From an uncultured Candidatus Saccharibacteria bacterium (lineage in GTDB: Bacteria > Patescibacteriota > Doudnabacteria > UBA920): a DNA stretch of 64,000 bases. A program made the translations under genes and the position numbers. Under the pieces are notes generated by a model. That model was not told the origin of the DNA, ran no database searches, and was given only the letters and a program-made list of their open reading frames with translations. The stretch lies in contig CAZGEB010000002.1 of NCBI GenBank assembly GCA_964524915.1, positions 5,094 to 69,093 of the forward strand. The letters are read 5' to 3'. Shown here in pieces: positions 1-64,000 of this stretch. How positions within the stretch are numbered: position 1 is the stretch's first letter; every line of letters starts with the position of its first letter.

Positions 1-650
1 AAACCTGGAGACAAAATCATGAGAAATTTAAAAAAATATTTCTCACACTTGGACTTTTATTTGGAAGCTTAGGCCTACTCTTTTCAATGTCCCGGGCCGG
101 CTACTTAGCACTGACTGTAGCAGCCAGTATTTTTCTATTTCAAAAGTTATCCAAACTGCAATTAGTTTGTACTTTTATAATCGGAGTTGTGGCAATCATC
201 GGGCTAGTGAATTTTTTGCCAATTGTGAAATACAGGCTTACTCACGCGGCTTTCAAAGACAACGCTAGTAGCGCGAGACTAGAGCTTTGGAAAGGCGGAG
301 TAAACCTGCTCAAGCAAAATCCAGTTTTCGGCGTTGGCCTAGGAGGGTTTTCACGAGAATATGCAAAGCTAAACATTGACCCAATTTACGGCACGCACAC
401 CTCTCCTCATAATATTTTTCTACATTTTTGGCTAGAAACTGGACTGCTTGGGCTTTTATCCATCTCTTCAATCTTTATTTTCTTGATCTGGCAAGGTTTT
501 TTCCAAAAATCTGTAACTCTTAACCAAAAAGCCTTGGGTTTATTTGTGATGGCAATCATCATACATGGCCTTTTTGATATCGCCTACTTCAAAAATGACC
601 TCGCTCTTACCTTTTGGCTCATATTGGCGACATTTGGGCAAAATGAATAA
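1..650 (+). CDS. O-antigen ligase (Wzy_C) family membrane protein, C-terminal portion; reading frame is open to the window start
   Basis: Frame 3 has no stop from base 3 to 650. Motifs RLELWKGG..NPVFGVGLGGF and HNIFLHFWLETGLLGL match the Wzy_C/O-antigen ligase family. Multi-pass hydrophobic. Confidence 0.6.
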   Translation, partial: TWRQNHEKFKKIFLTLGLLFGSLGLLFSMSRAGYLALTVAASIFLFQKLSKLQLVCTFIIGVVAIIGLVNFLPIVKYRLTHAAFKDNASSARLELWKGGVNLLKQNPVFGVGLGGFSREYAKLNIDPIYGTHTSPHNIFLHFWLETGLLGLLSISSIFIFLIWQGFFQKSVTLNQKALGLFVMAIIIHGLFDIAYFKNDLALTFWLILATFGQNE

Positions 651-671
651 TTCCTTTATACTATATAGGCG

Positions 672-2090
672 ATGGAATCATATAATCAAAAAAATCATAT
701 AATAGGCCCAAAAATCCAAACAGTATCCATAAATACGGATCATTTGCCGCAAAAAAATCCTGGCAAGAAAAGTCGCTGGAAAAAAATCGGTGTTGCGCTG
801 ACACTGTTTTTGGTTGTCGTCCTTTTGGGTGCTGGCGCGGCAATCGCCTATTTTTCCGAAGCCACTAAGTCTATTTTCAAAAACCAACCCTCACAAAATA
901 TCATCAGTCAAGTTGGTGGACTATTTCAAGCTAAACTTCAAGGTGAAAACGAAGGGCAGATAAATGTACTTCTTTTGGGAATAGGCGGAGAAAATCACGA
1001 TGGCGGATATTTGTCTGACTCCATAGTTTTAGCACAGATACATACAGATAGTAAACAAGTTGTCCTCACCTCCATACCCAGAGATTTAGTGATCAATATA
1101 CCTAGACTGCAAGGTAGAAAGATCAATGCAGCCCTAGCAGAAGGATATTTGAAAAACCACAATTGGCAAGAAGGAATTTCACTCGCCACCCAATCAGTAG
1201 AAAGCGTAACGGGTCTTCAAATACCATATACTGGCATCATAGACTTCCAAGGATTTACCAAAATTATCAACCAGTTAGGTGGAGTAGACGTACAAATTGT
1301 GAGCACCTTCACAGACAACCAATACCCAGACGGCAAAGATGGATATATCGCACCAGTCACATTTAAAGCTGGTCCAGAGCACATGACCGGAGAACGCGCG
1401 CTAATCTTTGCCCGTTCTAGACATGCAGGTGGAAGTGAGGGTTCGGATTTCGCCAGAAGTAAAAGACAGCAGCTAGTAATAGAGGCGGTAAAGAAAAAAG
1501 TACTTTCTGGGGCCATCATTACCAAAATATCTAATCTCAATCAAATTCTACAGACCACGGCCGAACATATACACACCAACCTCAATCAAGATGAACTGTG
1601 GCGAATGTTCACTCTAACAAAAGGTATGGATATAGTGGCCATGTCGCTTACTCCAGACACTGGGCTCATTTGCCCGAAAATCCAGGAAGCTACAGGAGCA
1701 TATATTTTGGATCTCTGCCCAGGCAAGACTGAAGATGATTTAAGTGCGTTTTTTAAAAACACTAAATACACAGCCAAAGCCAACCAAGAAACAAGTCGAA
1801 TCCTTTTGGCAGCCAAAAACGCCTTCAATACCAAAGCCTCAGAAATCAGCCGTGAAATGGAAAATTCTGGAGCAGTTGTAACTAGACTAAATTACGACGA
1901 AATTCAACCAGAAGAAAATATTTTTTATCAACTAAACTCAAAGCCAGAAACAGTCAATTATTTAAAACACGTCTTTGGAGCCACCGAGGTAGTATTACCA
2001 CCTCCGAGCATTAAGATAGATAGAGAAAAATACGATATTATAATTGTACTAGGGAATCAAAATTCTAGTGCGGAAAACATGGAATTTTAA
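672..2090 (+). CDS. LytR-CpsA-Psr (LCP) family cell-envelope phosphotransferase
   Basis: N-terminal TM anchor followed by VLLLGIGGENHDGGYLSDSIVLAQIHTDSKQVVLTSIPRDL, the typical LCP core. Confidence 0.8.
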   Translation: MESYNQKNHIIGPKIQTVSINTDHLPQKNPGKKSRWKKIGVALTLFLVVVLLGAGAAIAYFSEATKSIFKNQPSQNIISQVGGLFQAKLQGENEGQINVLLLGIGGENHDGGYLSDSIVLAQIHTDSKQVVLTSIPRDLVINIPRLQGRKINAALAEGYLKNHNWQEGISLATQSVESVTGLQIPYTGIIDFQGFTKIINQLGGVDVQIVSTFTDNQYPDGKDGYIAPVTFKAGPEHMTGERALIFARSRHAGGSEGSDFARSKRQQLVIEAVKKKVLSGAIITKISNLNQILQTTAEHIHTNLNQDELWRMFTLTKGMDIVAMSLTPDTGLICPKIQEATGAYILDLCPGKTEDDLSAFFKNTKYTAKANQETSRILLAAKNAFNTKASEISREMENSGAVVTRLNYDEIQPEENIFYQLNSKPETVNYLKHVFGATEVVLPPPSIKIDREKYDIIIVLGNQNSSAENMEF

Positions 2091-3447
2091 AATTCCGAAT
2101 ATTTTTATGACACCCATAGTTGCCATAGTAGGACCAATCAATGCTGGAAAATCAACACTTTTTAATCGTCTGGCCGGACAACGTCTAGCTGTCACCTCAG
2201 AGGTGGCTGGAACCACCCGCGACAGACAATACGCGGAAATAGAATGGAACAACAAAGCCTTTCTCTTGGTAGACACGGCCGGGCTTTCTTTTGATGCCAA
2301 TGAAAATGAGATTTTGGAAAAAAATGTTTTGAAACAAATCAAAACTGCCCAGCAAGAAGCAGATATTTTGATTTTCTTGGTAGACGGAAAAGAAACCCCA
2401 GAAAGTTTAGATAGAAAAGTCCTCTTAGAATTTCGCAAAAGCAAAAAGCCAGTAATACTCGCCGTCAACAAATTAGATTCTCCAAAAAAACAGCTGGAAG
2501 CGTCCATTACTTTTGCCAAACTGGGTATCAAAACTATCATTCCCATTTCCTCTACCACAGGTGGCGGCACGGGTGACTTACTTGACGCCATCGCCGCCAT
2601 ATTACCATCTGCATCCCAAGCTACAAGCCAACAGCTACAAGCTACAAGCTCAATCTCTATCGCCATTGTCGGCAAGCCAAATGTGGGCAAAAGTAGTCTC
2701 TTTAACAAAATTATCAAAAGCGAAAGGATGGTAGTCTCACCAGTTCCAGGCACTACCAGAACTGCCATAGACAGCCAAATAGATATAGACGGCAGAGAAT
2801 TTACCTTTATAGATACAGCTGGGCTAAAAAGAAAAGCCAATAAACAAATAGAGCCGGAAATTTTTTCCTCTTACCAAGTTTATAAATCCATCCGCAGAAG
2901 TGATGTGTGTTTTTTGGTGATAGACATAAGCGAAACCATCACCCACCAAGATTTGGCAATCGCAGAAATCATCACTGAACAACAAAAAGGCTGCGTGATC
3001 ATAGCCAACAAGATTGACATTGTAGGAATCAAAGCCACAAAGCAAGAAGCAGACAAAACTCAGGCGCTACTTTCTGCCAAGTTTCCATTCCTCTGGATGT
3101 GCCCACTCTTTTTGGTTTCAGCCAAAACTGGCACAGGAGTCAAAGACGCCATCAAAGCTGCGGAAAGAATCTACACTTCTCGCCATAAAACCATCACCCA
3201 AGAAAGACTAGACGCCTTCTTGGCCAATAGGATGAAAGAAAATCCACCAAAAAGATTGAAAGATCAAAAAGAGCCCAAAGTTTTTGGACTCAAACAAATC
3301 AGTACAGACCCTCCTGCCTTTGCTATTACGGTCAACCAGCCCTCTGCTATTTCTAAACAATTTCAAAATGCATTGCGTAATGCTATTATAAAAGAGTTAG
3401 ATTTCTGGGGCACACCCATCAAAGTGCTGATGAAGAAGAAAATTTAG
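2068..3447 (+). CDS. der: ribosome-associated GTPase EngA/Der (tandem GTPase domains + KH-like C-terminus)
   Basis: Two G-domains: GPINAGKSTLFN..DTAGL and GKPNVGKSSLFN..DTAGL. The start may instead be at 2107 (MTPIVAIVG). Confidence 0.9.
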   Translation: MRKTWNFKIPNIFMTPIVAIVGPINAGKSTLFNRLAGQRLAVTSEVAGTTRDRQYAEIEWNNKAFLLVDTAGLSFDANENEILEKNVLKQIKTAQQEADILIFLVDGKETPESLDRKVLLEFRKSKKPVILAVNKLDSPKKQLEASITFAKLGIKTIIPISSTTGGGTGDLLDAIAAILPSASQATSQQLQATSSISIAIVGKPNVGKSSLFNKIIKSERMVVSPVPGTTRTAIDSQIDIDGREFTFIDTAGLKRKANKQIEPEIFSSYQVYKSIRRSDVCFLVIDISETITHQDLAIAEIITEQQKGCVIIANKIDIVGIKATKQEADKTQALLSAKFPFLWMCPLFLVSAKTGTGVKDAIKAAERIYTSRHKTITQERLDAFLANRMKENPPKRLKDQKEPKVFGLKQISTDPPAFAITVNQPSAISKQFQNALRNAIIKELDFWGTPIKVLMKKKI

Positions 3448-3683
3448 TAGCCACCAAGGGGCGCTGATTCAGCCCGCTCATTACGGAACCGTCGAACAGC
3501 ACAATCATTTGTCGCCTCACAAACTTCCCTAGTCTTGCTGCAATATTTGCAAACCCCCTTTTCAGTATATTGAACTTCCACCTTAGTGCCAAAATTGGCT
3601 GACACTTTTGCCGCTCTTGCAAATTCCCTATCCCAAAAATTACCATAATGCTCTTCCGTTCCCAAACCTAAAACTTCCAACAT
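3444..3683 (-). CDS. hypothetical small Cys-rich protein
   Basis: 79-aa ORF in the 286-bp der-pth gap containing CKYCSKTREVCEATNDC. No recognisable family. Confidence 0.25.
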   Translation of the reverse strand: MLEVLGLGTEEHYGNFWDREFARAAKVSANFGTKVEVQYTEKGVCKYCSKTREVCEATNDCAVRRFRNERAESAPLGGY

Positions 3684-3733
3684 AGATATATTAAAATTAA
3701 ATTTATAAAATCTACTGTCTATTAACTAATATT

Positions 3734-4315
3734 ATGCACCTAATCGTTGGACTTGGCAACCCAGGCAAAAAATACGAAAATACCAGACACAATGCTGGCT
3801 TTTTGGCTGTGGATCATTTTATGGAAGGCAGAGAAAAAATCTCTTGCCAACACAAATTCCAAGGAGAGCTGTGTGAGCTGCAATTTATAGCCAAAGAAAT
3901 TCAAGGACAAAATATCAAGGTCTTATTCTTGAAGCCCCAAACCTACATGAACAATTCAGGCGTTGCAGTAGCTGAAGCTGTAAGATTTTACAAGATTGAT
4001 ATTGAAAAAGAATTGCTAATAATTCACGATGAACTAGATTTGAAGTTTGGATATATCAAACCCGCTTTTGACAGTGGCCCTGCAGGCCACAACGGCATTA
4101 AATCTATTATTGAAAATTTGGGCACACAAAAATTCCACCGCCTGAGAATTGGGGTGGAGTCCAGACTTTCTAGAAACGAAAGACCAACCGAAGATTACGT
4201 TTTGGAAAACTTTAATGCAACTGAAATAGAAAACCTCAAAAATTCTGTATTCCCAAAAACAGATGAGTATATAGCAAGATTTTTACTAAATACTGGCACT
4301 AAAAGTGTTCAGTAG
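3734..4315 (+). CDS. pth: peptidyl-tRNA hydrolase
   Basis: MHLIVGLGNPGKKYENTRHNAGF is the canonical Pth N-terminus. Confidence 0.9.
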   Translation: MHLIVGLGNPGKKYENTRHNAGFLAVDHFMEGREKISCQHKFQGELCELQFIAKEIQGQNIKVLFLKPQTYMNNSGVAVAEAVRFYKIDIEKELLIIHDELDLKFGYIKPAFDSGPAGHNGIKSIIENLGTQKFHRLRIGVESRLSRNERPTEDYVLENFNATEIENLKNSVFPKTDEYIARFLLNTGTKSVQ

Positions 4316-4535
4316 GTTGGCTATCAAGGATTAAAGATTAAGGATCAAGGATAACCACTCTGTGGTCTTAGTCCCACTTGCAAGCGGAAGTCTCACACAA
4401 CAAAAGCTATGCAAAACTTCCCTTGCCTGAAATCCACTTGTGCTAGGAGGGATGCTCAAGCTGGATCTCAACTTGCAAGCAGGACCAAAACCGCAATTCA
4501 TTTGCAATATACTTTAAAATCTTTCATCTTGTCAA

Positions 4536-5645
4536 ATGCCTACCAATTTTGACCAAGAAAGTCTATACAGACACTGCTTTAATTTAGTCCCAAATATAGG
4601 GCAACGTAGGCTCTCCAAAATCCTACAGTATTTTGAGAGCGCAAGACAAGCTTGGATGGCAAAAAATTCTGAATGGGAAAATATTGACTTAGAAAAAACT
4701 ATCATAGAAAATATTTTTGCCTATAAAACAAAAATAAATCCCGCAGAGGAGCAAAATAAATTAAAGCAGCTGCAAATAAACCTTCTAATCCCAGAAGATC
4801 CGAGGTTTTTCACAGCACTTAAAGAAATACACGATCCTCCGCAACTCCTCTATTATAGAGGACACCTTCCAGAGCCAGACAGTCTTATGGTCGCGGTGGT
4901 TGGTACGAGAATGATTACTGGATATGGAAGAGTAACCACTCCGATCATCACAAAGTCTTTGGCTAGTGGCGGCGCGGTGATTGTCTCTGGACTGGCGTAT
5001 GGAGTAGACGCAGAAGCCCACAAAGCTGCCATAGAGGCCAAAGGAATCACACTGGCAGTGCTGGGGTGCGGCATAGACGACGCCACTATATATCCAAAAG
5101 ACCATCTACTTTTAGCCACTCAAATTTTAGAAAACCGAGGCTGCATAATTAGCGAACACCCACCCAAAACCCCAGGACTCAAACAAAACTTCATCATGAG
5201 GGACAGAATTATGTCTGGGCTATGCCAGGCCATCGTAGTGGTAGAGTGCGACCTAAAAAGTGGATCGCTAATCACCGCCAAATTCGCAGTTGAACAAAAC
5301 CGCCTCCTTTTTGCTGTACCGGGAAATATAACCTCTAAAATGTCAGAAGGTCCCAACAGACTCATTCAACAAGGAGCACGGCCCATCCTAGAAGGACGCG
5401 AGGTATTTAGTGAATTAAATATCACACCCACCGCCTCCAATTCTGCCGAAATTTTTCAAATACCAAAATTGAATACCCAAGAAACTATCATTTTTGGATT
5501 TTTATCCAATACTCCCAAATACCCAGACCAGCTAGTGGCTGAAAGTGGTTTGTCCGCAAGTCAAGTTACCGCCACACTTGGGATGCTAGAATTAAAAGGT
5601 GTCATCAAAAACTTGGGCGGTAATCAATACGTAAGAAATGTCTAA
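4536..5645 (+). CDS. dprA: DNA-processing protein DprA (Smf)
   Basis: VAVVGTRMITGYGRVTTPIITKSLASGGAVIVSGLAYGVDAEAHKAA is the Rossmann-like DprA core. Confidence 0.85.
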   Translation: MPTNFDQESLYRHCFNLVPNIGQRRLSKILQYFESARQAWMAKNSEWENIDLEKTIIENIFAYKTKINPAEEQNKLKQLQINLLIPEDPRFFTALKEIHDPPQLLYYRGHLPEPDSLMVAVVGTRMITGYGRVTTPIITKSLASGGAVIVSGLAYGVDAEAHKAAIEAKGITLAVLGCGIDDATIYPKDHLLLATQILENRGCIISEHPPKTPGLKQNFIMRDRIMSGLCQAIVVVECDLKSGSLITAKFAVEQNRLLFAVPGNITSKMSEGPNRLIQQGARPILEGREVFSELNITPTASNSAEIFQIPKLNTQETIIFGFLSNTPKYPDQLVAESGLSASQVTATLGMLELKGVIKNLGGNQYVRNV

Positions 5646-6903
5646 TATCAAATTTCTAATTTCTAAAAAACACGCAGCGCTGGCGATAATTATGGCCACT
5701 TGCATCATTATCACAATGGTCGGCTTTTATTTATTTCAAAATAATAAATCTCCTCTCCCCACCTCCAATGCCTCAATAGACACCCTTGAAGATGCGTGGG
5801 CCGTAGCCGCACAAAATATTAAAGATACAAACCAAACAACTGAAGTGACCTTCTTGGCAGTTGGAGATATTTCCCTTTCTCGTAATATCGCCTACACTAT
5901 CCAAAAAAATGGCAACGACCCAGACTACCCGTTTCGTAACATCTCTGCACTCCTCAAATCCACTGATTTTAATTTTGGTAATCTAGAAACTCCTTTTTCA
6001 TCTAGCGATAGGTTTACCCCAAGCAATACTCTAGTATTTAATGCGCCAAAGCTTAATGTCAAAGGCTTGGTAGATAACAATTTTAAAATTCTCAACCTAG
6101 CCAACAACCACTCTTTTGACCAAGGCATGGACGGCATCCGTACTACACAAAAAGTTCTCAAGGAAAACGACATTCAGTTTATGGGCACAGGAGAAAGCCT
6201 GGATGAATCATGGCAGCCTGCAATCATAGAAAAAAATGGAATCAAAATTGGCTTTATCGGCGCATCCTATGCTTCTATAAATGATGGCGGAAAATCTACA
6301 AACAACTTCGTCTCACGTATAGAAGACATTTCCCATCTTCAACTCGCAATTCGTAATACTAAACTCGTAGCAGATTTTCTAGTAGTTACCATGCACGCAG
6401 GCACAGAATACACCACCAAACCAAATCAATCTCAAATAGATTTTGCGCATGCAGCAATTGATGCTGGTGCAGACATGGTCATTGGCGCTCATCCCCACTG
6501 GGTACAAGAAAAAGAAATATATTGCCCGAAATCAGTTTCCTCCCCTGTCCAAGGGGAGGCTAGGTGGGGTGAAAATTCTGCGCAACTCGCAAATTCAAAT
6601 GAATTCACAGAACCTAAACAAACAAATTGTAAACCCATTTATTATTCTCTAGGTAATTTTATTTTTGATCAATCTTGGAGTAAGGAAACCACAGAGGGTT
6701 TGGCTTTAAAGATTACATTAAACAAAACTGTTTCTTCTCTATCCCCTAGTGAGGGGAAAGATGGCTTGCCCGCCAGTGAAAGGCTCTGGCAGGCAGGAGA
6801 TGGGTTGTATGAAAATAATTCACCCACCACTATAAAATCCTTAGAAGAAATTCCTATAAAAATAGAAAACAACTGCTGCGCAGTTGTCTCAAAAAAAGAA
6901 TAA
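5638..6903 (+). CDS. CapA/PgsA-family metallophosphatase (poly-gamma-glutamate capsule synthesis-like)
   Basis: LAVGDISLSR..NFGNLETP..VVTMHAGTEYT..GADMVIGAHPHWVQ. The C-terminal part carries two GC-rich palindromic in-frame insertions. Confidence 0.75.
   Translation: MSNIKFLISKKHAALAIIMATCIIITMVGFYLFQNNKSPLPTSNASIDTLEDAWAVAAQNIKDTNQTTEVTFLAVGDISLSRNIAYTIQKNGNDPDYPFRNISALLKSTDFNFGNLETPFSSSDRFTPSNTLVFNAPKLNVKGLVDNNFKILNLANNHSFDQGMDGIRTTQKVLKENDIQFMGTGESLDESWQPAIIEKNGIKIGFIGASYASINDGGKSTNNFVSRIEDISHLQLAIRNTKLVADFLVVTMHAGTEYTTKPNQSQIDFAHAAIDAGADMVIGAHPHWVQEKEIYCPKSVSSPVQGEARWGENSAQLANSNEFTEPKQTNCKPIYYSLGNFIFDQSWSKETTEGLALKITLNKTVSSLSPSEGKDGLPASERLWQAGDGLYENNSPTTIKSLEEIPIKIENNCCAVVSKKE
6529..6580. 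repeat. GC-rich palindromic element (cctcccc-tgtccaa-ggggagg) in frame inside capA-like CDS
   Basis: Inverted repeat CCTCCCC/GGGGAGG in a 38% GC gene; encodes SSPVQGEARWGE. Confidence 0.5.
6741..6765. repeat. GC-rich palindromic element (tcccct-agtg-agggga) in frame inside capA-like CDS
   Basis: Perfect 6-bp inverted repeat with a 4-nt loop; encodes LSPSEGK. Confidence 0.45.
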
Positions 6904-6912
6904 AAGAGTTTA

Positions 6913-7188
6913 TTAAAACAAGCCTTCCCTTGAGTCAAACTTAAACCCAGCCTCTCTCCCTTTAACTTCACTCAAAGCTCTGTCAATATCTGCTTCTGCA
7001 TTAGGCAAATATGTCTGCCAATCACCGTCAAAAATCTTGTATATTCCGGGGTAGGCCTTTATTCTTGCCTCGATATCACTTACGGTAATAGGCTTATAGT
7101 TTCTATTGGGGTGCTTCCTTTCTGAAAGGATAAGTTGTACCGCAAACTCAACGGCTTGCTTAGGATTTGTGATTGAATTAATGTTCAT
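6913..7188 (-). CDS. hypothetical protein
   Basis: 91-aa ORF between capA and topA on the opposite strand. No recognisable motif. Confidence 0.35.
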   Translation of the reverse strand: MNINSITNPKQAVEFAVQLILSERKHPNRNYKPITVSDIEARIKAYPGIYKIFDGDWQTYLPNAEADIDRALSEVKGREAGFKFDSREGLF

Positions 7189-7203
7189 ATATGATTTTCA
7201 AAT

Positions 7204-7233
7204 TTGACAAATCTACTTAATTCCCCGTACAAT
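7204..7233 (+). promoter_or_regulatory. sigma-70-like promoter upstream of topA (TTGACA-18-TACAAT)
   Basis: TTGACA at 7204-7209 and TACAAT at 7228-7233, about 65 bp upstream of the topA ATG. Confidence 0.5.
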
Positions 7234-7300
7234 CTAGACTGTATTATAAAATAACTAGAAGATTACTGCAAATAGATAGATTTCACCATATTTTAACCCC

Positions 7301-9685
7301 ATGTCAAAACCTTTAATAATAGTAGAGTCCCCCACCAAAGCCCGAACCATCACCAAGTTCCTCGGGAGTGAATATATAGTGGAGGCAAGTGTGGGCCATA
7401 TCAGGGACCTCCCTAAATCCAAGATTTCTATTGATGTTAAAAATGATTTTACCCCCACCTACGTCATTCCACCTGCCAAAGCAGAAATAGTAGAAAAACT
7501 GAAACACCTAGCAGCAAAAGCCTCAGAAATCATTCTAGCAACCGACGCCGACCGAGAAGGTGAGGCTATTTCTTGGCATCTGATCCAAGCCCTAGGCTTG
7601 GAAAATAAGAAAACAGAAAAAAGAAATCAGAAAAATCAATTGGAGGCTGCCTCTGCTTCCGAGCTCACGCCTCACGCCTCTCCGCCAGCCGGCGGACTCA
7701 CGCCTATCAAGAGAATTGTTTTTCACGAAATTACCAAATCAGCCATTGAAGAAGCCTTAAAACACCCAAGAGACTTAGATCAAAATCTGGTAGATGCCCA
7801 GCAAGCTCGCCGCGTACTAGATAGACTAGTAGGCTATGAGCTCTCACCTTTCCTCTGGAGAAAAGTACGCTACGGACTTTCTGCTGGCAGAGTCCAAAGT
7901 GTAGCTGTGAGGCTCGTCGTGGAAAGAGAAAGAGAAATTCAAAAATTTAAAACAGATGAATACTGGAGTATCAAAGCCCTAGCAGAAAACCAAGCAAAAT
8001 TCACTTTCGAAACCAGACTACACAAAGTAGCCGAAAAAAACCTGGGCAAATTAGATATTACAAATCAAGCTCAAGCAGAAAAGTATGTAGGAGAAATGCA
8101 AAAAGCTTCTTGGGTGGTTTCTAGCGTGCAGAAAAAAGAAGCCAAGCGCAACCCTTCAGCACCTTTTACCACCTCCACCCTCCAGCAAGAAGCAGCAAGA
8201 AAACTTGGATTTAGCGCCAAACAAACCATGGCAGTTGCCCAAGGTTTGTACGAGCAAGGTTTTATCACCTACATGCGTACCGATAGTTTGAACTTGTCAG
8301 ATTCAGCGATTAAACAAGCCAAAGAGATTATAACTGGACAATTTGGAAACCAGTATACACTAGAGACGCCAAGAATATTTACAAACAAATCCAAAGGCGC
8401 ACAAGAAGCTCACGAAGCCATTCGTCCCACAGACCTATCTAAACTTCCACAACATTTAAGTGGGGACCTGGACAGAAATCAATCCAGACTCTACGACCTT
8501 ATTTGGAAAAGAACCATCGCCTGTCAAATGCAACAAGCTTTGGTAGAACAAACTACAGTAGATATAGAAGGTAAATGTACCACAGAAAATAATCCTTACA
8601 CCTTGAGAGCCAACGGACAGATCATTAAATTTGATGGATTTATCAGAGTTTATACAGAAGGCAAAGACGCAGAAGATGACACAGAAGAAGACGGTGAAAA
8701 AACTTTGCCGGACTTAAAAGAAGGAGAGACTATCAGCGTCACCGACATTACTCCCGAGCAACACTTCACCGAACCACCTCCTAGATATACTGATGCCACA
8801 CTTATCAAAGCCCTAGAATCAGCTGGCATAGGCAGACCTTCTACCTACGCCCCCACCCTCACTACCATTCAAGAGAGAGAGTATGTAGACAAAGAAGACA
8901 AAAAATATAAACCAACTGAAGTTGGAATAATCGTTAATGATCTTTTGGTAGAACATTTTCCAGAAATTGTGGACATCAATTTCACCGCTAGGATAGAAGA
9001 AGAATTTGATGAAATCGCCGAAGGCAAAACTAAGTGGGTACCGGTAATTCGGGAATTTTACGAACCCTTTAAAAAACATTTGATAGAAAAAGAAGCTGCA
9101 GTAGAAAAGCAAGTAGAAGAATCAAATGTCCCCTGCAGCCACTGCGGCAAGATGATGATCATCAAATTTGGTAGAGCAGGCAGATTCCTCGCCTGCCCAG
9201 ATCCTGAAAGCAAAATTACTCAGCCACTACCAGAGGAAGCCGCCAAGATCAAAGAGCTAGAAGAAAAAACCAAAGACGAGAGATGCCCTATTTGCGACAA
9301 GCCTATGGAGGTCAAGCGTGGCAGGTTTGGATTTTTCCTTGGCTGCACTGACTACCCCAAGTGTAAAGGCATATCAAAAATTTGGAATAAGACTGGTTTC
9401 AAGTGTCCGAACTGTTTAGAAAATGCAGACAGAAAAAATAAACCGGGCGACATCGTAGAGAAAAAAGGGCGTGGTCGCGCCAAACCTTTTTGGGCATGCA
9501 CTAGGTGGCCTGATTGTGAATTTATTATAAACGTCCATCCAGAGTCAGAGACCCAGCTCAAAGAGCTGTTTGAAGCTTGGAAAAAAGCTCCCAAAAAAGA
9601 CAAGGATGAAAAGAAGTCTCGCTATACAAAAAAGCCTACCACCAAGAAAACTGCAGCCAAAACAAAAAAGGATTCGGGCAAGTAA
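7301..9685 (+). CDS. topA: DNA topoisomerase I with C-terminal Zn-ribbon repeats and a Lys-rich tail
   Basis: Toprim N-terminus LIIVESPTKARTI, active-site GFITYMRTDS, and three C4 zinc ribbons (CSHCGKMM..C, CPICDKPM..C, CPNC..C). Confidence 0.95.
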   Translation: MSKPLIIVESPTKARTITKFLGSEYIVEASVGHIRDLPKSKISIDVKNDFTPTYVIPPAKAEIVEKLKHLAAKASEIILATDADREGEAISWHLIQALGLENKKTEKRNQKNQLEAASASELTPHASPPAGGLTPIKRIVFHEITKSAIEEALKHPRDLDQNLVDAQQARRVLDRLVGYELSPFLWRKVRYGLSAGRVQSVAVRLVVEREREIQKFKTDEYWSIKALAENQAKFTFETRLHKVAEKNLGKLDITNQAQAEKYVGEMQKASWVVSSVQKKEAKRNPSAPFTTSTLQQEAARKLGFSAKQTMAVAQGLYEQGFITYMRTDSLNLSDSAIKQAKEIITGQFGNQYTLETPRIFTNKSKGAQEAHEAIRPTDLSKLPQHLSGDLDRNQSRLYDLIWKRTIACQMQQALVEQTTVDIEGKCTTENNPYTLRANGQIIKFDGFIRVYTEGKDAEDDTEEDGEKTLPDLKEGETISVTDITPEQHFTEPPPRYTDATLIKALESAGIGRPSTYAPTLTTIQEREYVDKEDKKYKPTEVGIIVNDLLVEHFPEIVDINFTARIEEEFDEIAEGKTKWVPVIREFYEPFKKHLIEKEAAVEKQVEESNVPCSHCGKMMIIKFGRAGRFLACPDPESKITQPLPEEAAKIKELEEKTKDERCPICDKPMEVKRGRFGFFLGCTDYPKCKGISKIWNKTGFKCPNCLENADRKNKPGDIVEKKGRGRAKPFWACTRWPDCEFIINVHPESETQLKELFEAWKKAPKKDKDEKKSRYTKKPTTKKTAAKTKKDSGK
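7661..7705. repeat. in-frame insertion: hairpin CTCCGCCAGCCGGCGGACTC flanked by TCACGCC direct repeats
   Basis: tcacgcc tcacgcc [tctccgccagccggcggac] tcacgcc. The 20-bp core is identical to 38424-38443 in the pnp leader. Encodes ELTPHASPPAGGLTPIK. Confidence 0.6.
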
Positions 9686-9925
9686 ATAAGGCGCTATTTT
9701 ATATGTCACTCATTCGAGACTTCCGGGAAGCCATGGTAAATGCGAGGAAGATTATAGAAACCAAAAAAGAAATTACAATTTTAAGAAGAGAAAATTAAAT
9801 ATTAAGCCAGAAGATAAAGGCGTTAGAGCCCATCGAATTAGAAAAAATAGACGGCGTCTGGACAAGCACAAGAGAAACATCACCAAGACCAACAAAATCA
9901 TAACTAACTAGTAGCACAAATAAAC

Positions 9926-9954
9926 AACCCCTGAAACTTCAGGGGTTGTTTTGG
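9926..9954. terminator. bidirectional intrinsic terminator between topA(+) and the 9964 ORF(-)
   Basis: aacccctgaaacttcaggggtt is a perfect 8-bp G/C stem, followed by gttttgg. Confidence 0.6.
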
Positions 9955-9963
9955 TTATAAAAT

Positions 9964-10266
9964 TTATTCTTTTTCTGTTTTTGCTCCAGATGGCAAAAAT
10001 CTTCCAAGCCACACAGAAACCAAAGCAGCGATAACAGTTATCAATGCAGCATAACCGATTTCTCCTACCAAAGAATCACCATGGAAAAATCTTTCAAACA
10101 AATGATGCAAAGCTTTGTCCCAAGCGAGAGCAGCAATGAGTCCCACCGCAGCAATAACTAAAAAAATAATCCTTTGCATCACACTCAAATACACATGCCT
10201 GACTTCATGCTTTTCCAAAAACTTCTCTAGTTCTGCGACTATGATTTTCTGCTCACTATCCAACAT
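9964..10266 (-). CDS. hypothetical small membrane protein
   Basis: 100 aa with two predicted TM helices (IIFLVIAAVGLIAALA, YAALITVIAALVSVWL). Confidence 0.45.
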   Translation of the reverse strand: MLDSEQKIIVAELEKFLEKHEVRHVYLSVMQRIIFLVIAAVGLIAALAWDKALHHLFERFFHGDSLVGEIGYAALITVIAALVSVWLGRFLPSGAKTEKE

Positions 10267-10299
10267 AAAAAATTAATATTTTACCTCCGTGCTATTCTT

Positions 10300-10509
10300 T
10301 TAATCTTCTAGATCCCCAAGAGTGCTTGTGGGGCTGGCTGTTATCTCTTTATGGCCGCCAAAACTAGGCCACTTTGCTTTAACCGAAACTCCAGTTTGTT
10401 TAGCTAATTCAATCAATTTTTGAGCAAAGTTTTTAAAACTATCATCATAGCCAAACTCAATTTCAGCGGATAATCCACTAACCTTCATATATATTATAGA
10501 AAATAGCAA
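10300..10509 (-). CDS. hypothetical protein
   Basis: 69-aa ORF immediately upstream of tRNA-Lys. No motif. Confidence 0.3.
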   Translation of the reverse strand: MLFSIIYMKVSGLSAEIEFGYDDSFKNFAQKLIELAKQTGVSVKAKWPSFGGHKEITASPTSTLGDLED

Positions 10510-10510
10510 A

Positions 10511-10588
10511 TGGTGGGTTCGCCGGGGATCGAACCCGGGACCGTTGGCTTAAGAGGCCACTGCTCTACCAGCTGAGCTACGAACCCGC
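10511..10588 (-). tRNA. tRNA-Lys (anticodon CTT), CCA encoded
   Basis: Reverse complement GCGGGTTCGTAGCTCAGCTGGTAGAGCAGTGGC-CTCTTAA-GCCAACGGTCCCGGGTTCGATCCCCGGCGAACCCACCA. Cloverleaf with a G27:A43 mismatch; anticodon loop CTCTTAA. Confidence 0.85.
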
Positions 10589-10792
10589 AAAATACAATAC
10601 CAAAATCAATAATTCAAAATAACTATTCCCAATATTCAAAAACCCACCGTCTTTATACTACTCCAATACAACAAACAGGAAAATTTTATCGCACGAACCT
10701 GGCTAGTCGCCCGAAGATTTAACGTAAATCGTGGTTACACCACCAGAGAGCTTTACAGGGTGGCTGTGCCACCCGGAGCTTTAGCGTAGGGT

Positions 10793-10867
10793 GGTGGGTT
10801 CGCCGGGGATCGAACCCGGGACCGTCTCCTTAAAAGGGAGCTGCTCTACCGACTGAGCTACGAACCC
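10793..10867 (-). tRNA. tRNA-Lys (anticodon TTT), CCA encoded
   Basis: Reverse complement GGGTTCGTAGCTCAGTCGGTAGAGCAGCTCC-CTTTTAA-GGAGACGGTCCCGGGTTCGATCCCCGGCGAACCCACCA. Same G27:A43 mismatch as its neighbour. Confidence 0.85.
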
Positions 10868-10976
10868 AAAACGTACAGACAGATACTTCAATATTTTACC
10901 TATATTTCAAAATATTTTCAAGTGGTCTGTCAATTTGCCAAGAACGCCCCAAAAGACTACACTTATATCATAAATC

Positions 10977-11429
10977 TTGATAATTATTCATTTTATGGAA
11001 AATACCAACCCAGCCCAAACCCCACAATCCCCAATGGAAGAAAAAACTTGGAGGCAATGGATTCCCCTAGGCATCCTCATCGTGGCAGCCGCTCTCATAG
11101 GCTGGCAATTAGGCAAGCCTACCACCAAGGATATGAATGACAAAAATAAAGAGCAAACCAGCTCTGTGCAAACCACTCAAAAAGAAGAAAGCATTCAAAA
11201 ACCCAGCTCTGGCAGTCAAAGCATTCAAGGCGATCAATTAAAACTGGAAGGCGTAATGCTCCCATCCAAAGAACCCAAGCGCGGCAATGTAGTACTGCAA
11301 TCAGGCGACCAAATTATTTACCTCTGGACCAGCCGTGACATTGGTCAATTCATCGACAAAGAAGTCACCGTGACCGGCACAGGCAGCATCACTAGTTTTA
11401 AAATTTCTAGCATTGAATTAAAAAAATAA
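10977..11429 (+). CDS. hypothetical membrane-anchored protein
   Basis: N-terminal TM helix (WIPLGILIVAAALIGW) then a Ser/Gln-rich linker and a beta-rich C-terminus. Start may be at 10995. Confidence 0.45.
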   Translation: MIIIHFMENTNPAQTPQSPMEEKTWRQWIPLGILIVAAALIGWQLGKPTTKDMNDKNKEQTSSVQTTQKEESIQKPSSGSQSIQGDQLKLEGVMLPSKEPKRGNVVLQSGDQIIYLWTSRDIGQFIDKEVTVTGTGSITSFKISSIELKK

Positions 11430-11447
11430 AAAACATTTATAGATAAA

Positions 11448-12377
11448 ATGCAAAATTTCGTACCCCAATCCACCGGCGATTTCGAGCTTTTAGATTCAGG
11501 CATGTCCATGCGCCTAGAGAAATGGGGGCAGTATACTTTGTCACGCCCAGACCCACAAGCCATTTGGCAACCTTCTCTTCCCAAAGAAGAATGGGAAAAA
11601 GCTGATGCGGTTTTTGACGATGGCTGGAAAATAAAAAATAAAATCCAGCAACCTTGGGTGTATAAGTACAACCTCTCTGCCCCAATCAAAGCATCGGGGC
11701 ATCTCCCCTCACAAGGAGAGAGTATAAGGTTGTTCGCAAGGCTCACGGCTTTTAAACACACTGGTATTTTTCCAGAGCAAGCCTACAACTGGCAATGGCT
11801 TTCCCACAAGCTAAAAGCTATAAGCTATAAGCTAAAAATCCTCAACCTCTTCGCTTACACAGGTGCTACCACTTGTCTACTAGCTAGCCTTGGCTGCCAG
11901 GTAACTCATGTTGATGCATCAAAACCCTCTATTGAGTGGGCGAAAAATAATGCGAAGCTGAATAATCTCCCAGAAGATAGTATCCGCTGGATTTTAGATG
12001 ATGCGGCCAAGTTTGTAAAAAGAGAAATTAGGCGTGGGGCCGAGTACGACGGCATCATCATGGACCCGCCTGCTTTTGGGCACTCCCCTAGTGGTAAAAC
12101 TTGGAAATTTTCAGAAAATTTACCAGAACTGCTTTCCGATTGCATAAAGCTCTTGAGCCCACATGCACAATTTTTGATAATCAATGCCTACGCCACCAAC
12201 ACTTCTAGCATTGCGCTACAAAATTTATTAGAAGACAGCTTGCCCCCTCCCCTTCTGAGGGGAGGGTTGGGGAGGGGTGGTATTGAATCAGGCGAACTTT
12301 TACTTGAGCAAAAAAATAAACGCCTGCTATCCACAGGCATTCTCGCTAGATGGTCAAAACACACTAATCACAACTAA
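11448..12377 (+). CDS. class I SAM-dependent methyltransferase (RlmI/RlmK-like rRNA methyltransferase fold)
   Basis: FAYTGATTCLLASLGCQVTHVDASK...DGIIMDPPAFG. Carries an in-frame heptamer repeat (11806-11835) and a GC-rich palindromic insertion (12241-12290). Confidence 0.7.
   Translation: MQNFVPQSTGDFELLDSGMSMRLEKWGQYTLSRPDPQAIWQPSLPKEEWEKADAVFDDGWKIKNKIQQPWVYKYNLSAPIKASGHLPSQGESIRLFARLTAFKHTGIFPEQAYNWQWLSHKLKAISYKLKILNLFAYTGATTCLLASLGCQVTHVDASKPSIEWAKNNAKLNNLPEDSIRWILDDAAKFVKREIRRGAEYDGIIMDPPAFGHSPSGKTWKFSENLPELLSDCIKLLSPHAQFLIINAYATNTSSIALQNLLEDSLPPPLLRGGLGRGGIESGELLLEQKNKRLLSTGILARWSKHTNHN
12241..12290. repeat. GC-rich palindromic element (ccccctcccc-ttctg-aggggaggg-tt-ggggagggg) in frame in methyltransferase CDS
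   Basis: Reverse orientation of the CCCTCCCCTCAGAAGGGGAGGGG core. Encodes PPPLLRGGLGRGG. Confidence 0.6.
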
Positions 12378-12387
12378 TCCTTATCAC

Positions 12388-13662
12388 ATGACAGAGTTGT
12401 TGACGTTCACACAAGAATTATCCACCTCGGAGTGGAAGACCCAATTCCAAAAGGCAGCCAGAACCATTACCGACTTACGGGGTTATTTCAATTTTACCGA
12501 AGCAGAAATTCAAGAGATGAGTGAGACACTCAAAAATACTAGGATGAACATAACTCCTTATTTACTGAGTCTAATTGAAGTAGACACCAATTTAAAAATC
12601 AAACCTAACGATCCTATTTGGCTACAATATGGTCCGTCCAAAATAGAAGCAAATATCTATGATAAAGAGCAAACATGGGAAAGACGGGCAGAGATGTTTG
12701 CGAGTGGACTTGATAATGAGACATTATCTCAAGATTTAGAGCAAGAAGACTTTTTAGGACAACACAAATACCCAGACAAAGTAGTCATACGAATTGCCCA
12801 CCATTGCGGGGCGTATTGTAGATTCTGCTACGAAAGAAGGCGAACCCTAGAGCAAAATCCACCCAGTACTTCCAGAAAAGCACTGGAGCAAGCAGTGCAA
12901 TATTTACAAACTCACCCAGGAGTGAGAGAGGTTATCCTATCAGGTGGAGATCCGCTTGCACTACCCGATAATGCGATTGAAACATGGATTACAAGTTTCA
13001 GCAAAATAAGCACCATAGAATCAGTGCGTATTCATACTAGAATGTTAGCGCAAAACCCATATCGCACTACCCCAGAGCTGATTGAGATTTTAAAAAACAA
13101 TGGAGTTAAGTGGATAAACGTACAAGTTAATCATCCTAAGGAGATCACCGACGAATTTCTTTGTGCCGTAAAAAATATCAAAAAAAATGGTATCATCGTC
13201 AAAACAGAAAGCCCCATTATTCATAGACTAAACGACGACCCTGAGATTCTGGCAACACTAATTAAACTGTGTCGCAGACATGGTATACAACATCATCATT
13301 GGTTTCATTCTATGCCAAGCACCCCCGTAGAAATGCGCACCTCCATAGAAAAGGCCATATTGTTGTTCCAAAAAACAAAAAAACTATTGGGTATACGCTG
13401 GAATTCATCGGAGCTGGGAGACCTAGTAATCCCACACCCTGACGGCAAGCGAACAGTTCCTTGGGAAGAAATTAACATTGACACCACCCTGCCAAGAGAA
13501 AAATGGGGGACACAAAATTTTCAGTTTACAACTAACAATGATGGTAAACCTATTATAAAATTTACTTCTTGGAATTCACATCAAACAGAACTGCAGGAAT
13601 ACCTAGACCCTAACATAAATCTATACGATATTAGCAAAAGCGATTTTATCGGTTTACTTTAA
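12388..13662 (+). CDS. KamA-family radical SAM protein (lysine 2,3-aminomutase / EpmB-like)
   Basis: CGAYCRFCYER is the KamA-type CX3CX2C cluster. The 12277 ORF start overlaps the upstream gene, so the start is taken at ATG 12388. Confidence 0.75.
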   Translation: MTELLTFTQELSTSEWKTQFQKAARTITDLRGYFNFTEAEIQEMSETLKNTRMNITPYLLSLIEVDTNLKIKPNDPIWLQYGPSKIEANIYDKEQTWERRAEMFASGLDNETLSQDLEQEDFLGQHKYPDKVVIRIAHHCGAYCRFCYERRRTLEQNPPSTSRKALEQAVQYLQTHPGVREVILSGGDPLALPDNAIETWITSFSKISTIESVRIHTRMLAQNPYRTTPELIEILKNNGVKWINVQVNHPKEITDEFLCAVKNIKKNGIIVKTESPIIHRLNDDPEILATLIKLCRRHGIQHHHWFHSMPSTPVEMRTSIEKAILLFQKTKKLLGIRWNSSELGDLVIPHPDGKRTVPWEEINIDTTLPREKWGTQNFQFTTNNDGKPIIKFTSWNSHQTELQEYLDPNINLYDISKSDFIGLL

Positions 13663-13747
13663 TAATCAGACACATTTACTCACAAACCTCTGTTTTTAAT
13701 AAAAAAAATAATACTCCCACCTATAAGCTATAAACTATAAGCTAATT

Positions 13748-14293
13748 CTACACTTCTTGTCTGTTTGCCACAAATCGGCCAAACACGACCAGGAAAATCA
13801 CAGGAGAGACCAACCAAAAAACTTTTGCCCCTGCATACAAAAACACTTGTTGTACCAAAGGTGCAAACCCGTCCCTTACAGGCCCAGGCAAATAACCCAA
13901 AACTATACTTGTCAGCAAGCCGACCTGCAAAACCGAAAAAATAATTATAAAAATCAACCCCACCCCCCTGCCTTCAGCCGAAAGCTTGAAAGCGTGCTTG
14001 GAAAGTGCTAGAAAAATTATCACGAACAAAACCCCAAACACTACTAAATTTTGCAAATCCCCATCTGCGACTGACAGTCTTTCTGCCACCATTTTGTGCA
14101 ACCATGGCACCTCAAGAGCAAGCAACCTGGATACATAAATAGCAATCAAAAGCCCAAGCACTCTTCCCCTACCAGCAGAAAATGCATAGAGAATAGAAAC
14201 ACCCAGCCACCCCAAAAGAATAAATAGGCTCCAAGAAGGCTGGCTCCAATTAAAACCCCTCACTAAATTTTCAACATGACTAAAATCCAACAT
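13748..14293 (-). CDS. CvpA-family membrane protein
   Basis: 181 aa with four TM segments, resembling CvpA (colicin V production) topology. Confidence 0.55.
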   Translation of the reverse strand: MLDFSHVENLVRGFNWSQPSWSLFILLGWLGVSILYAFSAGRGRVLGLLIAIYVSRLLALEVPWLHKMVAERLSVADGDLQNLVVFGVLFVIIFLALSKHAFKLSAEGRGVGLIFIIIFSVLQVGLLTSIVLGYLPGPVRDGFAPLVQQVFLYAGAKVFWLVSPVIFLVVFGRFVANRQEV

Positions 14294-14354
14294 AAATATA
14301 TTATACCATTAATTTAGTGGTATAATATATTTGTATTATTAAAATAAATAAAGT

Positions 14355-14669
14355 ATGAGAAAAATCCTACTCACTGGTGGAGTTGTGATAGCGGCATTGC
14401 TCGCATTTATCACAATGAACGCCAAAAGATCCCAAAGTCCAACCGATTTGGTGGACCAGAACATGACAAACAATAGCAGAGCAGAAGCTGTTATCCCAAA
14501 CTCACCATCCACCGGCAACCCTGTGGATGACGTGGCCCAAGCTATCAGCAACGAGACCGAAGCTGAAAATAAAATCGCAAGCGAGGCTGAAGTCGCCCCA
14601 GCAGACTTCACAGCTGAAGTTACAGAAACTAATGCTATAAATAATTTCTATGATGCAAATAAATTCTAA
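14355..14669 (+). CDS. hypothetical secreted/anchored small protein
   Basis: Signal-anchor MRKILLTGGVVIAALLAFITM followed by an acidic tail. Confidence 0.4.
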   Translation: MRKILLTGGVVIAALLAFITMNAKRSQSPTDLVDQNMTNNSRAEAVIPNSPSTGNPVDDVAQAISNETEAENKIASEAEVAPADFTAEVTETNAINNFYDANKF

Positions 14670-15462
14670 AATTATATTTTCAGCAACTCTAGTTGCTAGT
14701 CTTTCTTTGGTTTTTCCAGTTTCAGCAGCCCAGGCAAAATTAGAAGGCCCTGAAACCAATAGGCCAACCACGACCAAAGAAGCCATTTCAACAAATAAAG
14801 ATACAGCCAAAGAAGCAGCTGGAAATTTTTGTACCAGATTTAGCACAGAACACACAAATCTAGAATCAAAATTAGCAGAAAAGGAACAAGAGCTAAACAC
14901 CCGACGCCAAGAAAGAGCGGAGAAAACTATTGAAAAAAGAGAAACTAGAGATGAAAAGTTGGACAGTGTGAGAGATCAGGGAGATACACAAAGAGAAGCT
15001 AATTTTACCAAGCTCCTAGAAAAAGCTGACACCGACGCCAAGAAAGCTGCGGTAGAAGCCTACAAAAAGACTATCCAAGATGCTATAACAAAAAGACGCA
15101 CCGCAGTAGATGCAGCACTCAAAACTTTTCGCGATGGCGTAAATGCTGCAGCAGTCACCCACAAAGCTGCGGTAGACAAAGCCATAGAAACTCTCAAAAC
15201 CGCAACTGATGCAGCTACCACAAAAGCCGCCGCTGACTGTGCAGCAAACGTCCCCCCCACCACAGTTAGACAGACTTTCATGAAATCTATGGAAGCTGCC
15301 AGAAAAGCTTTTCAGACAGCTAGAAATTCCACTTCAAACCCAGGCAAGAAAGTAGAAGAGCTTGCTAAAGCTAAAAATGCCAGCATCAAAGCTGCTTTTG
15401 ATGAATTTAGAACCACTGCAGAAAAAGCTCGCGCCACCCTCAAAACTGCTTTCGGAATGTAA
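14650..15462 (+). CDS. hypothetical secreted coiled-coil protein (contains a C7 homopolymer tract)
   Basis: Signal peptide ...FPVSAAQA followed by Lys/Ala/Glu-rich helical repeats. C7 run at 15252-15258 encodes VPPTT. Confidence 0.5.
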   Translation: MMQINSKIIFSATLVASLSLVFPVSAAQAKLEGPETNRPTTTKEAISTNKDTAKEAAGNFCTRFSTEHTNLESKLAEKEQELNTRRQERAEKTIEKRETRDEKLDSVRDQGDTQREANFTKLLEKADTDAKKAAVEAYKKTIQDAITKRRTAVDAALKTFRDGVNAAAVTHKAAVDKAIETLKTATDAATTKAAADCAANVPPTTVRQTFMKSMEAARKAFQTARNSTSNPGKKVEELAKAKNASIKAAFDEFRTTAEKARATLKTAFGM

Positions 15463-15532
15463 AATATATAAAAAATATGTTTAAAAAGCCCAACTTTTAA
15501 AGCTGGACTTTTTTTATTAGAGAGGTTATTTT

Positions 15533-16264
15533 TTAAGTCAATGAAATATTATATTTTTGAAGAGCCTTTTGTAGTTCGTCCCAACGAATCGGCATATTGT
15601 GATTATCTTTCAAATCCAAAGCTATCGGATAAATCAACTTTGCTATTTCTACAGCCTTGTCTTTTTCCCCAATTTGCAAAAACACCAAAGCCAACCTAGC
15701 TAGGTTTCCACTATGAACAACCTTCTGATGCCAGCCCCGAAGTTCAGTTTTACCACTCGTCATCTCTACAGCTTTTTCTAAATTAGAAACCCCCTCTTCT
15801 ATTTTCCCATCAAAAGCTTGCGCCTTGCCTAATTGACTTAAATACTCCGCATACTCTCCAGGCTTTTCTTTTTCAATATCACCCAAGTTTTGGATGGCTT
15901 TTTCCATCTCCCCCAAAGCTTCTGGATATTTTTTATAATGAAAAAAGTAATCCCCTGCTCGCAAATGCATCACCGCCACTGCCTGGCCAGACAATTTTAA
16001 ATCTACTGCCAACTGAAGCCCTGCAGCTGTGACTCCATGCATCAAGTGTAGATAAAACTCCTGCCCAGTTTTTGTAAATTGATCTTTGAAAATCAGTAAC
16101 TGATGCCAGTAAGCATTCACTGCCAAAACACCATCTTTTTTCAAAGCAGCATCAAGTAAAGCTTTTTGACTCAAAAGTAAAGCCTGGTCAATATCCCCAG
16201 ACTCCCTCGCCTTTTCTAATGGCTCAAAATATTGTACGTAATCCATATAAAACAAGGATACCAA
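15533..16264 (-). CDS. hypothetical protein with TPR-like helical repeats
   Basis: 243 aa with repeated A..Y/L..A helical patterning. No catalytic motif seen. Confidence 0.45.
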   Translation of the reverse strand: MVSLFYMDYVQYFEPLEKARESGDIDQALLLSQKALLDAALKKDGVLAVNAYWHQLLIFKDQFTKTGQEFYLHLMHGVTAAGLQLAVDLKLSGQAVAVMHLRAGDYFFHYKKYPEALGEMEKAIQNLGDIEKEKPGEYAEYLSQLGKAQAFDGKIEEGVSNLEKAVEMTSGKTELRGWHQKVVHSGNLARLALVFLQIGEKDKAVEIAKLIYPIALDLKDNHNMPIRWDELQKALQKYNISLT

Positions 16265-16299
16265 AATATGATTTTCCTAGCAAATGCTATACTAAGCTC

Positions 16300-17166
16300 A
16301 TGGGCATATTTTATGCAATTTTAGCTATGCTTTCTTGGGGTGGTGGAGATTTTTTAATAGAAAGATCTAGCAGAAAATTTGGCGCGCCCTTGGCACTTTT
16401 TTATGTGACTGCAGTCGGAAGCCTCATAACACTACCTTTTATATACAAAGATTTATGGAGCATCCTGCAAAATCCACCCGCGAGCTTGATGGTGTTACTT
16501 CTAGCCTCTATCATCACCCTCTTCGCCTCCATAATAGACTTTGAGGCATTAAGAATTGGCAAGCTTTCAGTGGTAGAACCAGTTTACGCCACAGAAGTTT
16601 TTGTGACCATAGTTTTAAGTACTGTAATCATTCAAGAAATAATTTCTAAAGGACAAATCATCTTGGTCATTCTTTTAATGCTTGGGGTGGCCATGGTCTC
16701 ACTGAAATCCTTACGCCGCCTCAAAAAAGTTTTTCTAGAAAAAGGCGTGGGCCTAGCATTTCTTTCTGCTATCCTAATGGGCTTTACCAATTTCTTTGTA
16801 GGTTACAGTTCCAGACTCACCTCACCTCTACTTACTCATTGGTTCACCTGTACAATAATTGCTGTGGCAATGCTGATATATTTGTGGAAAAACAAAGCAT
16901 ACAAAAAGATATTAGGCTCAATAAAAAATAATGCCTTACTCATTACATCCGTTGGCATACTAGATACTCTAGCCTGGGTCAGTTTTTCTTATAGTGCCAT
17001 ACTAATACCCATAGCCATAGCCACCGCAATTTCGGAAAGCTATATAGCCATTGCCGCCATATTGGGACTCGCTCTAAACAAAGAAAAACTAAAAAAACAC
17101 CAAAAACTTGGTGTTTTCATAGCTATCATCTCCGCCATTTTCCTGGCTTATTTATCGGAAAAGTAA
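16300..17166 (+). CDS. DMT-superfamily (EamA-like) transporter
   Basis: About ten TM helices starting MGIFYAILAMLSWGGGDFL. Start moved to 16300 to avoid overlap with the upstream minus-strand gene. Confidence 0.65.
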   Translation: MGIFYAILAMLSWGGGDFLIERSSRKFGAPLALFYVTAVGSLITLPFIYKDLWSILQNPPASLMVLLLASIITLFASIIDFEALRIGKLSVVEPVYATEVFVTIVLSTVIIQEIISKGQIILVILLMLGVAMVSLKSLRRLKKVFLEKGVGLAFLSAILMGFTNFFVGYSSRLTSPLLTHWFTCTIIAVAMLIYLWKNKAYKKILGSIKNNALLITSVGILDTLAWVSFSYSAILIPIAIATAISESYIAIAAILGLALNKEKLKKHQKLGVFIAIISAIFLAYLSEK

Positions 17167-17215
17167 AAATCAAATTGGGGTTTTTTAAATGAAGCATCCA
17201 AGCAAAGTAAACACA

Positions 17216-17890
17216 TTATCGCTTTACCGCCTTTATTAACATAAAAGCTGGGTATTTGTCGTTGTTTACTCTTTCAGCATTTGAAGGATCATACTTTTCA
17301 TCATAATCAATCAAATCAAAGTGCGATAAAAAATATGGGCTGAAAAACTCTGAAAATGTATGGCTTGGTTCGTGAACCACAAGCTTGCCACCAAACAGAA
17401 CAGAATGCACTAACTCTTTTTTGAAAAAATCTTTCCCATTCTTTTTCTTTTCCATAAACTGACGGATTGGATGCACAACCACAAAACAAAACACGCCCCC
17501 TTTTTTCAACACACGAAAAACTTCCTTGTAAGTTGGGTCTAAAGTTTTGGAGGTTTGAAATACATATTTACTAGCTACATAATCGAAGAAATTATTCCTG
17601 AAGGGTACTTTTTCATTTTTTGCTACCACCAACTCTGACCCTGGCAATCTTTTCTTGGCAAGCTCTATCATTTCCCTTGACACATCAACGCCATATACTT
17701 TAGCACCAGCAGTTTGAAAATTTTTCAGATCAATAGCATCACCACAACCTAGATCCAATATTTTTTTACCTTTCATCCCTGAAAGCAGTCGCGGATAATA
17801 AGCAGCATTTGTTATCTTGTCCAATTTGGAATGCAACAAAGAAAACTTACCTGCAATTTTATCGTATTGTTTAAGCTCTTCTAATTTCAT
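17216..17890 (-). CDS. class I SAM-dependent methyltransferase
   Basis: Motif I ILDLGCGDAID; post-I VYGVDVS; FDYVAS. Confidence 0.75.
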   Translation of the reverse strand: MKLEELKQYDKIAGKFSLLHSKLDKITNAAYYPRLLSGMKGKKILDLGCGDAIDLKNFQTAGAKVYGVDVSREMIELAKKRLPGSELVVAKNEKVPFRNNFFDYVASKYVFQTSKTLDPTYKEVFRVLKKGGVFCFVVVHPIRQFMEKKKNGKDFFKKELVHSVLFGGKLVVHEPSHTFSEFFSPYFLSHFDLIDYDEKYDPSNAERVNNDKYPAFMLIKAVKR

Positions 17891-18474
17891 AATTTTACTG
17901 GCTTACCTTTTACTTTTACCACCTTCGATCTTTTGCCCAGACACGTAAACTGTACTAGACTTTTTGGTCTTATGCCAGTCTCGTTCTCTATTCTGTCTAT
18001 ACCAGCATACTCCTCTTTGTCAGCTAGGCATATAATATCCAGAATGTTAATTTTATGCTTTCGTAGCAGTTTAACCATCGATATTATAGTACCACCTGTA
18101 TCAATCAGATCTTCAACCAATACCACATTATCGCCTTTCTTACACCCCAACAGATACATCTTGCCTTCCGTATAAGCGTTTCTAAAATCTACTCCTATTT
18201 TAGCTTTCAAATGCGGAGGATTCCATTTCACCATCCCTAGTGATTTCTTTTGTGCATAAGCAATAAGAGCAGCCACAAAGCCACCCCTATCCTCCTCACC
18301 AACAATCTTGTTGGCTTTATAAAAACTAGTTAGCCCTGAAAGCTCTTTAACCACATCGCTTAATAATGCATAGGTCGCATCAGGGCTATGATCGGTAATT
18401 GGATTGACTAAATAATTGTGCCCACCAACCTTTACGATCTTTTGATTATTAAAAGCTTTAATTACTTCTTTCAT
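17887..18474 (-). CDS. phosphoribosyltransferase-family protein (purine PRTase-like)
   Basis: PRPP-binding loop VVLVEDLIDTGGTI. Confidence 0.65.
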   Translation of the reverse strand: MKEVIKAFNNQKIVKVGGHNYLVNPITDHSPDATYALLSDVVKELSGLTSFYKANKIVGEEDRGGFVAALIAYAQKKSLGMVKWNPPHLKAKIGVDFRNAYTEGKMYLLGCKKGDNVVLVEDLIDTGGTIISMVKLLRKHKINILDIICLADKEEYAGIDRIENETGIRPKSLVQFTCLGKRSKVVKVKGKPVKL

Positions 18475-18555
18475 GGATTGCTTGTTCTTTCATCCCAGCA
18501 GAAGATCTGTTATGTCCCCTCCGGGATTACTAAAATTATACCGCCATTATAAAAA

Positions 18556-19725
18556 CTAAAATCCTTCTTTCACGCTTTCCCAAAAACCTTTATCTACTTC
18601 CACGCTTTCACCACGCAACTTTGCGAGCTCTGACAAGAGCTCTTTTTCTTTTTTAGATAATTTATTTGGCACCAAAACTCGCACCGTCAAAAACAAGTCG
18701 CCCTTTTTAGAAGAATTGACATGCGGCACACCCTTGCCAGAAACTTTTAGCACTGTCTCACTTTGCGTACCAGCAGGAACTTTGATTTCGATCTTTCCGT
18801 CAATGGTATCCAGCTGAATTTTGGAGCCCAAAGTTGCCTGCAAAAAGCTCACTGGTAAATTTTTATACAAATCAAATCCATCCCTACGAAAATCTTTGGA
18901 CTCTTGTACTTTTACGTTTATAAATAAATCTCCAAAATGAGAACCCTTGTAGCCCACTTCTCCCTCTCCTTGCATACGAATTCTTTGACCATTATCAATA
19001 CCTGCCGGAATATTTACTTCCAAAGTTTTAGTACGACGAAGAGCGCCTCTACCACCACAAACAGAGCAAGGCACTTCAGGTATTTTTCCATCCCCTTCGC
19101 ACTTATCACACTGAGTAGCCTGTTGCATCACCCCAAAAACCGTTCGCCTTTGTGTCAAAATCTGCCCCTGGCCATGACACTTTGAACAAGTTACGACTTT
19201 GGTGTCTGGCGCAGCCCCGCTCCCATTACATACATTGCAAGCGTCAGTTTTTTCCAGAGAAATGGTTTTCGTCACTCCATGCATGGATTCTTCAAAGCTG
19301 ATAGAAATAGGCATTTCCAAATCCACGCCACGCTGCCTGCGAGATTGACGCGACTGTCCTCCCCCAAAGAGATCAGAAAAAATATCTCCGAAATCTCCGC
19401 CAAAGGCGGATCCTCCTTGAGCGGAAAAATCACCAAACCCAAATCCTTCAAATGGATTGCCACCACCAAAACCGCCAAAGCCTGACCCGCCAGCCCCACC
19501 CCCGCGTGAAGCTTGGTCAAAAGTCTGCCCGTATGTATCATACTGCTGCTTTTTAGTGGCGTCTGACAAAACCTGGTAAGCCTCGTTTACTTCTTTAAAC
19601 TTCTCCTCGTTGCCAGTGCCTTTGTCGGGATGAAATTCATGCGCCTTTTTTCTATAGGCACGTTTAATTTCATCCGCCGAAGCAGACTTTGTAACTCCTA
19701 GAATTGAATATAAATCTTTAGCCAT
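18556..19725 (-). CDS. dnaJ: chaperone DnaJ
   Basis: J-domain with HPD, a Gly/Phe-rich region, and four CxxCxGxG repeats. Confidence 0.95.
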
Positions 19726-19736
19726 AGCTCAACCTT

Positions 19737-19762
19737 ATAGGTTATACCTGATACCTTATAGA
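19737..19762. repeat. left inverted repeat flanking the four-helix-bundle gene
   Basis: taggttatacctgataccttatagaa. Its reverse complement ttctataaggtatcaggtataaccta matches the right flank acctataaggtataaggtatccc. Confidence 0.5.
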
Positions 19763-19766
19763 ATAA

Positions 19767-20132
19767 CTAGATACGCAATTTGGCAATCATCACATTTAAC
19801 ATTTTCATAACCTCTGTTAAAACAAAACCCACTTGTTCTTTTTGTGGCTGGTTAATAAAATTCAACATCAAGGCAACTTCTAATTGTGTTTCGAGTTCTG
19901 CCCCAGAAGCAAAAGCAACTGACAAAAACTGGCAATAATCTTTTTTGGTACTTCTGTACCTGCCCTCGGCGATATTAGACGGGATCGAAACAGAACACCT
20001 TCGCATTTGAGACACCAGCCCAAACTTTTCATTTTCAGGAAACCTTGAAGTTACTTGATAAACCAGCTTCACCACCTGCATGGATTTTTGCCAAACAATT
20101 AAATCTTTATAGCTTTGTTTTTTGTCTTCCAT
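19767..20132 (-). CDS. four-helix-bundle protein (TIGR02436 / 23S rRNA intervening-sequence protein family)
   Basis: DLIVWQKS..FPENEKFGLVSQMRRCSVSIPSNIAEG..FL..A.GS..E..TQL. Confidence 0.8.
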   Translation of the reverse strand: MEDKKQSYKDLIVWQKSMQVVKLVYQVTSRFPENEKFGLVSQMRRCSVSIPSNIAEGRYRSTKKDYCQFLSVAFASGAELETQLEVALMLNFINQPQKEQVGFVLTEVMKMLNVMIAKLRI

Positions 20133-20154
20133 AAATTATTCCGCCGCATGCCTT

Positions 20155-20180
20155 TACCTATAAGGTATAAGGTATCCCGC
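20155..20180. repeat. right inverted repeat flanking the four-helix-bundle gene ((GGTATAA)n-like)
   Basis: acctataaggtataaggtatcccgc, in inverted orientation relative to 19737-19762. Confidence 0.5.
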
Positions 20181-20189
20181 TAAAAGACC

Positions 20190-20528
20190 CTAATCTATCT
20201 TAAACCCTATTTTTTGATCAGGTACCACTGCTAGCTGAATAGTCCCAAACTGCTCCTCATAACGAGCTAAGTTCTCTTGCATGGCCCGGGCTAGGCGCTT
20301 ATAATGACTTGGCGACAAAATCATACGAGCGGTGAGTTGCCCTGCTGGTGGCATAATAGTCATAAAATCCATGATAAACTCTTCGCCTGTGTGGGCCACC
20401 TGTACCATATTAGCATACTGTCCACGCAAGACCTTGTCCTCTACCTTCACCTGAATCTGTTGCCCTACCGGCGGCGTCTGGTCACCCTGTCCACCTTGTG
20501 CCTGCGGCACTGGTTGATTTTGTTCCAT
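20190..20528 (-). CDS. DUF3467-family protein
   Basis: QYANMVQVAHTGEEFIMDFMTIMPP, with a Gln/Gly-rich N-terminus. Confidence 0.6.
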   Translation of the reverse strand: MEQNQPVPQAQGGQGDQTPPVGQQIQVKVEDKVLRGQYANMVQVAHTGEEFIMDFMTIMPPAGQLTARMILSPSHYKRLARAMQENLARYEEQFGTIQLAVVPDQKIGFKID

Positions 20529-20579
20529 AAATAATCTACTATTGCATTAATAATATATTAGCCATACGCGCTCAAACTT

Positions 20580-20870
20580 ATGTCTGAAAATACAAAAGAA
20601 ACCAGAAATATACCGAGAACCACAATAGGAATAAAATACATGCAACCCGACAAAGAATATTTCATACTAAGCGTAGACCCACAAGGTAACCAAGTAACAG
20701 ATCTACGGCCGTCAGAAACAGGCAATATCGTTCTTATTTCAAAAACTGCCAGAGTTTACACAAGAACATTCACAACCGGTAATGCACTTTACCCTATAAA
20801 GTATATAGATGGCAAGTGGATTCTCAAAAGAACTCAACAAGAAATAGAGTATGAAGTTGTCTTGTACTAG
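20580..20870 (+). CDS. hypothetical protein
   Basis: 96-aa ORF on the opposite strand inside the heat-shock gene cluster. No motif. Confidence 0.3.
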   Translation: MSENTKETRNIPRTTIGIKYMQPDKEYFILSVDPQGNQVTDLRPSETGNIVLISKTARVYTRTFTTGNALYPIKYIDGKWILKRTQQEIEYEVVLY

Positions 20871-21283
20871 CTGCTAACGGTGTTTAAAAACTCTCTCATA
20901 TACGGCATCAAGTTTGGCAACTGCAATATTTCTTGAGCGGTTAAGAATTTAAGCTCGGAATGCTCTTCTCCAGTCTGAACGTCCTTAGGATCTCCAGTAA
21001 TTCTTACATCATAAATTATGAAATGTACTGGAGTAGTATCTAAATGACCATGAAATTCAAAAGCCTGCTGACTTTCTGCAACCTCCAAACCAGTTTCTTC
21101 CCACACTTCTCTTTTTAACCCATCCTCTTTAGTCTCTAACGCCTTTTTCCACTTACCTCCCGCGAAATCCCAAAGCCCATGAAAGGCCTTGGAATTCCGC
21201 AAGAGCACTAAATACGTATCACCTGAACGTATCACGGCCTTCAACGCAACAATACCTTCTTTTTTTTCTAGTTCAGGAGTCAT
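20867..21283 (-). CDS. NUDIX hydrolase
   Basis: Nudix box GGKWKKALETKEDGLKREVWEETGL. Confidence 0.8.
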   Translation of the reverse strand: MTPELEKKEGIVALKAVIRSGDTYLVLLRNSKAFHGLWDFAGGKWKKALETKEDGLKREVWEETGLEVAESQQAFEFHGHLDTTPVHFIIYDVRITGDPKDVQTGEEHSELKFLTAQEILQLPNLMPYMREFLNTVSS

Positions 21284-21289
21284 GACTAT

Positions 21290-23176
21290 TTATTTCTTCT
21301 CATCCCCACTTACATCTTTGAACTCCGCATCTACGGTTGAGTTTGAATCTGTCCCTTGAGCTGAATCTGCTGCGTTACCACTAGCCGCTTGTCCCTCGCC
21401 ACTTGTTGCTCCCTGCGCATACATAGCCGCCCCCACCTTTTGAATCGCAGCTGAAAGCTCATCAATTGCTTTTTGTATGCTAGTCGTGTCTGAGCCCTCC
21501 TTTGCAGTTTTTAAAGCTGCAACTTTGACTTCTACTTCTGCTTTGTCTTCTGCTTTGGCTTTGTCACCTGCATCCTTCAAAGTTTTTTCAGAAACCGCCA
21601 TCAAAGTATCAGCATGATTTCGCAAATCTACCAATTCTTTCCTCTTTCTATCTTCCTCTGCGTGTGCTTCTGCTTCTTTTTTCATCTTTTCTACTTCTTC
21701 TTTAGAAAGTGAAGTAGAGCCTTGGATAGTAATATTCTGCTCTTTGCCAGTTGCTTCATCCTTTGCTGTCACTTTTACAATACCACTTGCGTCTATATCA
21801 AAAGTAACTTTGATTTGTGGCACACCCCTTGGCGCTGGTGGAACACCATCCAAAACAAATCTCCCCAAAGACTTATTGTCTGCGGCAAATTCACGCTCTC
21901 CTTGCAAGACATGAATCTCTACTGAAGTTTGATTGTCCGCTGCGGTTGAAAAGACCTGTGATTTAGAAGTTGGGATAGTAGTATTGCGATCAATGATCGG
22001 AGTCCTCACCCCACCAAGTGTTTCAAGCCCGAGAGTCAAAGGAGTTACGTCCAAAAGCAAAATTTCCTTGCCTTGCACATCCCCAGATAAAATTCCCCCT
22101 TGAATAGCCGCGCCCTTGGCAACAGCTTCCATTGGATCCACACCACGCTCTACTTGTTTGCCAATAAAATCTTCCACAAATTTCTGCACAATCGGCATAC
22201 GAGTTGGACCACCAATCAAAATAATCTTATCAATATTTTGTGGAGTAAGCTTGGCATCACTTAAAGCCTGAGTAATAGGCGTACGCATTCTTTCTACTAT
22301 TGCTCTAACCAAATCTTCCAACTTTGCGCGAGTGATTTTCATCTGCAAATGCTTAGGACCTGTTGCATCTGCTGTAATAAATGGCAAATTGATTTCAGTT
22401 TCCAAAGTAGTAGAAAGCTCTATCTTGGCTTTTTCTGCGGCCTCGCGTACACGATTCATCGCCATTTTATCTTGCCCCACATCTATGCCACTTTGTCCTT
22501 TAAACTCACCAGTGATAAAATCAATCAAAGCCTTATCCATGTCTTTGCCGCCTAGAGCTGTATCTCCACTAGTAGAAAGCACTTCAAAGGTTGCCTGCCC
22601 ATCTACTTCAGAAAAATCCATTATGGTCACATCAAAAGTGCCTCCACCAAGGTCAAAAACTAATATTTTTTGATCCTTAGCAGAAGTCTTGTCCAGTCCA
22701 TAAGCAAAAGCTGCAGCAGTAGGCTCATTGATCACACGCACTACTTCTAGACCTGCAATTTCTCCAGCATTTTTAGTAGCCTGACGCTGGGCATCATCAA
22801 AATAAGCTGGCACAGTAATCACCGCTTTTTCTACTTTTTCACCCAAAAAACTTTCCGCATCTTTTTTCACCTTCTGCAAAATAAAAGCAGAAATTTGTTC
22901 GGGCGCATAGTCCTTGCCCGCAATAGTAAACTTTTCCTTGGTACCCATCTTGCGCTTCGCCTCATAGATAGTACCCTCTGGATTTGTCACTGCTTGGTTT
23001 TTTGCAGGGCCACCCACAAGCAGCTCACCATCTTTGGTAAAAGCTACGTATGATGGAAAAGCTTTTCCTCCAACTGAAGTTCCTTCAGCAGCTGGAATAA
23101 TCACAGGACTTCCCCCCTGCATAACCGCGGCTGCTGTATTTGTCGTACCCAAATCTATACCAATAATTTTACTCAT
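21290..23176 (-). CDS. dnaK: chaperone DnaK (Hsp70)
   Basis: [18 protein letters not shown], and the EKAKIELS..region; full-length Hsp70. Confidence 0.97.
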
Positions 23177-23222
23177 ATATTTTTCTCCTTGTTATTTAGA
23201 ATAATGAAGTAAGTATAAAGAA

Positions 23223-23606
23223 TTAAGAATAAAAACTTTTTGACTTTTTAATTAAACCATTAATTATTTTATGTAACTCCACTAATGTACTGCTTATATA
23301 ATTGTAATCCGTTTTAGTAATAAATCCTAAATCCCTAGAAATCATAAATTGATTTTGGACTTCGGTAACAGACCCCAAGCTGATCGCATAGAATCTCGCC
23401 TTGTCTGCATAAGTACTCCTACTAAACCCCTCCGCAATATTGGATGTTATGGAAACCGATGCCCTGCGCAACTGATTGGTCAAACCAAACATTTCGGCTT
23501 TTGGAAAAGAATTAGTTAAACGATAAACCTCCAAGACTAACTCATGACCTTTTTTCCAAGCAAGTAAATCAGTAAAATTATGAATCTTGGCTTTTTCTTC
23601 ATTCAT
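23223..23606 (-). CDS. four-helix-bundle protein (TIGR02436 family), second copy
   Basis: LLAWKKGHELVLEVYRLTNSFPKAEMFGLTNQLRRASVSITSNIAEG. Confidence 0.8.
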   Translation of the reverse strand: MNEEKAKIHNFTDLLAWKKGHELVLEVYRLTNSFPKAEMFGLTNQLRRASVSITSNIAEGFSRSTYADKARFYAISLGSVTEVQNQFMISRDLGFITKTDYNYISSTLVELHKIINGLIKKSKSFYS

Positions 23607-23643
23607 AGGGCTTTACTCTTTACTCTTACTTCTTTAATCTTGC

Positions 23644-24177
23644 TTATTTCTTCTTCCCAATCCCTACCCCACTTGGTCTGACTACTTTGCCGCCGATCAT
23701 GTAGCCAGGCACATATTCCTCCACCACCACACCATCTTCCCCGCCCTCTATTTCTTTAATAGCTTCATGGAAATTTGGATCAAACTTTTTTCCCAAAGCT
23801 TCAACTCTTTGCACTCCCAACTCTTCCAGTGCCTTATCCAACTGCTTGATTAATCCTGCAATACCATTTTTCCAGTCACTGTATTTCTCCACAAATTCTT
23901 TATTCTTTATTCTTAATTCTTCATTCTCCTCTGGCATATGCCTGAGCGCTTGCCCTAAAGAATCCAAGGAAGGCAAAAGTTTTGCCACTGCCACTTCCCT
24001 TGCAAAGTCCACCAACTCTTTACTTTTCTTTTCTTGCCCTGCTTGAAAATTTAGTAGGTCCGCCTGCGCCCGCTTCCAACCATTTAGATTTGCTTCGGCT
24101 TCCGACTTGGCCTCATCCAGTTGTTGGATTAAAGTCTTTTCTTCTTGATCGTTAGTTGTGTAATTATCATCGCTCAT
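23644..24177 (-). CDS. grpE: nucleotide exchange factor GrpE
   Basis: GWKRAQADLLNFQ..and the C-terminal beta-domain GYMIGGKVVRP. Contains an in-frame (TTATTCT)4 repeat at 23891-23918. Confidence 0.9.
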   Translation of the reverse strand: MSDDNYTTNDQEEKTLIQQLDEAKSEAEANLNGWKRAQADLLNFQAGQEKKSKELVDFAREVAVAKLLPSLDSLGQALRHMPEENEELRIKNKEFVEKYSDWKNGIAGLIKQLDKALEELGVQRVEALGKKFDPNFHEAIKEIEGGEDGVVVEEYVPGYMIGGKVVRPSGVGIGKKK

Positions 24178-24319
24178 AAATTCGAAATTCTAATATCGTA
24201 ATCCGAAACAAATTCAAAGCCATAAAATATAAAATAAGAATGCAAAGTTTTAAATTTTTAAATTCGAATTTTAATATTGTTTCGAATTTAGTGCTTCGTA
24301 ATTCGATTTTCTTTATTAC

Positions 24320-25087
24320 TTAAATATTTACGTGATTAAATATCTCCAAGAACACTACAACCACTGCTCCACCACCTCCAAGTAATTTTGTAATGTATTC
24401 CAAAATTCCCATGTTCTTTTGGTACTTCATAGATTTGGGGCCCAGAAGTCCTACCACCCCGCGCTTACCATCCGGGAGGCTTACACCCGACACCACCATA
24501 GAGTAATCACTTTTGCCAATCTGAATTTCCTGCCCTATTACAGCCTTGGGTGTCTGGTCACCATAATCTGCAATAATCTGCTCTGCATAGCTGTCTATAT
24601 TGTCAAAAAATTCTGCAATCTCTCTAGCGTCTTCTTTGGGAAGACCAGGATTATTTAAAATATTTGAAAGACCAACAGTAGAAGTTTCTCCAGGAAGAAG
24701 TGTAAAGCTTGCTTGATCGCTTGCTTCTGCCAAAAGCTTGGCTAGTCTTCTGCCCACTTCTACATTGATAGTTTGAAGTTTCAACACTTCTCTTTTTAAT
24801 TTATCCTGCTCTTTTATAGAAAGCTGCACTCGCTCCATGAGCTGGGAAACAAAATAACGAAAACCCATATCCGTCGGCACTCTCCCACTAGAGGTATGCG
24901 GCTGATGGATAAAGCCCAACTTTTCCAAAGCCTGCATCTCATTTCTCAAAGTCGCAGCAGACACATCAAAATACCCTTTTTCAATCAAATCCTGACTTGC
25001 CACCGGGCTTCCGGTGTCGCAATTTTCCTTCACTATAGCCGCCAAAACCTGTGCTTGACGGGGGGTAATTTGTGGATAATCTGACAT
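24320..25087 (-). CDS. hrcA: heat-inducible transcription repressor HrcA
   Basis: Winged-helix N-terminus ITPRQAQVLAAIVKENCDTGSPVASQDL..ATLRNEMQALEKLGFI. Confidence 0.9.
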   Translation of the reverse strand: MSDYPQITPRQAQVLAAIVKENCDTGSPVASQDLIEKGYFDVSAATLRNEMQALEKLGFIHQPHTSSGRVPTDMGFRYFVSQLMERVQLSIKEQDKLKREVLKLQTINVEVGRRLAKLLAEASDQASFTLLPGETSTVGLSNILNNPGLPKEDAREIAEFFDNIDSYAEQIIADYGDQTPKAVIGQEIQIGKSDYSMVVSGVSLPDGKRGVVGLLGPKSMKYQKNMGILEYITKLLGGGGAVVVVFLEIFNHVNI

Positions 25088-25108
25088 TGCTTACATAATA
25101 TACAACCT

Positions 25109-25135
25109 TTAGCACTCTGTCAAGTAGAGTGCTAA
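25109..25135. promoter_or_regulatory. CIRCE operator (HrcA binding site) upstream of hrcA
   Basis: TTAGCACTC-tgtcaagta-GAGTGCTAA is a perfect 9-N9-9 match to the CIRCE consensus, about 22 bp upstream of the hrcA start. Confidence 0.9.
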
Positions 25136-25155
25136 AATGCTATACTATAATTCTT

Positions 25156-25659
25156 ATGCCATACAAGAAAATTCTCTTAGTCTTGGGGCTCCTGGTGTGC
25201 CTAGCGGCCTTCTGGCAGCATGTTCAAAAACAACCAGAAAACAGCCAAAACCCTCCCTCGCCAACCACCACCCCAAATATCCAAGTTGGGCTAAATCAAA
25301 CTGAAAACTTTTCCCAAAAGCCCTCTGCGAAGGGGGAAAATTTTGTGCTGCCCAATTATTTAAAGCTCCACACTTATGCACTGGAAGGCTTTTGGCGTTT
25401 CAGTGAGGACGCAGCCTTGCTTGATAAATCAAATGGCAAAATCAAATTGCATTTTTATGGAAAAAAAGTCATCTTGCGAGCAGAAAGCAAAAAGCCGGCT
25501 ACTATAAAAATAGCAACCGACTCCCTTGCTCCTACCTTTTTAGAAATAAGCAGTTTACAAGACTATATAGTTTTTGAAAGTAATTCTGCAAATGAACACA
25601 CTTTAGAGATCACAGTAAGCAACCCAGAATTTCAACTAACAAATATGCACTTTCGATAA
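25156..25659 (+). CDS. hypothetical secreted protein
   Basis: Signal/anchor MPYKKILLVLGLLVCLAAF, then a Pro/Thr-rich linker and a beta-rich domain. Confidence 0.45.
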   Translation: MPYKKILLVLGLLVCLAAFWQHVQKQPENSQNPPSPTTTPNIQVGLNQTENFSQKPSAKGENFVLPNYLKLHTYALEGFWRFSEDAALLDKSNGKIKLHFYGKKVILRAESKKPATIKIATDSLAPTFLEISSLQDYIVFESNSANEHTLEITVSNPEFQLTNMHFR

Positions 25660-25707
25660 GTATGGCCTCAAAGATTACCGGATCTAAACAAAGCCAAGCT
25701 CAAAGTG

Positions 25708-26049
25708 TTATTCGGTAAGGTATTGGCATCCCTCAAAAGCAGCTACTGCATTGTTCATATTATTTTCTGCAAACTCTAGGGTATTTCCACCACTATTGTC
25801 TTGACCCTTTACTTGCTGGTAAGCACTCATAGCATCGGCTAAAACCGCAGCCCTTTCCTGGCATTCCCTTATTGCATTTACAATAGAAGAAAAAGCATCT
25901 GCTTTACTTTTTTGCGGGGTTAATAAAGAGTTACCCTGCAAATTTAAAACTAAAGAAAATATAGATATAAAAGCAAGCATTCCGATCAACCAATTTTTTT
26001 GGGTATTGGTAAACCAGTTGCCATTTGGACTATTTTGTTCTTCTTGCAT
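25708..26049 (-). CDS. hypothetical membrane-anchored protein
   Basis: Single TM helix LIGMLAFISIFSLVL. Confidence 0.4.
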   Translation of the reverse strand: MQEEQNSPNGNWFTNTQKNWLIGMLAFISIFSLVLNLQGNSLLTPQKSKADAFSSIVNAIRECQERAAVLADAMSAYQQVKGQDNSGGNTLEFAENNMNNAVAAFEGCQYLTE

Positions 26050-26147
26050 ATTTATTTTGTTAAAATTTTATTCTTGACATTAAAAATTTAAAATCCTAAT
26101 CCAGATATACTAATTATCTCTAACAGCTGTAATTATTATAGCACAAA

Positions 26148-27164
26148 TCAACTGTTGCTCTGATCCCCCGAAAACTCTTCTATGACAACCATGATAGCAC
26201 TGGCAAGTGGCACGGCAAGAAGTAGACCAACTATTCCACCTAGTTTAAATCCGATCAACAAAGCAAAGATCACCACCAAAGGCGACACCCCCACAGTTTT
26301 TTCCATTATCTTCGGCACCAATACATAGCTTTCAGTTTTTTGAATAAGTAGATACAAAACTATCACCCCCAAAGCCAAAGCAGGACTTTGGAGTAAAGCA
26401 AAAAGAAAAGCTGGTACCGCAGATACTATAGGACCTATATACGGCACCACCTCCAAAAGCCCAGCAATAAGCGCCAGCACCAAAGCATACTCTACTCCCA
26501 AAATAGAAAGTCCTATATAAGTAAAAACAAAGATTGCTAAACTCAAAATAATTTGTCCTAAAACCCACAAGCCCATTTTTTTCTGAATCACTTCTATGAG
26601 ATGAATCACCTGTTCTCTTCTAGAAACTGGCACCAACGGGCGAATCAATTCCTTTATGCCCTTCCTTTCTGCGACCACTAGATAAAACGACACCACCAAA
26701 ACTGTAAAGAAACTGAAAAATCCACTGAAAGCCCCGAGGGTACGACTCACTACAGTATTTCCCTCACTGCCTCCAGAGACTACATCACGCACCAAACCCG
26801 AAAGACCTTCTTGCCCACCAAAAAGTGAAGCTAGCCCAGGATATGAAGATTGCAGTCTTGCCAGTGCATCTGGTAAATTCAAAGCCAATTTTTGCATTTG
26901 TGCGCTGATAGGCGGCAAAATACTAGAAATCGCCAAAGCAGCCAAACCCATTACTAGCAAATACACAGCCACTACCGACACCCCGCGAGGAATTTTTTTC
27001 TTGTGCAAATAATCAGCCAGAGGATCCATAGCACTAGCCAAAACCAAAGCTAGCAAAAAAAGTGCCAAGACGTCTCTGACCGCCCAAAGAAAAGCTGCGC
27101 CCAAAACCACCAAAGCGATTTTGATAATCACTCTTGTGGAATATTCTAGTTCTGAAAATTTCAT
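26148..27164 (-). CDS. AI-2E family transporter (PerM-like)
   Basis: About eight TM helices with the AI-2E pattern (ALFLLALVLASAMDPLADYL...). Confidence 0.75.
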   Translation of the reverse strand: MKFSELEYSTRVIIKIALVVLGAAFLWAVRDVLALFLLALVLASAMDPLADYLHKKKIPRGVSVVAVYLLVMGLAALAISSILPPISAQMQKLALNLPDALARLQSSYPGLASLFGGQEGLSGLVRDVVSGGSEGNTVVSRTLGAFSGFFSFFTVLVVSFYLVVAERKGIKELIRPLVPVSRREQVIHLIEVIQKKMGLWVLGQIILSLAIFVFTYIGLSILGVEYALVLALIAGLLEVVPYIGPIVSAVPAFLFALLQSPALALGVIVLYLLIQKTESYVLVPKIMEKTVGVSPLVVIFALLIGFKLGGIVGLLLAVPLASAIMVVIEEFSGDQSNS

Positions 27165-27211
27165 ATAAATTTAGTATATACCTATATACCAATAAAACAA
27201 AACCCCGAGCT

Positions 27212-27493
27212 TTAAGCCTCTGGGGTTGTAGTTTGTTCTGTACCTGAATTTACAATGGCACTAATTTTTGCAATTTCTTCTTCTGTCCTTCTCATGCCCT
27301 CCACAGCGTATGCCAAGATTTGACCTGACACTGTATCCGACAAGCCTTCTGCCAGCAAGGCCTCCACCAGCATCCTCTGCACGGTCTGGTCCTCTACACA
27401 TTCAAATATTAAATGAACAATATCTTGAATAGCAGGACTCACCAAAGGCTTACTCTGCATTGCCATGTGCCCCCCGCTCATTATTAACTGCAT
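27212..27493 (-). CDS. hypothetical protein; possibly the 3' part of a longer gene split at a poly-G tract
   Basis: A 43-aa upstream ORF in another frame (MEVGKENVMNNEERLHELEIKLSAFQRLINAVNNE...) joins this ORF at the C6/G6 tract at 27470-27475. Confidence 0.35.
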   Translation of the reverse strand: MQLIMSGGHMAMQSKPLVSPAIQDIVHLIFECVEDQTVQRMLVEALLAEGLSDTVSGQILAYAVEGMRRTEEEIAKISAIVNSGTEQTTTPEA

Positions 27494-27639
27494 TTATCAA
27501 TCTCTGAAAAGCTGACAGTTTAATTTCCAATTCATGTAATCTTTCCTCATTATTCATAACATTTTCTTTTCCCACTTCCATATATATTTTTCCTTTGTTT
27601 ATATATTAATTAAATTTTTAATTTATTTACTAATTTTCA

Positions 27640-28536
27640 TTATAACGAATCTCGAATTTTCTTTAAGATTTTTACATCCTCTTTCACTCTATCATGATCA
27701 GTTTCCAAAATCAATGGAAAAGTAATGTCATTCTTACTCTTTGAGAGAAGACTGTCAAGAGCTTTCAAAAAGGCCATTATTCCAGCCTTTCCAAGCTTCC
27801 CTTGCCCTATATGTTCATGCCTATCTTTGTGACTACCTAGCTCCACTTTACTGTCATTTACGTGCGACATGCGTAGAAACTTCAGTCCAATAATTTTATC
27901 AAACTGTTTCAAAACTTCGAGCGCTGATTTTTCTGTACGCAAATCATAACCGCTACCAAAAGCATGCTGAGTATCAAAACAAATTCCCCCAAAACCTTTT
28001 TTGCCAACTAGCGGCTTCATCAAATCTCTAACTTCTTCAAAAGTATCGCCCAAGACAGCTCCCGCACCTGCAGAAATTTCTATAAGCAACTCTGTAGTGC
28101 CTTTGTAATTTTTCAAAACTTCCACCAAACCTTTTTGTGCTTGCGCAAATCCTTTTTCTTCATTGTCTTTTAAACTTCCCGGATGGAACATGACAAACTT
28201 TGCACCCAGCAATGTGCCACGCTCCAATTCATCTCGCACTATAGCAATAGAAGATTTATAAGTAGCGGGCTTTGGTGAACCAAAGTTGATGTAATAAGGC
28301 GCATGAATAACAAAGCACGCCCCCTCTCCTTTTGAGGAGAGGGATGGGGAGAGGTTGTATTTCCCAGTCTCCCCTCTAAACTGTTCCAAAACTTCTTTGG
28401 TCAATTTCGGAGCTGGACCTCCCTGAGGTGAACGAGAAAATATTTGAAAAGTCTCGCAGCCCAAAGCCGCCGCCATTTTCGGCGCATTAAATACTCCTCC
28501 CGCAATACTCACATGACAACCTATTTGAAATTTCAT
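27640..28536 (-). CDS. nfo: endonuclease IV (AP endonuclease, Nfo)
   Basis: MKFQIGCHVSIAGG..HAPYYINFGSP..LIEISAGAG..FDTQHAFGSGYDL..HVNDSK. Carries an in-frame GC-rich palindromic insertion (28321-28385) encoding GETGKYNLSPSLSSKGEGA. Confidence 0.85.
   Translation of the reverse strand: MKFQIGCHVSIAGGVFNAPKMAAALGCETFQIFSRSPQGGPAPKLTKEVLEQFRGETGKYNLSPSLSSKGEGACFVIHAPYYINFGSPKPATYKSSIAIVRDELERGTLLGAKFVMFHPGSLKDNEEKGFAQAQKGLVEVLKNYKGTTELLIEISAGAGAVLGDTFEEVRDLMKPLVGKKGFGGICFDTQHAFGSGYDLRTEKSALEVLKQFDKIIGLKFLRMSHVNDSKVELGSHKDRHEHIGQGKLGKAGIMAFLKALDSLLSKSKNDITFPLILETDHDRVKEDVKILKKIRDSL
28321..28385. repeat. GC-rich palindromic element (CCCCTCTCC-TTTTG-AGGAGAGGG-AT-GGGGAGAGG...CTCCCCTCT) inside nfo
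   Basis: Inverted G/C arms in an AT-rich gene; the reading frame is maintained. Confidence 0.6.
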
Positions 28537-28988
28537 AATTTTTCCTTTACCCCCTCCCCTTTCTGCGAGTTCGCCGAAGCTTTAGCGTAGGAGAATGAGG
28601 GGAGGGTTGGGGAGGGGTTGGTTACTACTTGTTTAATAACCTCCAGCACTCCTTCTAAATTTTTATCAATCTCATTATTCCAAAAATGTAAAACAATGTA
28701 GCCTTGCGATTCCAAAAATTCTTGTTTCTGATTATCTGTAAATTTACCACTGGCCTCATTATGTTGACTACCATCCAACTCAATAGCCAACTTTTTGGCT
28801 CGACAAGAAAAATCAACAATCACAGCACCGATTTGTACTTGGCGCTTAAATTGTAAGCCTAAAAAACGATGGGCTCGCAGACGTGACCACAGCTTCGCCT
28901 CCCAAGGAGTTTGAGACTTACGAAGTTGTCGGGAATAAGACAAATAAGGCTCATGAACAAGTCGTTTTGGCATACTTTCATTATACAA
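28533..28988 (-). CDS. DUF559 endonuclease-domain protein (Vsr/restriction-endonuclease-like fold)
   Basis: LRK..T..E..LW..LR...GLQFKRQVQIGAVIVDFSC...LAIELDGSQH...VLHFWNNEI. Its C-terminal ~25 aa are encoded by the GC-rich element at 28549-28625. Confidence 0.6.
   Translation of the reverse strand: MYNESMPKRLVHEPYLSYSRQLRKSQTPWEAKLWSRLRAHRFLGLQFKRQVQIGAVIVDFSCRAKKLAIELDGSQHNEASGKFTDNQKQEFLESQGYIVLHFWNNEIDKNLEGVLEVIKQVVTNPSPTLPSFSYAKASANSQKGEGVKEKL
28549..28625. repeat. GC-rich palindromic element with long loop (CCCCTCCCC...GAGGGGAGGG-TT-GGGGAGGGG)
   Basis: The loop contains cgccgaagctttagcgtagg, which recurs between the two tRNA-Lys genes (10770-10790). Confidence 0.6.
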
Positions 28989-29040
28989 CCCCTCCCTTGA
29001 TCCCTCCCCTCAGAAGGGGAGGGGTTTAAGACACAAACTG
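28981..29040. repeat. GC-rich palindromic element (CCCCTCCC-TTGAT-CCCTCCCC-TCAGAA-GGGGAGGGG) between the DUF559 and M16 peptidase genes
   Basis: Canonical copy of the family, at the 5' end of the DUF559 gene and over the C-terminal codons and stop of the M16 peptidase gene (29026). Confidence 0.6.
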
Positions 29041-30291
29041 TTTAAACTTCTTCTCGTCCTTAAAAGGACCTAAAACCACCATGGACATTTTGTTTTTTTG
29101 GAAAAGTTCTTTGGCAACATCTTTTACTTGCTTTGCGGTTACCGCGTCCACGCGAGCAAAGGCTTCTTCTGGAGTGCGAATTTGTTTTTTAAAAGCCGCT
29201 TGTTCCAGCACCCAGTCTAGTCTAGTTTGATTATCTTCCAAGGCCAAAGCAGTTTTTCCTTTCAAATACTCTTTGGCTTTTTTCATTTCCTCCTCACCAA
29301 CTATTTCTTCCGAAATACGCTTGAGTTCTGCCAAAATTACAGAGATAGCCTCATCGCATTTCTCCACGCGCACTCCCGACATTACTCCAAATTCCCCCAC
29401 ATCTTGATATGAATTAGGTGATGCCACCACATAATATGCCAAGCCTCTTTTTTGTCTGACCTCTTCCCAAAGCCTAGAGGACATACCGCCACTCAAGATA
29501 GCAGACAAAACTGCCGTAGCAGGCCCTCGCTTGTCGTCATTTGGAAAACCTTTAAAACCAATACAAACAACTGCTTGCTCATTTTCTTTGTAAATGACTT
29601 TGAGACGTGGCTTTGTTTGTTTGTCTTTGGCTTTTTCCCAGCCACCGCCTTTTTTCTTTTTGACACTTCCCCAATATTTTTTAATCAAAGAATCCAATTC
29701 TCTTTCGTCAAAATTTCCAGACACCCCAATCAACATATTGGTAGTCTGGTAATGCCTTTGCATGTACTCTCTAAAATCTTTTGCGGTAAATTTTTGAATG
29801 GTTTTTTTGTAACCAATAATCTCTCTTCCTAAATGATCTTTTTGCCACATGAGTTTATCCAGGGCTTCTGCTGCGACATTTGTCGGCTGATCCTTGCCCA
29901 TATTCAACTCTTCTATGATCACACCTTTTTCTTTTTCCATCTCCACCTCGTCCAAAAGTGGATTTTGCACCATATCTGTCAAAATATCAAAGATCAAAGC
30001 CAAATGCTTGCCGCGAGTTTTTATAAAAAACTGTGTGTGCTCTTTTCCAGTATTGGCATTGAAGTCGCCACCCAAGCCATCTACTACAGCATTAATAGCC
30101 AAAGGGCTTGGATATTTTTTTGTACCTTTAAATAAAAAGTGCTCTAAAAAATGAGAAATCCCAGCTTCTTTTTCAGACTCACTCCTTGAGCCAGTTTTCA
30201 CAAAAATATCCACGACCACGCTTTCAGTGTCCCTACTTGGAACCTTGATAATTGTCAGTCCATTTGCCAAAACTTGTTTTGTGTAATGCAT
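29026..30291 (-). CDS. M16-family zinc peptidase (insulinase/pitrilysin-like)
   Basis: Inverted zinc motif HFLEHFLFKGT (HxxEH). Confidence 0.85.
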   Translation of the reverse strand: MHYTKQVLANGLTIIKVPSRDTESVVVDIFVKTGSRSESEKEAGISHFLEHFLFKGTKKYPSPLAINAVVDGLGGDFNANTGKEHTQFFIKTRGKHLALIFDILTDMVQNPLLDEVEMEKEKGVIIEELNMGKDQPTNVAAEALDKLMWQKDHLGREIIGYKKTIQKFTAKDFREYMQRHYQTTNMLIGVSGNFDERELDSLIKKYWGSVKKKKGGGWEKAKDKQTKPRLKVIYKENEQAVVCIGFKGFPNDDKRGPATAVLSAILSGGMSSRLWEEVRQKRGLAYYVVASPNSYQDVGEFGVMSGVRVEKCDEAISVILAELKRISEEIVGEEEMKKAKEYLKGKTALALEDNQTRLDWVLEQAAFKKQIRTPEEAFARVDAVTAKQVKDVAKELFQKNKMSMVVLGPFKDEKKFKQFVS

Positions 30292-30292
30292 A

Positions 30293-30550
30293 TTATTTAT
30301 TTTTTAAAAAAGCAAGCAGATCAATCATAAGTTGACTAAACTCCTCCTCAAACCACAACTCCCAGAAGTGATCAGTACTGCTCTTTTCAAGCCGGGCAAT
30401 CCCACTTTCTAGCTTTTGTCTTGCCGCCATAACCGAAGCCGTATTGGGAGATACCACATGATTACACCTAAACTGTTCCAAAGCCCGCCTGGCACTGTCT
30501 AAATCGTCTAAATATCTACGCAACAAAGATTGTTCTGGTGAGTTAGACAT
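30293..30550 (-). CDS. hypothetical protein
   Basis: 85-aa ORF with no motif, part of a run of small minus-strand ORFs. Confidence 0.3.
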   Translation of the reverse strand: MSNSPEQSLLRRYLDDLDSARRALEQFRCNHVVSPNTASVMAARQKLESGIARLEKSSTDHFWELWFEEEFSQLMIDLLAFLKNK

Positions 30551-30582
30551 AAATCATCTTATTATTCAAAAAGTGCAATACT

Positions 30583-30885
30583 CTACCTCCATAAGCACAT
30601 ATATCTTTCGATATCTTTTTTAAAAATTAGTTCTAAGTGTGCCAGCCTAGCATCCGCAGTAGCCACAGATGAAAAATAATATTCATGATTCATAGTGGTG
30701 TGTATTCTAAGATCTCTATGGGCTACTTGCATATCATCAGCCATTTGCCAAAGTTCTGCACCATGCTTATCTCGTAACTCAGGAATACCCCACAAATATT
30801 TCGCTCGTTCCTTTATTGCAAGAGCCAGCTCCGTATAATAATTTATCTCCCTTTGGTATATTTCCTCTTCCGTCACTTGACTCAT
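30583..30885 (-). CDS. hypothetical protein
   Basis: 100-aa ORF with no motif. Confidence 0.3.
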   Translation of the reverse strand: MSQVTEEEIYQREINYYTELALAIKERAKYLWGIPELRDKHGAELWQMADDMQVAHRDLRIHTTMNHEYYFSSVATADARLAHLELIFKKDIERYMCLWR

Positions 30886-31212
30886 TTTACGCTCCTTATA
30901 AAAATCAAAGTCATTAATTCTGAAAATAAAACTTACCGCGGCCTTTGAGTCAATTACTCAAAATATTTATTGACCAAATTCATATAACAAAACAATGCTT
31001 CGCTTGCGGTGCTTAGACAAGCTCTCTTGCCGTATCATAGCATTTATATAGTCTATAAATCTAGCAGCTTCTGACCAAAAAATCTCATCATTTTTTCCTT
31101 GCCATTTTAAAGCCCCAGAAAACTCACCACCAAAGTTTGTCAGCTGTAAACATAACAGTATTCCTAAAAATCTTTGCTCATATATTTAACTTACCAAAAT
31201 AGCACCCTCTTT

Positions 31213-31286
31213 TTGTCATCCCGAGCGAGGTTTTACGAGCCGAGGGATCCCTCCATTCCGCAAAGCCTCCAGTCGGGATGACACAA
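31213..31286. mobile_element. MITE-like element with TTGTCATCCCGAG / TCGGGATGACACAA terminal inverted repeats
   Basis: 11-12-bp terminal inverted repeats about 48 bp apart, immediately 3' of the GIY-YIG nuclease gene. Same terminal inverted-repeat family as 38361-38462 and 40540-40644. Confidence 0.5.
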
Positions 31287-31295
31287 GAGGAATAG

Positions 31296-31595
31296 TTACC
31301 ACTCTAGACTTAAATCTTTCCAACTAGGATTCATTTGTTTTATTAAAAATTCTTTTTTCTCCCTACGCCAACCCTTCAGTTGTTTTTCTCTGATAATGGC
31401 TGATTCAATATTTTCAGTCTCTTCAAAGAAAATCAATTTATGACAATTGTATCTTTTAGTAAATCCTTCTAGTAAATTATTTTTATGCTCGTACACTCTT
31501 CTGACTAAATCATTTGTCACACCAACATACAAAGTCCCGCTCGTACTTGCCATAATATAAACATAATAAAATCTATTTTGCATAATGCAAACCAT
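31296..31595 (-). CDS. GIY-YIG nuclease-domain protein (UPF0213-like)
   Basis: FYYVYIMASTSGTLYVGVTNDLVRRVYEHK...EKQLKGWRREKK. Confidence 0.75.
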   Translation of the reverse strand: MVCIMQNRFYYVYIMASTSGTLYVGVTNDLVRRVYEHKNNLLEGFTKRYNCHKLIFFEETENIESAIIREKQLKGWRREKKEFLIKQMNPSWKDLSLEW

Positions 31596-31626
31596 GCAAC
31601 TTCTTTACCAAAACAATCTCAAAATT

Positions 31627-31977
31627 CATAGCTGTCTCTTAATTTGTATGCGGTGCTTTTTAATATAAGCACTTATATCTGTGACATTCTGAAATTCTTC
31701 AAAAAATACTTCGCAATGTGCAGCCTCTGTACTATAAGCAATTGCATCTATATTTTCCCCCTTATGATACGGCTCTAATTTTTCAATCTTACCATACACA
31801 ATAGCATTCCTTAACTAATCTTGTGGATCTGTCGACCAAGTACTCGCAAGCAACGAAGCCAACTTATTCTGCAAAGCTTCCGCCTCACGCATAAGAGGTG
31901 TGGCATTTCTGCGCTCAAACTGCCGTACCGGTTCTGTAACTCTTACAATAAAATTATCTAATTTACTAAATAAATTC
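31627..31977 (-). pseudogene. disrupted gene: ~116-codon reading frame interrupted by an in-frame TAG at 31813-31815
   Basis: MNLFSKLDNFIVRVTEPVRQ...STDPQD-TAG-LRNAIVYGKIEKLEPYHKGENIDAIAYST...IKRQL. All other genes in the window use standard stops. Confidence 0.35.
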
Positions 31978-32022
31978 ATAAGAATACAATTTTAGTTCTC
32001 AAAAGCATATTGCAAACCTACA

Positions 32023-32316
32023 CTACATACAACCACCCAACAGTTTTACGCACTCCGCTTTTGCCTTAGCATAAAGACTTTCAAAGTCAGGAGAAATACT
32101 AGGTCGGTCCAACATTTCAAGACACTGTGAAAATGCCACCACTACTTGATTATAAGCCTCAAAATCAAATACTGACCCACCCTGAGACAAAGCAAACCTC
32201 AAAACCCTCTCCCACTGTTTAACCTCTGCCACCAATGCAACCCTATCTCTCTCGCGACCAACCGCAGCAGCAGCTAGATTACCACCCTGCAAATACCTCC
32301 AATTTATTTCTGACAT
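32023..32316 (-). CDS. hypothetical protein
   Basis: 97-aa ORF directly upstream of glyQS. No motif. Confidence 0.3.
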   Translation of the reverse strand: MSEINWRYLQGGNLAAAAVGRERDRVALVAEVKQWERVLRFALSQGGSVFDFEAYNQVVVAFSQCLEMLDRPSISPDFESLYAKAKAECVKLLGGCM

Positions 32317-33741
32317 CTATATTTTCTCTCCTAAGTAAGCTGGTAAATCTTTTACAGAAATGCGAACCTGTTCTTGTGTGTCACGGTCGCGTACGGTTAC
32401 AGTATCATCCTCCAAAGTTTGGAAATCTACGGTAATGCAAAAAGGTGTACCAATTTCATCTTGTGAATAATACCTCTTGCCTACATTGCCACGGTCATCC
32501 CAAGCTATGGGTAGGAGTTGCGAGTTGCGAGTTGCGAGTTGCGAGTAAATACTGCGGGCTTTTTCTACCAGCTCGGGTTTGTTTTTTAGCAGTGGAAACA
32601 CTGCACATTTATAAGGAGCTAATTTTGGTGGTAGCGCAAGCCACACTCGTTTTACTTGCGCGTTGTCGTCTAGATCTTCTCTGTAAAACTCAAAAAGAGT
32701 AGATAAAAACAAACGGTTAAAACCCAAAGAAGACTCCACTATATATGGATTAAACCTCTCGCCTGTTGCCTCGTCAAAATAAGTCAAATCTTGACCGGAA
32801 AATTTGGAGTGTTGATCCAGGTCGTAGCTGCCACGATTGTGCAGCCCTTCTATTTCCTTAAATCCCATTTCGGAAAACTCGTACTCTATATCCCATGCAT
32901 CCCTAGCGTAAAAAGCTCTCTCATCCTCTTCGTGTTGACGCCACCTGACACGCTCTTTACTAAATCCCAGAAAATCCACATAAAAATTTTTACGATATTC
33001 TTTCCACTCTTCATAATGTTTGTCTGCGTCCACGGGCGCACAAAAATACTGCACGTCCATTTGTTCAAATTCCCGAGTTCTAAAAAGAAAATTCTTTACT
33101 GTAATTTCATTACGAAAAGCCTTGCCTATTTGGGCAATACCAAAAGGGAGTTTCCTACGAGTAGTATTTTGCACCGACCTCCAGTCCACATAAATATTTT
33201 GGCAACTTTCCCCCTTCAAATAAACAAGGTTACTTGCTTCTTCTGTAGGGCCTAAAAATGTCTTTACTAATAAATTAAACTTTTTGGCAGCGGATAATGC
33301 ATTACCATCTGGACTTTTCAGTCCTTTTGACTGGATGAGGTCACTAGCTTGTTCCGCGGTCAAGGACCCTGCATTTTCCATTAAACCTGCCTCTTCTATC
33401 AAATGATCTGCTCTGTATCTTTTGTGCGTCACCAGATCTTCTACAAGTAAATCAGCAAAACCACCTACGTGACCACTGGCCTCCCAAACTCTTGGGTGCA
33501 TAAAAATCGCACCCTCAATTTCCACCACATCTTCCCGCTTTTGCGTATTCCAATATCTCCAAGCATGTTCTAAATTTTTCTTGAGCAAAAACCCCAAAGG
33601 ACCAAAGTCGTAGGTAGCAGCAAAACCCCCATAAATTTCTGAAGAGGGAAATACAAACCCACGACGCTTACAGAGCGCCACTATTTTTTCCATCTTTCCC
33701 TCCGAAGCCTTGGCAGAGGATAGTAAATTTTCTTGTTGCAT
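32317..33741 (-). CDS. glyQS: glycine--tRNA ligase (dimeric GlyQS type)
   Basis: MEKIVALCKRRGFVFPSSEIYGGFAATYDFGPLG and class II motifs. Carries an in-frame (GAGTTGC)4 repeat at 32515-32545. Confidence 0.9.
   Translation of the reverse strand: MQQENLLSSAKASEGKMEKIVALCKRRGFVFPSSEIYGGFAATYDFGPLGFLLKKNLEHAWRYWNTQKREDVVEIEGAIFMHPRVWEASGHVGGFADLLVEDLVTHKRYRADHLIEEAGLMENAGSLTAEQASDLIQSKGLKSPDGNALSAAKKFNLLVKTFLGPTEEASNLVYLKGESCQNIYVDWRSVQNTTRRKLPFGIAQIGKAFRNEITVKNFLFRTREFEQMDVQYFCAPVDADKHYEEWKEYRKNFYVDFLGFSKERVRWRQHEEDERAFYARDAWDIEYEFSEMGFKEIEGLHNRGSYDLDQHSKFSGQDLTYFDEATGERFNPYIVESSLGFNRLFLSTLFEFYREDLDDNAQVKRVWLALPPKLAPYKCAVFPLLKNKPELVEKARSIYSQLATRNSQLLPIAWDDRGNVGKRYYSQDEIGTPFCITVDFQTLEDDTVTVRDRDTQEQVRISVKDLPAYLGEKI
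32515..32545. repeat. heptanucleotide tandem repeat (AGTTGCG/GAGTTGC)x4 in frame inside glyQS
   Basis: gagttgcgagttgcgagttgcgagttgcgag encodes SQLATRNSQL on the minus strand. Identical tract in tgt (34660-34691). Confidence 0.9.
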
Positions 33742-33750
33742 ATAAATAAC

Positions 33751-33888
33751 TTATTTGCGCAATTTTTTAAGAATAATCTGTCCGATTTCTCGATGCTTGG
33801 GACAAGTATCCTGATGAGTTTCTGAAGAAGTAGCACCACAACTGCAAATAACTTTTTCTGTCTCCTGATTCACTTCTGTGTTTGACAT
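33751..33888 (-). CDS. hypothetical 45-aa Cys-containing peptide
   Basis: MSNTEVNQETEKVICSCGATSSETHQDTCPKHREIGQIILKKLRK. Below the ORF-track cutoff; found by manual translation. Possible Zn-ribbon (C..C...C..H). Confidence 0.25.
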   Translation of the reverse strand: MSNTEVNQETEKVICSCGATSSETHQDTCPKHREIGQIILKKLRK

Positions 33889-34111
33889 ATTTCAGCTTAT
33901 TAAAAATAATAATAAAACAAAAAACTCATCACTAAATATTAGTTTAACACTAAATACTTAGGGACGAGTTTTGAAAAAATAAACCCGCGGTTCCACCCTA
34001 CTTCCCCGCCGATAGCGGGACCACTTTATTAAAATTTATAGCTCCAGCCTGCCACAGCCTTCATAGCTACCATAAGTATATGACAACGACCCCCATGTGT
34101 CAAAAACGAAT

Positions 34112-34384
34112 TTATTTTTTATAATACCTAGGAATCTCGCCACCACCATACTGTTCAGAAGAATTTTCATTATCATCTGGCCATGGTTGAAGCCCTCGAC
34201 GCTCTATTCTTCTAGCAATTTCTTCCGCACTTAAACCACATATAGATTTGTTGTGTTGTGAATGATGAGGCTCGTTAAACACAATCCCAGCTGGACGAGG
34301 AGACAGTCTTAGCTGTTTTGGATCAAAAAAAACCGTCACAGAAAAAATCATGCCGCACTTTTTACACTGTTTTATATCTCTCAT
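34112..34384 (-). CDS. hypothetical small protein
   Basis: MRDIKQCKKCGMIF... 90-aa ORF immediately downstream of tgt. Confidence 0.3.
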   Translation of the reverse strand: MRDIKQCKKCGMIFSVTVFFDPKQLRLSPRPAGIVFNEPHHSQHNKSICGLSAEEIARRIERRGLQPWPDDNENSSEQYGGGEIPRYYKK

Positions 34385-35556
34385 GACTTAATTTCCCTAA
34401 AATCTTCCACCATCTTATCAAAATAATCAAACTCTATTGCTAGCCTGATTTTGCCCATGAGGTTTAGATAAAATCTGAGGTTGTGCATGGTGGCAAGGCG
34501 TAAAGCTAAAGGCTCTCCTGTGGCAAAAAGATGCCTGAGATAAGCTCTGGTGTGATTTAAACAAGCATAGCAATTACAATTTGGATCAATGGGCGTAAAA
34601 TCCTCCGCATACTTCTGTACACGAATATCTATGGTCTCGTAGCCCTCCCCGATTTCTAGTTGCGAGTTGCGAGTTGCGAGTTGCGAGGAAATATATAGTC
34701 TGCCGTGACGCGCTTCTCTACTTGGAATCACACAGTCAAAAGTATCACACCCTCTAGCAACTGCTTGCACTATATCAAAGGGGGTACCCACACCAAGCAA
34801 ATGTTTTGGTGAATTTTCTGGTAAATGTGGGACAGCAGACTCTACCGCGATCATCATTTCATCGTGACCTTCCCCTACTGCCACTCCACCGATAGCAAAA
34901 CCCTCAAACCCCAAAGCCACCATGTCTTCAGCTGATTTCTTTCTTAAATCTGGGAAAGATGCGCCTTGTACAATCCCCCAAAGTTTTTGTCCGCGGTTTA
35001 CCGGGTCACCATCCAAAACTATTCTTTGATGCTCCTTTACAGCCCTCTCTGCCCATCTTTTTGTCAGCTCTATAGACTGTTTTGATCTTTCATACTCAAA
35101 AGGAAAGCCTGGAAAATCATCTAGAATCAAAGCCACATCTGATCCTAAATTTGCTTGAATCTGCACAGACTTTTCTGGAGACAACATTTCTTCTCTACCG
35201 TCTAGGTCAAATTGAAAAAACACTCCGGCTTCTGTCACTTTTCGCATTTTTGCCAAAGAAAAAACTTGAAAGCCGCCACTGTCAGTAAAAATCGGCCCTT
35301 GCCAATTCATAAACTGGTGGAGTCCTCCGGCTTTATAAACAAGTCCATCCCCAGGGCGTTGCCACAAATGATAGGTGTTGGCAAGGATCATTTCTGCCCC
35401 CCAAAATTTCAGCTCTTCACTCGTGACACTTTTTACTGTGCCGCGCGTGCCAATAGGCAAAAAGATCGGCGTATGAACCTGACCGTGATGCGTATTTATA
35501 ATTCCAAGCCTTGCTTTTGACTTAGAATCTTTTTTTAAAATTTCAAAATATGGCAT
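34381..35556 (-). CDS. tgt: queuine tRNA-ribosyltransferase
   Basis: LPIGTRGTVKSV..., zinc site CNCYACLNH. Carries an in-frame (AGTTGCG)4 repeat at 34660-34691. Confidence 0.9.
   Translation of the reverse strand: MPYFEILKKDSKSKARLGIINTHHGQVHTPIFLPIGTRGTVKSVTSEELKFWGAEMILANTYHLWQRPGDGLVYKAGGLHQFMNWQGPIFTDSGGFQVFSLAKMRKVTEAGVFFQFDLDGREEMLSPEKSVQIQANLGSDVALILDDFPGFPFEYERSKQSIELTKRWAERAVKEHQRIVLDGDPVNRGQKLWGIVQGASFPDLRKKSAEDMVALGFEGFAIGGVAVGEGHDEMMIAVESAVPHLPENSPKHLLGVGTPFDIVQAVARGCDTFDCVIPSREARHGRLYISSQLATRNSQLEIGEGYETIDIRVQKYAEDFTPIDPNCNCYACLNHTRAYLRHLFATGEPLALRLATMHNLRFYLNLMGKIRLAIEFDYFDKMVEDFREIKS
34660..34691. repeat. heptanucleotide tandem repeat (AGTTGCG)x4 in frame inside tgt
   Basis: agttgcgagttgcgagttgcgagttgcgag encodes SQLATRNSQL, the same peptide as in glyQS. 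Confidence 0.9.
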
Positions 35557-35565
35557 TGCGTGTCT

Positions 35566-35817
35566 TTACTTACAATTTTTCGCTATCCATTCTTTAGAAA
35601 AAGCAATTCTTGCGTTAATGTCTTCCTTTGGGATTTTGGCATTGTGCATAGCCAAGATTAGCCCCGTCATGTGATCAATACTTAACTCTTTAATACCCAA
35701 CGCAGCAAAATTAACTTCAATAGTGCCGGCACGAAAACCACCACTTGCCACTCGGGACAATGGTGATTTTCTAAATTCTCCACTTGATAGTTCAAAATTC
35801 ATCAGACAAAAAATCAC
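35566..35817 (-). CDS. hypothetical protein
   Basis: 83-aa ORF between tgt and pnp. Confidence 0.3.
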   Translation of the reverse strand: MIFCLMNFELSSGEFRKSPLSRVASGGFRAGTIEVNFAALGIKELSIDHMTGLILAMHNAKIPKEDINARIAFSKEWIAKNCK

Positions 35818-36110
35818 TTAGTTACTGGTTTGGGCGTATAAAATATATCAACCTTAGCCTTACTCAAGTCCACCTCTTCTACAAATTCAAATTCATGTAG
35901 CCTAACATATTTCAAAACTCTTTTTTTCGGCACTCTTCTAACAGGCCCCACCTCAACCTCATAATCTTCTGAAGGTAAATCTAAACTCAAACGAGCAGAC
36001 ACCTCAATCGATTCGTCTGGCAAATCGGCTGGCCTGACCTCCATTTCAGCATGTAACCACTGCATATTTTCCAATTTACCACCATCTAATATTCTTTTTA
36101 TTACGCCCAT
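35814..36110 (-). CDS. hypothetical protein
   Basis: ORF trimmed to the internal ATG at 36110 to avoid overlap with the pnp stop. No motif. Confidence 0.3.
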   Translation of the reverse strand: MGVIKRILDGGKLENMQWLHAEMEVRPADLPDESIEVSARLSLDLPSEDYEVEVGPVRRVPKKRVLKYVRLHEFEFVEEVDLSKAKVDIFYTPKPVTK

Positions 36111-36117
36111 ATAAAAA

Positions 36118-38340
36118 TTAATTATCTCTTTGTCCGTTTCCACCATGTGGTTTCCAATCAAAACCTCTTTGACCGCGGTCGTGAGGAGGGCCTTGGCGTT
36201 CTGGTGCTGGCTTTGCAAAAGGTCTGTGAGTTAAATTGATACGGCCTTGACTATCTATTTCTTGTACTTTCACTTTCAAAGTGTCGCCAATATTTACTAC
36301 ATCCTCTACACGATTTACTCTGTAATTTGCAAGCTCAGAAATATGTACCATACCATCTTGACCTGGAATCAATTCCACAAAAGCACCAAAGTTCATTATG
36401 CGTACTACTTTACCTTCAAATTCTTCACCTACTTGAATTTGGCGAGTGAGATCTTTGATCCACTTCACAGCTTTTGCATTTCCATCTTCATTGACTGAGC
36501 AAACCATTACAAGACCTGAGTCTTCTATGTCTATCTTCACACCAGTTTCAGCAATGATTTGGTTAATCACTTTGCCTCCGGGACCTATCACATCGCGAAT
36601 CTTGTCTACTGGTATATAGAAGCTGACAATGCGTGGCGCATAAGGAGACATTTCAGGGCGAGGCGCTGGCAAGGCTTCTTTCATTTTTTGAATAATGTAA
36701 AGTCTACCAGGCTTTGCTTGCTCCAGAGCTTTTGCAAGTATTTCTACTGTAAGTCCTTTGACTTTGATATCTAGCTGCAAAGCCGACACGCCTTCTTCTG
36801 AGCCTGTGACCTTGAAATCCATGTGACCATTAAAGTCTTCTATACCAGCGATATCAGTCAAAACTTTGTAATTTGAAGGATTACTTTCATCCATTACCAG
36901 ACCCATCGCCACACCACCAATAACTTTTGAAATAGGCACACCAGCGTCCATTAGCGCCAAAGAAGACCCACAAGTACTTGCCATGGAAGTGGAACCATTA
37001 CTGGCTATAGCTTCACTCACCAATCTCATGGTATAAGGGAAATCTTTTTGAGCAGGCAAAACCCCAGACGCATCCAAAGCTTTTTCAGCCAAAGCCCCGT
37101 GTCCAATTTCACGACGGCCAGGACCCCTTAGAGGTGACACTTCACCAACTGAGTAACCAGGCATGTTGTAGTGATGAATATAGCGCTTGTTTGTGCCCTC
37201 AGCTGGATCCTCTATACCATCTAGCAGCTGCTCATCGCCTTTGCTACCCAAGGTCACAACTGTCAAAACCTGAGTTTCACCGCGAGTAAATAAAGCTGAC
37301 CCATGAGTACGAGGCAAGATCCCAACTTCGCAGGAAATTTTGCGAGTCTCGTCTAGTCTTCTACCGTCTACTCTACGATCATTTTCTAATATTTGCTTTT
37401 GCTGATACTTTTTTAATATATAATCTGCGCAAAAAGTCACCTCTTTGGCAATTTTTTCTTGCTTGATAATTTCAGGTTTATCCGCAAACTCAACTGAAAT
37501 GATTTCTTCAATTTCTTTTAAGACAGCATTTATTCTCTCTTCTCTTTCAGCTTTTTCTTTCACATACACAGCAGCTTCAATTTTTTCTTCTGTCAAAAGC
37601 TCTTTTGTCCTGGCCATTATACTTTCATTTGGCAAAACAAAAGCAGCGGCAGCTTTTTCTTTGCCAATTTCGGTTCGCCACTGATTCTGCATCTCCACTA
37701 ATTCACCCAAAAACTTTTGAGCAAATTTTACACCCTCTACAATATCCACTTCACTCACCAATTCAGCACCCATCTCCACCATCAAGATGTGCTCTCCGGT
37801 ACCAGAGACCACTAAATCCATAGAAGATTTTTCTCGCTGTTCATGAGTTGGATTGACTACATATTGACCATTAATTTTTCCAACCCTCACAGCTGCCACA
37901 GGACCATCAAAAGGAATGTCAGAAATAGTCAAAGCAGTGGAAGCTGCTACCACAGCCAGCATATCTGGATCATTCTGCATGTCTACTGACAACACTGTAA
38001 CTACTACCTGCACATCATTGCGCATGCCGTAAGGAAAAAGTGGACGAAGTGTGCGATCGATCACACGCCCCGACAAAATAGCGTCATCGGTTGCCCGACC
38101 TTCACGCTTGACCCATCTACTACCCTTGATTTTGCCAGCAGCGTAAAGACGCTCTTCGTAATCCACCAAAAGTGGAAAATAATCTAAATCCCGAGGCTTG
38201 TCTGTCATTACACAAGTCGCCAAAACTACTGTATCTCCCAAACGAGCCAAAACTGCACTATTGGCCTGTAAAGCCATGCGTCCAGTTTCAAAACTCATTT
38301 TTTCTGTACCAATAATTCTTTCTATCGTTTGCACTGCCAT
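36118..38340 (-). CDS. pnp: polyribonucleotide nucleotidyltransferase (PNPase)
   Basis: Two RNase PH domains plus KH and S1 domains, with a Gly/Arg-rich tail. Start set at MAVQTIERIIG (38340). The 76 codons upstream in the ORF track lie over MITE-like repeats and are unlikely to be coding. Confidence 0.93.
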   Translation of the reverse strand: MAVQTIERIIGTEKMSFETGRMALQANSAVLARLGDTVVLATCVMTDKPRDLDYFPLLVDYEERLYAAGKIKGSRWVKREGRATDDAILSGRVIDRTLRPLFPYGMRNDVQVVVTVLSVDMQNDPDMLAVVAASTALTISDIPFDGPVAAVRVGKINGQYVVNPTHEQREKSSMDLVVSGTGEHILMVEMGAELVSEVDIVEGVKFAQKFLGELVEMQNQWRTEIGKEKAAAAFVLPNESIMARTKELLTEEKIEAAVYVKEKAEREERINAVLKEIEEIISVEFADKPEIIKQEKIAKEVTFCADYILKKYQQKQILENDRRVDGRRLDETRKISCEVGILPRTHGSALFTRGETQVLTVVTLGSKGDEQLLDGIEDPAEGTNKRYIHHYNMPGYSVGEVSPLRGPGRREIGHGALAEKALDASGVLPAQKDFPYTMRLVSEAIASNGSTSMASTCGSSLALMDAGVPISKVIGGVAMGLVMDESNPSNYKVLTDIAGIEDFNGHMDFKVTGSEEGVSALQLDIKVKGLTVEILAKALEQAKPGRLYIIQKMKEALPAPRPEMSPYAPRIVSFYIPVDKIRDVIGPGGKVINQIIAETGVKIDIEDSGLVMVCSVNEDGNAKAVKWIKDLTRQIQVGEEFEGKVVRIMNFGAFVELIPGQDGMVHISELANYRVNRVEDVVNIGDTLKVKVQEIDSQGRINLTHRPFAKPAPERQGPPHDRGQRGFDWKPHGGNGQRDN

Positions 38341-38360
38341 ATTTTTACCTTTCTTATGGT

Positions 38361-38462
38361 TTGTCATCCCAGAATTTTCTGCTTTGAGAAAATATCTGGG
38401 ACCCAGATTGGATTCCGGATCGCACTCGCCTCCGCCAGCCGGCGGACTCGTTTGTCCGGAAT
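38361..38462. mobile_element. MITE-like element (TTGTCATCCCAG...CCGGAATGACAT) in the pnp leader, containing the CTCCGCCAGCCGGCGGACTC hairpin
   Basis: Terminal inverted repeats related to the 31213 and 40540 elements. Core 38424-38443 is identical to topA 7679-7698. Confidence 0.5.
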
Positions 38463-38502
38463 GACATACCCACATGCAGTGACTTGCAAGCTCACAAAGA
38501 CA

Positions 38503-38527
38503 TTGTCTTGTCATCCCCGAGTAGTCG
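38503..38527. repeat. collapsed MITE-like hairpin TTGTCATCCCCGAG-TAG-TCGGGGAT
   Basis: Same terminal motif with arms directly abutting. Confidence 0.45.
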
Positions 38528-38587
38528 GGGATCTTTTCTTGCTTAATGAAATATGAAAATTTCCACACTCATACTTCTTAAGTAGAG

Positions 38588-38612
38588 ATTCCCGTCTTCA
38601 CGGGAATGACAT
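38588..38612. repeat. collapsed MITE-like hairpin ATTCCCG-TCTTCA-CGGGAATGACAT
   Basis: Right terminal inverted repeat CGGGAATGACAT paired with a short left arm. Confidence 0.45.
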
Positions 38613-38672
38613 GCAATAAATCTTCGTACAGTCTGCAAACCACTACAGTTAATTAATTTTTAAATAAGCTTT

Positions 38673-38957
38673 TTATCTTATAACGCCTTCATCAAACCTT
38701 TTAATAATACTTTCAAGCTTCGCAATCACATTCCTCATAACATCCTTACTTGTTGGATTAGCACCTCTTCCCAAATTTTGATTCAATTCTACAACATACT
38801 TCTTATGCAAATTAAAGGCTCTAGCGGCTCTTGAATCATTTGGCAATACCCCTTGATAAAATTCTTTTATACGAGACTCCAAAGTATCAACCAAACCATT
38901 TAAATCATTGAGAAGTTGGTCATATGTCGCCCCCCCTTCTTGTTTTTCTCCTGGCAT
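38673..38957 (-). CDS. hypothetical protein (contains a G7/C7 homopolymer near the N-terminus)
   Basis: 94-aa ORF between rpsO and pnp. C7 run at 38930-38936 encodes EGGA. Confidence 0.4.
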   Translation of the reverse strand: MPGEKQEGGATYDQLLNDLNGLVDTLESRIKEFYQGVLPNDSRAARAFNLHKKYVVELNQNLGRGANPTSKDVMRNVIAKLESIIKRFDEGVIR

Positions 38958-39022
38958 AAAATTAAGTTGGGTTACTTATTTTAATCAAATAGGGGTGTAG
39001 ACTTCCACACCCCACAAAAAAA

Positions 39023-39358
39023 TTATTCAGAAACCACTACTTCACCACTTGCCACTTGAGCCGCATCTTGCTGGGCTTGACTTGCTTTGAGCAAATTTTG
39101 AAGTCCAAGTTTCTTTGCAATCTTCATTGCTCTTTCCAAACTTTCATCTTCCAAAAATCTAAAAAGTCTCCTGCGGTTACCCACCATCTTCAAAAGACCT
39201 CTTCTGGAGTGGTTGTCTTTTTTGTGCACTTTCAAATGTTCACTTACGAGACGAATTTCTTCGGTCAAGATAGCGATCTGTACCTCAGGACTACCAGTGT
39301 CTTCTCTGTGAATTCTAAATTTGCGAATAATCGCATCTTTGTCTTTTTTATCAAGCAT
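39023..39358 (-). CDS. rpsO: 30S ribosomal protein S15 with a C-terminal extension
   Basis: [28 protein letters not shown] is the S15 signature; about 20 extra C-terminal residues. Confidence 0.9.
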
Positions 39359-39538
39359 AAATATTCCTTTCGCATCAACAATTATTAAATAAATGTGATG
39401 CGTTCTCTACGGCTTTCACCCTAGAGAACTGTACGAACTGAGCTGCTTAAAGTCCCAGCCGTAGATTAATTAATTCTATATATACTATACTATATATAGG
39501 GTGGTTTATGCAAATGCATATTTTGCCCAAAATACCCC

Positions 39539-40522
39539 ATGAATTCCAAGAATCAAATAGAGCAATATATCCAAGATTTCCTAGAATATTGCGAAATTGA
39601 GAAAAATCGCAGCCCCAAAACTTTGGTGGCTTATGCTCATTATTTAAAAAGATTTGCTGATTTCACCAAAAGCAAAAACATCTCATCTCCGGACAAAATA
39701 GACCTAGAAGCCGTCAGGCAATTTCGCCTACATTTAAACAGGCTCAGTGACGACAAAGGCAAAAACCTCAAACTGATCAGTCAATCTTATCACATCATAG
39801 CTCTTCGGGCTTTCTTGAAATATTTATCCAAACGAGATGTGACCACCCTTGCCGCAGAAAAAATCGAACTGCCAAAAAATCCCTCACGCGAAGTCACCGC
39901 TCTTTCAGACGATGAGCTCCACAGAATTTTAGCCGCAGTAAACGACAACGAAGACCAAATGCAGCAACTCCGAGACCGCGCCATCCTACTCACCCTCTTC
40001 TCTTCTGGGGTGCGTATTTCTGAATTGGTTTCCCTCACCCAAAAAATGGTAAGCCTAGACAGGGGCGAATTTACTGTCCGTGGAAAAGGCGATAAACTCC
40101 GACTAGTTTTTTTGTCTACAGAAGCTACCGCTGCTATAAAAAATTATTTAAGCAAAAGAAAAGACAACCACCCTGCCCTTTTTATAGCTCACGGTAAATC
40201 TAAAAATGAATTAGAAAGAGAAATCTCCGCCCAATCCTCTGATCTATCAGGTATAAGGTATAAGGTATCAGCTACCGGCCTCACCGCAAGGTCAATCCAG
40301 AGACTCATCCACAAATACGCCATGCTTGCTGGAGTTTACAAAAAAGTCACCCCCCACACCCTCCGACACTCTTTTGCAACCGATCTTTTACGTAATGGCG
40401 CAGATATTCGCTCTGTACAAACCATGCTTGGCCACGCCTCAATCACCACTACGCAAATCTACACTCATGTAACCAATGAATCTTTGCGTGAAGTACACAA
40501 AAAATTTCACGGAAAAAATTAG
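39539..40522 (+). CDS. tyrosine recombinase XerC/XerD family
   Basis: R..HTLRHSFATDLL..GHASITTTQIYTHV (catalytic RHRY). Contains an in-frame (GGTATAA)n repeat at 40251-40270. Confidence 0.85.
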   Translation: MNSKNQIEQYIQDFLEYCEIEKNRSPKTLVAYAHYLKRFADFTKSKNISSPDKIDLEAVRQFRLHLNRLSDDKGKNLKLISQSYHIIALRAFLKYLSKRDVTTLAAEKIELPKNPSREVTALSDDELHRILAAVNDNEDQMQQLRDRAILLTLFSSGVRISELVSLTQKMVSLDRGEFTVRGKGDKLRLVFLSTEATAAIKNYLSKRKDNHPALFIAHGKSKNELEREISAQSSDLSGIRYKVSATGLTARSIQRLIHKYAMLAGVYKKVTPHTLRHSFATDLLRNGADIRSVQTMLGHASITTTQIYTHVTNESLREVHKKFHGKN

Positions 40523-40539
40523 CAACAACGCTTGCCTAG

Positions 40540-40644
40540 TTTGTCATTGCGAGGAGCGAAACTTTGTGAGCAACGAAGCAATCCAGACTGAGGACACCCT
40601 AGATTGCTTCGTCTCCGCCTAGGCGGACTTCTCGCAATGACAAG
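40540..40644. mobile_element. MITE-like element with perfect 14-bp terminal inverted repeats (CTTGTCATTGCGAG ... CTCGCAATGACAAG)
   Basis: Internal inverted repeat CGAAGCAATC/GATTGCTTCG and a CTCCGCCTAGGCGGACTTCTCGC hairpin related to the topA/pnp-leader hairpin. Lies 18 bp after the xerC stop. Confidence 0.55.
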
Positions 40645-40673
40645 AATAAATGTTTAGTATGAAATTCTATCAA

Positions 40674-41270
40674 TCATTTCAATCTTTTAAATTTTGTTCT
40701 TACCACATGCCAAATTCCAGGACTTATAGACAGTAGTATTATCAACACAACTCCAGGAATAATATATTTCTCAATATTTGGCACTGTACTTCCAAGCCAA
40801 AACCCAAGCAGCGTCAAACCAACTGACCAAAGCAAGGCCCCCACAACAGAATACAAAATAAATTTAGCAAACGGCATTCTTGCCACCCCAGACACCACTG
40901 GACTAAAAGTCCGAACCACTGGCACAAATCTCGCAATCACCACAGCCTTACCACCATGTTTTTCAAAAAAATCATGACTGCGTTTTAAGTGCTCTGGATT
41001 GAAAAGCCTAGACTTTGGCCGAGAAAAAAGTTTTGGTCCAGCATGCTTGCCGATCTGATAGCCTACATTGTCCCCCAAAAGTGTAGCCAAAAACAAAACC
41101 AAGCATAACCAAAAAATATTCAAGAAACCCTGTCCAGACAAAATCCCAGCAGTAAAAAGTAGGCTGTCCCCGGGCAAGAAAAACCCCACCAGAAGACCTG
41201 TTTCCGCAAAAACTATTCCAAAAAGCCCCGCATATCCGGCTGTCCTAATAATCGTCTCTAAATTAAACAT
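40674..41270 (-). CDS. DedA-family membrane protein
   Basis: VFAETGLLVGFFLPGDSLLFTAGIL is the DedA signature. Start trimmed to the internal ATG at 41270; the upstream 17 codons lie in a hairpin-rich leader. Confidence 0.75.
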   Translation of the reverse strand: MFNLETIIRTAGYAGLFGIVFAETGLLVGFFLPGDSLLFTAGILSGQGFLNIFWLCLVLFLATLLGDNVGYQIGKHAGPKLFSRPKSRLFNPEHLKRSHDFFEKHGGKAVVIARFVPVVRTFSPVVSGVARMPFAKFILYSVVGALLWSVGLTLLGFWLGSTVPNIEKYIIPGVVLIILLSISPGIWHVVRTKFKRLK

Positions 41271-41429
41271 AAATAAAATAGCACTGAGTAATGAGAAGTG
41301 AGCAGTGAGATTGCAGCCCAAGACTCATTCCTCAAGTCTCACTTCTCACGGCTTTTTATAAATTTGCCACACACCCCACTTTTCTAGTATACTATAAAAA
41401 GAATTTTTAAATAAATTCATAAATACTCT

Positions 41430-41506
41430 GGTCCCGTAGCTCAGTTGGATAGAGCGCAAGCTTGCGGAGCTTGAGGTCGCAGGTTCGACCCCTGCCGGGA
41501 TCACCA
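41430..41506 (+). tRNA. tRNA-Arg (anticodon GCG), CCA encoded
   Basis: GGTCCCGTAGCTCAGTTGGATAGAGCGCAAGC-TTGCGGA-GCTTGAGGTCGCAGGTTCGACCCCTGCCGGGATCACCA with full cloverleaf. G34 instead of the usual A34/I34. Confidence 0.8.
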
Positions 41507-41568
41507 TTCTTAACGTGGTAATGGTGGTGTTTCAACCCCCACCATGCAACATCACAAATGTATACTCC

Positions 41569-41645
41569 GACTCCGTAGCTCAGTTGGATAGAGCGAGAGA
41601 CTTCTAATCTCTAGGTCGCTGGTTCGATCCCAGCCGGAGTCACCA
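41569..41645 (+). tRNA. tRNA-Arg (anticodon TCT), CCA encoded
   Basis: GACTCCGTAGCTCAGTTGGATAGAGCGAGAGA-CTTCTAA-TCTCTAGGTCGCTGGTTCGATCCCAGCCGGAGTCACCA. Confidence 0.85.
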
Positions 41646-41955
41646 CTGTATTATTTTTATTAGTATATGGAAAAGATAGAATTTCTAACAGTACTTGGAG
41701 GAACAGCAGCAGAAATAGAAGAAGCGGAATTGTGCATAAGAACCTGCTCGCATTATCTAAGGGCATTAGAATTAGCAAGATTAAGCCATGGCACCCCACA
41801 GCCTTGTCGTTACTCAGAGAATAGAACCGTTCTTAAAGGGGACCAGCAAATTAAAAGCCTAATACTCCCTTGTGCCCTAGAAGTCAAATACGATCCTTTT
41901 AGTTCTCCGGAGATAAGTGTTAGTTCTAGGTGTTTTAAAAAATAACCTCGCCAGC

Positions 41956-42651
41956 ATGCCCGAAATCCGTTTACAAAAAATATTAAACCAAGCAGGAGTA
42001 GCTTCGAGGCGTAGAGCCGAGGAGCTTATTTTGTCTGGCAAAGTAAGGGTAAATGGAAACGTGGCAAAACTTGGTGACAAAGCCGACCCAGAAGTGGACA
42101 AAATCACTGTCGGCAGGCATCCCATAGAAAAGCCCAGTAATGAAAAATTGATCTACTTAGCCCTCAACAAACCAAAAGGCTACATGTCCAGTAAACACGA
42201 CCCGCAAGGCCGTCCAACTATTTTTAAATTACTACCACCAGAACTCAGGACAAAAGTTTGGAACGTGGGAAGATTGGATTATCAAACTGAAGGACTGCTA
42301 CTCATGACAAATGATGGTGAGCTCACACAAAAACTCGCCCATCCATCATTTGAACACGAAAAAGAATACGAAGTAGTGCTCAACCAGTCCCCCACCAAAG
42401 AGCAACTCAAAGACCTCCGAGGTGGAGTAAAAATAGCTACAGGTATCACACGCCCGGCAAATATCAAAGCCACTGCTGGCACCACACTATACATGATTAT
42501 TCATGAAGGCAAAAAAAGACAAATCCGTCGCATGCTAGAAGCAGTGGACCTAAAGGTAAAAAATCTCAAGCGCATTCGCATGGGCAAACTCAAACTTCCC
42601 AATATCCCAGTTGGCACATACAAAGAAATCAAAAAAGAAGACATTATTTGA
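41956..42651 (+). CDS. rluB: pseudouridine synthase, RsuA/RluB family
   Basis: S4 domain RLQKILNQAGVASRRRAEELILSGKVRVNG and catalytic NVGRLDYQTEGLLL. Confidence 0.85.
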   Translation: MPEIRLQKILNQAGVASRRRAEELILSGKVRVNGNVAKLGDKADPEVDKITVGRHPIEKPSNEKLIYLALNKPKGYMSSKHDPQGRPTIFKLLPPELRTKVWNVGRLDYQTEGLLLMTNDGELTQKLAHPSFEHEKEYEVVLNQSPTKEQLKDLRGGVKIATGITRPANIKATAGTTLYMIIHEGKKRQIRRMLEAVDLKVKNLKRIRMGKLKLPNIPVGTYKEIKKEDII

Positions 42652-42724
42652 AAACAATCCGAAAATTTTAGGGTTGTTTTTTTAATCTTCACAAAAACGC
42701 CTAGTCTTTTGCTATAATAAACAA

Positions 42725-43147
42725 ATGAGCACAGACAAACTAGAAATCCGGCCCAAACAATCTAAATACAAACTTCGGGCAAAAAAATCTTCAGCTGGAC
42801 TTGGACTTTTTACAGATAGTGAAATACCAAAAGGAGCACAAATTATTCAGTACGGTGGCTACAAGCTTACAAATGAACAAGCAGAAAAAAAGGGCGGCAA
42901 ATATTTATTTGAAGGAGTAGACGATAAATTTACCATAGACGGTACACCCAGATGGAACATAGCTAGATATATCAACCACTCTTGCAAACCCAACGCCGAA
43001 GCTATTTGGTACGGCAATCAAGTTTTTATTTGCTCCAAAAGAAAAATCAAGCCAGGAGAAGAGATTACCTACCACTACGGCAAAGACTATTACAATATTC
43101 TTTTGGGTGGCAAAAAAGGCTGTAAATGTCTAGAGTGTAAAAAATAA
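42725..43147 (+). CDS. SET-domain protein (protein-lysine methyltransferase-like)
   Basis: NHSCKPN and the post-SET GCKCLECKK; 140 aa. Confidence 0.8.
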   Translation: MSTDKLEIRPKQSKYKLRAKKSSAGLGLFTDSEIPKGAQIIQYGGYKLTNEQAEKKGGKYLFEGVDDKFTIDGTPRWNIARYINHSCKPNAEAIWYGNQVFICSKRKIKPGEEITYHYGKDYYNILLGGKKGCKCLECKK

Positions 43148-43148
43148 A

Positions 43149-43715
43149 ATGACATTTCATCAAAAATATATTGGGAAAATAATTGTAGTTATTTTATTAT
43201 TATTGTCTCTAACTTTAGCGATATGGGTACTACTCTACCCAGAATCCTATTTCCTGAGGTCTTGGATTGGATGCAAAAGCAGACCGTATTCAGAAATAGG
43301 CCGTGACAATACTGGAAACTGGTGTCAAAACAGCTCGGGTTCAATTAAAATTTATCAGCCGCAAAATACAACAGCAGAGTCAATAGAGCCACTCAAGTTT
43401 ATAAATATTAGCCAAGACCAAAAAATCTCATCCCCACTCACGATCAAAGGACAAGCTCCGGGCAATTGGTTTTTTGAAGGCAGCTTTCCTATAAAAATTA
43501 CCGATTCAACTGGAAACACTTTGGGCAGTGGTACTGCGAAAAGTATTGGTGACTGGATGACAAGTAGCTTGGTTGATTTTACTGCTATAATTACATTTGA
43601 GGAAACTCATGACACACAAGGATTTATAATTTTCTCAAAAGATAATCCATCTGGCTTACCAGAAAACGACCAATCAATTAAATTACCAATTAAATTTGAA
43701 ACAAATAAAAGATAA
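43149..43715 (+). CDS. membrane-anchored Gmad2-like immunoglobulin-domain protein
   Basis: N-terminal TM anchor; GQAPGNWFFEGSFPIKITDSTGN resembles the Gmad2 Ig-like domain. Confidence 0.45.
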   Translation: MTFHQKYIGKIIVVILLLLSLTLAIWVLLYPESYFLRSWIGCKSRPYSEIGRDNTGNWCQNSSGSIKIYQPQNTTAESIEPLKFINISQDQKISSPLTIKGQAPGNWFFEGSFPIKITDSTGNTLGSGTAKSIGDWMTSSLVDFTAIITFEETHDTQGFIIFSKDNPSGLPENDQSIKLPIKFETNKR

Positions 43716-44234
43716 ATGTTAAAATATAATATGCACCAAAAACAATCAGGATTCACACTTATAGAACTTTTAGTAGTTTTGGCCATCATTGGCCTTATGG
43801 CAGCTATCGCCACAGTCAGCTATGGCGTAGCCAGAGACAAATCCAGAAACGGTAAAGCCCAAGGAGATATTAAGCAACTCTATACGGCGTCTGAACAAAT
43901 GGGCATAGACACTAGCAAGCGTCCCGGCGGCTGTGCCTTCAGCCAAACAGCAGCAGGAGTCATGATCTTACTTAATTCAGCCAACTCAGGCCTAGAAACT
44001 CAGCCTACAGCAGGCACCACAGTATCTCCATGCGCCTGGACAGCTACAGATATAGCTGGATGGAAAGGTCCATACCTACCCTCCTCCACCATGCTGGATC
44101 CATGGGGAACTGCCTATTACTTTGACATGGGTTACCAAACTGGCACTAGCACTATCGCAGCTTTGGTCTCTTGGGGCAAAAACAAACTCGTTGGCACCTA
44201 TGACAGTGACAACATATACTTACAGCTTAAATAA
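43716..44234 (+). CDS. type IV pilin / pseudopilin (prepilin N-terminal methylation motif)
   Basis: QSGFTLIELLVVLAIIGLMAAIA is a class III signal peptide with G|FTLIE. Confidence 0.7.
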   Translation: MLKYNMHQKQSGFTLIELLVVLAIIGLMAAIATVSYGVARDKSRNGKAQGDIKQLYTASEQMGIDTSKRPGGCAFSQTAAGVMILLNSANSGLETQPTAGTTVSPCAWTATDIAGWKGPYLPSSTMLDPWGTAYYFDMGYQTGTSTIAALVSWGKNKLVGTYDSDNIYLQLK

Positions 44235-45875
44235 ATGTTTGACACCAAAGATTTACAAAATACATTCTCGGGAGATCTTCTCTCTGACCAAGAATCTTTA
44301 AACAATTTTCGCAAAGACGCGAGCATTTTTGAAGCCACCCCAAAACTCATAGCTAGGCCAAAAAATGTCCAGGACATTTCTGCTTTAATAAATTTCGCCA
44401 CCACCCAAGTAAAAAATGGCAACAAAACTAGCCTTACCGCTAGCTGCGGACGCACAGACATGACCGGCGGCTCTATCTCAGAAGATATCATTGTAGATTT
44501 TGCCAAATACTTAAATCACATTGGAGAAATAAACTCAGACACAATCACGGTAGAGCCAGGAGCTTTCTACCGAGACTTTGAAAAGAAAACTCTAGAACAT
44601 AATTTAATCATGCCGAGCTTCCCTGCTTCAAAAAGTATTTGTGCTGTGGGAGGCATGGTGGGTAATAATTCCGGAGGAGAACTTTCTCTCAAATACGGAC
44701 AAACAGTGAATTTCGTAAAAGAGCTAGAAGTAGTTTTGGCGGACGGGAATATCTACACTCTAAAGCCATGGAACCAAACAGAGCTTCTAGAAATAATCAA
44801 ACAAGACAACTTTCTCGGAAAAACAGTTGCCAAGCTTTGGCAGCTGATTTCTGAAAATAAAGATTTAATTCAAAAATCAGAGCCCACTACTTCCAAAAAT
44901 TCTTCTGGATATTATCTTTGGAAAATTTGGGATGGAAAATTTTTTGATCTCACCAAACTTTTCACTGGCTCACAGGGCACTTTGGGAATCATCACAAAAA
45001 TCAAATTTCAGTTAGTCCCCATAAAACAGCACAAAAAACTTCTGGTAATTTTCTTGCACGAAATCGACAAGCTAGGCGATATCGTCAACCTAGTCAAAAA
45101 AAGCCACCCAGAATCCATGGAGCTTTTCGATGATCACACTCTCAAATTAGCCTTGAGATTTTTTCCTGATATTGCCAAAAAAATGAAAGCGGGTATTTTG
45201 AAGCTCTTGTGGCAATTCCTTCCCGAAGCTTTTATGGCGATTACAGGCGGACTTCCACGCATGGTTATTCTAGTAGAATTTGCCGAAGACTCAAAAGAAG
45301 AAGCTGCAAAACTTGCCCGAAATCTCCAAAGTCAACTACAACAAAATTTTAAAATCAAAACTCACATAACCAAAAACGAGGGGGAATCGCAAAAGTATTG
45401 GACTATTCGCAGAGAAAGTTTCAATCTTTTAAGACAGCACGCCCACGGCAAGATCTCCTCCCCTTTTGTAGAAGATATCATTGTGCACACAGAACAGCTG
45501 CCAGAATTTCTTCCAAGGCTTACAGCAATATTTTCAAGATACCCCAGCTTTGAGTACACTATAGCAGGACATGCAGGAGATGCCAATTTTCATATCATCC
45601 CCTTTGTGGATTTGAAAAATCCAGAAGAAAGAAAAATGGTAGAAAGGCTCTCAGAGGAAATTTATACTTTGATCAAAGAGTTCAAAGGCTCTATCACAGC
45701 CGAACACAACGACGGTATCTCTCATGGCGTGTATCTAAACATGATGTTTGGTCCAGAAATTTTGGAACTTTTCCGTCAAACCAAAACTCTCTTTGACCCA
45801 CTAAATATCTTCAACCCTCACAAAAAAATCCAAGCAACTTTTGAATACTTCGAAAAGCATTTAAGAAAAGAATAA
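44235..45875 (+). CDS. FAD-linked oxidase (PCMH-type FAD-binding domain, GlcD/D-lactate dehydrogenase-like)
   Basis: PSFPASKSICAVGGMVGNNSGG..YGQTVNFVKELEVVLADGNIY, with a C-terminal FAD-oxidase domain. Confidence 0.8.
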   Translation: MFDTKDLQNTFSGDLLSDQESLNNFRKDASIFEATPKLIARPKNVQDISALINFATTQVKNGNKTSLTASCGRTDMTGGSISEDIIVDFAKYLNHIGEINSDTITVEPGAFYRDFEKKTLEHNLIMPSFPASKSICAVGGMVGNNSGGELSLKYGQTVNFVKELEVVLADGNIYTLKPWNQTELLEIIKQDNFLGKTVAKLWQLISENKDLIQKSEPTTSKNSSGYYLWKIWDGKFFDLTKLFTGSQGTLGIITKIKFQLVPIKQHKKLLVIFLHEIDKLGDIVNLVKKSHPESMELFDDHTLKLALRFFPDIAKKMKAGILKLLWQFLPEAFMAITGGLPRMVILVEFAEDSKEEAAKLARNLQSQLQQNFKIKTHITKNEGESQKYWTIRRESFNLLRQHAHGKISSPFVEDIIVHTEQLPEFLPRLTAIFSRYPSFEYTIAGHAGDANFHIIPFVDLKNPEERKMVERLSEEIYTLIKEFKGSITAEHNDGISHGVYLNMMFGPEILELFRQTKTLFDPLNIFNPHKKIQATFEYFEKHLRKE

Positions 45876-45876
45876 T

Positions 45877-46260
45877 ATGCAAACCCAAACAGACGACCTC
45901 AAGGACACACTGGATCCACTAACTTTCCACGTCACCCAAGAAAAAGGCACAGAAGCACCTTTTACTGGTAAATACGTAAACGAACACGCAAGTGGCATTT
46001 ACAAATGTGTCGTTTGTGGACAAGAACTTTTCTCGTCTGAAGCAAAATTTGACTCCGGCACTGGCTGGCCATCTTTTGACGAGCCAATGAATCTAGAACA
46101 CGTGAATTTAATAACAGATGATTCCCACGGTATGCACCGCACAGAAGTTGAATGCAAAAAATGCGGAGCTCATTTAGGACACGTTTTTGACGACGGCCCC
46201 ACAAAAACAGGGCAAAGATTCTGCATCAATTCCTGTGCACTCAACCTAGAAAAGAAATAA
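45877..46260 (+). CDS. msrB: peptide-methionine (R)-S-oxide reductase
   Basis: CVVCGQELF..GWPSF..RTEVECKKCGAHLGHVFDDGP. Confidence 0.9.
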   Translation: MQTQTDDLKDTLDPLTFHVTQEKGTEAPFTGKYVNEHASGIYKCVVCGQELFSSEAKFDSGTGWPSFDEPMNLEHVNLITDDSHGMHRTEVECKKCGAHLGHVFDDGPTKTGQRFCINSCALNLEKK

Positions 46261-46270
46261 CAAAAAACAA

Positions 46271-46306
46271 AAGGATCCCCTATATTTTATAAGGGATCCT
46301 TTTAAA
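46271..46306 (+). terminator. intrinsic terminator after msrB
   Basis: aaggatccc-ctatattttataa-gggatcctt followed by ttaaaat. Confidence 0.65.
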
Positions 46307-46331
46307 ATCCAAAATTTGCTATACTAGGCTC

Positions 46332-47684
46332 ATGAGAAAATACTTTATTTATTTATTTGGGCTAATAAATTTAAGTCTTATCTTTTATTTCTGGGCGGCA
46401 AACTCCTGGCATCTTTTAAGCCAAGACCGTGCCAGTATAAATCTGGCCATAGGCAGGCTTTCCGGTTTACTGCTGGTTTCTTGTATCTTACTGCAATTTC
46501 TCATCATGAGTCGTGCCCCTGCCTTAGAGCAAACTTTCGGGCTAGACAAGCTCTCCCGTCTACACCATTTCATTGGCAAATACCTGGTCATAATATTTTT
46601 ATTTTGCCATGTACTACTTATAACGATCGCCTATGCAAGCTTTAGCGAGCGCGGGTTTTTCTCTCAATACCTAGGTTTTCTGAAATTTGAGGACCTACCA
46701 AATGCCATGATTGCTCAATGGCTGTTTATTTTTGTGATTATTTATTCCATTTTTATGGTGCTCAAAAAATGGAATTTTGAAAAATGGTACTACGCACACC
46801 TCTCAGTTTATATAGCCATCATCCTCGCCTTCGGTCATCAACTAGAACTCGGTGGTGACTTTGCGGAAAGTAAAATCTTCACCTGGTACTGGTACCTACT
46901 CTATGCCTTTGTTGCCCTAATGCTGGCAATATACCGCTTTGGAAAACCCTTATGGCTGTTTTATAAACATCGCTTTTATATAGAAAAGATAATAGCCGAG
47001 ACTCCAGATGTAACTTCTGTATATATTTCTGGCAAACAAATGGATAAATTCAAATTCCATCCCGGACAATTTGTCATAGTGAGATTTTTGGATAAACAAA
47101 GGCGCTGGCAAGCCCACCCTTTTTCTCTGTCGCAACCTTTTAACGGACAGAATATCCGTCTCTCTATAAAAGCCTCTGGCGACTTCACCTCTCAAGCCTC
47201 ACTCCTCACTCCTCACTCCTCACTCCTAATTGAGGGCCCCTATGGTGTCTTTACTCCTAATAAATTGAAAAATAATAAAGCACTGCTCATCGCGGGCGGT
47301 ATTGGCATTACCCCTATCCGCGGAATAATGGAGGCTTTAGGCGAGAATAAAAAAGAAGCCATACTACTCTACGCCAACAAAACAGAAAAAGATATTGCCC
47401 TGCGTGAAGAAATAGAAAAACTTGGAGAAAAATACCACTTCCCAATTCACCACATACTAAACAACCAGCCCAAGTCTCCCAATCTCAAGTCTCAAGTCTC
47501 AAGCCTCATCACTATACACGATGGTATGATAAATCAAAATCTCATACAGTCTGAGGTAGATGATATCACGCACTGGGAGGTATTCCTTTGTGGTCCCCCA
47601 CCCATGATGACCGCTATCACAAAAGTTTTAATCGCCTTGGGTGTCCCCAAACAAAGTATTTACTTTGAAAGATTTAGTTTGTAA
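46332..47684 (+). CDS. NOX-like ferric-reductase-domain flavocytochrome (TM heme domain + FAD + NAD(P)H-binding domains)
   Basis: Six TM helices with paired His, HPFSLS (FAD), GGIGITP (NAD). Carries two in-frame heptamer tandem repeats. Confidence 0.7.
   Translation: MRKYFIYLFGLINLSLIFYFWAANSWHLLSQDRASINLAIGRLSGLLLVSCILLQFLIMSRAPALEQTFGLDKLSRLHHFIGKYLVIIFLFCHVLLITIAYASFSERGFFSQYLGFLKFEDLPNAMIAQWLFIFVIIYSIFMVLKKWNFEKWYYAHLSVYIAIILAFGHQLELGGDFAESKIFTWYWYLLYAFVALMLAIYRFGKPLWLFYKHRFYIEKIIAETPDVTSVYISGKQMDKFKFHPGQFVIVRFLDKQRRWQAHPFSLSQPFNGQNIRLSIKASGDFTSQASLLTPHSSLLIEGPYGVFTPNKLKNNKALLIAGGIGITPIRGIMEALGENKKEAILLYANKTEKDIALREEIEKLGEKYHFPIHHILNNQPKSPNLKSQVSSLITIHDGMINQNLIQSEVDDITHWEVFLCGPPPMMTAITKVLIALGVPKQSIYFERFSL
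47191..47225. repeat. heptanucleotide tandem repeat (CACTCCT)x4-5 in frame inside the NOX-like gene
   Basis: Encodes SLLTPHSSLL between the FAD and NAD subdomains. Confidence 0.85.
47471..47500. repeat. heptanucleotide tandem repeat (CAAGTCT)x3 in frame inside the NOX-like gene
   Basis: ctcaagtctcaagtctcaagcctc encodes NLKSQVSSL. Confidence 0.8.
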
Positions 47685-47687
47685 GAA

Positions 47688-48383
47688 ATGAACAAGCACT
47701 CCAGAATAGTGAAAGAGCACTTTGATATTAAGTACAAAGACTACGACTCGCTCATCAAAAAACTCATACCCAAATACACCACCATGCACAAAAAGGCTGT
47801 AGGGGCCTTGCTTTCCAAAATGCCAAAACAAAGCAATATTTTAGACTTAGGTATTGGCACCGGACAAACTGCCCTAGAAATTTTAAAATCACAGCCTCAA
47901 TGTAAAATATTTGGCATAGACATTTCTTCGGGCATGATAAAACAAGCTCAAGACAGACTTTTAGAGTATAAAAAACAAATCCGATTCTTAAATCAAGACA
48001 TCAATAATCTAAAGATCAAACATAGATTTGAAGGCTGCATTTCCGTGCTATGCATCCACCATTTAAACGAAAAACAAAAATTGAAATTATTTCGTAAAAT
48101 ATTTTCCTCCCTAAAATCCCAATCCACTTTCGTCATAGCAGACCTGGTAAACTTCCCCACCACCAAAGAAACCAGACAAATAGAAAATAAATGGAAGAGG
48201 TATCTGTATAACGGACTAGGTAAAAAGCAAGGCGAATACTGGTTTCAAAATTATTTAGAAGAAGACCTACCCAGCTCCACACCAGAGCAAATTCACTGGC
48301 TTAAAAAAGCAGGGTTTGTAAATGCTGATTGCATTTGGAAACATCTAAATTATGCGGTGATAGTAGCCAAAAAACCTCAATAA
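47688..48383 (+). CDS. class I SAM-dependent methyltransferase
   Basis: Motif I ILDLGIGTGQTAL; post-I IFGIDISSGM. Confidence 0.7.
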   Translation: MNKHSRIVKEHFDIKYKDYDSLIKKLIPKYTTMHKKAVGALLSKMPKQSNILDLGIGTGQTALEILKSQPQCKIFGIDISSGMIKQAQDRLLEYKKQIRFLNQDINNLKIKHRFEGCISVLCIHHLNEKQKLKLFRKIFSSLKSQSTFVIADLVNFPTTKETRQIENKWKRYLYNGLGKKQGEYWFQNYLEEDLPSSTPEQIHWLKKAGFVNADCIWKHLNYAVIVAKKPQ

Positions 48384-48406
48384 TTCGCCTTAAATAAGCG
48401 GAGCAT

Positions 48407-48435
48407 TTGACTATTTCTATAAAAAGTGATATAAT
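48407..48435 (+). promoter_or_regulatory. consensus sigma-70 promoter TTGACT-17-TATAAT
   Basis: ttgact atttctataaaaagtga tataat; near-perfect hexamers with a 17-bp spacer. Confidence 0.55.
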
Positions 48436-48467
48436 ACGTTATTGTTGAATAATTAATATTCACCTGA

Positions 48468-48503
48468 ACCAGCCATGGTATTTTAACTGGCTGGTTTTTA
48501 TTT
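48468..48503 (+). terminator. terminator-like hairpin about 30 nt downstream of the 48407 promoter (possible attenuator or tiny sRNA)
   Basis: aaccagcca-tggtattttaac-tggctggtt followed by tttatttac. Confidence 0.45.
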
Positions 48504-48540
48504 ACAATTTTGAGTCTCTATGTTGTGTTATTATTAGATT

Positions 48541-49953
48541 ATGAAAATCACTTTCAATGGAGCAGCACTAAATGTGACAGGCTCTAAACATTTGATAGAA
48601 ACCAACGGACTCAAGATCCTTTTTGATTGCGGATTACACCAAGGCAAAAGAGCAGAAACCACTGCAAAGAACCGCTCTTTCCCCTTCAATCCAAAAGAAA
48701 TTGATGCGGTAATCTTGTCTCACGCCCACGCAGACCATTGTGGTATGTTGCCGCTACTGGTCAAACAAGGATTTTCTGGAAAAATATATGCCACTCCCGC
48801 CACGCGTGACATTGCCGAGTACATCATGCTGGACTCCAGCCATATCCAAAAACAAGACGCGGAGTATTTCAACACTCACCTACCAGAAGGAGATCAGCCC
48901 ATAGAGCCCATATATGACGATGAGGATGTAAAAGCAGCCCTAGCCCAATTTGAACCAGTTGAGTATTTTTTGCATTCAGGGAAATGGACTAGTATCTCTA
49001 AAACTGTAAAATTTAAATTTTTGGACGCAGGTCACATCCTTGGATCCAGCATAGTTGTGCTGACCTCCCAAGAGGGCAAAACAGATAGCCATAAAAAAAC
49101 CATAGCTTTTTCCGGTGACCTCGGTGGTAGGGCCAAACCCCTACTCAGAGACCCAGAAATTATCGAGGAACCACTAGATGCTTTTCTCCTTGAATGCACC
49201 TACGGCAACCATACCCATAGGCCTTTGAGATTTGCCAAACAAGCACTAGCAGATTTAATTAATCGCGCGGTCAAACACAAACAAAAGATTTTGGTGCCGG
49301 CTTTTGCCTTGGGTAGAACTCAAGAAATCATCTATATACTCCACCAACTCACAGACAGCAGACAAATCCCTCGCATCCCTATTTACATAGACAGTCCGCT
49401 CGCCTCACACATTACCAAAGTTTTTGAAGGGTACAATGAAGAATACGATGCAGAAAGCTGGAGAGATTTTTCACGCAAAGGTGAGCCACCTTTTTCTTTT
49501 ACCAATTTGAACTACACACAAAGCCCGGAAGAGTCCAAAGAGCTCAATACTCTCGAGGGGCCGTGGATGGTAGTATCATCTTCTGGCATGTGCGAAGCCG
49601 GTAGAATCCTCCACCACCTCAAAAATCACATCACTGACCCGGATACCATAATAGCTTTCACTGGCTACCAAGCGGAACACACGCTTGGAAGAAAAATTTT
49701 GACCGGACAATCCCCAGTAAAAATTTACGGGCAATACATGGACGTCAAAGCTCAAGTAGAAGTCTTTAACGAATTCTCCGCTCATGCAGACCAATCAGGG
49801 CTACTAGACTACCTCAAAATGATCCAAACTCAAAAAGTTTGTCTAGTGCACACAGAAGAGCCCCAGGCACAAGAATTTAAAGCTGTTTTGGCAGAAAAAA
49901 TGCCGGAAATCAATGTAATAATCCCAGAAGACAGGGAGTCCCTGGATTTATAG
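48541..49953 (+). CDS. MBL-fold beta-CASP ribonuclease (CPSF/RNase-J-like family)
   Basis: HAHADHCG, the beta-CASP region, and C-terminal RNA-specificity domain pattern. Confidence 0.75.
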   Translation: MKITFNGAALNVTGSKHLIETNGLKILFDCGLHQGKRAETTAKNRSFPFNPKEIDAVILSHAHADHCGMLPLLVKQGFSGKIYATPATRDIAEYIMLDSSHIQKQDAEYFNTHLPEGDQPIEPIYDDEDVKAALAQFEPVEYFLHSGKWTSISKTVKFKFLDAGHILGSSIVVLTSQEGKTDSHKKTIAFSGDLGGRAKPLLRDPEIIEEPLDAFLLECTYGNHTHRPLRFAKQALADLINRAVKHKQKILVPAFALGRTQEIIYILHQLTDSRQIPRIPIYIDSPLASHITKVFEGYNEEYDAESWRDFSRKGEPPFSFTNLNYTQSPEESKELNTLEGPWMVVSSSGMCEAGRILHHLKNHITDPDTIIAFTGYQAEHTLGRKILTGQSPVKIYGQYMDVKAQVEVFNEFSAHADQSGLLDYLKMIQTQKVCLVHTEEPQAQEFKAVLAEKMPEINVIIPEDRESLDL

Positions 49954-50057
49954 AGTATTGACGAAACCTGAGCTTCGGCGGTAAAATACATACCGTGTTT
50001 TTTAAACACCTCAAGCGGGGTGTTTATTGTTTGGCGAATAATTTAATACTAAAAAAT

Positions 50058-50900
50058 ATGGCTGATAGATGGGATTATTTTCGTAGACAAATACCTGACA
50101 TTAAAATACCAAATATGGAAAAAGAAAGAAGAATTTTGGATGCATGGGATATTGGATACATAGCAAGAACAAAAGCAGAACCCCTGCGAGACGACTTTAC
50201 TCTCACATGCATAGATGGAAGAAGTTATGGCAAAAATACTGCGGGGATCGGCGGGGCGGACGCGGGAGGACTGGGAAAGATGAAGGCCGCGTGTAATGAC
50301 TTGGACATATCAATAACCCCAAAACAAGCTTGTGAAATAATCATAGAAGCCAAGGGCGGAGCAGATTTTGTATATGGTCATACAAGCCAAAGTGACACAG
50401 GCTCCCTTTTGTGCGTATCTGGCTGCGGGCACTGTATGGGAATGACCAAGCCAAATAAATTAAAAGCTTATGGACTGAAACCTGGGGATGATGAGTGGAT
50501 GGTTGAGGCTTACGAAATAATGAAAGAGTGCCGTATACAAATTATAAAATACCCAGGCACCCACCAAGAAGGCGCGCTAACCATAGTCAGGGGCAATGTA
50601 TTCCTCCCCCATAATGGTATACTAGAAACAGGTGAGGACTGGCAAAGCTTTATATATAACGTAGATGTGGACAGGGATGAAACAACCAAGCTCGCAGATA
50701 CATTTAGTCAGATGGTGAGAACGTCTAGAATAACGCCCAGTGCCCTAAGAAATCTTTTCTGGGAAAAGGCACAAGCTCAAATCCAAAAAACCGCACATGA
50801 CCTCGCTGTATTTGAAGGTCGTCCCCTACCAGTTTTTGAAGTTTCTTTTGCTAACCCACGAAATCCAAGAAATACTTTTAAAGTCACACAACTATCTTAA
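50058..50900 (+). CDS. hypothetical protein with conserved Cys/His cluster
   Basis: TCIDGRS...GGADAGG...VYGHTSQSDTGSLLCVSGCGHCMG. No confident family; start taken at MADRWDYF. Confidence 0.4.
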   Translation: MADRWDYFRRQIPDIKIPNMEKERRILDAWDIGYIARTKAEPLRDDFTLTCIDGRSYGKNTAGIGGADAGGLGKMKAACNDLDISITPKQACEIIIEAKGGADFVYGHTSQSDTGSLLCVSGCGHCMGMTKPNKLKAYGLKPGDDEWMVEAYEIMKECRIQIIKYPGTHQEGALTIVRGNVFLPHNGILETGEDWQSFIYNVDVDRDETTKLADTFSQMVRTSRITPSALRNLFWEKAQAQIQKTAHDLAVFEGRPLPVFEVSFANPRNPRNTFKVTQLS

Positions 50901-51188
50901 ATGATCAAACATCTAAACATAACTATCACTGGCAAAGTACAAAGATCTGGTTTTCGTTTTGAAGCAATTATAGCGGCTCAAGAACTAGGACTGTTTGGGT
51001 TTGTAGAATACAAAGAAAAAAGTGTCTATATAGAAGTAGAGGGTGAAGTAGAACATTTAAAAAAATTCTTGGGCTGGTGCCACAAAGGTCCAGAAGGTAG
51101 CCTCATAGAAAAAGTGGGCTACGAGTCAACCGAAGACTTAAAAAACTTTAAAGACTTTAAAGCAAAAACAGAAGAAGATGAATATTAA
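50901..51188 (+). CDS. acylphosphatase-like protein
   Basis: 95 aa; ITGKVQRSGFRFEA resembles acylphosphatase motif 1. Confidence 0.5.
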   Translation: MIKHLNITITGKVQRSGFRFEAIIAAQELGLFGFVEYKEKSVYIEVEGEVEHLKKFLGWCHKGPEGSLIEKVGYESTEDLKNFKDFKAKTEEDEY

Positions 51189-51648
51189 AATCAACCAAAA
51201 AGCTCCAGCCTTTTCCTTGCCAGACCAAGCTGGAAAAATTCACAGCCTCAAAGATTACCTGGGGCAATGGGTCATCCTATATTTTTACCCAAAAGATGAC
51301 ACTCCAGGCTGCACTAAAGAGGCTTGTGGTTTTCGAGATAATCTGCCAAAGTTTAAAAAGATGGACGCCATAATTTTCGGAGTGAGCGCCGACTCAAGCG
51401 CTAAACACGAAAAATTTGCCACCAAATACAAACTTCCCTTTACCCTACTTTCTGATGAGAAAAAAGAAGTTTTGGAAAAATACAGTGTCTGGGCAAAAAA
51501 GAAATTTATGGGACGTGAATATATGGGCATCCTTCGCACCACTTTCTTGATCAACCCCGAAGGCAAAATTGCCAAAATTTACGAATCTGTCAAACCAGAA
51601 ACTCACGCAGAAGAAATCTTGAAAGATTTAAAAAGTTTACAAAAATAA
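51178..51648 (+). CDS. bcp: peroxiredoxin Bcp (thiol peroxidase)
   Basis: FYPKDDTPGCTKEACGFRD. Confidence 0.85.
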   Translation: MNIKINQKAPAFSLPDQAGKIHSLKDYLGQWVILYFYPKDDTPGCTKEACGFRDNLPKFKKMDAIIFGVSADSSAKHEKFATKYKLPFTLLSDEKKEVLEKYSVWAKKKFMGREYMGILRTTFLINPEGKIAKIYESVKPETHAEEILKDLKSLQK

Positions 51649-51709
51649 TAGTTTGGATACAACAAAAGCTCGTCGTAAAAATGACGGGCTTTTGTGTTAT
51701 AATCACGGT

Positions 51710-53521
51710 ATGGAAAGTAAGCAGCATAATAAATTTTCACTCAAAGAATTATTAAAAAACTCGTTCCGCATTACACAGATACTTTGGCAGGAACAAAAAC
51801 TTTTAATAATAGGCACGGGAATAACAATACTATTCTCTGCCCTACTGCCTTTTATACGCTCTTGGTTAAGCGGGCAGCTGATAAACAATCTCATCAAACT
51901 CATCGGTACACATTCTGCAAATGAATCATTGTGGTTGCTGATTGGGGGGATTATCACGATCAGCATCGCAAGCACATCAATAAACACTTTTCAATCCTAC
52001 CAAGCAATTCTTTTAAGACATTATATTGAGGAAAAGTTTGACCTGTTGATTCTAAAAAAACGTACTGAAATAGATGTTGCCAGCTATGAAAACCCAAAAC
52101 TACACGATCTTTTTCAAAGCGTTAGAGATGATGGCTGGTGGAGAATTCATGGTCAAGCAGAAAGACAATTCTATCTTCTAGAGAATATTATTGAAGTATT
52201 CATAGCCAGTTTAATAATATCAAGCAAAGCTTGGTGGCTCTTACCACTGGTTGTCTTTGGCGCATTGCCAGAACTAGTCGCTGAAACAAAAAATGGGGAC
52301 AGGACATGGAGCATCAACAGCTCAAACGCTGAAGACAGACGTAGATACTGGCAACTAAAAGAGCATTTTACTTTTCTTCCAAATTTAATAGAAGTGAAGC
52401 TTTTAGGCTTAGCTAAAAACTTTTTAGAGAGAATATCTCTCTTATACCAAAACTTTAGGAGTAAGGAAAAACGTAATGAAAGAAAAAGACTTCTGTGGAA
52501 CCTCTGCACCTCTTCTATAAACCAATTGGCCATGGCTATGGCTATTATTTATTTTGCCGTGCAAGTCATAAATGGGCATCTGGATATAGGAAATTTCTCT
52601 TTCCTGTTAGCCTCAATCGCCTCACTGCAATCTTCTTTTTCTTCAACATTTAGAAACTTGGCTAGACAATACGAAGACAATCTATTTATAACTGATGTAT
52701 TTCGCCTTTTGGACCTTAAACCAGAACTAACGCATACAAAAAAACCCTTGCTTGTAAAAACAAAGTCTTCGCCATCAATCCATTTTAAAAATGTTTCTTT
52801 TAAATACCCAGGAAAAGATGCTTGGGTTTTGAAAAATATCAACCTAGAGATTAGACCTGGCGAAAAAGTAGCAATGGTTGGAATCAACGGAGCCGGCAAA
52901 ACCACTCTGGTAAAACTTTTGTGTAGATTTTATGACCCTGTAGACGGACAGATACTCATAGACGGCAAAGACTTAAAAGAAATTGAAAAAGAAAGTTGGT
53001 ATAGATCTTTAGGTATCCTTTTTCAAGACTATGCCACTTATAATTTTAAGATCAAAGATGCCATCGCAATAGGAAAAATCACTGAAAAAGAAAACTTAAA
53101 CAAAATCCGTCTTGCTGCAGAACAAAGCGAGGCTATGAAGTTTATAGAAGAATTTCCAGATAAACTAAACCAGCAACTTGGACGCGAGTTCCCTGGTGGC
53201 ACAGAGCCTAGCCAAGGACAATGGCAAAAGTTGGCCCTAGCCCGGATCTTTTACCGCAATGCCAATGTCTGGATTTTGGATGAACCTACAGCCTCAATTG
53301 ACGCAGAAAGTGAAGCCAAGATATTTGAGAAATTAGAAAAACTTCCAAAAGACAAAACTGTGATTTTGATATCTCACCGCTTCTCCACTGTCAGAAATGC
53401 CGATAAAATCATCGTACTAAAAGATGGAACCATAAGTGAGCAAGGCACTCATACAGAGCTACTAAAAAATAAACAAGACTACGCTAGACTCTTCCACATG
53501 CAAGCCAAAGGTTACGAATAA
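51710..53521 (+). CDS. ABC transporter, fused permease/ATP-binding (MsbA-like exporter)
   Basis: Six-TM domain, then Walker A GINGAGKTTL, signature SQGQWQKLALAR and Walker B ILDEPTASID. An extended -10 (TGTTATAAT, 51693-51701) sits just upstream of ATG 51710. Confidence 0.85.
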   Translation: MESKQHNKFSLKELLKNSFRITQILWQEQKLLIIGTGITILFSALLPFIRSWLSGQLINNLIKLIGTHSANESLWLLIGGIITISIASTSINTFQSYQAILLRHYIEEKFDLLILKKRTEIDVASYENPKLHDLFQSVRDDGWWRIHGQAERQFYLLENIIEVFIASLIISSKAWWLLPLVVFGALPELVAETKNGDRTWSINSSNAEDRRRYWQLKEHFTFLPNLIEVKLLGLAKNFLERISLLYQNFRSKEKRNERKRLLWNLCTSSINQLAMAMAIIYFAVQVINGHLDIGNFSFLLASIASLQSSFSSTFRNLARQYEDNLFITDVFRLLDLKPELTHTKKPLLVKTKSSPSIHFKNVSFKYPGKDAWVLKNINLEIRPGEKVAMVGINGAGKTTLVKLLCRFYDPVDGQILIDGKDLKEIEKESWYRSLGILFQDYATYNFKIKDAIAIGKITEKENLNKIRLAAEQSEAMKFIEEFPDKLNQQLGREFPGGTEPSQGQWQKLALARIFYRNANVWILDEPTASIDAESEAKIFEKLEKLPKDKTVILISHRFSTVRNADKIIVLKDGTISEQGTHTELLKNKQDYARLFHMQAKGYE

Positions 53522-53633
53522 TAATAATATAGAGACAGAATAGCGAGACCTGAAAAAGATAACAAGAAAAAAATAAAGCCGTGATGTCTTAGTACTCAAG
53601 ACTCACGGCTCATTTCTCATTACTAATTACTTA

Positions 53634-54986
53634 TCAATAGTAATCTCTCAACTTTTTGGTTTCTGGATGAGCTTTGATTTTTTCTAGAGCCTTAAATTCA
53701 ATCTGACGAATACGCTCACGAGTCACTCCAAATTCAGCGCCCACTTCTTCCAAAGTATGTTCTATATTATCATCCAAACCAAAACGCATACGCAAAACTC
53801 TTTGCTCTCTTGGGTCTAGCTCCTGCATGACCACCTGTGTGTAGGCTTTTAGCAGTTGCCTACCCGCAACCTCATTTGGACGACTCTGTACGTCATCTGC
53901 GGCGATCATATCACTCAAAGCAGATTCGTCTTCGTTGTCTGCGCTAATTGGAGAGTCTATGGAAACAGTGTCCTGAGAAATCTTTCTCAAATGATAAACC
54001 TTTTCCACATCAATACCCATTTCAGCAGCAATCTCTTCTGCCAGAGGTTCTCTTCCTAAATCTTGCACCAACTGTCTTTCTGCTTGAAAATATTTATTCA
54101 AAGTCTCTACCATGTGCACTGGAATGCGGATGGTACGAGACTGATCAGCCAATGCGCGAGTAATAGCCTGACGAATCCACCAAGTAGCATAAGTAGAAAA
54201 TTTATAGCCCTTTGTATAATCAAACTTCTCTACTGCGCGAAATAATCCCAAGTTTCCTTCTTGAATCAAATCAAGCAGGCTTAAATTTCTGCCGTTATAT
54301 TTTTTTGCGTTGGACACCACCAAACGCAAATTCGCCTCTGTCAATCTTTTCTTCGCCGCCACATCACCCTTGGCAATCCTCTTTGCCAGCTCTATTTCTT
54401 CTGTAGCAGAAAGCAACGGCACCTTACCAATTTCACGCAAATACATCTGAACAGAGTCATCATAAATATCCCCAAGGTCATAGGCCTCTGGCATCTCAAC
54501 TGACTTCTTGTTTGTAGATCCTTTTGCTGGTACCGATTGTTCCCACACACCAGCCACCTCCTGATCTACCACTTCTATGCCATTTCTCTCAAGTTCAGAC
54601 AAAATTCTTTCCAGAGCCACCACATCCTCTTCCAGCTTTGGCAGCACGTGCAAAACTTCTGCTTCAGTAATAAAAGAACGCGTTTGACCCTTCTTGAGCA
54701 AACTCTGTAAAGCTTTCATGTGCTCAGCATCCAAAGGCACAGACGGTGGCAAAACCACCTTTCGGGCAGTCTTAGTTTTATTTACAGAAGCTTTCACGGA
54801 CTTCTTTTTATTATTTTTTCTCACGGCAGAAGCTTTTGTCTTTGCGGTAGCCTTATGTGAACCAGAAACAGATTTATGAATCGGCTTCTTCTTTGCAGGC
54901 TTCGCCTTTTTGTGCACCTTCAAAACAGCCTTTTTATTTTTCAAAGGTTTTTTTGAAATTGCTTTCTTGGCCATCTTTTTTACCAT
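53634..54986 (-). CDS. rpoD: RNA polymerase sigma factor RpoD (sigma-70) with Lys-rich N-terminus
   Basis: Regions 2.x ([13 protein letters not shown]) and 4.2 ([19 protein letters not shown]). Confidence 0.95.
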
Positions 54987-55022
54987 AAAATTTAACTAAC
55001 AAAAAATTAATGAAACAAATAA

Positions 55023-56756
55023 TTACTGTTCCAACAAAAGACGCTTCTGGGCAAGATCTGCCGCAGAAGTTTTTAAAAATTTTATAGACTCTAAGTCGCC
55101 TTGATTTTGGGCCTCTTGAAGTTTCAAAGAAATTTCCTTCAGGCTTCTAGAAAGACCCCTTTGGCGTAGAAGACGGCAGCTCTTTTCCAACTGTTCTAAG
55201 ACATCGCTGGCACTACCATTCTCCGAATTTTGATATAGTGATTCTACCACAAACTCAGCCTCTTTGGCTATAGGTAAACTTTTGACCAAAGCCACCTCTC
55301 CACGCATCAAAAGATCCACTATTTTTTTATTTTCAGTACCCACAAAATCATCAGACGAAATGCCCAAGTCTCTTGCGAAAGCCATCAATTTTTCAAAGAG
55401 CAAAAAGCCTCCCAAAACCTGTTTTTCCAAACCAAACTGCTGACCACTCTCTACTTCCACACTTTTATCACTACTACCCTCCAGTGCCAAAGACAGGCCA
55501 TGCTCAGAAATCCCAAGTTCAGAGACCACCCTGTCTTGCCAGTGCTCCCTCTCAAGCGGGTCTTTGATTAATTTTAATAATGGAGTTAAAAACTCAGTTG
55601 CAAACTTTACCCGACTTAAACTACCCGAGGTATGTAAAGTTTTCGCCATTTGAATATAATGATCCAAAACATGCTTTTTACTAGCCAAAGCCATTTTCCA
55701 AGCTTCTAAATTTGTGCGGATCAACTCATCTGGATCCTTACTCTCTCCCAAGGACACCACAAAAACCTCCAGGCCAATGCCCAAACAAGACAATGCCGCC
55801 TTGCGCAGAGCCTCCTGCCCAGCTTTGTCACTATCAAAACATAAAATAATAGAGCCGGCCACTCGCCTAACCACCTTGGCCTGAATTTCTGTAAAAGCTG
55901 TTCCGGAAGTTGCTACAGTATTTTCAAAACCCGCTTGATGACAACTAATACAATCCATCTGCCCCTCCACCACAAGCAACTCCTTGCTCTTTGCCGCAAA
56001 TTCTTTTGCCTGAAAAAGACCAAATAAAATTTCACTCTTGTGATATATAGGACTTTCGGCGCTGTTTACATATTTAGCAAAATTGGCATTTGCCTCCAAA
56101 ATTCTCGCACTAAATCCCACTACTTGTCCGCGAATATTAAAAATGGGAAAAGTTACTCGACCCCGAAACCTGTCGTAAAAAATATTTTTATCGCTGCGAG
56201 AATAAATCCCGCTACGAACAATTTTGTCTCCAGAAATCTTATACTTGGCCAATTCCTTAAGCACAGCCTGACCATCCATAGGACAAAAACCAATTTTCCA
56301 TTTTTTGATAGTTTGCAAAGTAAGGCCGCGACCAGACAAATATTTAAGCGCGGCAACCCCTGAAGGAGACAAAAGCGTGCGATGGTAAAACTCAGCTGCA
56401 AAGGCTGCTATTTTCAAAAGCTCTTCTTTTTCTTGCTTGTTTTTTTTCTCTCCTGGATCAAAGCTTGGCAATTCTATTCCCGCTTGTTCTGCCAGCATTT
56501 CCAAAGCTTCACGAAATTCCAATTTTTCAATCTTCTGAACAAAACTAATTACATCCCCGCCTTCCCCACAGCCAAAACAATGCCAGATCTGCCTTGCAGG
56601 GGTCACGTGAAAACTAGGAGTTTTTTCACCGTGGAAAGGACAAAGGCCCCGAAAATTTACACCGGCTCTTTTAAGCGGCATGTAGCGACTTATAACCTCG
56701 GCAACGTCTAAACGACTCTTTACCTCCTCTACTGAATTGTTTTGCGAAGCTTGCAT
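55023..56756 (-). CDS. dnaG: DNA primase
   Basis: Zinc finger CPFHGEKTPSFHV..WHCFGCGEGGDVISF and Toprim EGQMD. Confidence 0.9.
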   Translation of the reverse strand: MQASQNNSVEEVKSRLDVAEVISRYMPLKRAGVNFRGLCPFHGEKTPSFHVTPARQIWHCFGCGEGGDVISFVQKIEKLEFREALEMLAEQAGIELPSFDPGEKKNKQEKEELLKIAAFAAEFYHRTLLSPSGVAALKYLSGRGLTLQTIKKWKIGFCPMDGQAVLKELAKYKISGDKIVRSGIYSRSDKNIFYDRFRGRVTFPIFNIRGQVVGFSARILEANANFAKYVNSAESPIYHKSEILFGLFQAKEFAAKSKELLVVEGQMDCISCHQAGFENTVATSGTAFTEIQAKVVRRVAGSIILCFDSDKAGQEALRKAALSCLGIGLEVFVVSLGESKDPDELIRTNLEAWKMALASKKHVLDHYIQMAKTLHTSGSLSRVKFATEFLTPLLKLIKDPLEREHWQDRVVSELGISEHGLSLALEGSSDKSVEVESGQQFGLEKQVLGGFLLFEKLMAFARDLGISSDDFVGTENKKIVDLLMRGEVALVKSLPIAKEAEFVVESLYQNSENGSASDVLEQLEKSCRLLRQRGLSRSLKEISLKLQEAQNQGDLESIKFLKTSAADLAQKRLLLEQ

Positions 56757-56898
56757 ACTCTTACTTTACTCGTTTCTACCCACTTTGACAAACACGATAT
56801 TATGGTAAAATATAGTAGGTGTTACCCTTGCAAATACTGGTTAAAATTGGCGTAAATCAACAGTCGCTGGCATTAGAGATATCCTCAAAAACTCATTA

Positions 56899-57891
56899 AT
56901 GGAAAATGAAATTACAATCTATAAAGCAGAAAATGGACCAGAAGTAAGGGTTCAATTTGAAGATGAAACTGTATGGCTGACGCAAGCACAAATGGCTGAA
57001 TTATTCCAGAAAGACGTCCGCACCATTTCTTTTCATATTAAAGCCATTTATAAAGAAAAAGAATTAGAAATAGCCAAAACCTCCCGCAAACAAGCCAATT
57101 CTCATATTATTGGAATTGGCTTAAATAAGCCAACTACTTATTATAACTTGGATGTGATTATTTCAGTTGGCTACAGAGTCAAATCAAAACGCGGCACACA
57201 GTTTCGTATCTGGGCAACTGCGAAACTTCGGGACTATATGCTGAAAGGTTTTGCGGTCAACGCAGACAAGCTAAAAGAAAAAAATAGCAATAGTCTAAAA
57301 GAACTAGAGGGTGCGGTAAAACTTTTGCAAGGAGCCATAGAATCCGGCCGCCTGGATGGTTATGAAAAAGAATTGCTAAAAATCATCACCGACTATACTG
57401 ACACATGGGTACTGCTAAACAAATACGATCATGACCAGCTCAAGATAGAGAACACCACCAAGAAAGTCATATTTAAATTAGACTACGAAAATATCACTGC
57501 GTCTATCCAGCAATTTAAAAAGAGATTAATAGTAAAGGGCGAAGCTACCTCTCTTTTTGGTAAAGAATCAGGAGACAAACTCCAAGGACTTTTAGGCAAC
57601 ATAGAACAAACTTTTGACGGCAAGCCAGTTTATGAAAGCCTAGAAGAAAAAGCCGCCCACCTCCTTTACTTTGCTATAAAGGATCATCCTTTTGTAGACG
57701 GAAACAAGCGCATCGGCTCCCTACTTTTCTTGCTCTATTTAATAAAGAATCACAGTCTATATAACAAACGTGGTGAACGCAAACTAAACGACAATGCCCT
57801 AGCCGCCCTCGCCCTTTTGATTGCCGAAAGCAAACCAGAACAAAAAGATATAATGGTCAGGCTAGTAGTGAATTTGATAAATAAAAAATGA
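56899..57891 (+). CDS. RhuM-family protein with C-terminal Fic/Doc domain
   Basis: RhuM-like N-terminus (EVRVQFEDETVWLTQAQMAELF) and Fic motif HPFVDGNKRIGS. Confidence 0.7.
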   Translation: MENEITIYKAENGPEVRVQFEDETVWLTQAQMAELFQKDVRTISFHIKAIYKEKELEIAKTSRKQANSHIIGIGLNKPTTYYNLDVIISVGYRVKSKRGTQFRIWATAKLRDYMLKGFAVNADKLKEKNSNSLKELEGAVKLLQGAIESGRLDGYEKELLKIITDYTDTWVLLNKYDHDQLKIENTTKKVIFKLDYENITASIQQFKKRLIVKGEATSLFGKESGDKLQGLLGNIEQTFDGKPVYESLEEKAAHLLYFAIKDHPFVDGNKRIGSLLFLLYLIKNHSLYNKRGERKLNDNALAALALLIAESKPEQKDIMVRLVVNLINKK

Positions 57892-57898
57892 TGAATCT

Positions 57899-58306
57899 AT
57901 GGCGAATCTATACGTAGTGTCTACTTTTATGTCCGAAGAAATGGCTAGCTATAGCCATGAGCTATTTTCCGCACTCACCAAAAGAGGCATAGTATGCCTC
58001 AAACCATCTTTTTCTGGAAAAGCAGAAGAAAGTAAAAAGCAAGCAGAAGAACTATTCCTCCACCTATGTTTAGACATAACAAAAGCTGAAACAATACTCT
58101 TTATTGCAGAAAACGAAACTACAGACTGGGGAGCGGTTTTAGGTTTTGCATATGGACTAAAAAAGGAGATTATTATTTTAGCAGAAGAGGATACCTACAT
58201 TTCTTTTATGGCGTCTCGTATGAAAACCAAATCACTTAGGGTTAAATCCATAAAAGAAATCGAAGCATATGCTGACAACTTAGCAGAATTAATCAAAAAG
58301 GACTAA
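57899..58306 (+). CDS. hypothetical protein, possibly nucleoside 2-deoxyribosyltransferase-like fold
   Basis: LYVVSTF...DWGAVLGFAYGLKKEIIILAEE is a weak resemblance only. Confidence 0.3.
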   Translation: MANLYVVSTFMSEEMASYSHELFSALTKRGIVCLKPSFSGKAEESKKQAEELFLHLCLDITKAETILFIAENETTDWGAVLGFAYGLKKEIIILAEEDTYISFMASRMKTKSLRVKSIKEIEAYADNLAELIKKD

Positions 58307-58316
58307 CATATCAGAC

Positions 58317-58895
58317 ATGAAAGTTATCCTAGGAACAGTCGCCGCGGTACTATCCATTGCCGCCACCATTCCTTATATAATAGATACCTATAAAGGAACA
58401 ACCAAGCCGCATTCTATCTCTTGGTTTATTTGGGGTACTCTTGCTGGAATTATTTTTCTAGCTCAAATTTTAAATGGGGGTGGTAGCGGAGCTTGGGCAA
58501 CAGGCATGGTAGCCGCACTAAACCTTTTTGTTTTTTTCCTATCGCTCAAACACGGAGAAAAACACATCACACCATTTGACTGGACATGTTTGGGTGTGGC
58601 TATAGTCGCCATTTTAATATGGCTAATAATAAAAGATCCAACAATCGCCATTATCATCATAAGTGCTGTAGATTTAACAGGCGCCCTTCCAACCATAAGA
58701 AAACTCTATAGTAAGCCCTACGAAGAAACCCTAAAAACATACATTTTATATTTCATCACCTGGACACTTTCACTTGCTGCACTAAAGAATTATAATCTAA
58801 TTACAGTACTAGACACAGCCACCCTACTAGTAATGAATTTTGCAATCATTATGATTACGGTCGTAAGAAGGGAGCAACAAAAAAATGACAAGTAG
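58317..58895 (+). CDS. hypothetical 6-TM membrane protein
   Basis: Six predicted TM helices. No motif. Confidence 0.4.
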   Translation: MKVILGTVAAVLSIAATIPYIIDTYKGTTKPHSISWFIWGTLAGIIFLAQILNGGGSGAWATGMVAALNLFVFFLSLKHGEKHITPFDWTCLGVAIVAILIWLIIKDPTIAIIIISAVDLTGALPTIRKLYSKPYEETLKTYILYFITWTLSLAALKNYNLITVLDTATLLVMNFAIIMITVVRREQQKNDK

Positions 58896-59271
58896 GAAAG
58901 ATCTCCCATTATTGAGTAATATTTTCTTCCTGGCGCCAGTTTATATGGCCGTTCAATGGTCTATTTTCTGGTACTCTGTGGTCCTGGTCGGACTGCTACT
59001 CGCATCAACCGCGCACCATTATTACCCAGAACACAATTCCATAGACAAAACAGACACAATGATTTCTCGAGCACTAATGCTCGCCAATACTCTCCTGCTG
59101 GTGATGGGTCATTTCACACCACTAATATACTCAATGGCCACAATCGCATCGGCGATTATTGCAGTTTATTTATTTCGTATACAAAAAAGAAATTATGATA
59201 TTATACACACTGGTTTTCACATTTTTTCCAGCCTGGTCTGCATTTTCTCATTACTAACTTACCGCAACTAA
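58885..59271 (+). CDS. hypothetical 4-TM membrane protein
   Basis: Hydrophobic segments. No motif. Confidence 0.35.
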   Translation: MTSRKDLPLLSNIFFLAPVYMAVQWSIFWYSVVLVGLLLASTAHHYYPEHNSIDKTDTMISRALMLANTLLLVMGHFTPLIYSMATIASAIIAVYLFRIQKRNYDIIHTGFHIFSSLVCIFSLLTYRN

Positions 59272-59278
59272 ATTATCC

Positions 59279-60604
59279 ATGACCAAACTTAAACCCTCCA
59301 AAAAAACCATTTATTTAGACCACGCGGCTACTACCCCAATCCGCGAAGAAGTCTTGCGCGTGATGAAGCCATATTTTGCAGAAAAATTTGGTAACCCTTC
59401 TAGTCTTTACAAGCTGGGAGTAGAAGCAAAGAATGCAATAGAGGATGCTAGAAAATCTATTGCGGAGAATCTAAACGCCAGAGCAGAAGAAATCATTTTT
59501 ACCGCTGGAGGTAGTGAGAGTGTAAATTTGGGAATACTTGGAGTTGCCAAGAATCACAAAGCAAAACAACCTCTCTCTATCTCTCCCCTCACAAGGCGAG
59601 AAAACCGGAAAAGAACGCACGGACACATCATCACTTCCAAAATAGAGCATCATGCTGTATTAAATACATTAGAACAACTGGAAAAAGAGGGCTTTGCCGT
59701 GACACAAATCAGTGTGGACAATGAAGGTTTTTTTGATATTGAAGAATTTAAAAAAGCTATCCGCCCAGATACTTTTCTGGTAAGTCTCATGTACGCCAAT
59801 AATGAAATAGGCACCATAGAGCCTATCCGTGAAATTTCAAAAATAATCAAACAGGAAAATCTACACCGCTTCCAACTAAAAACTAAAAACTCTCAACTAA
59901 AAACCCCCATCCTCCTCCACACCGACGCCTGCCAAGCAGCTGGCTTTTTGGATCTAAATGTGCAAAGACTTGGCGTGGACCTAATGAGCATCAATGCCAG
60001 TAAAATCTACGGCCCCAAACAAATTGGTTGCTTGTATGCAAAAAAAGGGATCGCCCTCTCCCCTATTATTTTTGGGGGCGGGCAAGAAAGAAATCTCAGG
60101 AGCGGTACAGAGAATGTTGCAGGCATAGTTGGTTTTGCTAAAGCTTTGGAATTGGCGGCTTTGGAAAGAGATAAAGAGGTACAGAGACTAGAGAAATTAA
60201 GGGATTATTTATTTAAAGAAATAATTAAAATAAATAAAAACTCTGTTTTAAATGGTCCGAGTATCGCAAATACAACCTCTCCCCTAACCCCTCTCCTCAG
60301 AAGGCGAGGGGAAACAGGTCGCCGCCTACCAAATAATTTAAATATTACATTTCCAAATGCTGAAGGTGAAGCGCTCATGCTTTACTTGGATGCTTACAAT
60401 ATCGCAGTTTCCACAGGGAGCGCCTGCACGGCCTACGAAACTGACCCTTCTCATGTACTGAAAGCTGTTGGGTTAAGCGATGAGGATGCCAAATCTAGCC
60501 TGCGCATCACATTGGGAAAATCTACCAACAAAAAAGATTTAGAGTACTTTATAAAAGCCCTCAAAGAAACTCTCGAAATAGTTTCAAAAAATACAGTTGC
60601 GTAA
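59279..60604 (+). CDS. iscS: cysteine desulfurase (IscS/NifS family) carrying two in-frame repeat insertions
   Basis: LDHAATTP, PLP-Lys SINASKIYGPKQIG, active Cys STGSACTA. Insertions at 59571-59610 (SISPLTRRENRKRT) and 60271-60320 (TSPLTPLLRRRGETGRRL). Confidence 0.9.
   Translation: MTKLKPSKKTIYLDHAATTPIREEVLRVMKPYFAEKFGNPSSLYKLGVEAKNAIEDARKSIAENLNARAEEIIFTAGGSESVNLGILGVAKNHKAKQPLSISPLTRRENRKRTHGHIITSKIEHHAVLNTLEQLEKEGFAVTQISVDNEGFFDIEEFKKAIRPDTFLVSLMYANNEIGTIEPIREISKIIKQENLHRFQLKTKNSQLKTPILLHTDACQAAGFLDLNVQRLGVDLMSINASKIYGPKQIGCLYAKKGIALSPIIFGGGQERNLRSGTENVAGIVGFAKALELAALERDKEVQRLEKLRDYLFKEIIKINKNSVLNGPSIANTTSPLTPLLRRRGETGRRLPNNLNITFPNAEGEALMLYLDAYNIAVSTGSACTAYETDPSHVLKAVGLSDEDAKSSLRITLGKSTNKKDLEYFIKALKETLEIVSKNTVA
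59571..59610. repeat. degenerate GC-rich palindromic element (CTCTCCCC-TCACAA-GGCGAG) in frame in iscS
   Basis: Related to CCCTCCCCTCAGAAGGGGAGGG. Confidence 0.5.
60271..60320. repeat. GC-rich palindromic element (CTCTCCCCT-AA-CCCCTCTCC-TCAGAA-GGCGAGGGG) in frame in iscS
   Basis: Same TCAGAAGG loop as the 28981 copy. Confidence 0.6.
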
Positions 60605-60675
60605 ATACTGACTGCAATTATAAGACTTCTGGATAAGATAATGGTTGCTGTAAATTTAGTATTTATAAAACACTG

Positions 60676-60712
60676 GATCCCGGATATTTTTGGCTTTCTA
60701 AAAATATCCGGG
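60676..60712. promoter_or_regulatory. perfect 15-bp inverted repeat ATCCCGGATATTTTT-N7-AAAAATATCCGGGAT downstream of iscS
   Basis: No clean U-tract on either strand, so it may be an operator-like palindrome rather than a terminator. Confidence 0.4.
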
Positions 60713-60803
60713 ATGAAAAAAGTGCAGCAGAAAATTAAAAAGTATAGTTTTTAAAAGACCAAAAACAGTCGCTAAACAAGTCTTTTTCTGGAAAAATACA
60801 CAG

Positions 60804-60833
60804 TTGCACAAAATAGCAATATTTTGTTATAAT
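60804..60833 (+). promoter_or_regulatory. sigma-70-like promoter for tRNA-Tyr (TTGCAC-18-TATAAT)
   Basis: ttgcac at 60804-60809 and tataat at 60828-60833, about 10 bp before the tRNA 5' end. Confidence 0.5.
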
Positions 60834-60843
60834 GCAAATATGT

Positions 60844-60930
60844 GGGTCGGTGGCGGAGCGGTCAATCGCAGCTGACTGTAAATCAGCCGTCCTCGTGGCT
60901 ACGCAGGTTCGAATCCTGCCCGGCCCACCA
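60844..60930 (+). tRNA. tRNA-Tyr (anticodon GTA), class II with long variable arm, CCA encoded
   Basis: GGGTCGGTGGCGGAGCGGTCAATCGCAGCTGA-CTGTAAA-TCAGCCGTCCTCGTGGCTACGCAGGTTCGAATCCTGCCCGGCCCACCA. Confidence 0.85.
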
Positions 60931-61108
60931 CGAATCAAGCAAAAATTCTGGTTCATAGCATAGCTATTAAACCGAAACAAAGATCGAGGCGTGTCCTGCA
61001 CTGGAGGCTTTGCGACTAGCGCAGGACTATACAGATAGCGCTCAATGCTTACAAAACCTCATTAAATATTACGCGACTTCCTCAGCTAATATACAAAACC
61101 TCAATATT

Positions 61109-61141
61109 AAAACTGTCCCGCCTATGGCGGGACAGTTTTAA
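61109..61141. terminator. bidirectional intrinsic terminator between tRNA-Tyr(+) and rnj(-)
   Basis: aaaactgtcccgcc-tatg-gcgggacagtttt is a perfect 10-bp stem flanked by A/T runs on both sides. Confidence 0.7.
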
Positions 61142-61189
61142 TTATGCTGTTTTATCTGTGTAAATCTGCGTCCTAAATATCTGCGAACT

Positions 61190-63070
61190 TTACACTTCTA
61201 TAATCACCGGTAAGACCATGGGTCTACGATTGGTTTTGTGGAAGAGATACTCGCCCACTTGATCGCGAATCAAATTTCTGAGATAAGCAGAACCAGGCTC
61301 ATTAGCATCTTTAGGCTTCGCACCTTTCACTTCACAAGTCTTTCGTACTTCATGCTTGATCTCGCGGATGATATCTTCATTGCCCTTCATATAAATGAAG
61401 CCTCTAGAGACAATATCCGGCAAGTTGATTAGTTTTCCTGTGTGATGATCTATGGTAGTAATGATCACTACCATACCATCTTTTGCCATGACTTGGCGGT
61501 CCCTCAAAACCACTTCTTCTACATCCCCCACGCCAAGACCATCTACAAAGACATAACCAGCCTCCACTTTGTCATCCAAAAGTTTGGCTGAGCCGTCGCT
61601 GCGAATTTCTAGGACAGAGCCGTTATCCATCACAAAACAATTTTCTTGTGGTATGCCCACACTTTGCGCCAGCTTAGTATGCGCCACCAGCATGTGGTGT
61701 TCACCGTGAATTGGCACGAAGTATTTAGGTTTTACCAACCCAAACATCATTTTCAATTCTTCTTGCTGACCATGACCAGAAGAGTGAATATCTAGAACTT
61801 TATTATAAATCACATTGGCGCCCTGTCGAGTCAAATTGTCCAAGACCTCCACAATAGAGCCTTCATTGCCAGGAATTGGAGAAGAAGACAAAACTACAGT
61901 ATCACCTTGCTTGATCTTCACAATCTTGTGCTCGCCGCGGGACATTCTGGCCAAAGCAGACATTTCTTCACCTTGGGAACCAGTTGTCAAAACTACCAAT
62001 TGATTGTCTGGATACCTAGAAGCTGCTTCTGATTTAATAAAAATCTTCGGCTGGATCCTGAGGTAGCCCATAGACAAAGCAATTTCTATGGCGTTGACCA
62101 TACTTCTTCCAGTCACAATAATCTTACGATTATGCTTGGCAGCAGCATCACAAACTGATTGGATACGAGAAAGCAGTGATGAGAAAGTTGCTACTATCAT
62201 ACGAGATTTGGCATCTTGCATGATTCTATCAATCACATTTGCTAATTCTTTTTCACTCACACAGTATCCAGGCTTTTCAGCGTTGGTGGAGTCACCCATG
62301 AAAAGTATTACACCTTCGCCGCCGTACTTGGCAATCTTGTCAAATTCAGTTGGTCTTTGGTCAGTTGGTGTGTGGTCAAATTTCCAGTCAGTTGCGTAAA
62401 CTATTTTGCCTATTGGGGTAGAAATTCGGAAACCTACACAGTCTGGAATATTGTGATTCAAGCGGAAAAATTCTACATGAAAAACTCCGAGACTCAAAGT
62501 GTCATCCTTGGTAATAGGATTAACCTTTGCCCTACCCACCATATTAAATTCCTCAAGGCGCTTCTTGATCATAGCAATACTGAGTGGCATGCTATAAATA
62601 GGCGGATCCCCCAATTTTGCCAGCACATAAGGCAAGGCACCAATATGGTCCAAGTGAGCATGAGTCACTAAGATGCCACGAATTTTGTGCTTATTATCTT
62701 CTAAATATTTGGTATTTGGAATGATATAGTCAATTCCAGGAGTAGTTTCGTCTGGAAAATGAAAACCCATATCCACGATAATAATATCGTTACCAAATTC
62801 AAAAGCAGTACAGTTCATTCCCACTTCTTCCACACCACCCAAAGGAATTACCCTCAAAGTATTGCGATTGGTGAGGCCTGCGTGCAAAGTCGCACTAGAG
62901 ACTGGTCTGTCTAGGCCGCCAGCAGTTTTCTGTGTAGGCCTAGTATTTACCCGTCTGGCACTGCGAGTTAAAGGCAGTGGTGGCATTCTACGCTGAGGAG
63001 ACCTCCCCCTCCCATGAGGCTGCGATGGAGATTTTCCTCCTGCAGCAAAAGTATTCTTGTTGAATATCAT
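61190..63070 (-). CDS. rnj: ribonuclease J with ~70-aa Arg/Pro-rich N-terminal extension
   Basis: MBL motif THAHLDHIGALP, beta-CASP and C-terminal domain. N-terminal GRGRSPQRRMPPLPLTRSARR low-complexity extension. Confidence 0.9.
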   Translation of the reverse strand: MIFNKNTFAAGGKSPSQPHGRGRSPQRRMPPLPLTRSARRVNTRPTQKTAGGLDRPVSSATLHAGLTNRNTLRVIPLGGVEEVGMNCTAFEFGNDIIIVDMGFHFPDETTPGIDYIIPNTKYLEDNKHKIRGILVTHAHLDHIGALPYVLAKLGDPPIYSMPLSIAMIKKRLEEFNMVGRAKVNPITKDDTLSLGVFHVEFFRLNHNIPDCVGFRISTPIGKIVYATDWKFDHTPTDQRPTEFDKIAKYGGEGVILFMGDSTNAEKPGYCVSEKELANVIDRIMQDAKSRMIVATFSSLLSRIQSVCDAAAKHNRKIIVTGRSMVNAIEIALSMGYLRIQPKIFIKSEAASRYPDNQLVVLTTGSQGEEMSALARMSRGEHKIVKIKQGDTVVLSSSPIPGNEGSIVEVLDNLTRQGANVIYNKVLDIHSSGHGQQEELKMMFGLVKPKYFVPIHGEHHMLVAHTKLAQSVGIPQENCFVMDNGSVLEIRSDGSAKLLDDKVEAGYVFVDGLGVGDVEEVVLRDRQVMAKDGMVVIITTIDHHTGKLINLPDIVSRGFIYMKGNEDIIREIKHEVRKTCEVKGAKPKDANEPGSAYLRNLIRDQVGEYLFHKTNRRPMVLPVIIEV

Positions 63071-63280
63071 TTCTTTTTCTTAATTATCTATCCTAAAGGC
63101 GAAAACAAACACGCGAAATTACTGTGAATAAAAAAGTAATTATGCGAAGACAAAATTAATCGCAAGCAAAATGCTTTTCAAATTTTTATGTCTTGAAATA
63201 AAGTCTGAAAAAATCAGAGCCTATTCGCCAATATACCCAAGTGTACTTAAAATAAATACACTTGAAATACTCACGAAAAA

Positions 63281-63561
63281 TTATTTTTCTTTTTCAATAT
63301 CTATGACTGGACCATCGATTTGTTTCGGTTCTTGGACTTTTGAAATCCTTGCAAAAGTCTCTTTAAAAAGGGCTCCTTCTCCATCCAATACTGGACCCAC
63401 AACAACAGCGTCACCATGAACCAATACCACCCCCCATCAGGAGATAATATTCTGCCAGATTTTATAACCACAATCTCAGAATTAGTACCGCCTGGGGAAA
63501 TTATTCCTGGTTCACTTGTTAATTTTTTAAGCATAAAACTATTTTTTAAACTCAGCAACAC
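63281..63561 (-). pseudogene. beta-helix (bactofilin-like) small gene split by a frameshift at a C6/G6 tract
   Basis: Frame A MLKKLTSEPGIISPGGTNSEIVVIKSGRILSPDGG and frame B VLVHGDAVVVGPVLDGEGALFKETFARISKVQEPKQIDGPVIDIEKEK* join at 63430-63435. Either a true frameshift, phase variation or a homopolymer sequencing error. Confidence 0.3.
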
Positions 63562-63666
63562 TGGCGAAAATAAACCGCCCTAGATTCCCAAAACAACACC
63601 GCCCCTCCCCCACAACCTTGCGACTATATGTACCTTCGCCCAGCACTTTCCACAGCTTTAAGCTCT

Positions 63667-63740
63667 TGGTGCTCACGGGGAGAGTCGAACTCCCACGACC
63701 TTGCGGTCACCCAGACTCAGAGTCGGGGCGTATCTGCCAA
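63667..63740 (-). other. tRNA-like 3' fragment (T-arm + acceptor 3' strand + CCA) with non-canonical 5' half
   Basis: Reverse complement ends ...GGGAGTTCGACTCTCCC-CGTGAGC-A-CCA. The 5' region (TTGGCAGATACGCCCCGAC...) cannot pair with the acceptor 3' strand and lacks a D-arm. Contains a GACC-GCAA-GGTC hairpin. Confidence 0.3.
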
Positions 63741-63827
63741 TGGTGGGCGTGGAGAGACTCGAACTCTCACGAGATTGCTCCCATACGCACCTGAAGCGTA
63801 CGTGTATACCAATTTCACCACACGCCC
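63741..63827 (-). tRNA. tRNA-Leu (anticodon CAG), class II, CCA encoded
   Basis: Reverse complement GGGCGTGTGGTGAAATTGGTATACACGTACGC-TTCAGGT-GCGTATGGGAGCAATCTCGTGAGAGTTCGAGTCTCTCCACGCCCACCA. Confidence 0.85.
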
Positions 63828-64000
63828 AAGCTTAGTTTATTTAACTTTTAGGATAATGGAGGTTATAGACAAGCCGACAAACAAAACCGCCAAGACAATA
63901 GTGAAAAAGAAAATCCATTTCTCAGAGCCCCTGCGAGCTTGGATCACCCCACCACTACCGCCAAAAACAGTGGAGAGCCCACCTGCAGAACGATTTTGGA

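Follow-up and report, generated by a model that had tools for sequence, protein, structure and literature searches.

Heptanucleotide tandem arrays in coding and flanking DNA of a Patescibacteria genome

The 64-kb stretch of DNA analysed here (the window) carries tandem arrays of a 7-nt unit both between and within genes, which raises the question of what these arrays are and how they can persist where the gain or loss of a single unit shifts the reading frame. The host belongs to the Patescibacteria (CPR), as its nearest GlyRS relatives are Patescibacteria/CPR MAGs, and our genome data cover 64 kb of this genome and about 25 kb of one relative. We assign a probability of roughly 55% to the reading that the arrays are STRR-like heptanucleotide long simple-sequence repeats with no function of their own that arose by slippage or template switching, have spread over short distances and were filtered by selection.

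Period-7 repeats in the window and in other CPR loci

Running TRF on the window returned 69 rows, 21 with period 7 and 8 with period 14, and every site named in the original prediction was found to be present. Exact tandem-repeat counts were compared with 40 Markov-3 simulations of the window, and the over-representation that had been predicted for period 7 was borne out: we observed 21 repeats of at least 2 copies (5.8 expected), 12 of at least 2.5 copies (0.23 expected) and 4 of at least 3 copies (0.00 expected). At the threshold of 2.5 copies, period 6 gave 2 repeats (0.5 expected) and period 8 gave 0 (0 expected), no excess in the window comparable to that of period 7. The total is about 20 heptamer arrays. 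Array density in the window is ~0.19 per kb versus 0.028 per kb pooled over 80 other CPR loci, so that "dominant feature" is a fair description of the window. In the pooled loci period 7 is itself ~9-fold enriched (38 observed, 4.3 expected), with period 8 at 3 versus 0.4 expected and period 5 depleted. The perfect arrays in CPR loci show a length peak at 28–33 nt (~4–4.7 units), lengths of 22–27 nt being rare, and the units vary between loci and between CPR genomes.

The excess, the placement in coding and flanking DNA and the STRR-like reappearance of a few unit families at several sites were thus correctly anticipated; the proposed link to heterocystous cyanobacteria was not, as the host is a member of the Patescibacteria, heptamers are enriched across CPR loci and are reported in most bacterial genomes, and neither the STRR1–3 units nor TAACTGA or GGGNATC occur in tandem in the window. 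At 40.6% GC the window is also not notably AT-rich, as had been supposed.

Six other samples (Logan, JGI, ENA) yielded independent assemblies that match the window at 99.9–100% identity without gaps, which means that no array covered by them differs in length, and an assembly artefact as the source of the arrays is therefore rejected. The covered arrays show no copy-number change, one of several results that give no sign of a function.

Twelve of the 20 arrays (60%) lie within ORFs, though 87% of the window is coding. The other 8 fall in the 13% that is non-coding, which is ~3-fold enriched in arrays, mostly a few nucleotides from start or stop codons (Table 1). Rfam returned only tRNA family matches in the window. 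Arrays that the original prediction did not list lie at 2617–50 (der), 4323–52, 5637–66, 7601–35, 19725–65, 41292–41348 (an inverted pair) and 59874–904.

Table 1. Heptamer arrays and four-helix-bundle (4HB) genes in the window.
Feature	Position	Strand	Description
der/engA array	2617..2650	+	(CAAGCTA)x4.9, imperfect
Intergenic array	4323..4352	+	(ATCAAGG)x4.3, begins 8 nt past pth stop codon
dprA stop/PGA_cap start array	5637..5666	+	(AATTTCT)x4.3, spans both; would-be in-frame TAA mutated
TopA array	7601..7635	+	A-rich period-7/14 (GAAAAxA), loop insertion aa 101-112
topA array with hairpin	7664..7705	+	7664-7680 (CTCACGC)x2.4, hairpin TCCGCCAGCCGGCGGA, then CTCACGCCT to 7705
RlmI/K/L-like RNA methyltransferase array	11808..11837	+	(AAGCTAT)x4.3, peptide KLKAISYKLK
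Intergenic array	13721..13744	+	(AAGCTAT)x3.4, between convergent genes
Array in 4HB gene 1 stop-dnaJ start spacer	19725..19765	-	(TATAAGG)x4, imperfect, fills spacer
4HB gene 1	19767..20132	-	PF05635/TIGR02436; inverted heptamer arrays on both sides
Array upstream of 4HB gene 1	20159..20175	-	(ACCTTAT)x2.4, 27 nt 5' of gene
Array between 4HB gene 2 stop and dnaK start	23194..23233	-	degenerate (TATTCTT)-type
4HB gene 2	23223..23606	-	between grpE and dnaK; inverted heptamer arrays on both sides
Array between grpE stop and 4HB gene 2 start	23611..23649	-	(AAGAGTA)-type
grpE array	23895..23927	-	(AAGAATA)x4.7, peptide ENEELRIKNKEF; in-frame TAA to TTA
glyS array	32515..32546	-	perfect (GCAACTC)x4.6, peptide YSQLATRNSQL
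tgt array	34658..34687	-	perfect (GCAACTC)x4.3, peptide SSQLATRNSQL
xerC array	40245..40268	+	(TATAAGG)x3.4, peptide LSGIRYKVS
Hairpin upstream of VTT-domain gene	41292..41348	.	inverted heptamer arrays TGAGAAG TGAGCAG TGAGA ... TCTCACTTCTCA
FNR-like flavin reductase ("NOX") array 1	47190..47227	+	TCTCAAG, then perfect (CCTCACT)x4.4 from 47197, peptide ASLLTPHSSLL
FNR-like flavin reductase ("NOX") array 2	47471..47510	+	(TCTCAAG)x3.7, then CCTCATCACT
Class-V aminotransferase array	59874..59904	+	(AACTAAA)x4.4, imperfect, peptide QLKTKNSQLKT; in-frame TAA replaced

Arrays inside genes

The ORFs that host arrays encode Der, TopA, an RNA methyltransferase, GrpE, GlyRS, Tgt, XerC, a flavin reductase, an aminotransferase and PGA_cap. 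In Der the array falls in the inter-domain linker, in TopA in a loop, and in GlyRS, Tgt, XerC and GrpE in variable loops. The der array encodes QATSQQLQATSS (aa 184–195), which lies in the linker that joins the two GTPase domains. The second topA array, in which the 16-nt GC hairpin TCCGCCAGCCGGCGGA is nested, is wholly in frame and gives the peptide ELTPHASPPAGGLTP immediately before the conserved KRIVFHEIT. In GlyRS, a dimeric class II enzyme of the "glyS" type and not the "glyQS" it was first labelled, the array sits in a variable segment following a conserved I-Y, and in Tgt it is an insertion relative to the solved TGT structures, which are without it.

How the arrays avoid stop codons can be read from their units. 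All four perfect intragenic arrays have a stop-free unit, while all five arrays with a TAA-containing unit depart from consensus in the copy where TAA would have been read in frame as a stop. For example, both would-be TAA codons of the 11808 array are AAA, versus the AAGCTAT unit of its intergenic sister at 13721, and at 40245–50 in xerC we read the would-be TAA as TCA, which also stands at the 3' edge of that array. The copy numbers inside coding sequences are 4.3–4.7, and are not the multiples of three that a proposed check on in-frame unit counts had envisaged; what is kept in frame instead is the net length change relative to orthologues, as in L063, where the MetRS insertion is exactly 21 nt (7 aa), or three units.

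The same permissive loops have been struck repeatedly in independent lineages. In 3 of 53 genomes, those of the window, L005 and L068, the GlyRS loop carries heptamer arrays that differ from one another, and the Tgt loop carries arrays in the window and L039.

Probable short-range copying, turnover and the 4HB genes

Same-unit array pairs number 7 where 0.27 are expected (Monte Carlo P < 5e-5), at a median distance of 1.9 kb (permutation P = 0.0008), and this excess at short distance indicates that the arrays are not independent of one another. Two unit families share bases at their junctions. The junctions of the glyS and tgt arrays read GTATTTAC|TCGCAAC and ATATTTCC|TCGCAAC, respectively, with flanks that encode residues conserved in orthologues of each gene; TCCCAC is the 5' flank of the AAGCTAT arrays at 11808 and 13721, with TCCCA at the 2617 array. 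Additionally, the two flavin reductase arrays have an identical two-heptamer junction within one gene, with the opposite half expanded in each. The window and a 93–96% identical relative have the glyS array in common. They do not share the tgt array, which is identical to the glyS one and lies at a distance of 2.1 kb, and outgroups have neither, a distribution that may indicate the direction of spread.

In this relative four arrays are kept unchanged and at the same lengths, including the glyS and xerC arrays (L087), and in L081, whose contig ends inside the 13721 array, that array has 4 or more copies and is perfect. At tgt (L087) an unrelated 83-nt GC-rich segment replaces the array, and at grpE (L081) the replacement is unrelated sequence with a CTCTCCCC/GGGGAGAG hairpin; both array-less sites carry GC-rich, hairpin-bearing sequence.

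Both 4HB genes are bracketed by arrays that are predicted to close a long-range helix in MFE and centroid folds. At gene 1 the 19725–65 and 20159–20175 arrays are inverted and paired in the predicted RNA fold, and the 23194–23233 array is inverted relative to those at 23611–49 and 23895–927. It is conceivable, though we consider it unlikely, that the arrays are functional cis elements, either binding sites for a nucleic-acid-binding protein or signals for RNA processing or stability, with the inverted arrays forming RNase III-type stems that excise the 4HB (23S-IVS-protein family) ORFs from dnaK operon transcripts. The enrichment in non-coding DNA near start and stop codons is in line with this proposal, as are flank duplexes stronger than shuffled controls (−34.2 versus −19.9 ± 3.7, and −20.7 versus −12.7 ± 3.1 kcal/mol), the 97% identity of the gene 1 cassette with its arrays in the relative, slightly above the 93–96% of neighbouring segments, and the regulatory roles proposed for TAACTGA and GGGNATC heptamers of other bacteria. 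However, most arrays lie in ORFs, the units differ by site and genome, the tgt and grpE arrays are replaced in the close relative, and the whole-transcript fold z-scores at the two loci are not significant (−0.6 and −1.2). Flank complementarity is likewise not significant in three other CPR 4HB homologues, and none of the promoter-like or terminator-like sites listed within 4250–24240 stands out as array-linked.

The replaced sites also bear on a doubtful proposal, that the arrays belong to very small mobile cassettes (the 4HB genes, or GC-rich hairpin elements flanking DUF559 genes) as their ends, target sites or footprints, with solo intragenic arrays as remnants of insertion or excision. 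The window contains the gene 2 cassette, complete with the array on each side, and the relative (L081) lacks all of it; a GC hairpin lies inside the topA array, the locus of a DUF559 cassette with CCCTCCCC/GGGGAGGG hairpins at its edges is not the same in the two strains, and small dispersed repeats of Nostoc are said to be inserted within heptamer arrays. Against this, heptamer-rich CPR loci mostly lack 4HB genes (present in 3 of 80, none of the three with inverted heptamer flanks), the relative's hairpin alleles at tgt and grpE have no remnants of arrays beside them, and XerC is the sole recombinase found in the window, which shows no transposase or reverse transcriptase. Moreover, target-site duplication does not account for arrays of up to 11.6 copies (L005).

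Very little probability falls to selection of the intragenic arrays at the protein level, as flexible 7-residue-periodic linkers or disordered loops of the kind proposed for Borg tandem repeats. The repeated use of the same linkers and loops would suit it, as would the array-encoded MetRS segment NYELRI[TK]N, kept between L001 and L063, but a 7-nt period is in the wrong register (Borg repeats are multiples of 3 in the description drawn from PMC9879509), the same units also occur between genes and in both orientations, array-encoded peptides are unrelated between lineages, and coding DNA is depleted in arrays relative to its share of the window. Phase variation, in which unit gain or loss would turn genes on and off, is highly improbable: short tandem repeats are classical slippage hotspots and a 7-nt unit shifts the frame, but the hosts are housekeeping genes single-copy in the window (glyS, tgt, grpE, topA, der, xerC) rather than surface or antigen genes, and the covered arrays are constant in the six other samples, as are the shared ones in the relative.

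Origin of the arrays and comparison with known systems

The slippage or template-switching reading would begin with a replication or repair error in a 7-nt register that yields arrays of ~30 nt; a polymerase-slippage origin has been proposed for the heptamer excess in general (Mrazek 2007, as summarised in PMC4679880). The pair statistics show that existing arrays are recopied nearby, typically no more than ~2 kb away and in one or the other orientation, by a putative mechanism that acts at short shared sequence. Selection determines which copies survive, those inside genes being in linkers or surface loops wherever this could be checked, and survival there needs a net length change that keeps the frame and either a stop-free unit or mutation of the offending copy. 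Turnover is rapid when set against a sequence divergence of 5%, and the long-range RNA or DNA stems that inverted copies can form, such as those around both 4HB genes, would be a side effect.

Several observations temper the slippage or template-switching reading. The register of 7 is not explained by any result here; stepwise +7 slippage is excluded as a route in essential genes because every step is a frameshift, so that a single event would have to create or copy each intragenic array; the arrays overwrite the GlyRS loop more than they extend it (+1 aa in L005, +4 aa in the window), which simple slippage does not predict; and the clustering of perfect arrays at 28–33 nt is unlike a simple stepwise-growth distribution. 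The microhomology argument is based on two unit families, and the four unchanged arrays and the 97% identical gene 1 cassette are compatible with a function at some sites.

Rickettsia palindromic elements, selfish DNA of ~100–150 bp found in frame in protein-coding genes, offer a parallel in that repeated sequence of a non-coding type is tolerated in frame at surface-exposed positions of housekeeping proteins, whereas the present arrays are tandem, ~30 nt long and without any sequence relationship that we found. The small dispersed repeats of Nostoc, as reported, are tiny hairpin elements tied to heptamer arrays, comparable to the topA hairpin and the alternation of array and hairpin at tgt and grpE, although the elements seen here share no known sequence with them. 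The cyanobacterial STRRs (Calothrix PCC 7601, Nostoc/Anabaena), whose units we take to be CCCCAGT, TTGGTCA and CAACAGT, likewise have a 7-nt unit in short tandem arrays, few families at several loci of one genome and no known function; here the host is a member of the Patescibacteria, 60% of arrays are intragenic and in frame, and within the 64 kb the families take the form of local pairs or triplets only.

TAACTGA repeats of marine Beggiatoaceae, Cyanobacteria and Bacteroidetes (MacGregor 2015, PMC4679880) are also direct heptamer repeats, of 2–6 copies and often beside start codons, in which stop codons in the unit restrict intragenic placement, but they represent one conserved cross-taxon unit with a proposed translational role, while our arrays have many genome-specific units and are mostly intragenic. 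The GGGNATC G-quadruplex heptamers of Xanthomonas and Nostoc (Rehm 2015, PMC4692102) share a preferred size near four units and a position near ORF ends; they are G-rich and under-represented in coding DNA, whereas the units of our arrays are neither G-rich nor able to form G4. In the LSSR 5–11 class (Mrazek, Guo and Shah 2007), as summarised in PMC4679880 and PMC4692102, heptamers outnumber every other class of long SSR in most bacterial genomes, and the excess of period 7 over all neighbouring periods and the proposed slippage origin match our data. According to those summaries the class is reported mainly in large non-pathogen genomes, with units that are not multiples of 3 mainly outside genes and short-range copying between sites forming no part of its description, whereas this lineage has very small genomes, many of its arrays lie in essential genes and there is evidence for copying. 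That many bacteria have heptamer repeats in excess was known before; the host is a previously unreported one for such repeats.

Period-7 excess and its host

Exact tandem repeats were tallied by period and compared with 40 third-order Markov simulations of the window. At period 7 there are 21 repeats of at least 2 copies where 5.8 are expected, 12 of at least 2.5 copies against 0.23, and four of at least 3 copies against none. At the 2.5-copy threshold, period 6 gives 2 against 0.5, and period 8 gives none with none expected. Period 7 is thus over-represented relative to periods 6 and 8, as the original prediction had proposed, and the simulations argue against a chance origin of the arrays. 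TRF output for the window gives 69 rows, 21 with period 7 and eight with period 14. Every site named in that prediction is present to within a few bases, and further arrays were found beyond it (labeled additional in the table). Assemblies made independently from six further samples (Logan, JGI, ENA) match the window at 99.9–100% identity and are free of gaps over the arrays that they cover, and therefore the arrays are not assembly artefacts.

The window has a GC content of 40.6% and encodes a glycyl-tRNA synthetase (GlyRS) of the dimeric class II type. The best 80 GlyRS-encoding loci among species-representative genomes come almost entirely from Patescibacteria/CPR metagenome-assembled genomes (MAGs), with amino acid identities of 81% or less, and one complete related chromosome among these matches (L056) is 0.81 Mb. 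Because these nearest loci are nearly all Patescibacteria/CPR, the proposed link to heterocystous cyanobacteria is incorrect; tandem STRR1-3 units, TAACTGA, and GGGNATC are all absent from the window. Housekeeping genes are plentiful (der, pth, dprA, topA, dnaJ, dnaK, grpE, hrcA, glyS, tgt, pnp, rpsO, xerC, rpoD, dnaG, and RNase J), along with small, selfish-looking genes: two four-helix-bundle (4HB) PF05635 genes, one DUF559 gene, and one free-standing GIY-YIG gene. The 67 ORFs scanned in the window include neither a transposase nor a reverse transcriptase, so an origin of the DGR or IS type is unsupported there; the 4HB proteins score 30 bits against DGR Avd, a weak match below the cutoff of 80. 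Rfam searches of the window at gathering thresholds returned six tRNAs and nothing else, and a promoter/terminator scan of 4250–24240 gave near-background site counts, with no listed site standing out as array-linked.

Several further features of the window were recorded. From 1 to 64000, all 4-kb bins have a negative GC skew (−0.03 to −0.24) irrespective of gene strand, while AT skew follows gene orientation; it appears that a single replichore, marked by an unusually strong asymmetry between strands, spans the entire window. The GIY-YIG and RhuM/Fic genes are of kinds that typify mobile or defence-related DNA. Ribosomal protein S15 is extended at its C terminus by about 25 residues, and the protein is identical in a relative that is 93–96% identical to the window.

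Coordinates of heptamer arrays and associated features (arrays are given by start; L-numbers denote other loci)
Feature	Sequence	Position	Detail
Array in der	window	2617	AAGCTAC; additional
Arrays	window	4323; 5637; 59874	additional
Array in topA	window	7601	additional
Arrays	window	11808; 13721	unit family AAGCTAT, with AAGCTAC at 2617
Arrays	window	19725; 20159; 40245	unit family AAGGTAT; 19725 additional
Arrays	window	23194; 23611; 23895	unit family AAGAATA / AAGAGTA
Arrays	window	32515; 34658	unit family GCAACTC
Arrays	window	47190; 47471	TCTCAAG-CCTCACT composite; opposite halves expanded
Inverted array pair	window	41292-41348	additional
grpE-dnaK spacer, variable cassette site	window	23177-23650	holds 4HB gene
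grpE-dnaK spacer, variable cassette site	L081 (relative)	6440-7571	holds ORFs of 204 and 101 aa
DUF559 (Vsr-like endonuclease) gene	window	28533-29023	M16 peptidase-nfo interval
DUF559 gene	L087; L081 (relative)	6873-7304; 1078-1361	DUF559 gene in tgt-glyS interval; 89-aa ORF at M16-nfo site
GC-rich hairpin family	window	6539-6559; 12245-12266; 28322-28343; 29002-29023; also 11702-11721; 59582-59601; 60259-60293	CCCTCCCC...GGGGAGGG and TCTCCCCTCACAAGGxGAGA
GIY-YIG nuclease-domain gene	window	31296-31595	free-standing, 99 aa
RhuM/Fic-domain gene	window	56899-57891	
S15 gene	window	39023-39358	111 aa; Pfam S15 domain at residues 7-86 only
Mid-glyS	window; L087	32620-33466; 7970-8848	76% identity or unalignable
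Contig ends	L081; L087	15890-15917; 8921-8950	exactly within arrays present at two loci
Doublet downstream of 4HB homologues	L015; L018	~6450-6470; ~13545-13565	TTGCCCCTTGCCCTC; different Patescibacteria MAGs
Stop-free frame	L046 (Yanofskybacteria MAG)	2338-6009	~1,220 codons
Adjacent inverted (AGTTGCG)n pairs	L097; L118; L132; L101	12394-12456; 6793-6854; 867-936; 916-1169	unrelated contigs

Arrays inside genes and probable copying between nearby sites

Twelve of 20 arrays lie wholly within ORFs and eight outside; since 87% of the window is coding, this represents a roughly 3-fold enrichment in non-coding DNA, although the majority are still intragenic. Within proteins the arrays occupy an inter-domain linker in Der, a loop insertion preceding KRIVFHEIT in TopA, and variable loops absent from orthologues in GlyRS, Tgt, XerC, and GrpE; solved TGT structures lack the Tgt segment, which is an insertion relative to them. 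A 7-nt array reads through all three frames every 21 nt and therefore encodes a peptide with a period of seven residues, and the glyS and tgt arrays both encode SQLATRNSQL. No stop triplet occurs in the units of the four arrays that are both perfect and intragenic (glyS, tgt, the first of the two in the flavin-reductase gene, and topA 7664). Units containing TAA occur in five arrays (methyltransferase, grpE, xerC, aminotransferase, and PGA_cap), and all five deviate from consensus at the copy where TAA would fall in frame. The expectation that unit counts inside genes would be multiples of three was not borne out; it is instead the net length change relative to orthologues that is in frame.

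The units are not independent of one another. Allowing rotation and either strand, seven same-unit pairs occur among 19 arrays within 64 kb where 0.27 are expected (Monte Carlo P < 5e-5), and their median distance is 1.9 kb (permutation P = 0.0008). Arrays of two unit families also share junction bases. In glyS the junction is GTATTTAC abutting TCGCAAC and in tgt it is ATATTTCC abutting TCGCAAC, with the flank coding for orthologue-conserved residues in both genes, and TCCCAC adjoins both AAGCTAT arrays, 11808 and 13721.

The close relative, assembled as two contigs (L081 and L087) from run DRR274959, makes array gain, loss, and replacement directly visible at known sites, which is a rare case. 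The xerC array, the glyS array, and the two arrays flanking 4HB gene 1 are the same in the relative, and the array at 13721 is perfect there, with at least 4 copies. In place of the tgt array, the relative has an unrelated, hairpin-bearing GC-rich segment of 83 nt; in place of the grpE array, it has about 75 nt of unrelated sequence with a CTCTCCCC/GGGGAGAG hairpin; and in place of the 4HB2 cassette and both of its flanking arrays, it has two unrelated ORFs, which found no match in a Pfam search. Since the relative has the glyS array but lacks the identical one in tgt, 2.1 kb away, and more distant orthologues lack both, the simplest history would be a recent copying of the array from glyS to tgt at their common TATTT-CTCG sequence. 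Taken with this relative, the locus offers evidence for the copying of arrays between neighbouring sites, as opposed to growth of every array where it stands. An apparent A-to-G bias on comparing the two grpE alleles was dropped, as it depends too heavily on a doubtful alignment.

Two other observations concern the same contigs. The middle of glyS diverges more from the relative than both its own ends (88–95% identity) and the neighbouring genes, which suggests a recombination tract. Additionally, L081 and L087 come from a short-k-mer assembly, and the coincidence of their ends with identical arrays of 30–32 nt suggests that such arrays break the assembly graph, with the practical consequence that short-k-mer metagenome assemblies would be fragmented at them.

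Cassettes, hairpins, and arrays in other genomes

Both 4HB genes are flanked by oppositely oriented arrays that are predicted, in MFE and centroid folds, to pair and close a helix around the entire ORF. The flank duplex energies are −34.2 kcal/mol for gene 1 (shuffled control −19.9 ± 3.7) and −20.7 kcal/mol for gene 2 (shuffled control −12.7 ± 3.1). It is possible that such a predicted helix would have a role in RNA processing. Inverted heptamer flanks are not a general trait of 4HB genes, as three CPR homologues (L015, L018, and L039) have no significant flank complementarity, and the inverted flanks look like a by-product of local copying in either orientation in a heptamer-rich genome. Two of these homologues have a downstream heptamer doublet in common.

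The DUF559 gene is bordered on its 5′ side by a CCCTCCCC-N6-GGGGAGGG hairpin and on its 3′ side by the G-rich GGGGAGGG motif. It occupies different intervals in the window and the relative, whose M16-nfo site holds an 89-aa ORF in its place. Together, the gene and its borders look like a small mobile cassette. The window holds 13 GC-rich perfect hairpins where 0.6 would be expected; two are tRNA arms, and several fall within ORFs (PGA_cap, methyltransferase, nfo, and aminotransferase). Beside the arrays, these hairpins form another class of very small repeat that coding DNA tolerates.

The excess extends to other CPR genomes. In a pooled set of 80 CPR loci (1.34 Mb), period 7 gives 38 against 4.3 expected, period 6 gives 29 against 13, and period 8 gives 3 against 0.4, with period 5 depleted. 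The arrays are found mostly in about 10 genomes of GC 0.35–0.59 and have genome-specific units that recur locally in both orientations. The lengths of perfect period-7 arrays (L001–L080 plus the window) are bimodal, with a background tail to about 21 nt, few at 22–27 nt, and a second mode at 28–33 nt (n = 14). The same loops are used repeatedly: one GlyRS loop holds different heptamers in three of 53 genomes examined (GCAACTC in the window, ATTCTCG x4 in L005, AATCAGC x4.6 in L068), and one Tgt loop holds an array both in the window and in L039, where it is CAGGATA x4.1. An array-encoded MetRS segment is common to L001 and L063 with units that differ by one base, and L063 has an extra insertion of exactly 21 nt, or three units. 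The L005 GlyRS array alters loop length by only one residue, and therefore arrays overwrite sequence in addition to lengthening it. The long stop-free frame of L046 packs eight different heptamer arrays into 2.7 kb, some of them forming inverted pairs with a spacing of about 50 nt.

A metagenome scan with (AGTTGCG)x3 matched more than 120 unrelated contigs of 31–73% GC, in which period-7 arrays number 196, compared with 25 at period 6 and 4 at period 8. Such arrays are therefore widespread and heptamer-rich genomes common, which is the full extent of what these varied contigs show. In these contigs (AGTTGCG)n often forms adjacent inverted pairs that could fold into hairpins, similar to the inverted pair in the window.

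Interpretation and comparison with known repeats

The data are compatible with a scheme of three steps, in which a mutational process with a 7-nt register would yield arrays of about 30 nt, the arrays would be re-copied over short range at microhomology, and strong selective filtering would follow. Neither of two functional explanations fits well. A single sequence-specific function for all arrays is disfavoured, as units differ between arrays and 60% are intragenic. Phase variation by contingency SSRs is also disfavoured: the host genes are essential or housekeeping rather than surface or antigen genes, and no length change is seen in the arrays covered by the six-sample assemblies or in the xerC and glyS arrays of the relative. 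A more speculative reading, with a probability of roughly one in five, is that the heptamer arrays of Patescibacteria are enzyme-less micro-mobile DNA. On this view, template switching at forks or during repair would copy blocks some 30 nt long to microhomologous sites close by, loops in essential genes among them, where the blocks would alternate with GC-rich hairpins and bracket small selfish genes (4HB, DUF559). In these ultra-small genomes, the surface loops that core proteins carry would be rewritten continually, with the 7-nt register set by a lineage-specific property of replication or repair. The arrays provide a natural experiment on insertion-tolerant loops of essential enzymes (GlyRS, Tgt, MetRS, TopA, and GrpE), and they illustrate that repetitive "junk" persists in streamlined CPR genomes, core genes included. 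No relevant publication emerged from literature searches on repeats of the heptamer or simple-sequence kind in CPR/Patescibacteria.

Heptanucleotide repeats have been known since 1990, and the cyanobacterial STRR heptamers are an established class, with the STRR1-3 units CCCCAGT, TTGGTCA, and CAACAGT. The arrays described here are likewise heptanucleotide tandem arrays; however, their host is a CPR bacterium rather than a cyanobacterium, and no tandem STRR1-3 unit is present in the window. Rickettsia palindromic elements (RPEs) are palindromes of about 100–150 bp. The arrays behave like them, in that the repeat lies within ORFs for conserved proteins, is missing in orthologues, and keeps the frame (GlyRS, Tgt, XerC, GrpE, and MetRS). 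This is a likeness of behavior and not of family, as the arrays in the window are direct repeats of 17–40 nt, with no 100–150 bp palindrome.

A general bacterial excess of heptanucleotide SSRs was described by Mrazek (2007), as summarised in PMC4679880 and PMC4692102. Such long simple-sequence repeats (LSSRs) are reported to be typical of hosts with large genomes, and those whose unit length is not divisible by three to lie chiefly outside genes. As for LSSRs, period-7 SSRs here are longer and more frequent than composition predicts (12 against 0.23 in the window, 38 against 4.3 in pooled CPR), but 12 of 20 arrays are intragenic and the host is a CPR bacterium. In the TAACTGA system (PMC4679880), direct repeats lie upstream of start codons, whereas the window has three single copies and no tandem. 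The G4-forming GGGNATC repeats (PMC4692102) are G-tract heptamers of at least four units; the window has no tandem GGGAATC, GGGGACT, or GGGGATT, and its units are G-poor. G-rich heptamers are reported to prefer four units, and the 28–33-nt mode of the CPR arrays is similar in this respect, although no G-tracts are involved. What is new here, relative to these systems, is a host lineage with very small genomes, arrays that are mostly intragenic, and evidence that arrays are copied locally and that loops are rewritten repeatedly.

What the first reader, a model, noticed from the sequence alone, without database searches (positions are those of the whole stretch)
7661..7705. The same 20-bp hairpin (CTCCGCCAGCCGGCGGACTC) is inside the topA ORF and in the pnp leader, and in topA it is bracketed by TCACGCC direct repeats
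topA 7679-7698 equals 38424-38443. In topA the hairpin is flanked as tcacgcc-tcacgcc-[hairpin]-tcacgcc, resembling an insertion with a heptamer target duplication. The reading frame is preserved (ELTPHASPPAGGLTPIK). This links the intergenic MITE family to intragenic, in-frame insertion, the same behaviour as the GC-rich family.
Basis: seen in the sequence. Interest (0 to 1): 0.65.

Follow-up and report, generated by a model that had tools for sequence, protein, structure and literature searches.

The report
Tiny GC palindrome pasted into genes
A 20-base GC-rich hairpin sits in a floppy surface loop of the topoisomerase I gene and in a repeat hairpin upstream of pnp, and the same 20 bases occur in frame in housekeeping genes of many unrelated uncultured bacteria, so it looks like an unusually small piece of selfish DNA, not a classical transposon.

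Summary
CTCCGCCAGCCGGCGGACTC is exact at 7680-7699 (topA ORF) and 38430-38449 (90 nt upstream of pnp), with 0 matches expected by chance.

The window comes from a Patescibacteria (CPR) genome. In TopA the 20-mer is translated (SPPAGGL) inside a 33-residue expansion of a Toprim loop that is 2-3 residues long in solved TopAs. The segment is absent from all 60 orthologues examined, including one that is 95% identical.

The "TCACGCC target duplication" is better read as units of a CTCANNN heptamer-array family that recurs in other genes of the window. At pnp the 20-mer sits at the apex of a TGTC-tagged REP hairpin (the "CGTC REP" class of Di Nocera 2013). Only the inner module is shared with topA.

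The same 20-mer occurs in 47 further distinct contexts in public genomes and metagenomes. It lies in frame in gyrB, pheS, glyA, tpiA, fabD, alr and ftsW/rodA, or at the centre of other palindromes. A filled/empty series in Kaiserbacteria gyrB shows 6 nt replaced by 18 nt, with no target duplication.

Best reading: a 16-bp-core palindromic micro-repeat spread by patch replacement. Purifying selection keeps frame-preserving copies in tolerant loops. This is a new variant of a known kind (intragenic REP/RPE, cyanobacterial SDRs). The mechanism is inferred, not shown.

The parts
7680..7699 (+). Copy 1 of the 20-mer (16-bp near-palindromic core 7681-7696), inside topA, translated as (S)PPAGGL
7664..7703 (+). 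CTCACGC heptamer array (units at 7664, 7671 and 7697) interrupted by the hairpin. It reads CTCACGC CTCACGC CTC-[16-mer]-CTCACGC.
7601..7635 (+). A-rich period-7/14 tandem repeat (AGAAAAC / GAAAAAAGAAAACA) in the same loop-coding segment
   Evidence: absent from relative L001
7610..7708 (+). Codons 104-136 of TopA: a 33-residue expansion of a Toprim-domain surface loop
   Evidence: Corresponds to 2-3 residues in solved TopAs. Variable in length in 60 orthologues. pLDDT below 50 for residues 103-132 in the AF2 model.
7301..9685 (+). topA (DNA topoisomerase I, 794 aa)
38430..38449 (+). Copy 2 of the 20-mer, intergenic, at the apex of REP hairpin E2. It is antisense with respect to pnp transcription.
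38409..38466 (-). E2: TGTC-tagged REP (stem ATTCCGGA/TCCGGAAT, tail CCA). Its normal 4-5 nt loop is replaced by 35 nt that contain the 20-mer.
   Evidence: family features from PMC3733652
38362..38405 (+). E1: imperfect TGTC-tagged REP with a nested AT-rich hairpin and a CCA tail
38509..38535 (+). E3: TGTC-tagged REP (ATCCCCGA-GTAG-TCGGGGAT)
38585..38611 (-). E4: TGTC-tagged REP (ATTCCCGT-GAAG-ACGGGAAT)
   Evidence: compensated differences in relative L063
38341..38672 (-). pnp leader / intergenic region, highly structured
   Evidence: RNA MFE -127 kcal/mol against -80 +/- 5.6 in shuffles, z = -8.5
36118..38340 (-). pnp (PNPase, 740 aa counted from MAVQTIE)

Best explanation
The 20-mer is one copy of a very small GC-rich palindromic repeat module. 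Its core is TCCGCCAGCYGGCGGA, a 6-bp stem with a 4-nt loop. The module is dispersed in Patescibacteria and in several other uncultured lineages.

It has no demonstrated function and behaves as selfish or neutral DNA. It is copied into two kinds of place: the apex of existing palindromic repeats (here the TGTC-tagged REP in the pnp leader), and repeat-rich, structurally tolerant loop-coding segments of genes (here the Toprim loop of TopA, inside a CTCANNN heptamer array).

Insertion works by replacing a few target nucleotides with the module, without target-site duplication. Most likely this is short templated copying from another copy, that is, a template switch or microhomology-primed patch repair at hairpin- or repeat-prone DNA. 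Selection then keeps only frame-preserving events that encode an innocuous peptide (SPPAGG).

Shown: the identity of the two copies, insertion relative to orthologues, translation frame, loop location, wide distribution, and replacement without TSD in gyrB. Inferred: the copying mechanism, neutrality, and the order of events in topA (three heptamer units, +21 nt, then the hairpin patch, +12 nt).
For: - Two exact copies in the window, 0 expected.
- The TopA segment is absent from 60 orthologues. The 95%-identical relative L001 is 75 nt shorter in exactly this loop.
- The loop equals 2-3 residues in solved TopAs and is low-confidence in the AF2 model.
- The exact 20-mer occurs in 24 GTDB-genome loci and 36 metagenome loci, which with the two window copies give 49 distinct contexts. 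Fifteen of the genome loci have GC below 0.5, where under 0.3 hits would be expected even if the whole 596 Gb had 45% GC or less.
- It lies in frame in GyrB, PheS, GlyA, TpiA, FabD, Alr and FtsW/RodA-like ORFs. Each of the five compared with solved homologues (TpiA, PheS, GlyA, FabD, GyrB) carries the extra residues in a variable loop.
- Nine of 15 low-GC genic copies use the PPAGG frames (p = 0.03).
- The gyrB series runs empty (L202), then 27-nt insert only (L201), then both (L025/L055). GAGAAT is replaced by AGTCCGCCGGCTGGCGGA, net +12, with no duplication and G/GAG microhomology at the junctions.
- Net sizes of +9, +12 and +18 nt in tpiA, pheS and glyA fit an 18-nt in-frame block replacing 9, 6 or 0 nt.
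- A pseudo-tRNA-Lys in L048 has two such hairpins replacing 8 and 7 nt.
- The module often sits at the centre of larger palindromes, including TGTC REPs, in bacterial and viral contigs.
- Close relatives carry different cassettes at the same sites, in the pnp leader and in TGT.
- No transposase is encoded in the 64-kb window.
Against: - No filled/empty pair at near-identical sequence exists for topA itself. The closest relative has diverged in the loop, so the topA junctions are inferred.
- Within-genome template switching does not by itself explain why exactly the same 20 bases occur in different phyla. That needs horizontal transfer of donor copies or a sequence-specific factor.
- Public hits were retrieved with the exact 20-mer, so the apparent sharpness of its boundaries is imposed by the search.
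- Some high-GC hits are probably chance.
- Taxon labels are those of MAG records.
- A trans-acting enzyme encoded outside the window cannot be excluded.
Confidence: 0.6

Rival explanations
1. Classical MITE-like transposition into topA with a 7-bp (TCACGCC) target-site duplication.
For: TCACGCC occurs on both sides of the hairpin. A 6-bp repeat (ACGCCT) abuts the 20-mer on both sides, and one other locus (L021, TTCTCT) shows the same pattern.
Against: The left repeat is itself tandemly duplicated and belongs to a CTCANNN period-7 array family present elsewhere in the window. Forty-seven of 49 contexts have no flanking direct repeat. The gyrB filled/empty pair shows replacement, not duplication. 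A 20-nt insert plus a 6- or 7-nt TSD is not a multiple of 3. No terminal inverted repeats beyond the 6-bp stem, no parent IS and no transposase were found (Pfam).
Confidence: 0.05
2. The hairpin is mobilised as single-stranded DNA by a trans-acting HUH/Y1 (RAYT or IS200/IS605-like) or other nuclease encoded elsewhere. Such enzymes insert without target duplication. The variable net length would come from later small indels selected to restore the frame.
For: REP hairpins are thought to move this way (PMC3116915; PMC3733652). There is no TSD. The core is sharply conserved across genomes. The module is associated with REP hairpins.
Against: No such gene is in the window. CGTC-type REPs have no known dedicated transposase. 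No conserved tag or cleavage motif flanks the 16-bp core. Target nucleotides are replaced, not kept, in gyrB and in the pseudo-tRNA.
Confidence: 0.22
3. The element is functional. It could be a 16-bp palindromic protein-binding site, or an RNA-level device. The topA mRNA and the pnp leader carry perfectly complementary 20-mers that could pair and be cut by RNase III.
For: The core is a near-perfect 16-bp palindrome of the kind dimeric DNA-binding proteins recognise. The two window copies are antisense at the RNA level. The pnp leader is very highly structured.
Against: In other genomes the same sequence sits in unrelated genes and positions, in all six frames. Close relatives lack it at both sites. 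It matches no Rfam family. Each copy is locked in its own stable hairpin.
Confidence: 0.05
4. Chance, convergence or assembly artefact.
For: GC-rich 16- to 20-mers do recur by chance in high-GC genomes. The viral hits to the AGCC variant are almost all in contigs of 55-70% GC.
Against: Nothing is expected in this 41% GC window. The topA copy is identical in an independent JGI assembly, and the pnp copy in an independent Logan assembly. The insertions keep reading frames open and favour benign frames in essential genes from many projects and assemblers.
Confidence: 0.02

Closest known systems
CGTC-tagged REPs (Di Nocera, De Gregorio and Rocco 2013, PMC3733652). The class includes Rickettsia RPE-4/RPE-6 and Neisseria dRS3.
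   Same: The outer hairpins of the pnp leader fit the description. They have a CGTC/TGTC tag, an 8-9 bp stem starting with AT, a 4-5 nt loop, a 3-nt tail that is often CCA, frequent inverted dimers, no linked transposase, and occasional intragenic copies in replication and repair genes.
   Different: The shared 20-mer itself has no tag, a 6-bp stem that starts with TC, and no CCA tail. It is a separate module nested in the REP loop. Patescibacteria are not named among the taxa quoted in the passages of the paper that I read (only extracts were read).
Rickettsia palindromic elements (RPE; Ogata et al. 2000, cited from my own knowledge and through PMC3733652)
   Same: Palindromic selfish DNA inserted in frame into protein-coding genes at surface-exposed, tolerant positions.
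   Different: RPE-1, the type inserted in genes, is roughly 100-150 bp and confined to one genus (own knowledge). This module is 16-20 bp and is found with identical sequence in several phyla.
Small dispersed repeats (SDR) of Nostoc and other cyanobacteria (Elhai et al. 2008, Genome Res 18:1484). The reference is listed. The paper is not held, so its content is from memory.
   Same: Very short elements (about 21-27 nt), often hairpin-forming, nested in other repeats and in heptameric tandem repeats, apparently mobile without classical transposon hallmarks.
   Different: Different phylum and unrelated sequence. Cross-phylum identity and recurrent in-frame insertion into housekeeping genes are, as far as I recall, not part of that description.
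REPINs / RAYT system (Bertels and Rainey 2011, PMC3116915)
   Same: Short palindromic repeats that evolve as mobile units. Inverted doublets also occur here, at 31215-31282 and as the E3/E4 pair.
   Different: No GTAG tag and no RAYT gene in the window. The module is a single 16-bp palindrome.
Mobile GC clusters of yeast mitochondrial DNA (own knowledge)
   Same: Small GC-rich palindromes invading an AT-richer genome, including in-frame insertion into a coding gene (var1).
   Different: Organellar and about 30-60 bp. Some classes have defined target duplications.

Membership tests
CGTC-tagged REP (tested on the 20-mer itself) | Terminal CGTC/TGTC tag | tested here: not met
   The 20-mer and its topA flanks carry no such tag. 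In reverse complement it starts GAGTC, but the TC is part of the stem.
CGTC-tagged REP (tested on the 20-mer itself) | 8-9 bp stem beginning with AT, 4-5 nt loop, 3-nt tail (CCA) | tested here: not met
   The stem is 6 bp and starts TC. The loop is 4 nt, which is the only feature that fits. The tail is CTC.
CGTC-tagged REP (tested on outer hairpin E2, 38409-38466) | Tag, 8-bp AT-initial stem, CCA tail | tested here: met
   TGTC + ATTCCGGA...TCCGGAAT + CCA (definition)
CGTC-tagged REP (tested on outer hairpin E2) | Loop of 4-5 nt | tested here: not met
   The loop is 35 nt because the 20-mer and extra bases are nested in it. Neighbours E3 and E4 have 4-nt loops.
CGTC-tagged REP (window hairpins in general) | Stem maintained by compensatory change; no linked transposase | tested here: met
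   100% paired, and 4 of 7 pairs carry double changes. This is partly circular, because the elements were picked by their perfect stems. No transposase is in the window.
MITE | Terminal inverted repeats matching a parent IS, size about 50-500 bp | tested here: not met
   The shared unit is 20 bp. No IS or transposase is in the window.
MITE | Constant target-site duplication | tested here: not met
   Two of 49 contexts have flanking repeats. The gyrB filled/empty pair shows replacement.
GTAG REP / REPIN-RAYT | GTAG tag and an associated RAYT gene | tested here: not met
   No GTAG at either end. No Y1 transposase in the window. The rest of the genome was not available.
Rickettsia RPE-type intragenic palindromic insertion | In-frame insertion in a tolerant protein loop, absent from orthologues | tested here: met
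Rickettsia RPE-type intragenic palindromic insertion | Sequence and length of the RPE families (about 100-150 bp) | tested here: not met
   The unit here is 16-20 bp.
Cyanobacterial SDR | Sequence membership in SDR1-8 | not testable with these tools
   The paper and its sequences are not held.
Cyanobacterial SDR | Behaviour: under 30 nt, hairpin, nested in heptamer arrays and in other repeats, no TSD | tested here: met
   The comparison with the published description rests on memory.
Described RNA family (Rfam 15) | Match at the gathering threshold | tested here: not met
   Only tRNAs in the window. Only far sub-threshold generic hairpin hits in the pnp leader.

The most novel reading that the evidence does not exclude
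The 16-bp palindrome TCCGCCAGCYGGCGGA would be the smallest known horizontally spreading mobile DNA. It would pass between phyla that share groundwater and sediment habitats (CPR, Elusimicrobia, Bacteroidota, their phages). It would copy itself by microhomology-templated patch replacement into hairpin apices and into loop-coding DNA of essential genes. Nuclease-resistant hairpin fragments taken up by the competence machinery might be the vehicle (dprA lies about 1.7 kb upstream of topA on the same strand, with one gene between). No dedicated transposase would be involved.
Probability: 0.2. Interest if true: 0.85.

Novelty: new variant of a known kind. Interest (0 to 1): 0.6.

Why it matters
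If the reading is right, essential CPR genes (topA, gyrB, pheS, glyA, tpiA and others) are being remodelled by repeat modules only 16-20 bp long. That size is well below what is usually considered able to move.

The same module appears in unrelated phyla. This gives a tractable marker for an unknown copy mechanism and for DNA exchange among uncultured bacteria.

There are also practical consequences. Such inserts inflate loop lengths in CPR proteins. They generate spurious N-terminal extensions: the public PNPase call of 798 aa reads through the leader as TSPPAGGG. They can also mislead alignments and structure prediction.

Tried and rejected
- **Rfam.** Gathering threshold on the whole window and E-value mode on the pnp leaders of the window and of L063 gave no family.
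- **Literature.** Searches by nucleotide strings, by peptide strings derived from the repeats, and by keywords found nothing that describes this sequence. The Elhai 2008 paper is not held.
- **Viral contigs, exact 20-mer.** No hit.
- **Viral contigs, 16-mer cores.** Hits to the AGCC variant are mostly in GC-rich contigs and are treated as chance. Only the perfect-palindrome variant shows low-GC, palindrome-centred copies.
- **Transposase search.** Pfam scans of about 57 window ORFs found only a XerC/D-like integrase and no Y1/RAYT or IS protein.
- **Consistent TSD or flanking motif.** None was found around the 20-mer.
- **Fragment of a conserved RNA gene.** The idea is not supported, because every context differs. 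The only tRNA-linked case is a decayed tRNA-Lys copy.
- **Terminator function.** The topA and E2 copies lack a downstream T-run on the transcribed strand.
- **Source contig.** Retrieval through the 798-aa PNPase call failed.
- **DnaJ hairpin.** The TCCGCCAAAGGCGGA hairpin in dnaJ (19397) and in gyrB of other genomes was set aside as ordinary Gly-rich coding sequence.
Full report
**1. Observation.** The 20-mer CTCCGCCAGCCGGCGGACTC is present exactly twice in the window, at 7680-7699 and 38430-38449, both on the + strand. No further copy exists with up to 3 mismatches, and none appears in 100 dinucleotide-preserving shuffles. Identity stops at the 20-mer, and the flanks are unrelated. As DNA it folds into a 6-bp stem (TCCGCC/GGCGGA) with a 4-nt loop, dG -6.9 kcal/mol. 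TCACGCC occurs at 7665, 7672 and 7698, and the third copy overlaps the last two bases of the 20-mer. The topA frame reads ...ASASELTPHASPPAGGLTPIKRIVF....

**2. Setting.** The window has 41% GC. It encodes ordinary housekeeping genes, among them dprA, topA, hrcA-grpE-dnaK-dnaJ, tgt, a class II aaRS, rpsO-pnp, rpoD, dnaG and RNase J. The best named TopA and PNPase relatives are Candidatus Doudnabacteria or 'Patescibacteria group'. The same TopA occurs on a JGI contig (L002), and the same pnp leader on a Logan contig (L064). The sequence is therefore not peculiar to one assembly.

**3. The topA site.**
- In an alignment with 60 orthologues the segment between ...ISWHLIQALGL and KRIVFHEIT varies from about 7 to about 50 residues. 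None carries ASPPAGGL.
- Against solved TopAs, query residues 104-136 (33 aa) correspond to 2-3 residues (6ozw, 1mw8). This is a loop within the Toprim domain, not an inter-domain linker.
- An AlphaFold2 model of residues 1-340 gives pLDDT 87-93 for most of the Toprim core (one other short loop near residues 42-50 is lower) and below 50 for residues 103-132.
- The closest relative (P0001/L001, 95% identical, 769 aa) is 75 nt shorter in exactly this loop. It lacks both the A-rich period-7/14 repeat (7601-7635) and the hairpin block.
- By inspection, TCTGCT-GCGCACCCCCACAC-TATAAAACGA in L001 corresponds to TCTGCT-TCCGAGCTCACGCCTCACGCCTCTCCGCCAGCCGGCGGACTCACGCC-TATCAAGAGA in the window. The extra 75 nt divide into 42 nt in the A-rich part and 33 nt here.

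**4. The 'target duplication'.**
- The window is full of period-7 arrays. Twenty-one of 69 TRF rows have period 7 and 8 have period 14.
- A family of CTC-N4 arrays (CTCACTC, CTCAAGT, CTCGCAA, CTCACGG and others) gives 10 matches to (CTCNNNN)3CTC, where none is expected. CTCACNC CTCACNC occurs in topA and four times in a ferric-reductase-like gene, where it encodes SLLTPHSSLL.
- The same (CTCGCAA)4 block, encoding SQLATRNSQL, sits in frame in tgt and in an aaRS gene.
- The topA segment reads CTCACGC CTCACGC CTC-[16-mer]-CTCACGC. This looks like a heptamer array in which the 4 variable bases of one unit have been replaced by the 16-bp core, net +12.
- The 33 extra nt then decompose into 21 (three heptamers) plus 12 (the hairpin patch), and the upstream 42 nt are six heptamer equivalents. 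Each step would be frame-preserving on its own. This decomposition is an inference.

**5. The pnp site.**
- pnp starts at MAVQTIE (ATG at 38340, minus strand). The public 798-aa gene call (P0121) reads through the leader and translates the hairpin as TSPPAGGG. I treat that extension as an artefact of gene calling (an inference), because the nucleotide sequence of this stretch differs strongly in the close relative L063.
- The 332-nt leader is extremely structured, z = -8.5. It contains four hairpins of the form (T)GTC-AT...stem-loop-stem...AT-C(C/T)N.
- These match the 'CGTC-tagged REP' class of Di Nocera et al. 2013. That class has a CGTC or TGTC tag, an 8-9 bp stem starting with AT, a 4-5 nt loop, a 3-nt tail that is often CCA, predominant inverted dimers, no dedicated transposase, and occasional intragenic copies (PMC3733652).
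- Nine such minimal hairpins from the window and other loci are 100% paired, with double changes in 4 of 7 pairs. This is partly circular, since I selected perfect stems.
- The 20-mer lies at the apex of one of them, E2: TGTC-ATTCCGGA-[35 nt]-TCCGGAAT-CCA. The whole element folds as one extended hairpin.
- In the close relative L063 (PNPase in the same 90% cluster, TGT about 95% identical overall and near-identical outside two insertion sites) the leader has REP hairpins at the same positions, with different, compensated stems. At the E2/E1 position it has an inverted pair of GTCATTGCGAG...GAAGCAATC elements and no 20-mer.
- Only the inner module, not the REP, is therefore shared with topA. 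Because pnp is on the minus strand, the two transcripts would carry complementary 20-mers, not identical ones.

**6. Distribution elsewhere.**
- The exact 20-mer occurs in 24 loci of the one-genome-per-species GTDB set and in 36 metagenome loci. It does not occur in IMG/VR.
- After removing duplicates there are 49 contexts, counting the two in the window.
- Fifteen of the genome loci have GC below 0.5. Fewer than 0.3 hits would be expected even if all 596 Gb had 45% GC or less. Some of the high-GC hits may be chance.
- Fourteen of the 24 genome records are CPR. The others include an Elusimicrobia MAG (384-kb contig), Bacteroidales (576-kb contig), Bacteroidota, KSB1, Bdellovibrionales and Synergistaceae.
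- Contexts fall into three groups. Some are inside long ORFs. Some are at the centre of TGTC REPs or other palindromes (L003, L005, L018, L023, L031, L032, L056). The rest are other intergenic sites.
- The genic cases include GyrB, PheS, GlyA, TpiA, FabD, Alr and an FtsW/RodA-like protein. Against solved homologues the extra residues fall in variable loops: TpiA +3 aa, PheS +4, GlyA +6, and FabD and GyrB in variable segments.
- Nine of 15 low-GC genic copies use the two frames that encode PPAGG (p = 0.03). That is what selection for an innocuous peptide would produce.
- Variants of the core occur in the same loci, notably the perfect palindrome TCCGCCAGCTGGCGGA. In viral contigs the perfect palindrome occurs in about 16 contigs of GC below 0.5, often at the centre of larger palindromes, including GTCATTGCGA...GAAGCAATC and CCCCT...AGGGG types.
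- In L048 a decayed copy of tRNA-Lys next to the intact gene has two such hairpins in place of 8 and 7 nt.

**7. A filled/empty series.** Kaiserbacteria GyrB gives three states at high nucleotide similarity.
- L202 (91% aa identity) reads GAC CTC CGC | AAA GTG GAG AAT GTA AAA.
- L201 (94%) has a 27-nt GC-rich insert after CGC but still reads ...GCG GAC AAT GTA AAA.
- L025 and L055 carry that insert and also read AAA GTG AGT CCG CCG GCT GGC GGA GTA AAA.
- GAGAAT (6 nt) has therefore been replaced by an 18-nt block, or equivalently GGAGAATG by the 20-mer. The net change is +12. There is no target duplication, and G/GAG identities sit at both junctions.
- The net sizes seen in tpiA, pheS and glyA (+9, +12, +18) fit the same 18-nt block replacing 9, 6 or 0 nt.
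- A second case of turnover is in tgt. The window and L063 are nearly identical except at two places: a C-terminal repeat insert in L063, and one internal site where the window has (CTCGCAA)4 and L063 has TGTC-type palindromes, both in frame.

**8. Interpretation.** The thing itself is a 16-bp-core GC palindrome, not a MITE and not a REP of the tagged classes. The evidence supports selfish or neutral DNA that is copied into hairpin apices and into repeat-rich, tolerant loop-coding DNA. It replaces a few target bases, and purifying selection filters for frame and peptide.

I favour templated patch copying, that is, a template switch or microhomology-primed repair at structure-prone DNA. The reasons are the lack of a TSD, the loss of target bases, the variable net length, the preference for palindrome centres and repeat arrays, and the cassette turnover at fixed sites.

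The main weakness is the cross-phylum identity of the sequence. That needs horizontal transfer of donor copies or a sequence-specific factor. A trans-acting ssDNA nuclease or transposase encoded outside the window is the main rival. A regulatory role (operator, or topA/pnp antisense pairing) is unlikely, given the scattered and polymorphic distribution.

**9. Relation to known systems and novelty.** Intragenic palindromic repeats are known: Rickettsia RPEs, and GTAG and CGTC REPs in replication and repair genes (PMC3733652). Very small hairpin repeats nested in heptamer arrays have been described in cyanobacteria (Elhai et al. 2008, which I cite from memory because the paper is not held).

Several things appear new here. 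The unit is only 16-20 bp. It nests inside CGTC-type REP loops. It recurs with identical sequence in housekeeping genes of several phyla. There is also direct evidence for replacement without duplication. I found no description of this sequence in the searchable literature or in Rfam. I rate it a new variant of a known kind.

**10. Caveats.** Exact-match retrieval fixes the apparent element boundaries. MAG taxonomy is taken from record titles. The topA junctions are inferred from a diverged relative. No whole-genome census of the source organism was possible.

Noticed in passing
window 19732-20175 and 23194-23649: Two PF05635 genes ('23S rRNA-intervening sequence protein', bAvd-like) lie inside the hrcA-grpE-dnaK-dnaJ cluster. 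Each is flanked by inverted period-7/14 tandem arrays: CCTTATA-type against AGGTATA, and AGAATAAAGAAGTA against TTACTTCTTTAATC. They look like IVS-type cassettes whose array arms could pair.
   Followed up: partly
window 34658-34687 (tgt) and 32515-32546 (class II aaRS); L063 about 6400-6560: The same (CTCGCAA)4 heptamer block, encoding SQLATRNSQL, is in frame in two housekeeping genes. At the tgt site the near-identical relative L063 carries TGTC-type palindromes instead, also in frame. This is an intragenic hot spot with cassette turnover.
   Followed up: partly
window 47191-47227 and 47471-47508: CTCACTC and CTCAAGT heptamer arrays lie inside a ferric-reductase-like ORF (46332-47684), translated as SLLTPHSSLL and KSPNLKSQVSS.
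   Followed up: partly
window 12244-12280, 28321-28371, 28596-28618, 29002-29024, 60259-60311, 11702-11721, 59582-59601: A second GC-rich palindromic family (CCCCTCCCC-TTCTGA-GGGGAGGG plus TGGGGAGGGG) lies partly inside ORFs: AP endonuclease, DUF559, class V aminotransferase and a methyltransferase. L063 has one at the C-terminus of TGT.
   Followed up: no
window 31215-31282: An inverted pair of TGTC-tagged REPs abuts at GGGATCCC. Locus L003 (Saccharibacteria) has a nearly identical pair in which the 20-mer takes the place of a short segment (about 9 nt...CGCAAAGC...) of one member.
   Followed up: partly
window 38476-38647 (minus strand): The 5' two-thirds of the pnp leader can form a roughly 170-nt imperfect hairpin. 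Its outer arms are 100% conserved in relative L063, while the apical REPs differ. This may be an RNase III-type autoregulatory stem like the one in E. coli rpsO-pnp.
   Followed up: no
window 36118-38568: The public gene call for PNPase (P0121, 798 aa) starts upstream of the likely ATG and translates the leader repeats. This is probably an annotation artefact caused by stop-free GC-rich repeats.
   Followed up: partly
L048 5540-5684: An intact tRNA-Lys(UUU) is followed by a partial duplicate in which two TCCGCCAGCYGGCGGA hairpins replace 8 and 7 nt.
   Followed up: partly
L201, L025 and L055 (Kaiserbacteria gyrB): A separate 27-nt GC-rich in-frame insert (C[T/G]CGCCCGTGGGGCTACGGCCGAGGGC, encoding ARGATAEG) is present in some close relatives and absent in others. 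Other relatives have a PVGASGTK insert about 20 residues downstream.
   Followed up: partly
whole window: GC skew is negative in every 2-kb bin but one, whatever the gene orientation. AT skew does follow gene strand.
   Followed up: no
window 28533-28988; L063 6828-7220: DUF559 / Vsr-like endonuclease genes are present in both the window and the relative. Their relevance to repeat dynamics is unknown.
   Followed up: no

What the first reader, a model, noticed from the sequence alone, without database searches (positions are those of the whole stretch)
27454..27493. C6 tracts at frame junctions of two split genes (27470-27475 and 63430-63435)
At both sites an upstream ORF in one frame runs into a downstream ORF in another frame exactly at a CCCCCC run. 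The first joins MEVGKENVMNNEERLHELEIKLSAFQRLINAVNNE to the 27212-27493 ORF. The second joins MLKKLTSEPGIISPGG...SPDGG to ...VLVHGDAVVVGPVLDGEGALF..., which looks like a bactofilin-type beta-helix protein. A one-base change restores single ORFs of about 135 and 90 aa. This is phase variation, programmed frameshifting or homopolymer sequencing error.
Basis: seen in the sequence. Interest (0 to 1): 0.5.

Follow-up and report, generated by a model that had tools for sequence, protein, structure and literature searches.

The report
Two poly-G frame junctions, different causes
Of two six-G runs lying where one reading frame meets another in an uncultured Doudnabacteria genome, one is just the boundary of two separate overlapping small genes, and the other is a real one-base frame break in a strain-specific orphan gene in a hypervariable spot next to a tRNA gene; neither is a sequencing error.

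Summary
Both C6 runs exist at the stated coordinates. The genes are on the minus strand, so each tract is G6.

**Site 1 (27470-27475): not a split gene.**
- A strain about 95% identical (L001) has no G run there. It reads GGGCAAGTGGAGG instead.
- L001 still keeps a 44-aa upstream ORF and an identical 84-aa downstream ORF, in the same two frames with the same 17-nt overlap.
- The indel between the strains is 3 nt, so the upstream ORF stays in frame.
- This is an overlapping small-gene pair. The G run may act as a ribosome-binding site (GGAGG in L001).

**Site 2 (63430-63435): a genuine frame break.**
- Codon usage is gene-like in one frame up to the tract and in the -1 frame after it.
- The continuation of the first frame looks out of frame.
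- A TGA in the second frame just before the run pins the switch to the tract.
- Five assemblies all show G6, so this is not a sequencing error.
- The gene is an orphan with no bactofilin or other family match.
- It sits in a 327-nt cassette between tRNA-Leu and RNase J that is replaced by unrelated sequence in sister strains. One replacement carries an intact 76-aa ORF. Another carries an ORF broken at a G9 run.

The most likely reading of site 2 is a fixed frameshift in a fast-turnover orphan gene. Phase variation is not excluded.

The parts
27470..27475 (-). Site 1 G6 tract. It lies inside the 3' end of ORF A, 3 nt upstream of the first ATG and 9 nt upstream of the second ATG of ORF B. It is a possible Shine-Dalgarno-like element.
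   Evidence: It is identical in L002 and L004-L007 (the L003 contig begins inside the run) and is replaced by GGGCAAGTGGAGG in L001.
27450..27581 (-). ORF A: a 43-aa, coiled-coil-like small protein that evolves fast.
   Evidence: Codon score 0.36, in the top 0.6% of spurious open stretches. L001 keeps it open as 44 aa with an in-frame 3-nt indel and the same stop codon. Only weak coiled-coil/SlyX-type hits.
27212..27466 (-). ORF B: an 84-aa helical orphan protein. It overlaps ORF A by 17 nt in the +1 frame.
   Evidence: P0001 is called identically on 7 contigs from 7 samples. Against L001 it has 0 nonsynonymous and 3 synonymous differences. Codon score 0.42, above all 531 spurious stretches. 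AF2 predicts four helices, pLDDT 74. No family or fold match.
27194..27225 (-). Terminator-like hairpin (CCCCaGAG..CTCGGGG) followed by TTTTGTTTT. It spans the ORF B stop codon.
   Evidence: Read directly. The pattern scan did not call it, because the stem has a bulge and the loop is 8 nt.
63430..63435 (-). Site 2 G6 tract. It is the exact point where the coding frame switches by -1.
   Evidence: Frame D has a TGA at 63439-63437, so the switch must lie within the run. It is G6 in five assemblies.
63436..63534 (-). N-terminal half of the broken small gene (frame C, MLKKLTSEPGIISPGGTNSEIVVIKSGRILSPD).
   Evidence: Codon score 0.42, above all 531 spurious stretches.
63281..63429 (-). C-terminal half of the broken small gene (frame D, ORF D; its GTG start is at 63430). 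The last 9 codons and the stop lie in the flank shared with the L170 allele.
   Evidence: Codon score 0.59. P0002 is called on 2 contigs. The shared PVIDI..* tail is read in the same frame in L170.
63301..63429 (-). Continuation of frame C after the tract (WYWFMVTLLLW...). It looks out of frame and is probably not functional coding sequence.
   Evidence: Codon score -0.27; 91% of the spurious open stretches score at least as high.
63309..63635 (-). Strain-variable cassette of 327 nt. Sister strains carry unrelated sequence here, while the flanks stay 97-100% identical.
63667..63738 (-). Truncated tRNA-Leu-like copy lacking the 5' acceptor and D stem, directly downstream of tRNA-Leu.
   Evidence: Not called by ARAGORN or Rfam.
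63741..63827 (-). tRNA-Leu(CAG). It is the conserved upstream anchor of the variable slot.
63238..63264 (-). Conserved hairpin (CAAGTGTA..TACACTTG) just after the small ORF. It marks the start of the conserved RNase J leader.
   Evidence: I7. Conserved in L169, L170 and L172.
61190..63070 (-). RNase J gene. It is the conserved downstream anchor of the slot.

Best explanation
The two tracts have different explanations.

Site 1 is the junction of two real, separately translated small genes in the operon downstream of endonuclease IV.
- ORF A (43 aa, coiled-coil-like) ends 17 nt after ORF B (84 aa, four-helix orphan) begins in the +1 frame.
- ORF B is probably started either by ribosomes terminating at the ORF A stop and re-initiating, or by direct initiation. 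In the second case the G6, which is GGAGG in a sister strain, would serve as the ribosome-binding site 3-9 nt upstream of the ATGs.
- This initiation step is inferred, not shown.

Site 2 is a true one-base frame break at a Gly-Gly G6 run inside a small orphan gene of about 84 aa.
- The gene lies in a 327-nt strain-variable cassette between tRNA-Leu(CAG) and RNase J.
- The break is fixed in the population sampled.
- As written, the gene makes a 77-aa product with an out-of-frame tail, plus at best a 47-49-aa C-terminal fragment from the GTG or TTG start.
- The most likely reading is a recent inactivating, or 'OFF', slippage mutation (G7->G6) in a fast-turnover accessory gene.
For: Site 1:
- Seven contigs from seven samples carry the identical 84-aa ORF B. 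The six that reach upstream of it have a separately called 43- or 44-aa upstream ORF.
- L001 is about 95% identical over this locus (92.7-95.1% across its three aligned segments) and lacks any G run (CGAGGGCAAGTGGAGGCAC). It still ends ORF A at the same TAA, differs by a net 3-nt indel that preserves the frame, and keeps ORF B in the +1 frame.
- ORF B has 0 nonsynonymous and 3 synonymous changes against L001. ORF A has many amino-acid changes but stays open.
- Both ORFs score as coding.

Site 2:
- Codon log-odds are 0.42 before the tract in frame C and 0.59 after it in frame D. Both exceed all 531 spurious open stretches (maximum 0.40).
- Frame C after the tract scores -0.27.
- A TGA in frame D at 63439-63437 confines the switch to the run.
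- G6 is identical in the window, L008/L174, L009, L175 and L176.
- The L170/L172 allele has one intact 76-aa ORF in the same slot. It ends in the shared flank in frame D.
- No intact (G7) version exists among the roughly 15 billion proteins searched.
- The spacer is variable across Doudnabacteria, and no trace of this ORF was found in 159 related loci.
Against: Site 1:
- Shine-Dalgarno-like motifs are rare before long ORFs in this genome (GGAG 1 of 44, AGGA 3 of 44), so the ribosome-binding role of the G6 is only an inference.
- There is no expression data.

Site 2:
- No demonstrable homologue has the two halves in one frame. Similarity to the L170 ORF outside the shared tail is not significant (p about 0.07).
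- A second, unrelated allele (L169) is also broken exactly at a poly-G run (G9). That is an odd coincidence for simple decay and hints at tract-mediated switching.
- ORF D could be translated on its own from the GTG or TTG start directly after the G run.
Confidence: 0.6

Rival explanations
1. Site 2 is a phase-variable contingency gene. Slipped-strand mispairing at the poly-G tract switches the small ORF ON (G7) and OFF (G6), and the sampled populations are in the OFF state.
For: - The frame switch lies exactly at the tract.
- The locus is strain-hypervariable.
- An unrelated allele in the same slot (L169) has a G9 exactly at a frame junction. Its downstream half scores 0.56 and has no nearby start codon, and G8 would fuse the halves into about 80 aa.
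- Runs of 9 or more G/C occur only twice in 1.05 Mb of related loci.
Against: - All five assemblies of the window allele show G6, and no ON-length version exists in the protein collections.
- From general knowledge, G6 is shorter than typical phase-variable tracts (7-8 or more).
- The L169 G9 comes from a single short-read contig whose tract length could be off by one, and it could not be replicated.
- The L170 allele has no G tract.
Confidence: 0.15
2. At site 2 the two halves are independent small genes. ORF D (47-49 aa) starts at the GTG at 63430 or the TTG at 63424, with the G6 as its ribosome-binding site. This would mirror site 1.
For: - ORF D has a very strong codon score (0.59).
- Two gene callers call it on its own.
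- The G6 lies 5 nt upstream of the TTG.
- Site 1 shows the same geometry with a proven two-gene arrangement.
Against: - ORF C would then overlap ORF D by 130 nt with an out-of-frame-looking tail.
- ORF D has no ATG at all.
- Shine-Dalgarno use is rare in this genome.
- The L170 allele covers the slot with a single ORF.
- In the L169 allele the downstream half has no start codon near the tract.
Confidence: 0.15
3. Programmed -1 ribosomal frameshifting or transcriptional slippage at the site 2 G6 produces the 84-aa fusion from the G6 template.
For: The coding signal continues in the -1 frame from the tract. After a -1 slip the A-site GGG re-pairs perfectly.
Against: - In the zero frame the site is U GGG GGG, not X XXY YYZ, so P-site re-pairing is imperfect.
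- The 106-nt stretch around and downstream of the tract folds no better than shuffled sequence (z = +0.52).
- No Rfam element is present.
- From general knowledge, six G is short for RNA-polymerase slippage.
- The L169 allele would need the opposite shift (+1).
Confidence: 0.05
4. One or both tracts are homopolymer sequencing or assembly errors, and the true genome has intact genes.
For: A one-base change restores a single ORF at each site.
Against: - Site 1 is identical in five further complete contigs from five other samples (L002, L004-L007).
- Site 2 is identical in four further assemblies.
- The two sites would need opposite corrections (-1 G and +1 G).
- 44 long ORFs covering 47.7 kb are intact despite 56 A/T runs of 7 or more, and a G7 lies in frame.
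- L001 has the two-ORF layout without any homopolymer.
Confidence: 0.03
5. Site 1 is a single 122-aa gene split by a frameshift, either a pseudogene or needing a +1 frameshift.
For: G6->G5 gives one ORF of 122 aa. Both parts look coding.
Against: - L001 preserves both frames, the ORF A stop and the ORF B ATGs without any slippery run.
- The indel is in frame.
- ORF B is under strong purifying selection, so it must be translated as it stands.
- No fused homologue exists.
Confidence: 0.05

Closest known systems
Translationally coupled, overlapping bacterial gene pairs, with the ribosome-binding site of the downstream gene embedded in the 3' end of the upstream gene
   Same: At site 1 there is a 17-nt same-strand overlap. 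The downstream ATGs lie just upstream of the upstream stop, and a G-rich or GGAGG element sits 3-9 nt before them. The layout is conserved in a diverged strain.
   Different: Both proteins are orphans confined to one species-level lineage. The genome otherwise rarely uses Shine-Dalgarno motifs. Coupling itself was not tested.
Homopolymeric-tract phase-variable (contingency) genes of host-associated bacteria, such as the poly-G/C tracts of Neisseria, Haemophilus and Campylobacter
   Same: At site 2 a poly-G tract encoding Gly-Gly lies inside a small gene, and its length sets the frame. The locus is hypervariable between strains. A second allele carries a G9 at a frame junction.
   Different: The tract has only 6 G. 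No length polymorphism was seen in five assemblies. No ON version is known. The gene has no recognisable surface or modification function. Phase variation was not demonstrated.
Frameshift pseudogenes in accessory islets beside tRNA genes
   Same: There is a single-base frame break at a mutational hot spot. The gene is an orphan with no homologues. It lies next to tRNA-Leu and a truncated tRNA-Leu copy, in a spacer that differs between strains and species.
   Different: No integrase or other mobile-element gene is present. Both halves keep full coding character, so the break is recent, or the halves are still used.
   Same: Only a superficial resemblance: a small, Gly/Val-rich sequence predicted to be rich in beta strands.
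   Different: There is no match to the bactofilin HMM or any other family at E<=1. The exhaustive search gave only summed weak hits to unrelated Ig/cadherin repeat proteins.

Membership tests
Bactofilin (PF04519/DUF583) | Significant match to the bactofilin domain profile | tested here: not met
   hmmscan of the fused 84-aa protein against Pfam-A and NCBIfam at E<=1 gave no families.
Bactofilin (PF04519/DUF583) | Right-handed beta-helix fold | tested here: inconclusive
   The single-sequence AF2 model has pLDDT 36, which is unusable. No alignment can be built, because there are no homologues.
Programmed -1 ribosomal frameshift site | Slippery heptamer X XXY YYZ in the zero frame | tested here: not met
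   The zero frame reads GAU GGG GGG UGG, so the heptamer is U GGG GGG. The P-site tRNA would re-pair to UGG.
Programmed -1 ribosomal frameshift site | Stable stimulatory hairpin or pseudoknot 5-9 nt downstream | tested here: not met
   The 106 nt spanning the site has MFE -24.6 kcal/mol against a shuffle mean of -26.3, z = +0.52. Pseudoknots were not modelled.
Programmed -1 ribosomal frameshift site | Conservation of the shift site and the two-frame layout among homologues | not testable with these tools
   No homologues exist in the collections.
Homopolymeric-tract phase-variable gene | A tract within the coding sequence whose length sets the reading frame | tested here: met
   G6 equals two Gly codons. 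G7 joins the two coding halves. The switch is confined to the run by a TGA in frame D.
Homopolymeric-tract phase-variable gene | Tract-length polymorphism within or between populations | tested here: not met
   G6 in all five assemblies of this allele. Read-level heterogeneity could not be examined.
Homopolymeric-tract phase-variable gene | Tract long enough for frequent slippage (usually 7-8 or more) | tested here: not met
   The window tract is 6. The unrelated L169 allele has 9.
Overlapping, separately translated gene pair (site 1) | Both ORFs kept as separate frames in diverged relatives | tested here: met
   L001: a 44-aa ORF and an 84-aa ORF, same frames, same stop, in-frame 3-nt indel, no homopolymer.
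Overlapping, separately translated gene pair (site 1) | The downstream ORF has its own start codon and a ribosome-binding element | tested here: inconclusive
   Two in-frame ATGs (27466, 27460) are conserved. GGAGG lies 3 nt and 9 nt upstream of them in L001, and GGGGGG in the window. Shine-Dalgarno use is rare in this genome.
Overlapping, separately translated gene pair (site 1) | Direct evidence that both products are made | not testable with these tools
   This needs proteomics or ribosome profiling.
Frameshift pseudogene | The coding signal changes frame at the break | tested here: met
   Codon scores 0.42 / 0.59 / -0.27 against 531 spurious stretches.
Frameshift pseudogene | An intact homologue covers both halves in one frame | tested here: inconclusive
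   The L170 76-aa ORF fills the same slot and shares the last 9 codons in frame D. The remaining similarity is not significant (pairwise blastp E = 7e-5 is driven by the tail; without the tail p about 0.07).

The most novel reading that the evidence does not exclude
The slot between tRNA-Leu(CAG) and RNase J in this Doudnabacteria lineage may be a contingency locus. It holds interchangeable, unrelated small-ORF cassettes of about 80 aa, whose expression would be toggled by poly-G tract length. The window allele has G6 and the DRR274959 allele has G9, each exactly at the frame junction. This would be homopolymer-mediated phase variation in a candidate-phyla-radiation bacterium.
Probability: 0.15. 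Interest if true: 0.5.

Novelty: new member of a known kind. Interest (0 to 1): 0.22.

Why it matters
The main value is for annotation. The result shows that a homopolymer at an ORF junction is not by itself evidence of a broken gene.
- Site 1 should be annotated as two genes.
- Site 2 should be annotated as a frameshifted orphan gene, not as two hypothetical proteins and not as antisense ORFs, which is how JGI called it.

If the poly-G tracts in two unrelated alleles of the same slot reflect switching, this would be a rare pointer to contingency-type variation in ultrasmall, probably symbiotic CPR bacteria. The proteins themselves are orphans of unknown role, so the finding has modest reach as it stands.

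Tried and rejected
- **Family searches.** Pfam, NCBIfam, PHROGs and PADLOC scans of the fused and separate products gave nothing usable.
- **Homology searches.** Word-index searches of both fused proteins and of the L170 ORF returned only self hits.
- **Exhaustive phmmer of the fused site 2 protein.** It gave weak hits to long repeat proteins of three different Ig/cadherin families. I rejected them as summed repeat and compositional matches.
- **AF2.** The fused site 2 protein gave pLDDT 36. ORF B gave a four-helix model, but Foldseek against the PDB found nothing with E<1. The afdb50 library was unavailable.
- **Related loci.** tblastn and blastn of the site 2 ORFs against the related loci fetched by then (79 for tblastn, 159 for blastn) found nothing.
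- **Exact look-ups.** Look-ups of RNase J and of P0003 failed. Going through cluster members worked.
- **L169 G9.** I tried to replicate it in another sample, but that allele occurs on one contig only.
- **Poly-G/C enrichment.** Enrichment in the tRNA-Leu to RNase J spacer of other species was not convincing. Several runs lie in the Pro/Gly-rich RNase J N-terminus or upstream of the tRNA.
- **L169 insertion.** A suspected MITE with terminal inverted repeats in L169 was not confirmed.

Full report
**Observation.** The window is 40.6% G+C. Its RNase J relatives place it in Candidatus Doudnabacteria (Patescibacteria), with the best species representative at 76% amino-acid identity. CCCCCC is present at 27470-27475 and at 63430-63435. 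All the ORFs concerned are on the minus strand, so both tracts read GGGGGG in the mRNA sense.

- At site 1, ORF A (27581..27450, 43 aa) is followed by ORF B in the +1 frame. ORF B is 27493..27212 as an open frame and is called as 84 aa from the ATG at 27466. Removing one G gives a single ORF of 122 aa.
- At site 2, ORF C (ATG 63534..63301, 77 aa) is followed by ORF D (63430..63281, 49 aa, GTG start) in the -1 frame. Adding one G gives 84 aa.

**Chance.** The geometry alone is not remarkable. A homopolymer of 5 or more bases where an open frame of >=30 codons meets another of >=40 codons occurs 140 times in this A/T-rich window, including at ordinary gene boundaries. Of the ten G/C runs of 6 or more, all eight others overlap an open frame that reads straight through them and none looks like a broken gene. 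One of them is a G7 in frame in a 94-aa ORF between rpsO and pnp. Forty-four long ORFs covering 47.7 kb are intact despite 56 A/T runs of 7 or more. The assembly therefore shows no systematic homopolymer problem.

**Site 1.**
- The exact 84-aa ORF B product is encoded on seven contigs from seven samples. The six that reach upstream have a separately called 43- or 44-aa ORF overlapping it by 17 nt.
- Five of these contigs span the tract and are 99.9-100% identical to the window with the same G6. A sixth (L003) begins inside the run.
- The seventh, L001 from DRR274959, is a strain about 95% identical over this locus (92.7-95.1% across its three aligned segments). In place of GAGCGGGGGGCAC it reads CGAGGGCAAGTGGAGGCAC, so it has no homopolymer.
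- The net difference is 3 nt. ORF A stays in frame, ends at the same TAA and becomes 44 aa (…KRGQVEAHGNAE*). ORF B remains in the +1 frame with the same two ATGs.
- ORF B differs by three synonymous changes only. ORF A differs at about 12% of nucleotides, mostly by conservative replacements that keep a heptad pattern.
- Both ORFs score as coding with a codon model trained on the window's long genes. ORF A scores 0.36 and ORF B 0.42, while 531 spurious open stretches have mean -0.05 and maximum 0.40.

A layout kept in two frames without the homopolymer, with an in-frame indel and strong constraint on the downstream product, is what two genes look like, not a broken one.

The G6 sits 3 nt and 9 nt upstream of the two ATGs of ORF B, and L001 has the canonical GGAGG there. 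A ribosome-binding role is plausible. Shine-Dalgarno-like motifs are rare before long ORFs here, and many starts follow TATAAT-like boxes, so I treat that role as an inference. Re-initiation after termination at the ORF A stop is the alternative. A bulged hairpin plus T-run follows ORF B (read; not called). Neither protein has any family, homologue or fold match. ORF B is predicted to be four helices.

**Site 2.**
- The codon model gives 0.42 for frame C from the ATG to the tract and 0.59 for frame D after it. Both exceed every spurious stretch.
- Frame C after the tract scores -0.27, and 91% of the spurious stretches score at least as high.
- Frame D has a TGA two codons before its GTG (63439-63437), so the switch can only occur within the run.
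- The same G6 is present in five assemblies: the window, ERZ4216102 (L008/L174), SRR12487046 (L009), and JGI 3300045330 and 3300045333 (L175, L176). A random sequencing or assembly error is therefore excluded.
- Nothing supports programmed frameshifting. The zero-frame heptamer is U GGG GGG, the surrounding 106 nt fold no better than shuffles (z = +0.52), and Rfam finds nothing.

**What the site 2 gene is.**
- The fused 84-aa protein has no Pfam or NCBIfam match, including bactofilin, and no PHROG or PADLOC match.
- In the word-index search it finds only its own two pieces.
- The exhaustive search of 1.84 billion representatives adds only summed weak hits to repeat proteins of three different Ig/cadherin families. 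I do not regard these as homology.
- AF2 gives pLDDT 36.
- No version with the two halves in one frame exists in the collections.

**Context of site 2.** The order tRNA-Leu(CAG) then RNase J is conserved in eleven of the fourteen relatives scanned for tRNAs, and the tRNA-Leu sequence is found in most of the related loci. The spacer between the two is variable, and none of the related loci searched contains a trace of ORF C or D. A truncated tRNA-Leu-like copy (63667-63738) follows the tRNA.

Through cluster members of RNase J and SecG I recovered the same slot from sister strains.
- **L170 and L172** (two samples). The flanks are 97-100% identical to the window, but the 327 nt at 63635..63309 are replaced by an unrelated 297 nt. 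This segment carries one intact 76-aa ORF, also an orphan. It runs into the shared flank and ends with the same last codons and stop as ORF D (PVIDI..E.*), which means it reads in frame D. Similarity between the fused window protein and this ORF spans the junction but is not significant once the shared tail is removed.
- **L169** (DRR274959). The slot holds a third, longer unrelated insert. It contains a G9 run exactly where a 29-codon frame ends (TGA right after the run) and a 50-codon frame begins. That second frame has codon score 0.56 and no nearby start codon. G8 would fuse the two into about 80 aa. Runs of 9 or more G/C occur only twice in 1.05 Mb of related loci. This allele is on a single contig, so its tract length could not be replicated.

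**Interpretation.**
- Site 1 is an ordinary overlapping gene pair. I put confidence at about 0.85.
- Site 2 is a real frame break at a poly-G run in a strain-specific orphan gene within a high-turnover slot. The simplest reading is a slippage mutation fixed in this population, which makes it a young pseudogene or an 'OFF' allele.
- Independent translation of ORF D from the GTG or TTG just after the G run cannot be excluded.
- The second broken allele at a G9 keeps tract-mediated switching alive as a minority hypothesis.
- Sequencing error, programmed frameshifting and the bactofilin assignment are not supported.

**Literature.** A full-text search for phase variation in candidate-phyla-radiation bacteria returned four papers. 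The only one I opened describes a hypervariable repeat gene in a Gracilibacterium genome rather than homopolymer switching (PMC6851277). I found no prior description of this locus.

Noticed in passing
window 63309-63635; L170 1736-2032; L172; L169 1480-2500: The slot between tRNA-Leu(CAG) and RNase J holds at least three unrelated cassettes in strains whose flanks are 93-100% identical. Each cassette carries a small ORF of about 76-84 aa directed towards RNase J. The L170/L172 ORF contains (ACAAG)x3. L169 also has an extra insertion of about 180 nt just before the RNase J start.
   Followed up: partly
L169 1915-1923: A G9 run lies exactly at the junction of two frames of a small ORF in the DRR274959 allele. 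The downstream 50-codon half scores as coding and has no nearby start codon. G8 would give one ORF of about 80 aa. Only one contig carries this allele, so the tract length could not be checked.
   Followed up: partly
window 63667-63738 (-): A truncated tRNA-Leu-like copy, running from the D-loop to the CCA end and lacking the 5' acceptor and D stem, sits directly downstream of tRNA-Leu(CAG). It is 76% identical to the 3' 38 nt of its neighbour and closer to second tRNA-Leu-like copies in other Doudnabacteria (L059, L012). ARAGORN and Rfam do not call it.
   Followed up: partly
whole window (starts of 44 long ORFs): Shine-Dalgarno-like motifs are almost absent upstream of long ORFs (GGAG 1 of 44, AGGA 3 of 44). 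Many ATGs are preceded within about 5-15 nt by TATAAT/TATACT-like boxes, which suggests frequent leaderless or very short-leader mRNAs.
   Followed up: partly
window 27212-27466 (-), ORF B: There are two independent but individually insignificant hints of resemblance to the sigma-54 core-binding domain. One is NCBIfam PRK12469 positions 119-189 at E = 0.0057. The other is the top Foldseek PDB hit 2k9l at E = 1.3 for a four-helix AF2 model with pLDDT 74.
   Followed up: partly
window 38930-38936 (-): The longer of the window's two G7 runs on the minus strand lies in frame (E-G-G-A) within an intact 94-aa orphan ORF (38673..38957) between rpsO and the PNPase gene.
   Followed up: yes
L175 735-1147, L176 727-1139 (window 63171-63583, + strand): The JGI annotation of the site 2 region calls two antisense ORFs of 55 and 82 aa on the opposite strand instead of ORF C and ORF D. 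The codon scores favour the minus-strand reading.
   Followed up: partly
L012 2228-3205: In a related species the tRNA-Leu to RNase J spacer holds a 325-aa ORF flanked by repeated tRNA-fragment-like sequences. This fits the site being an integration hot spot.
   Followed up: no
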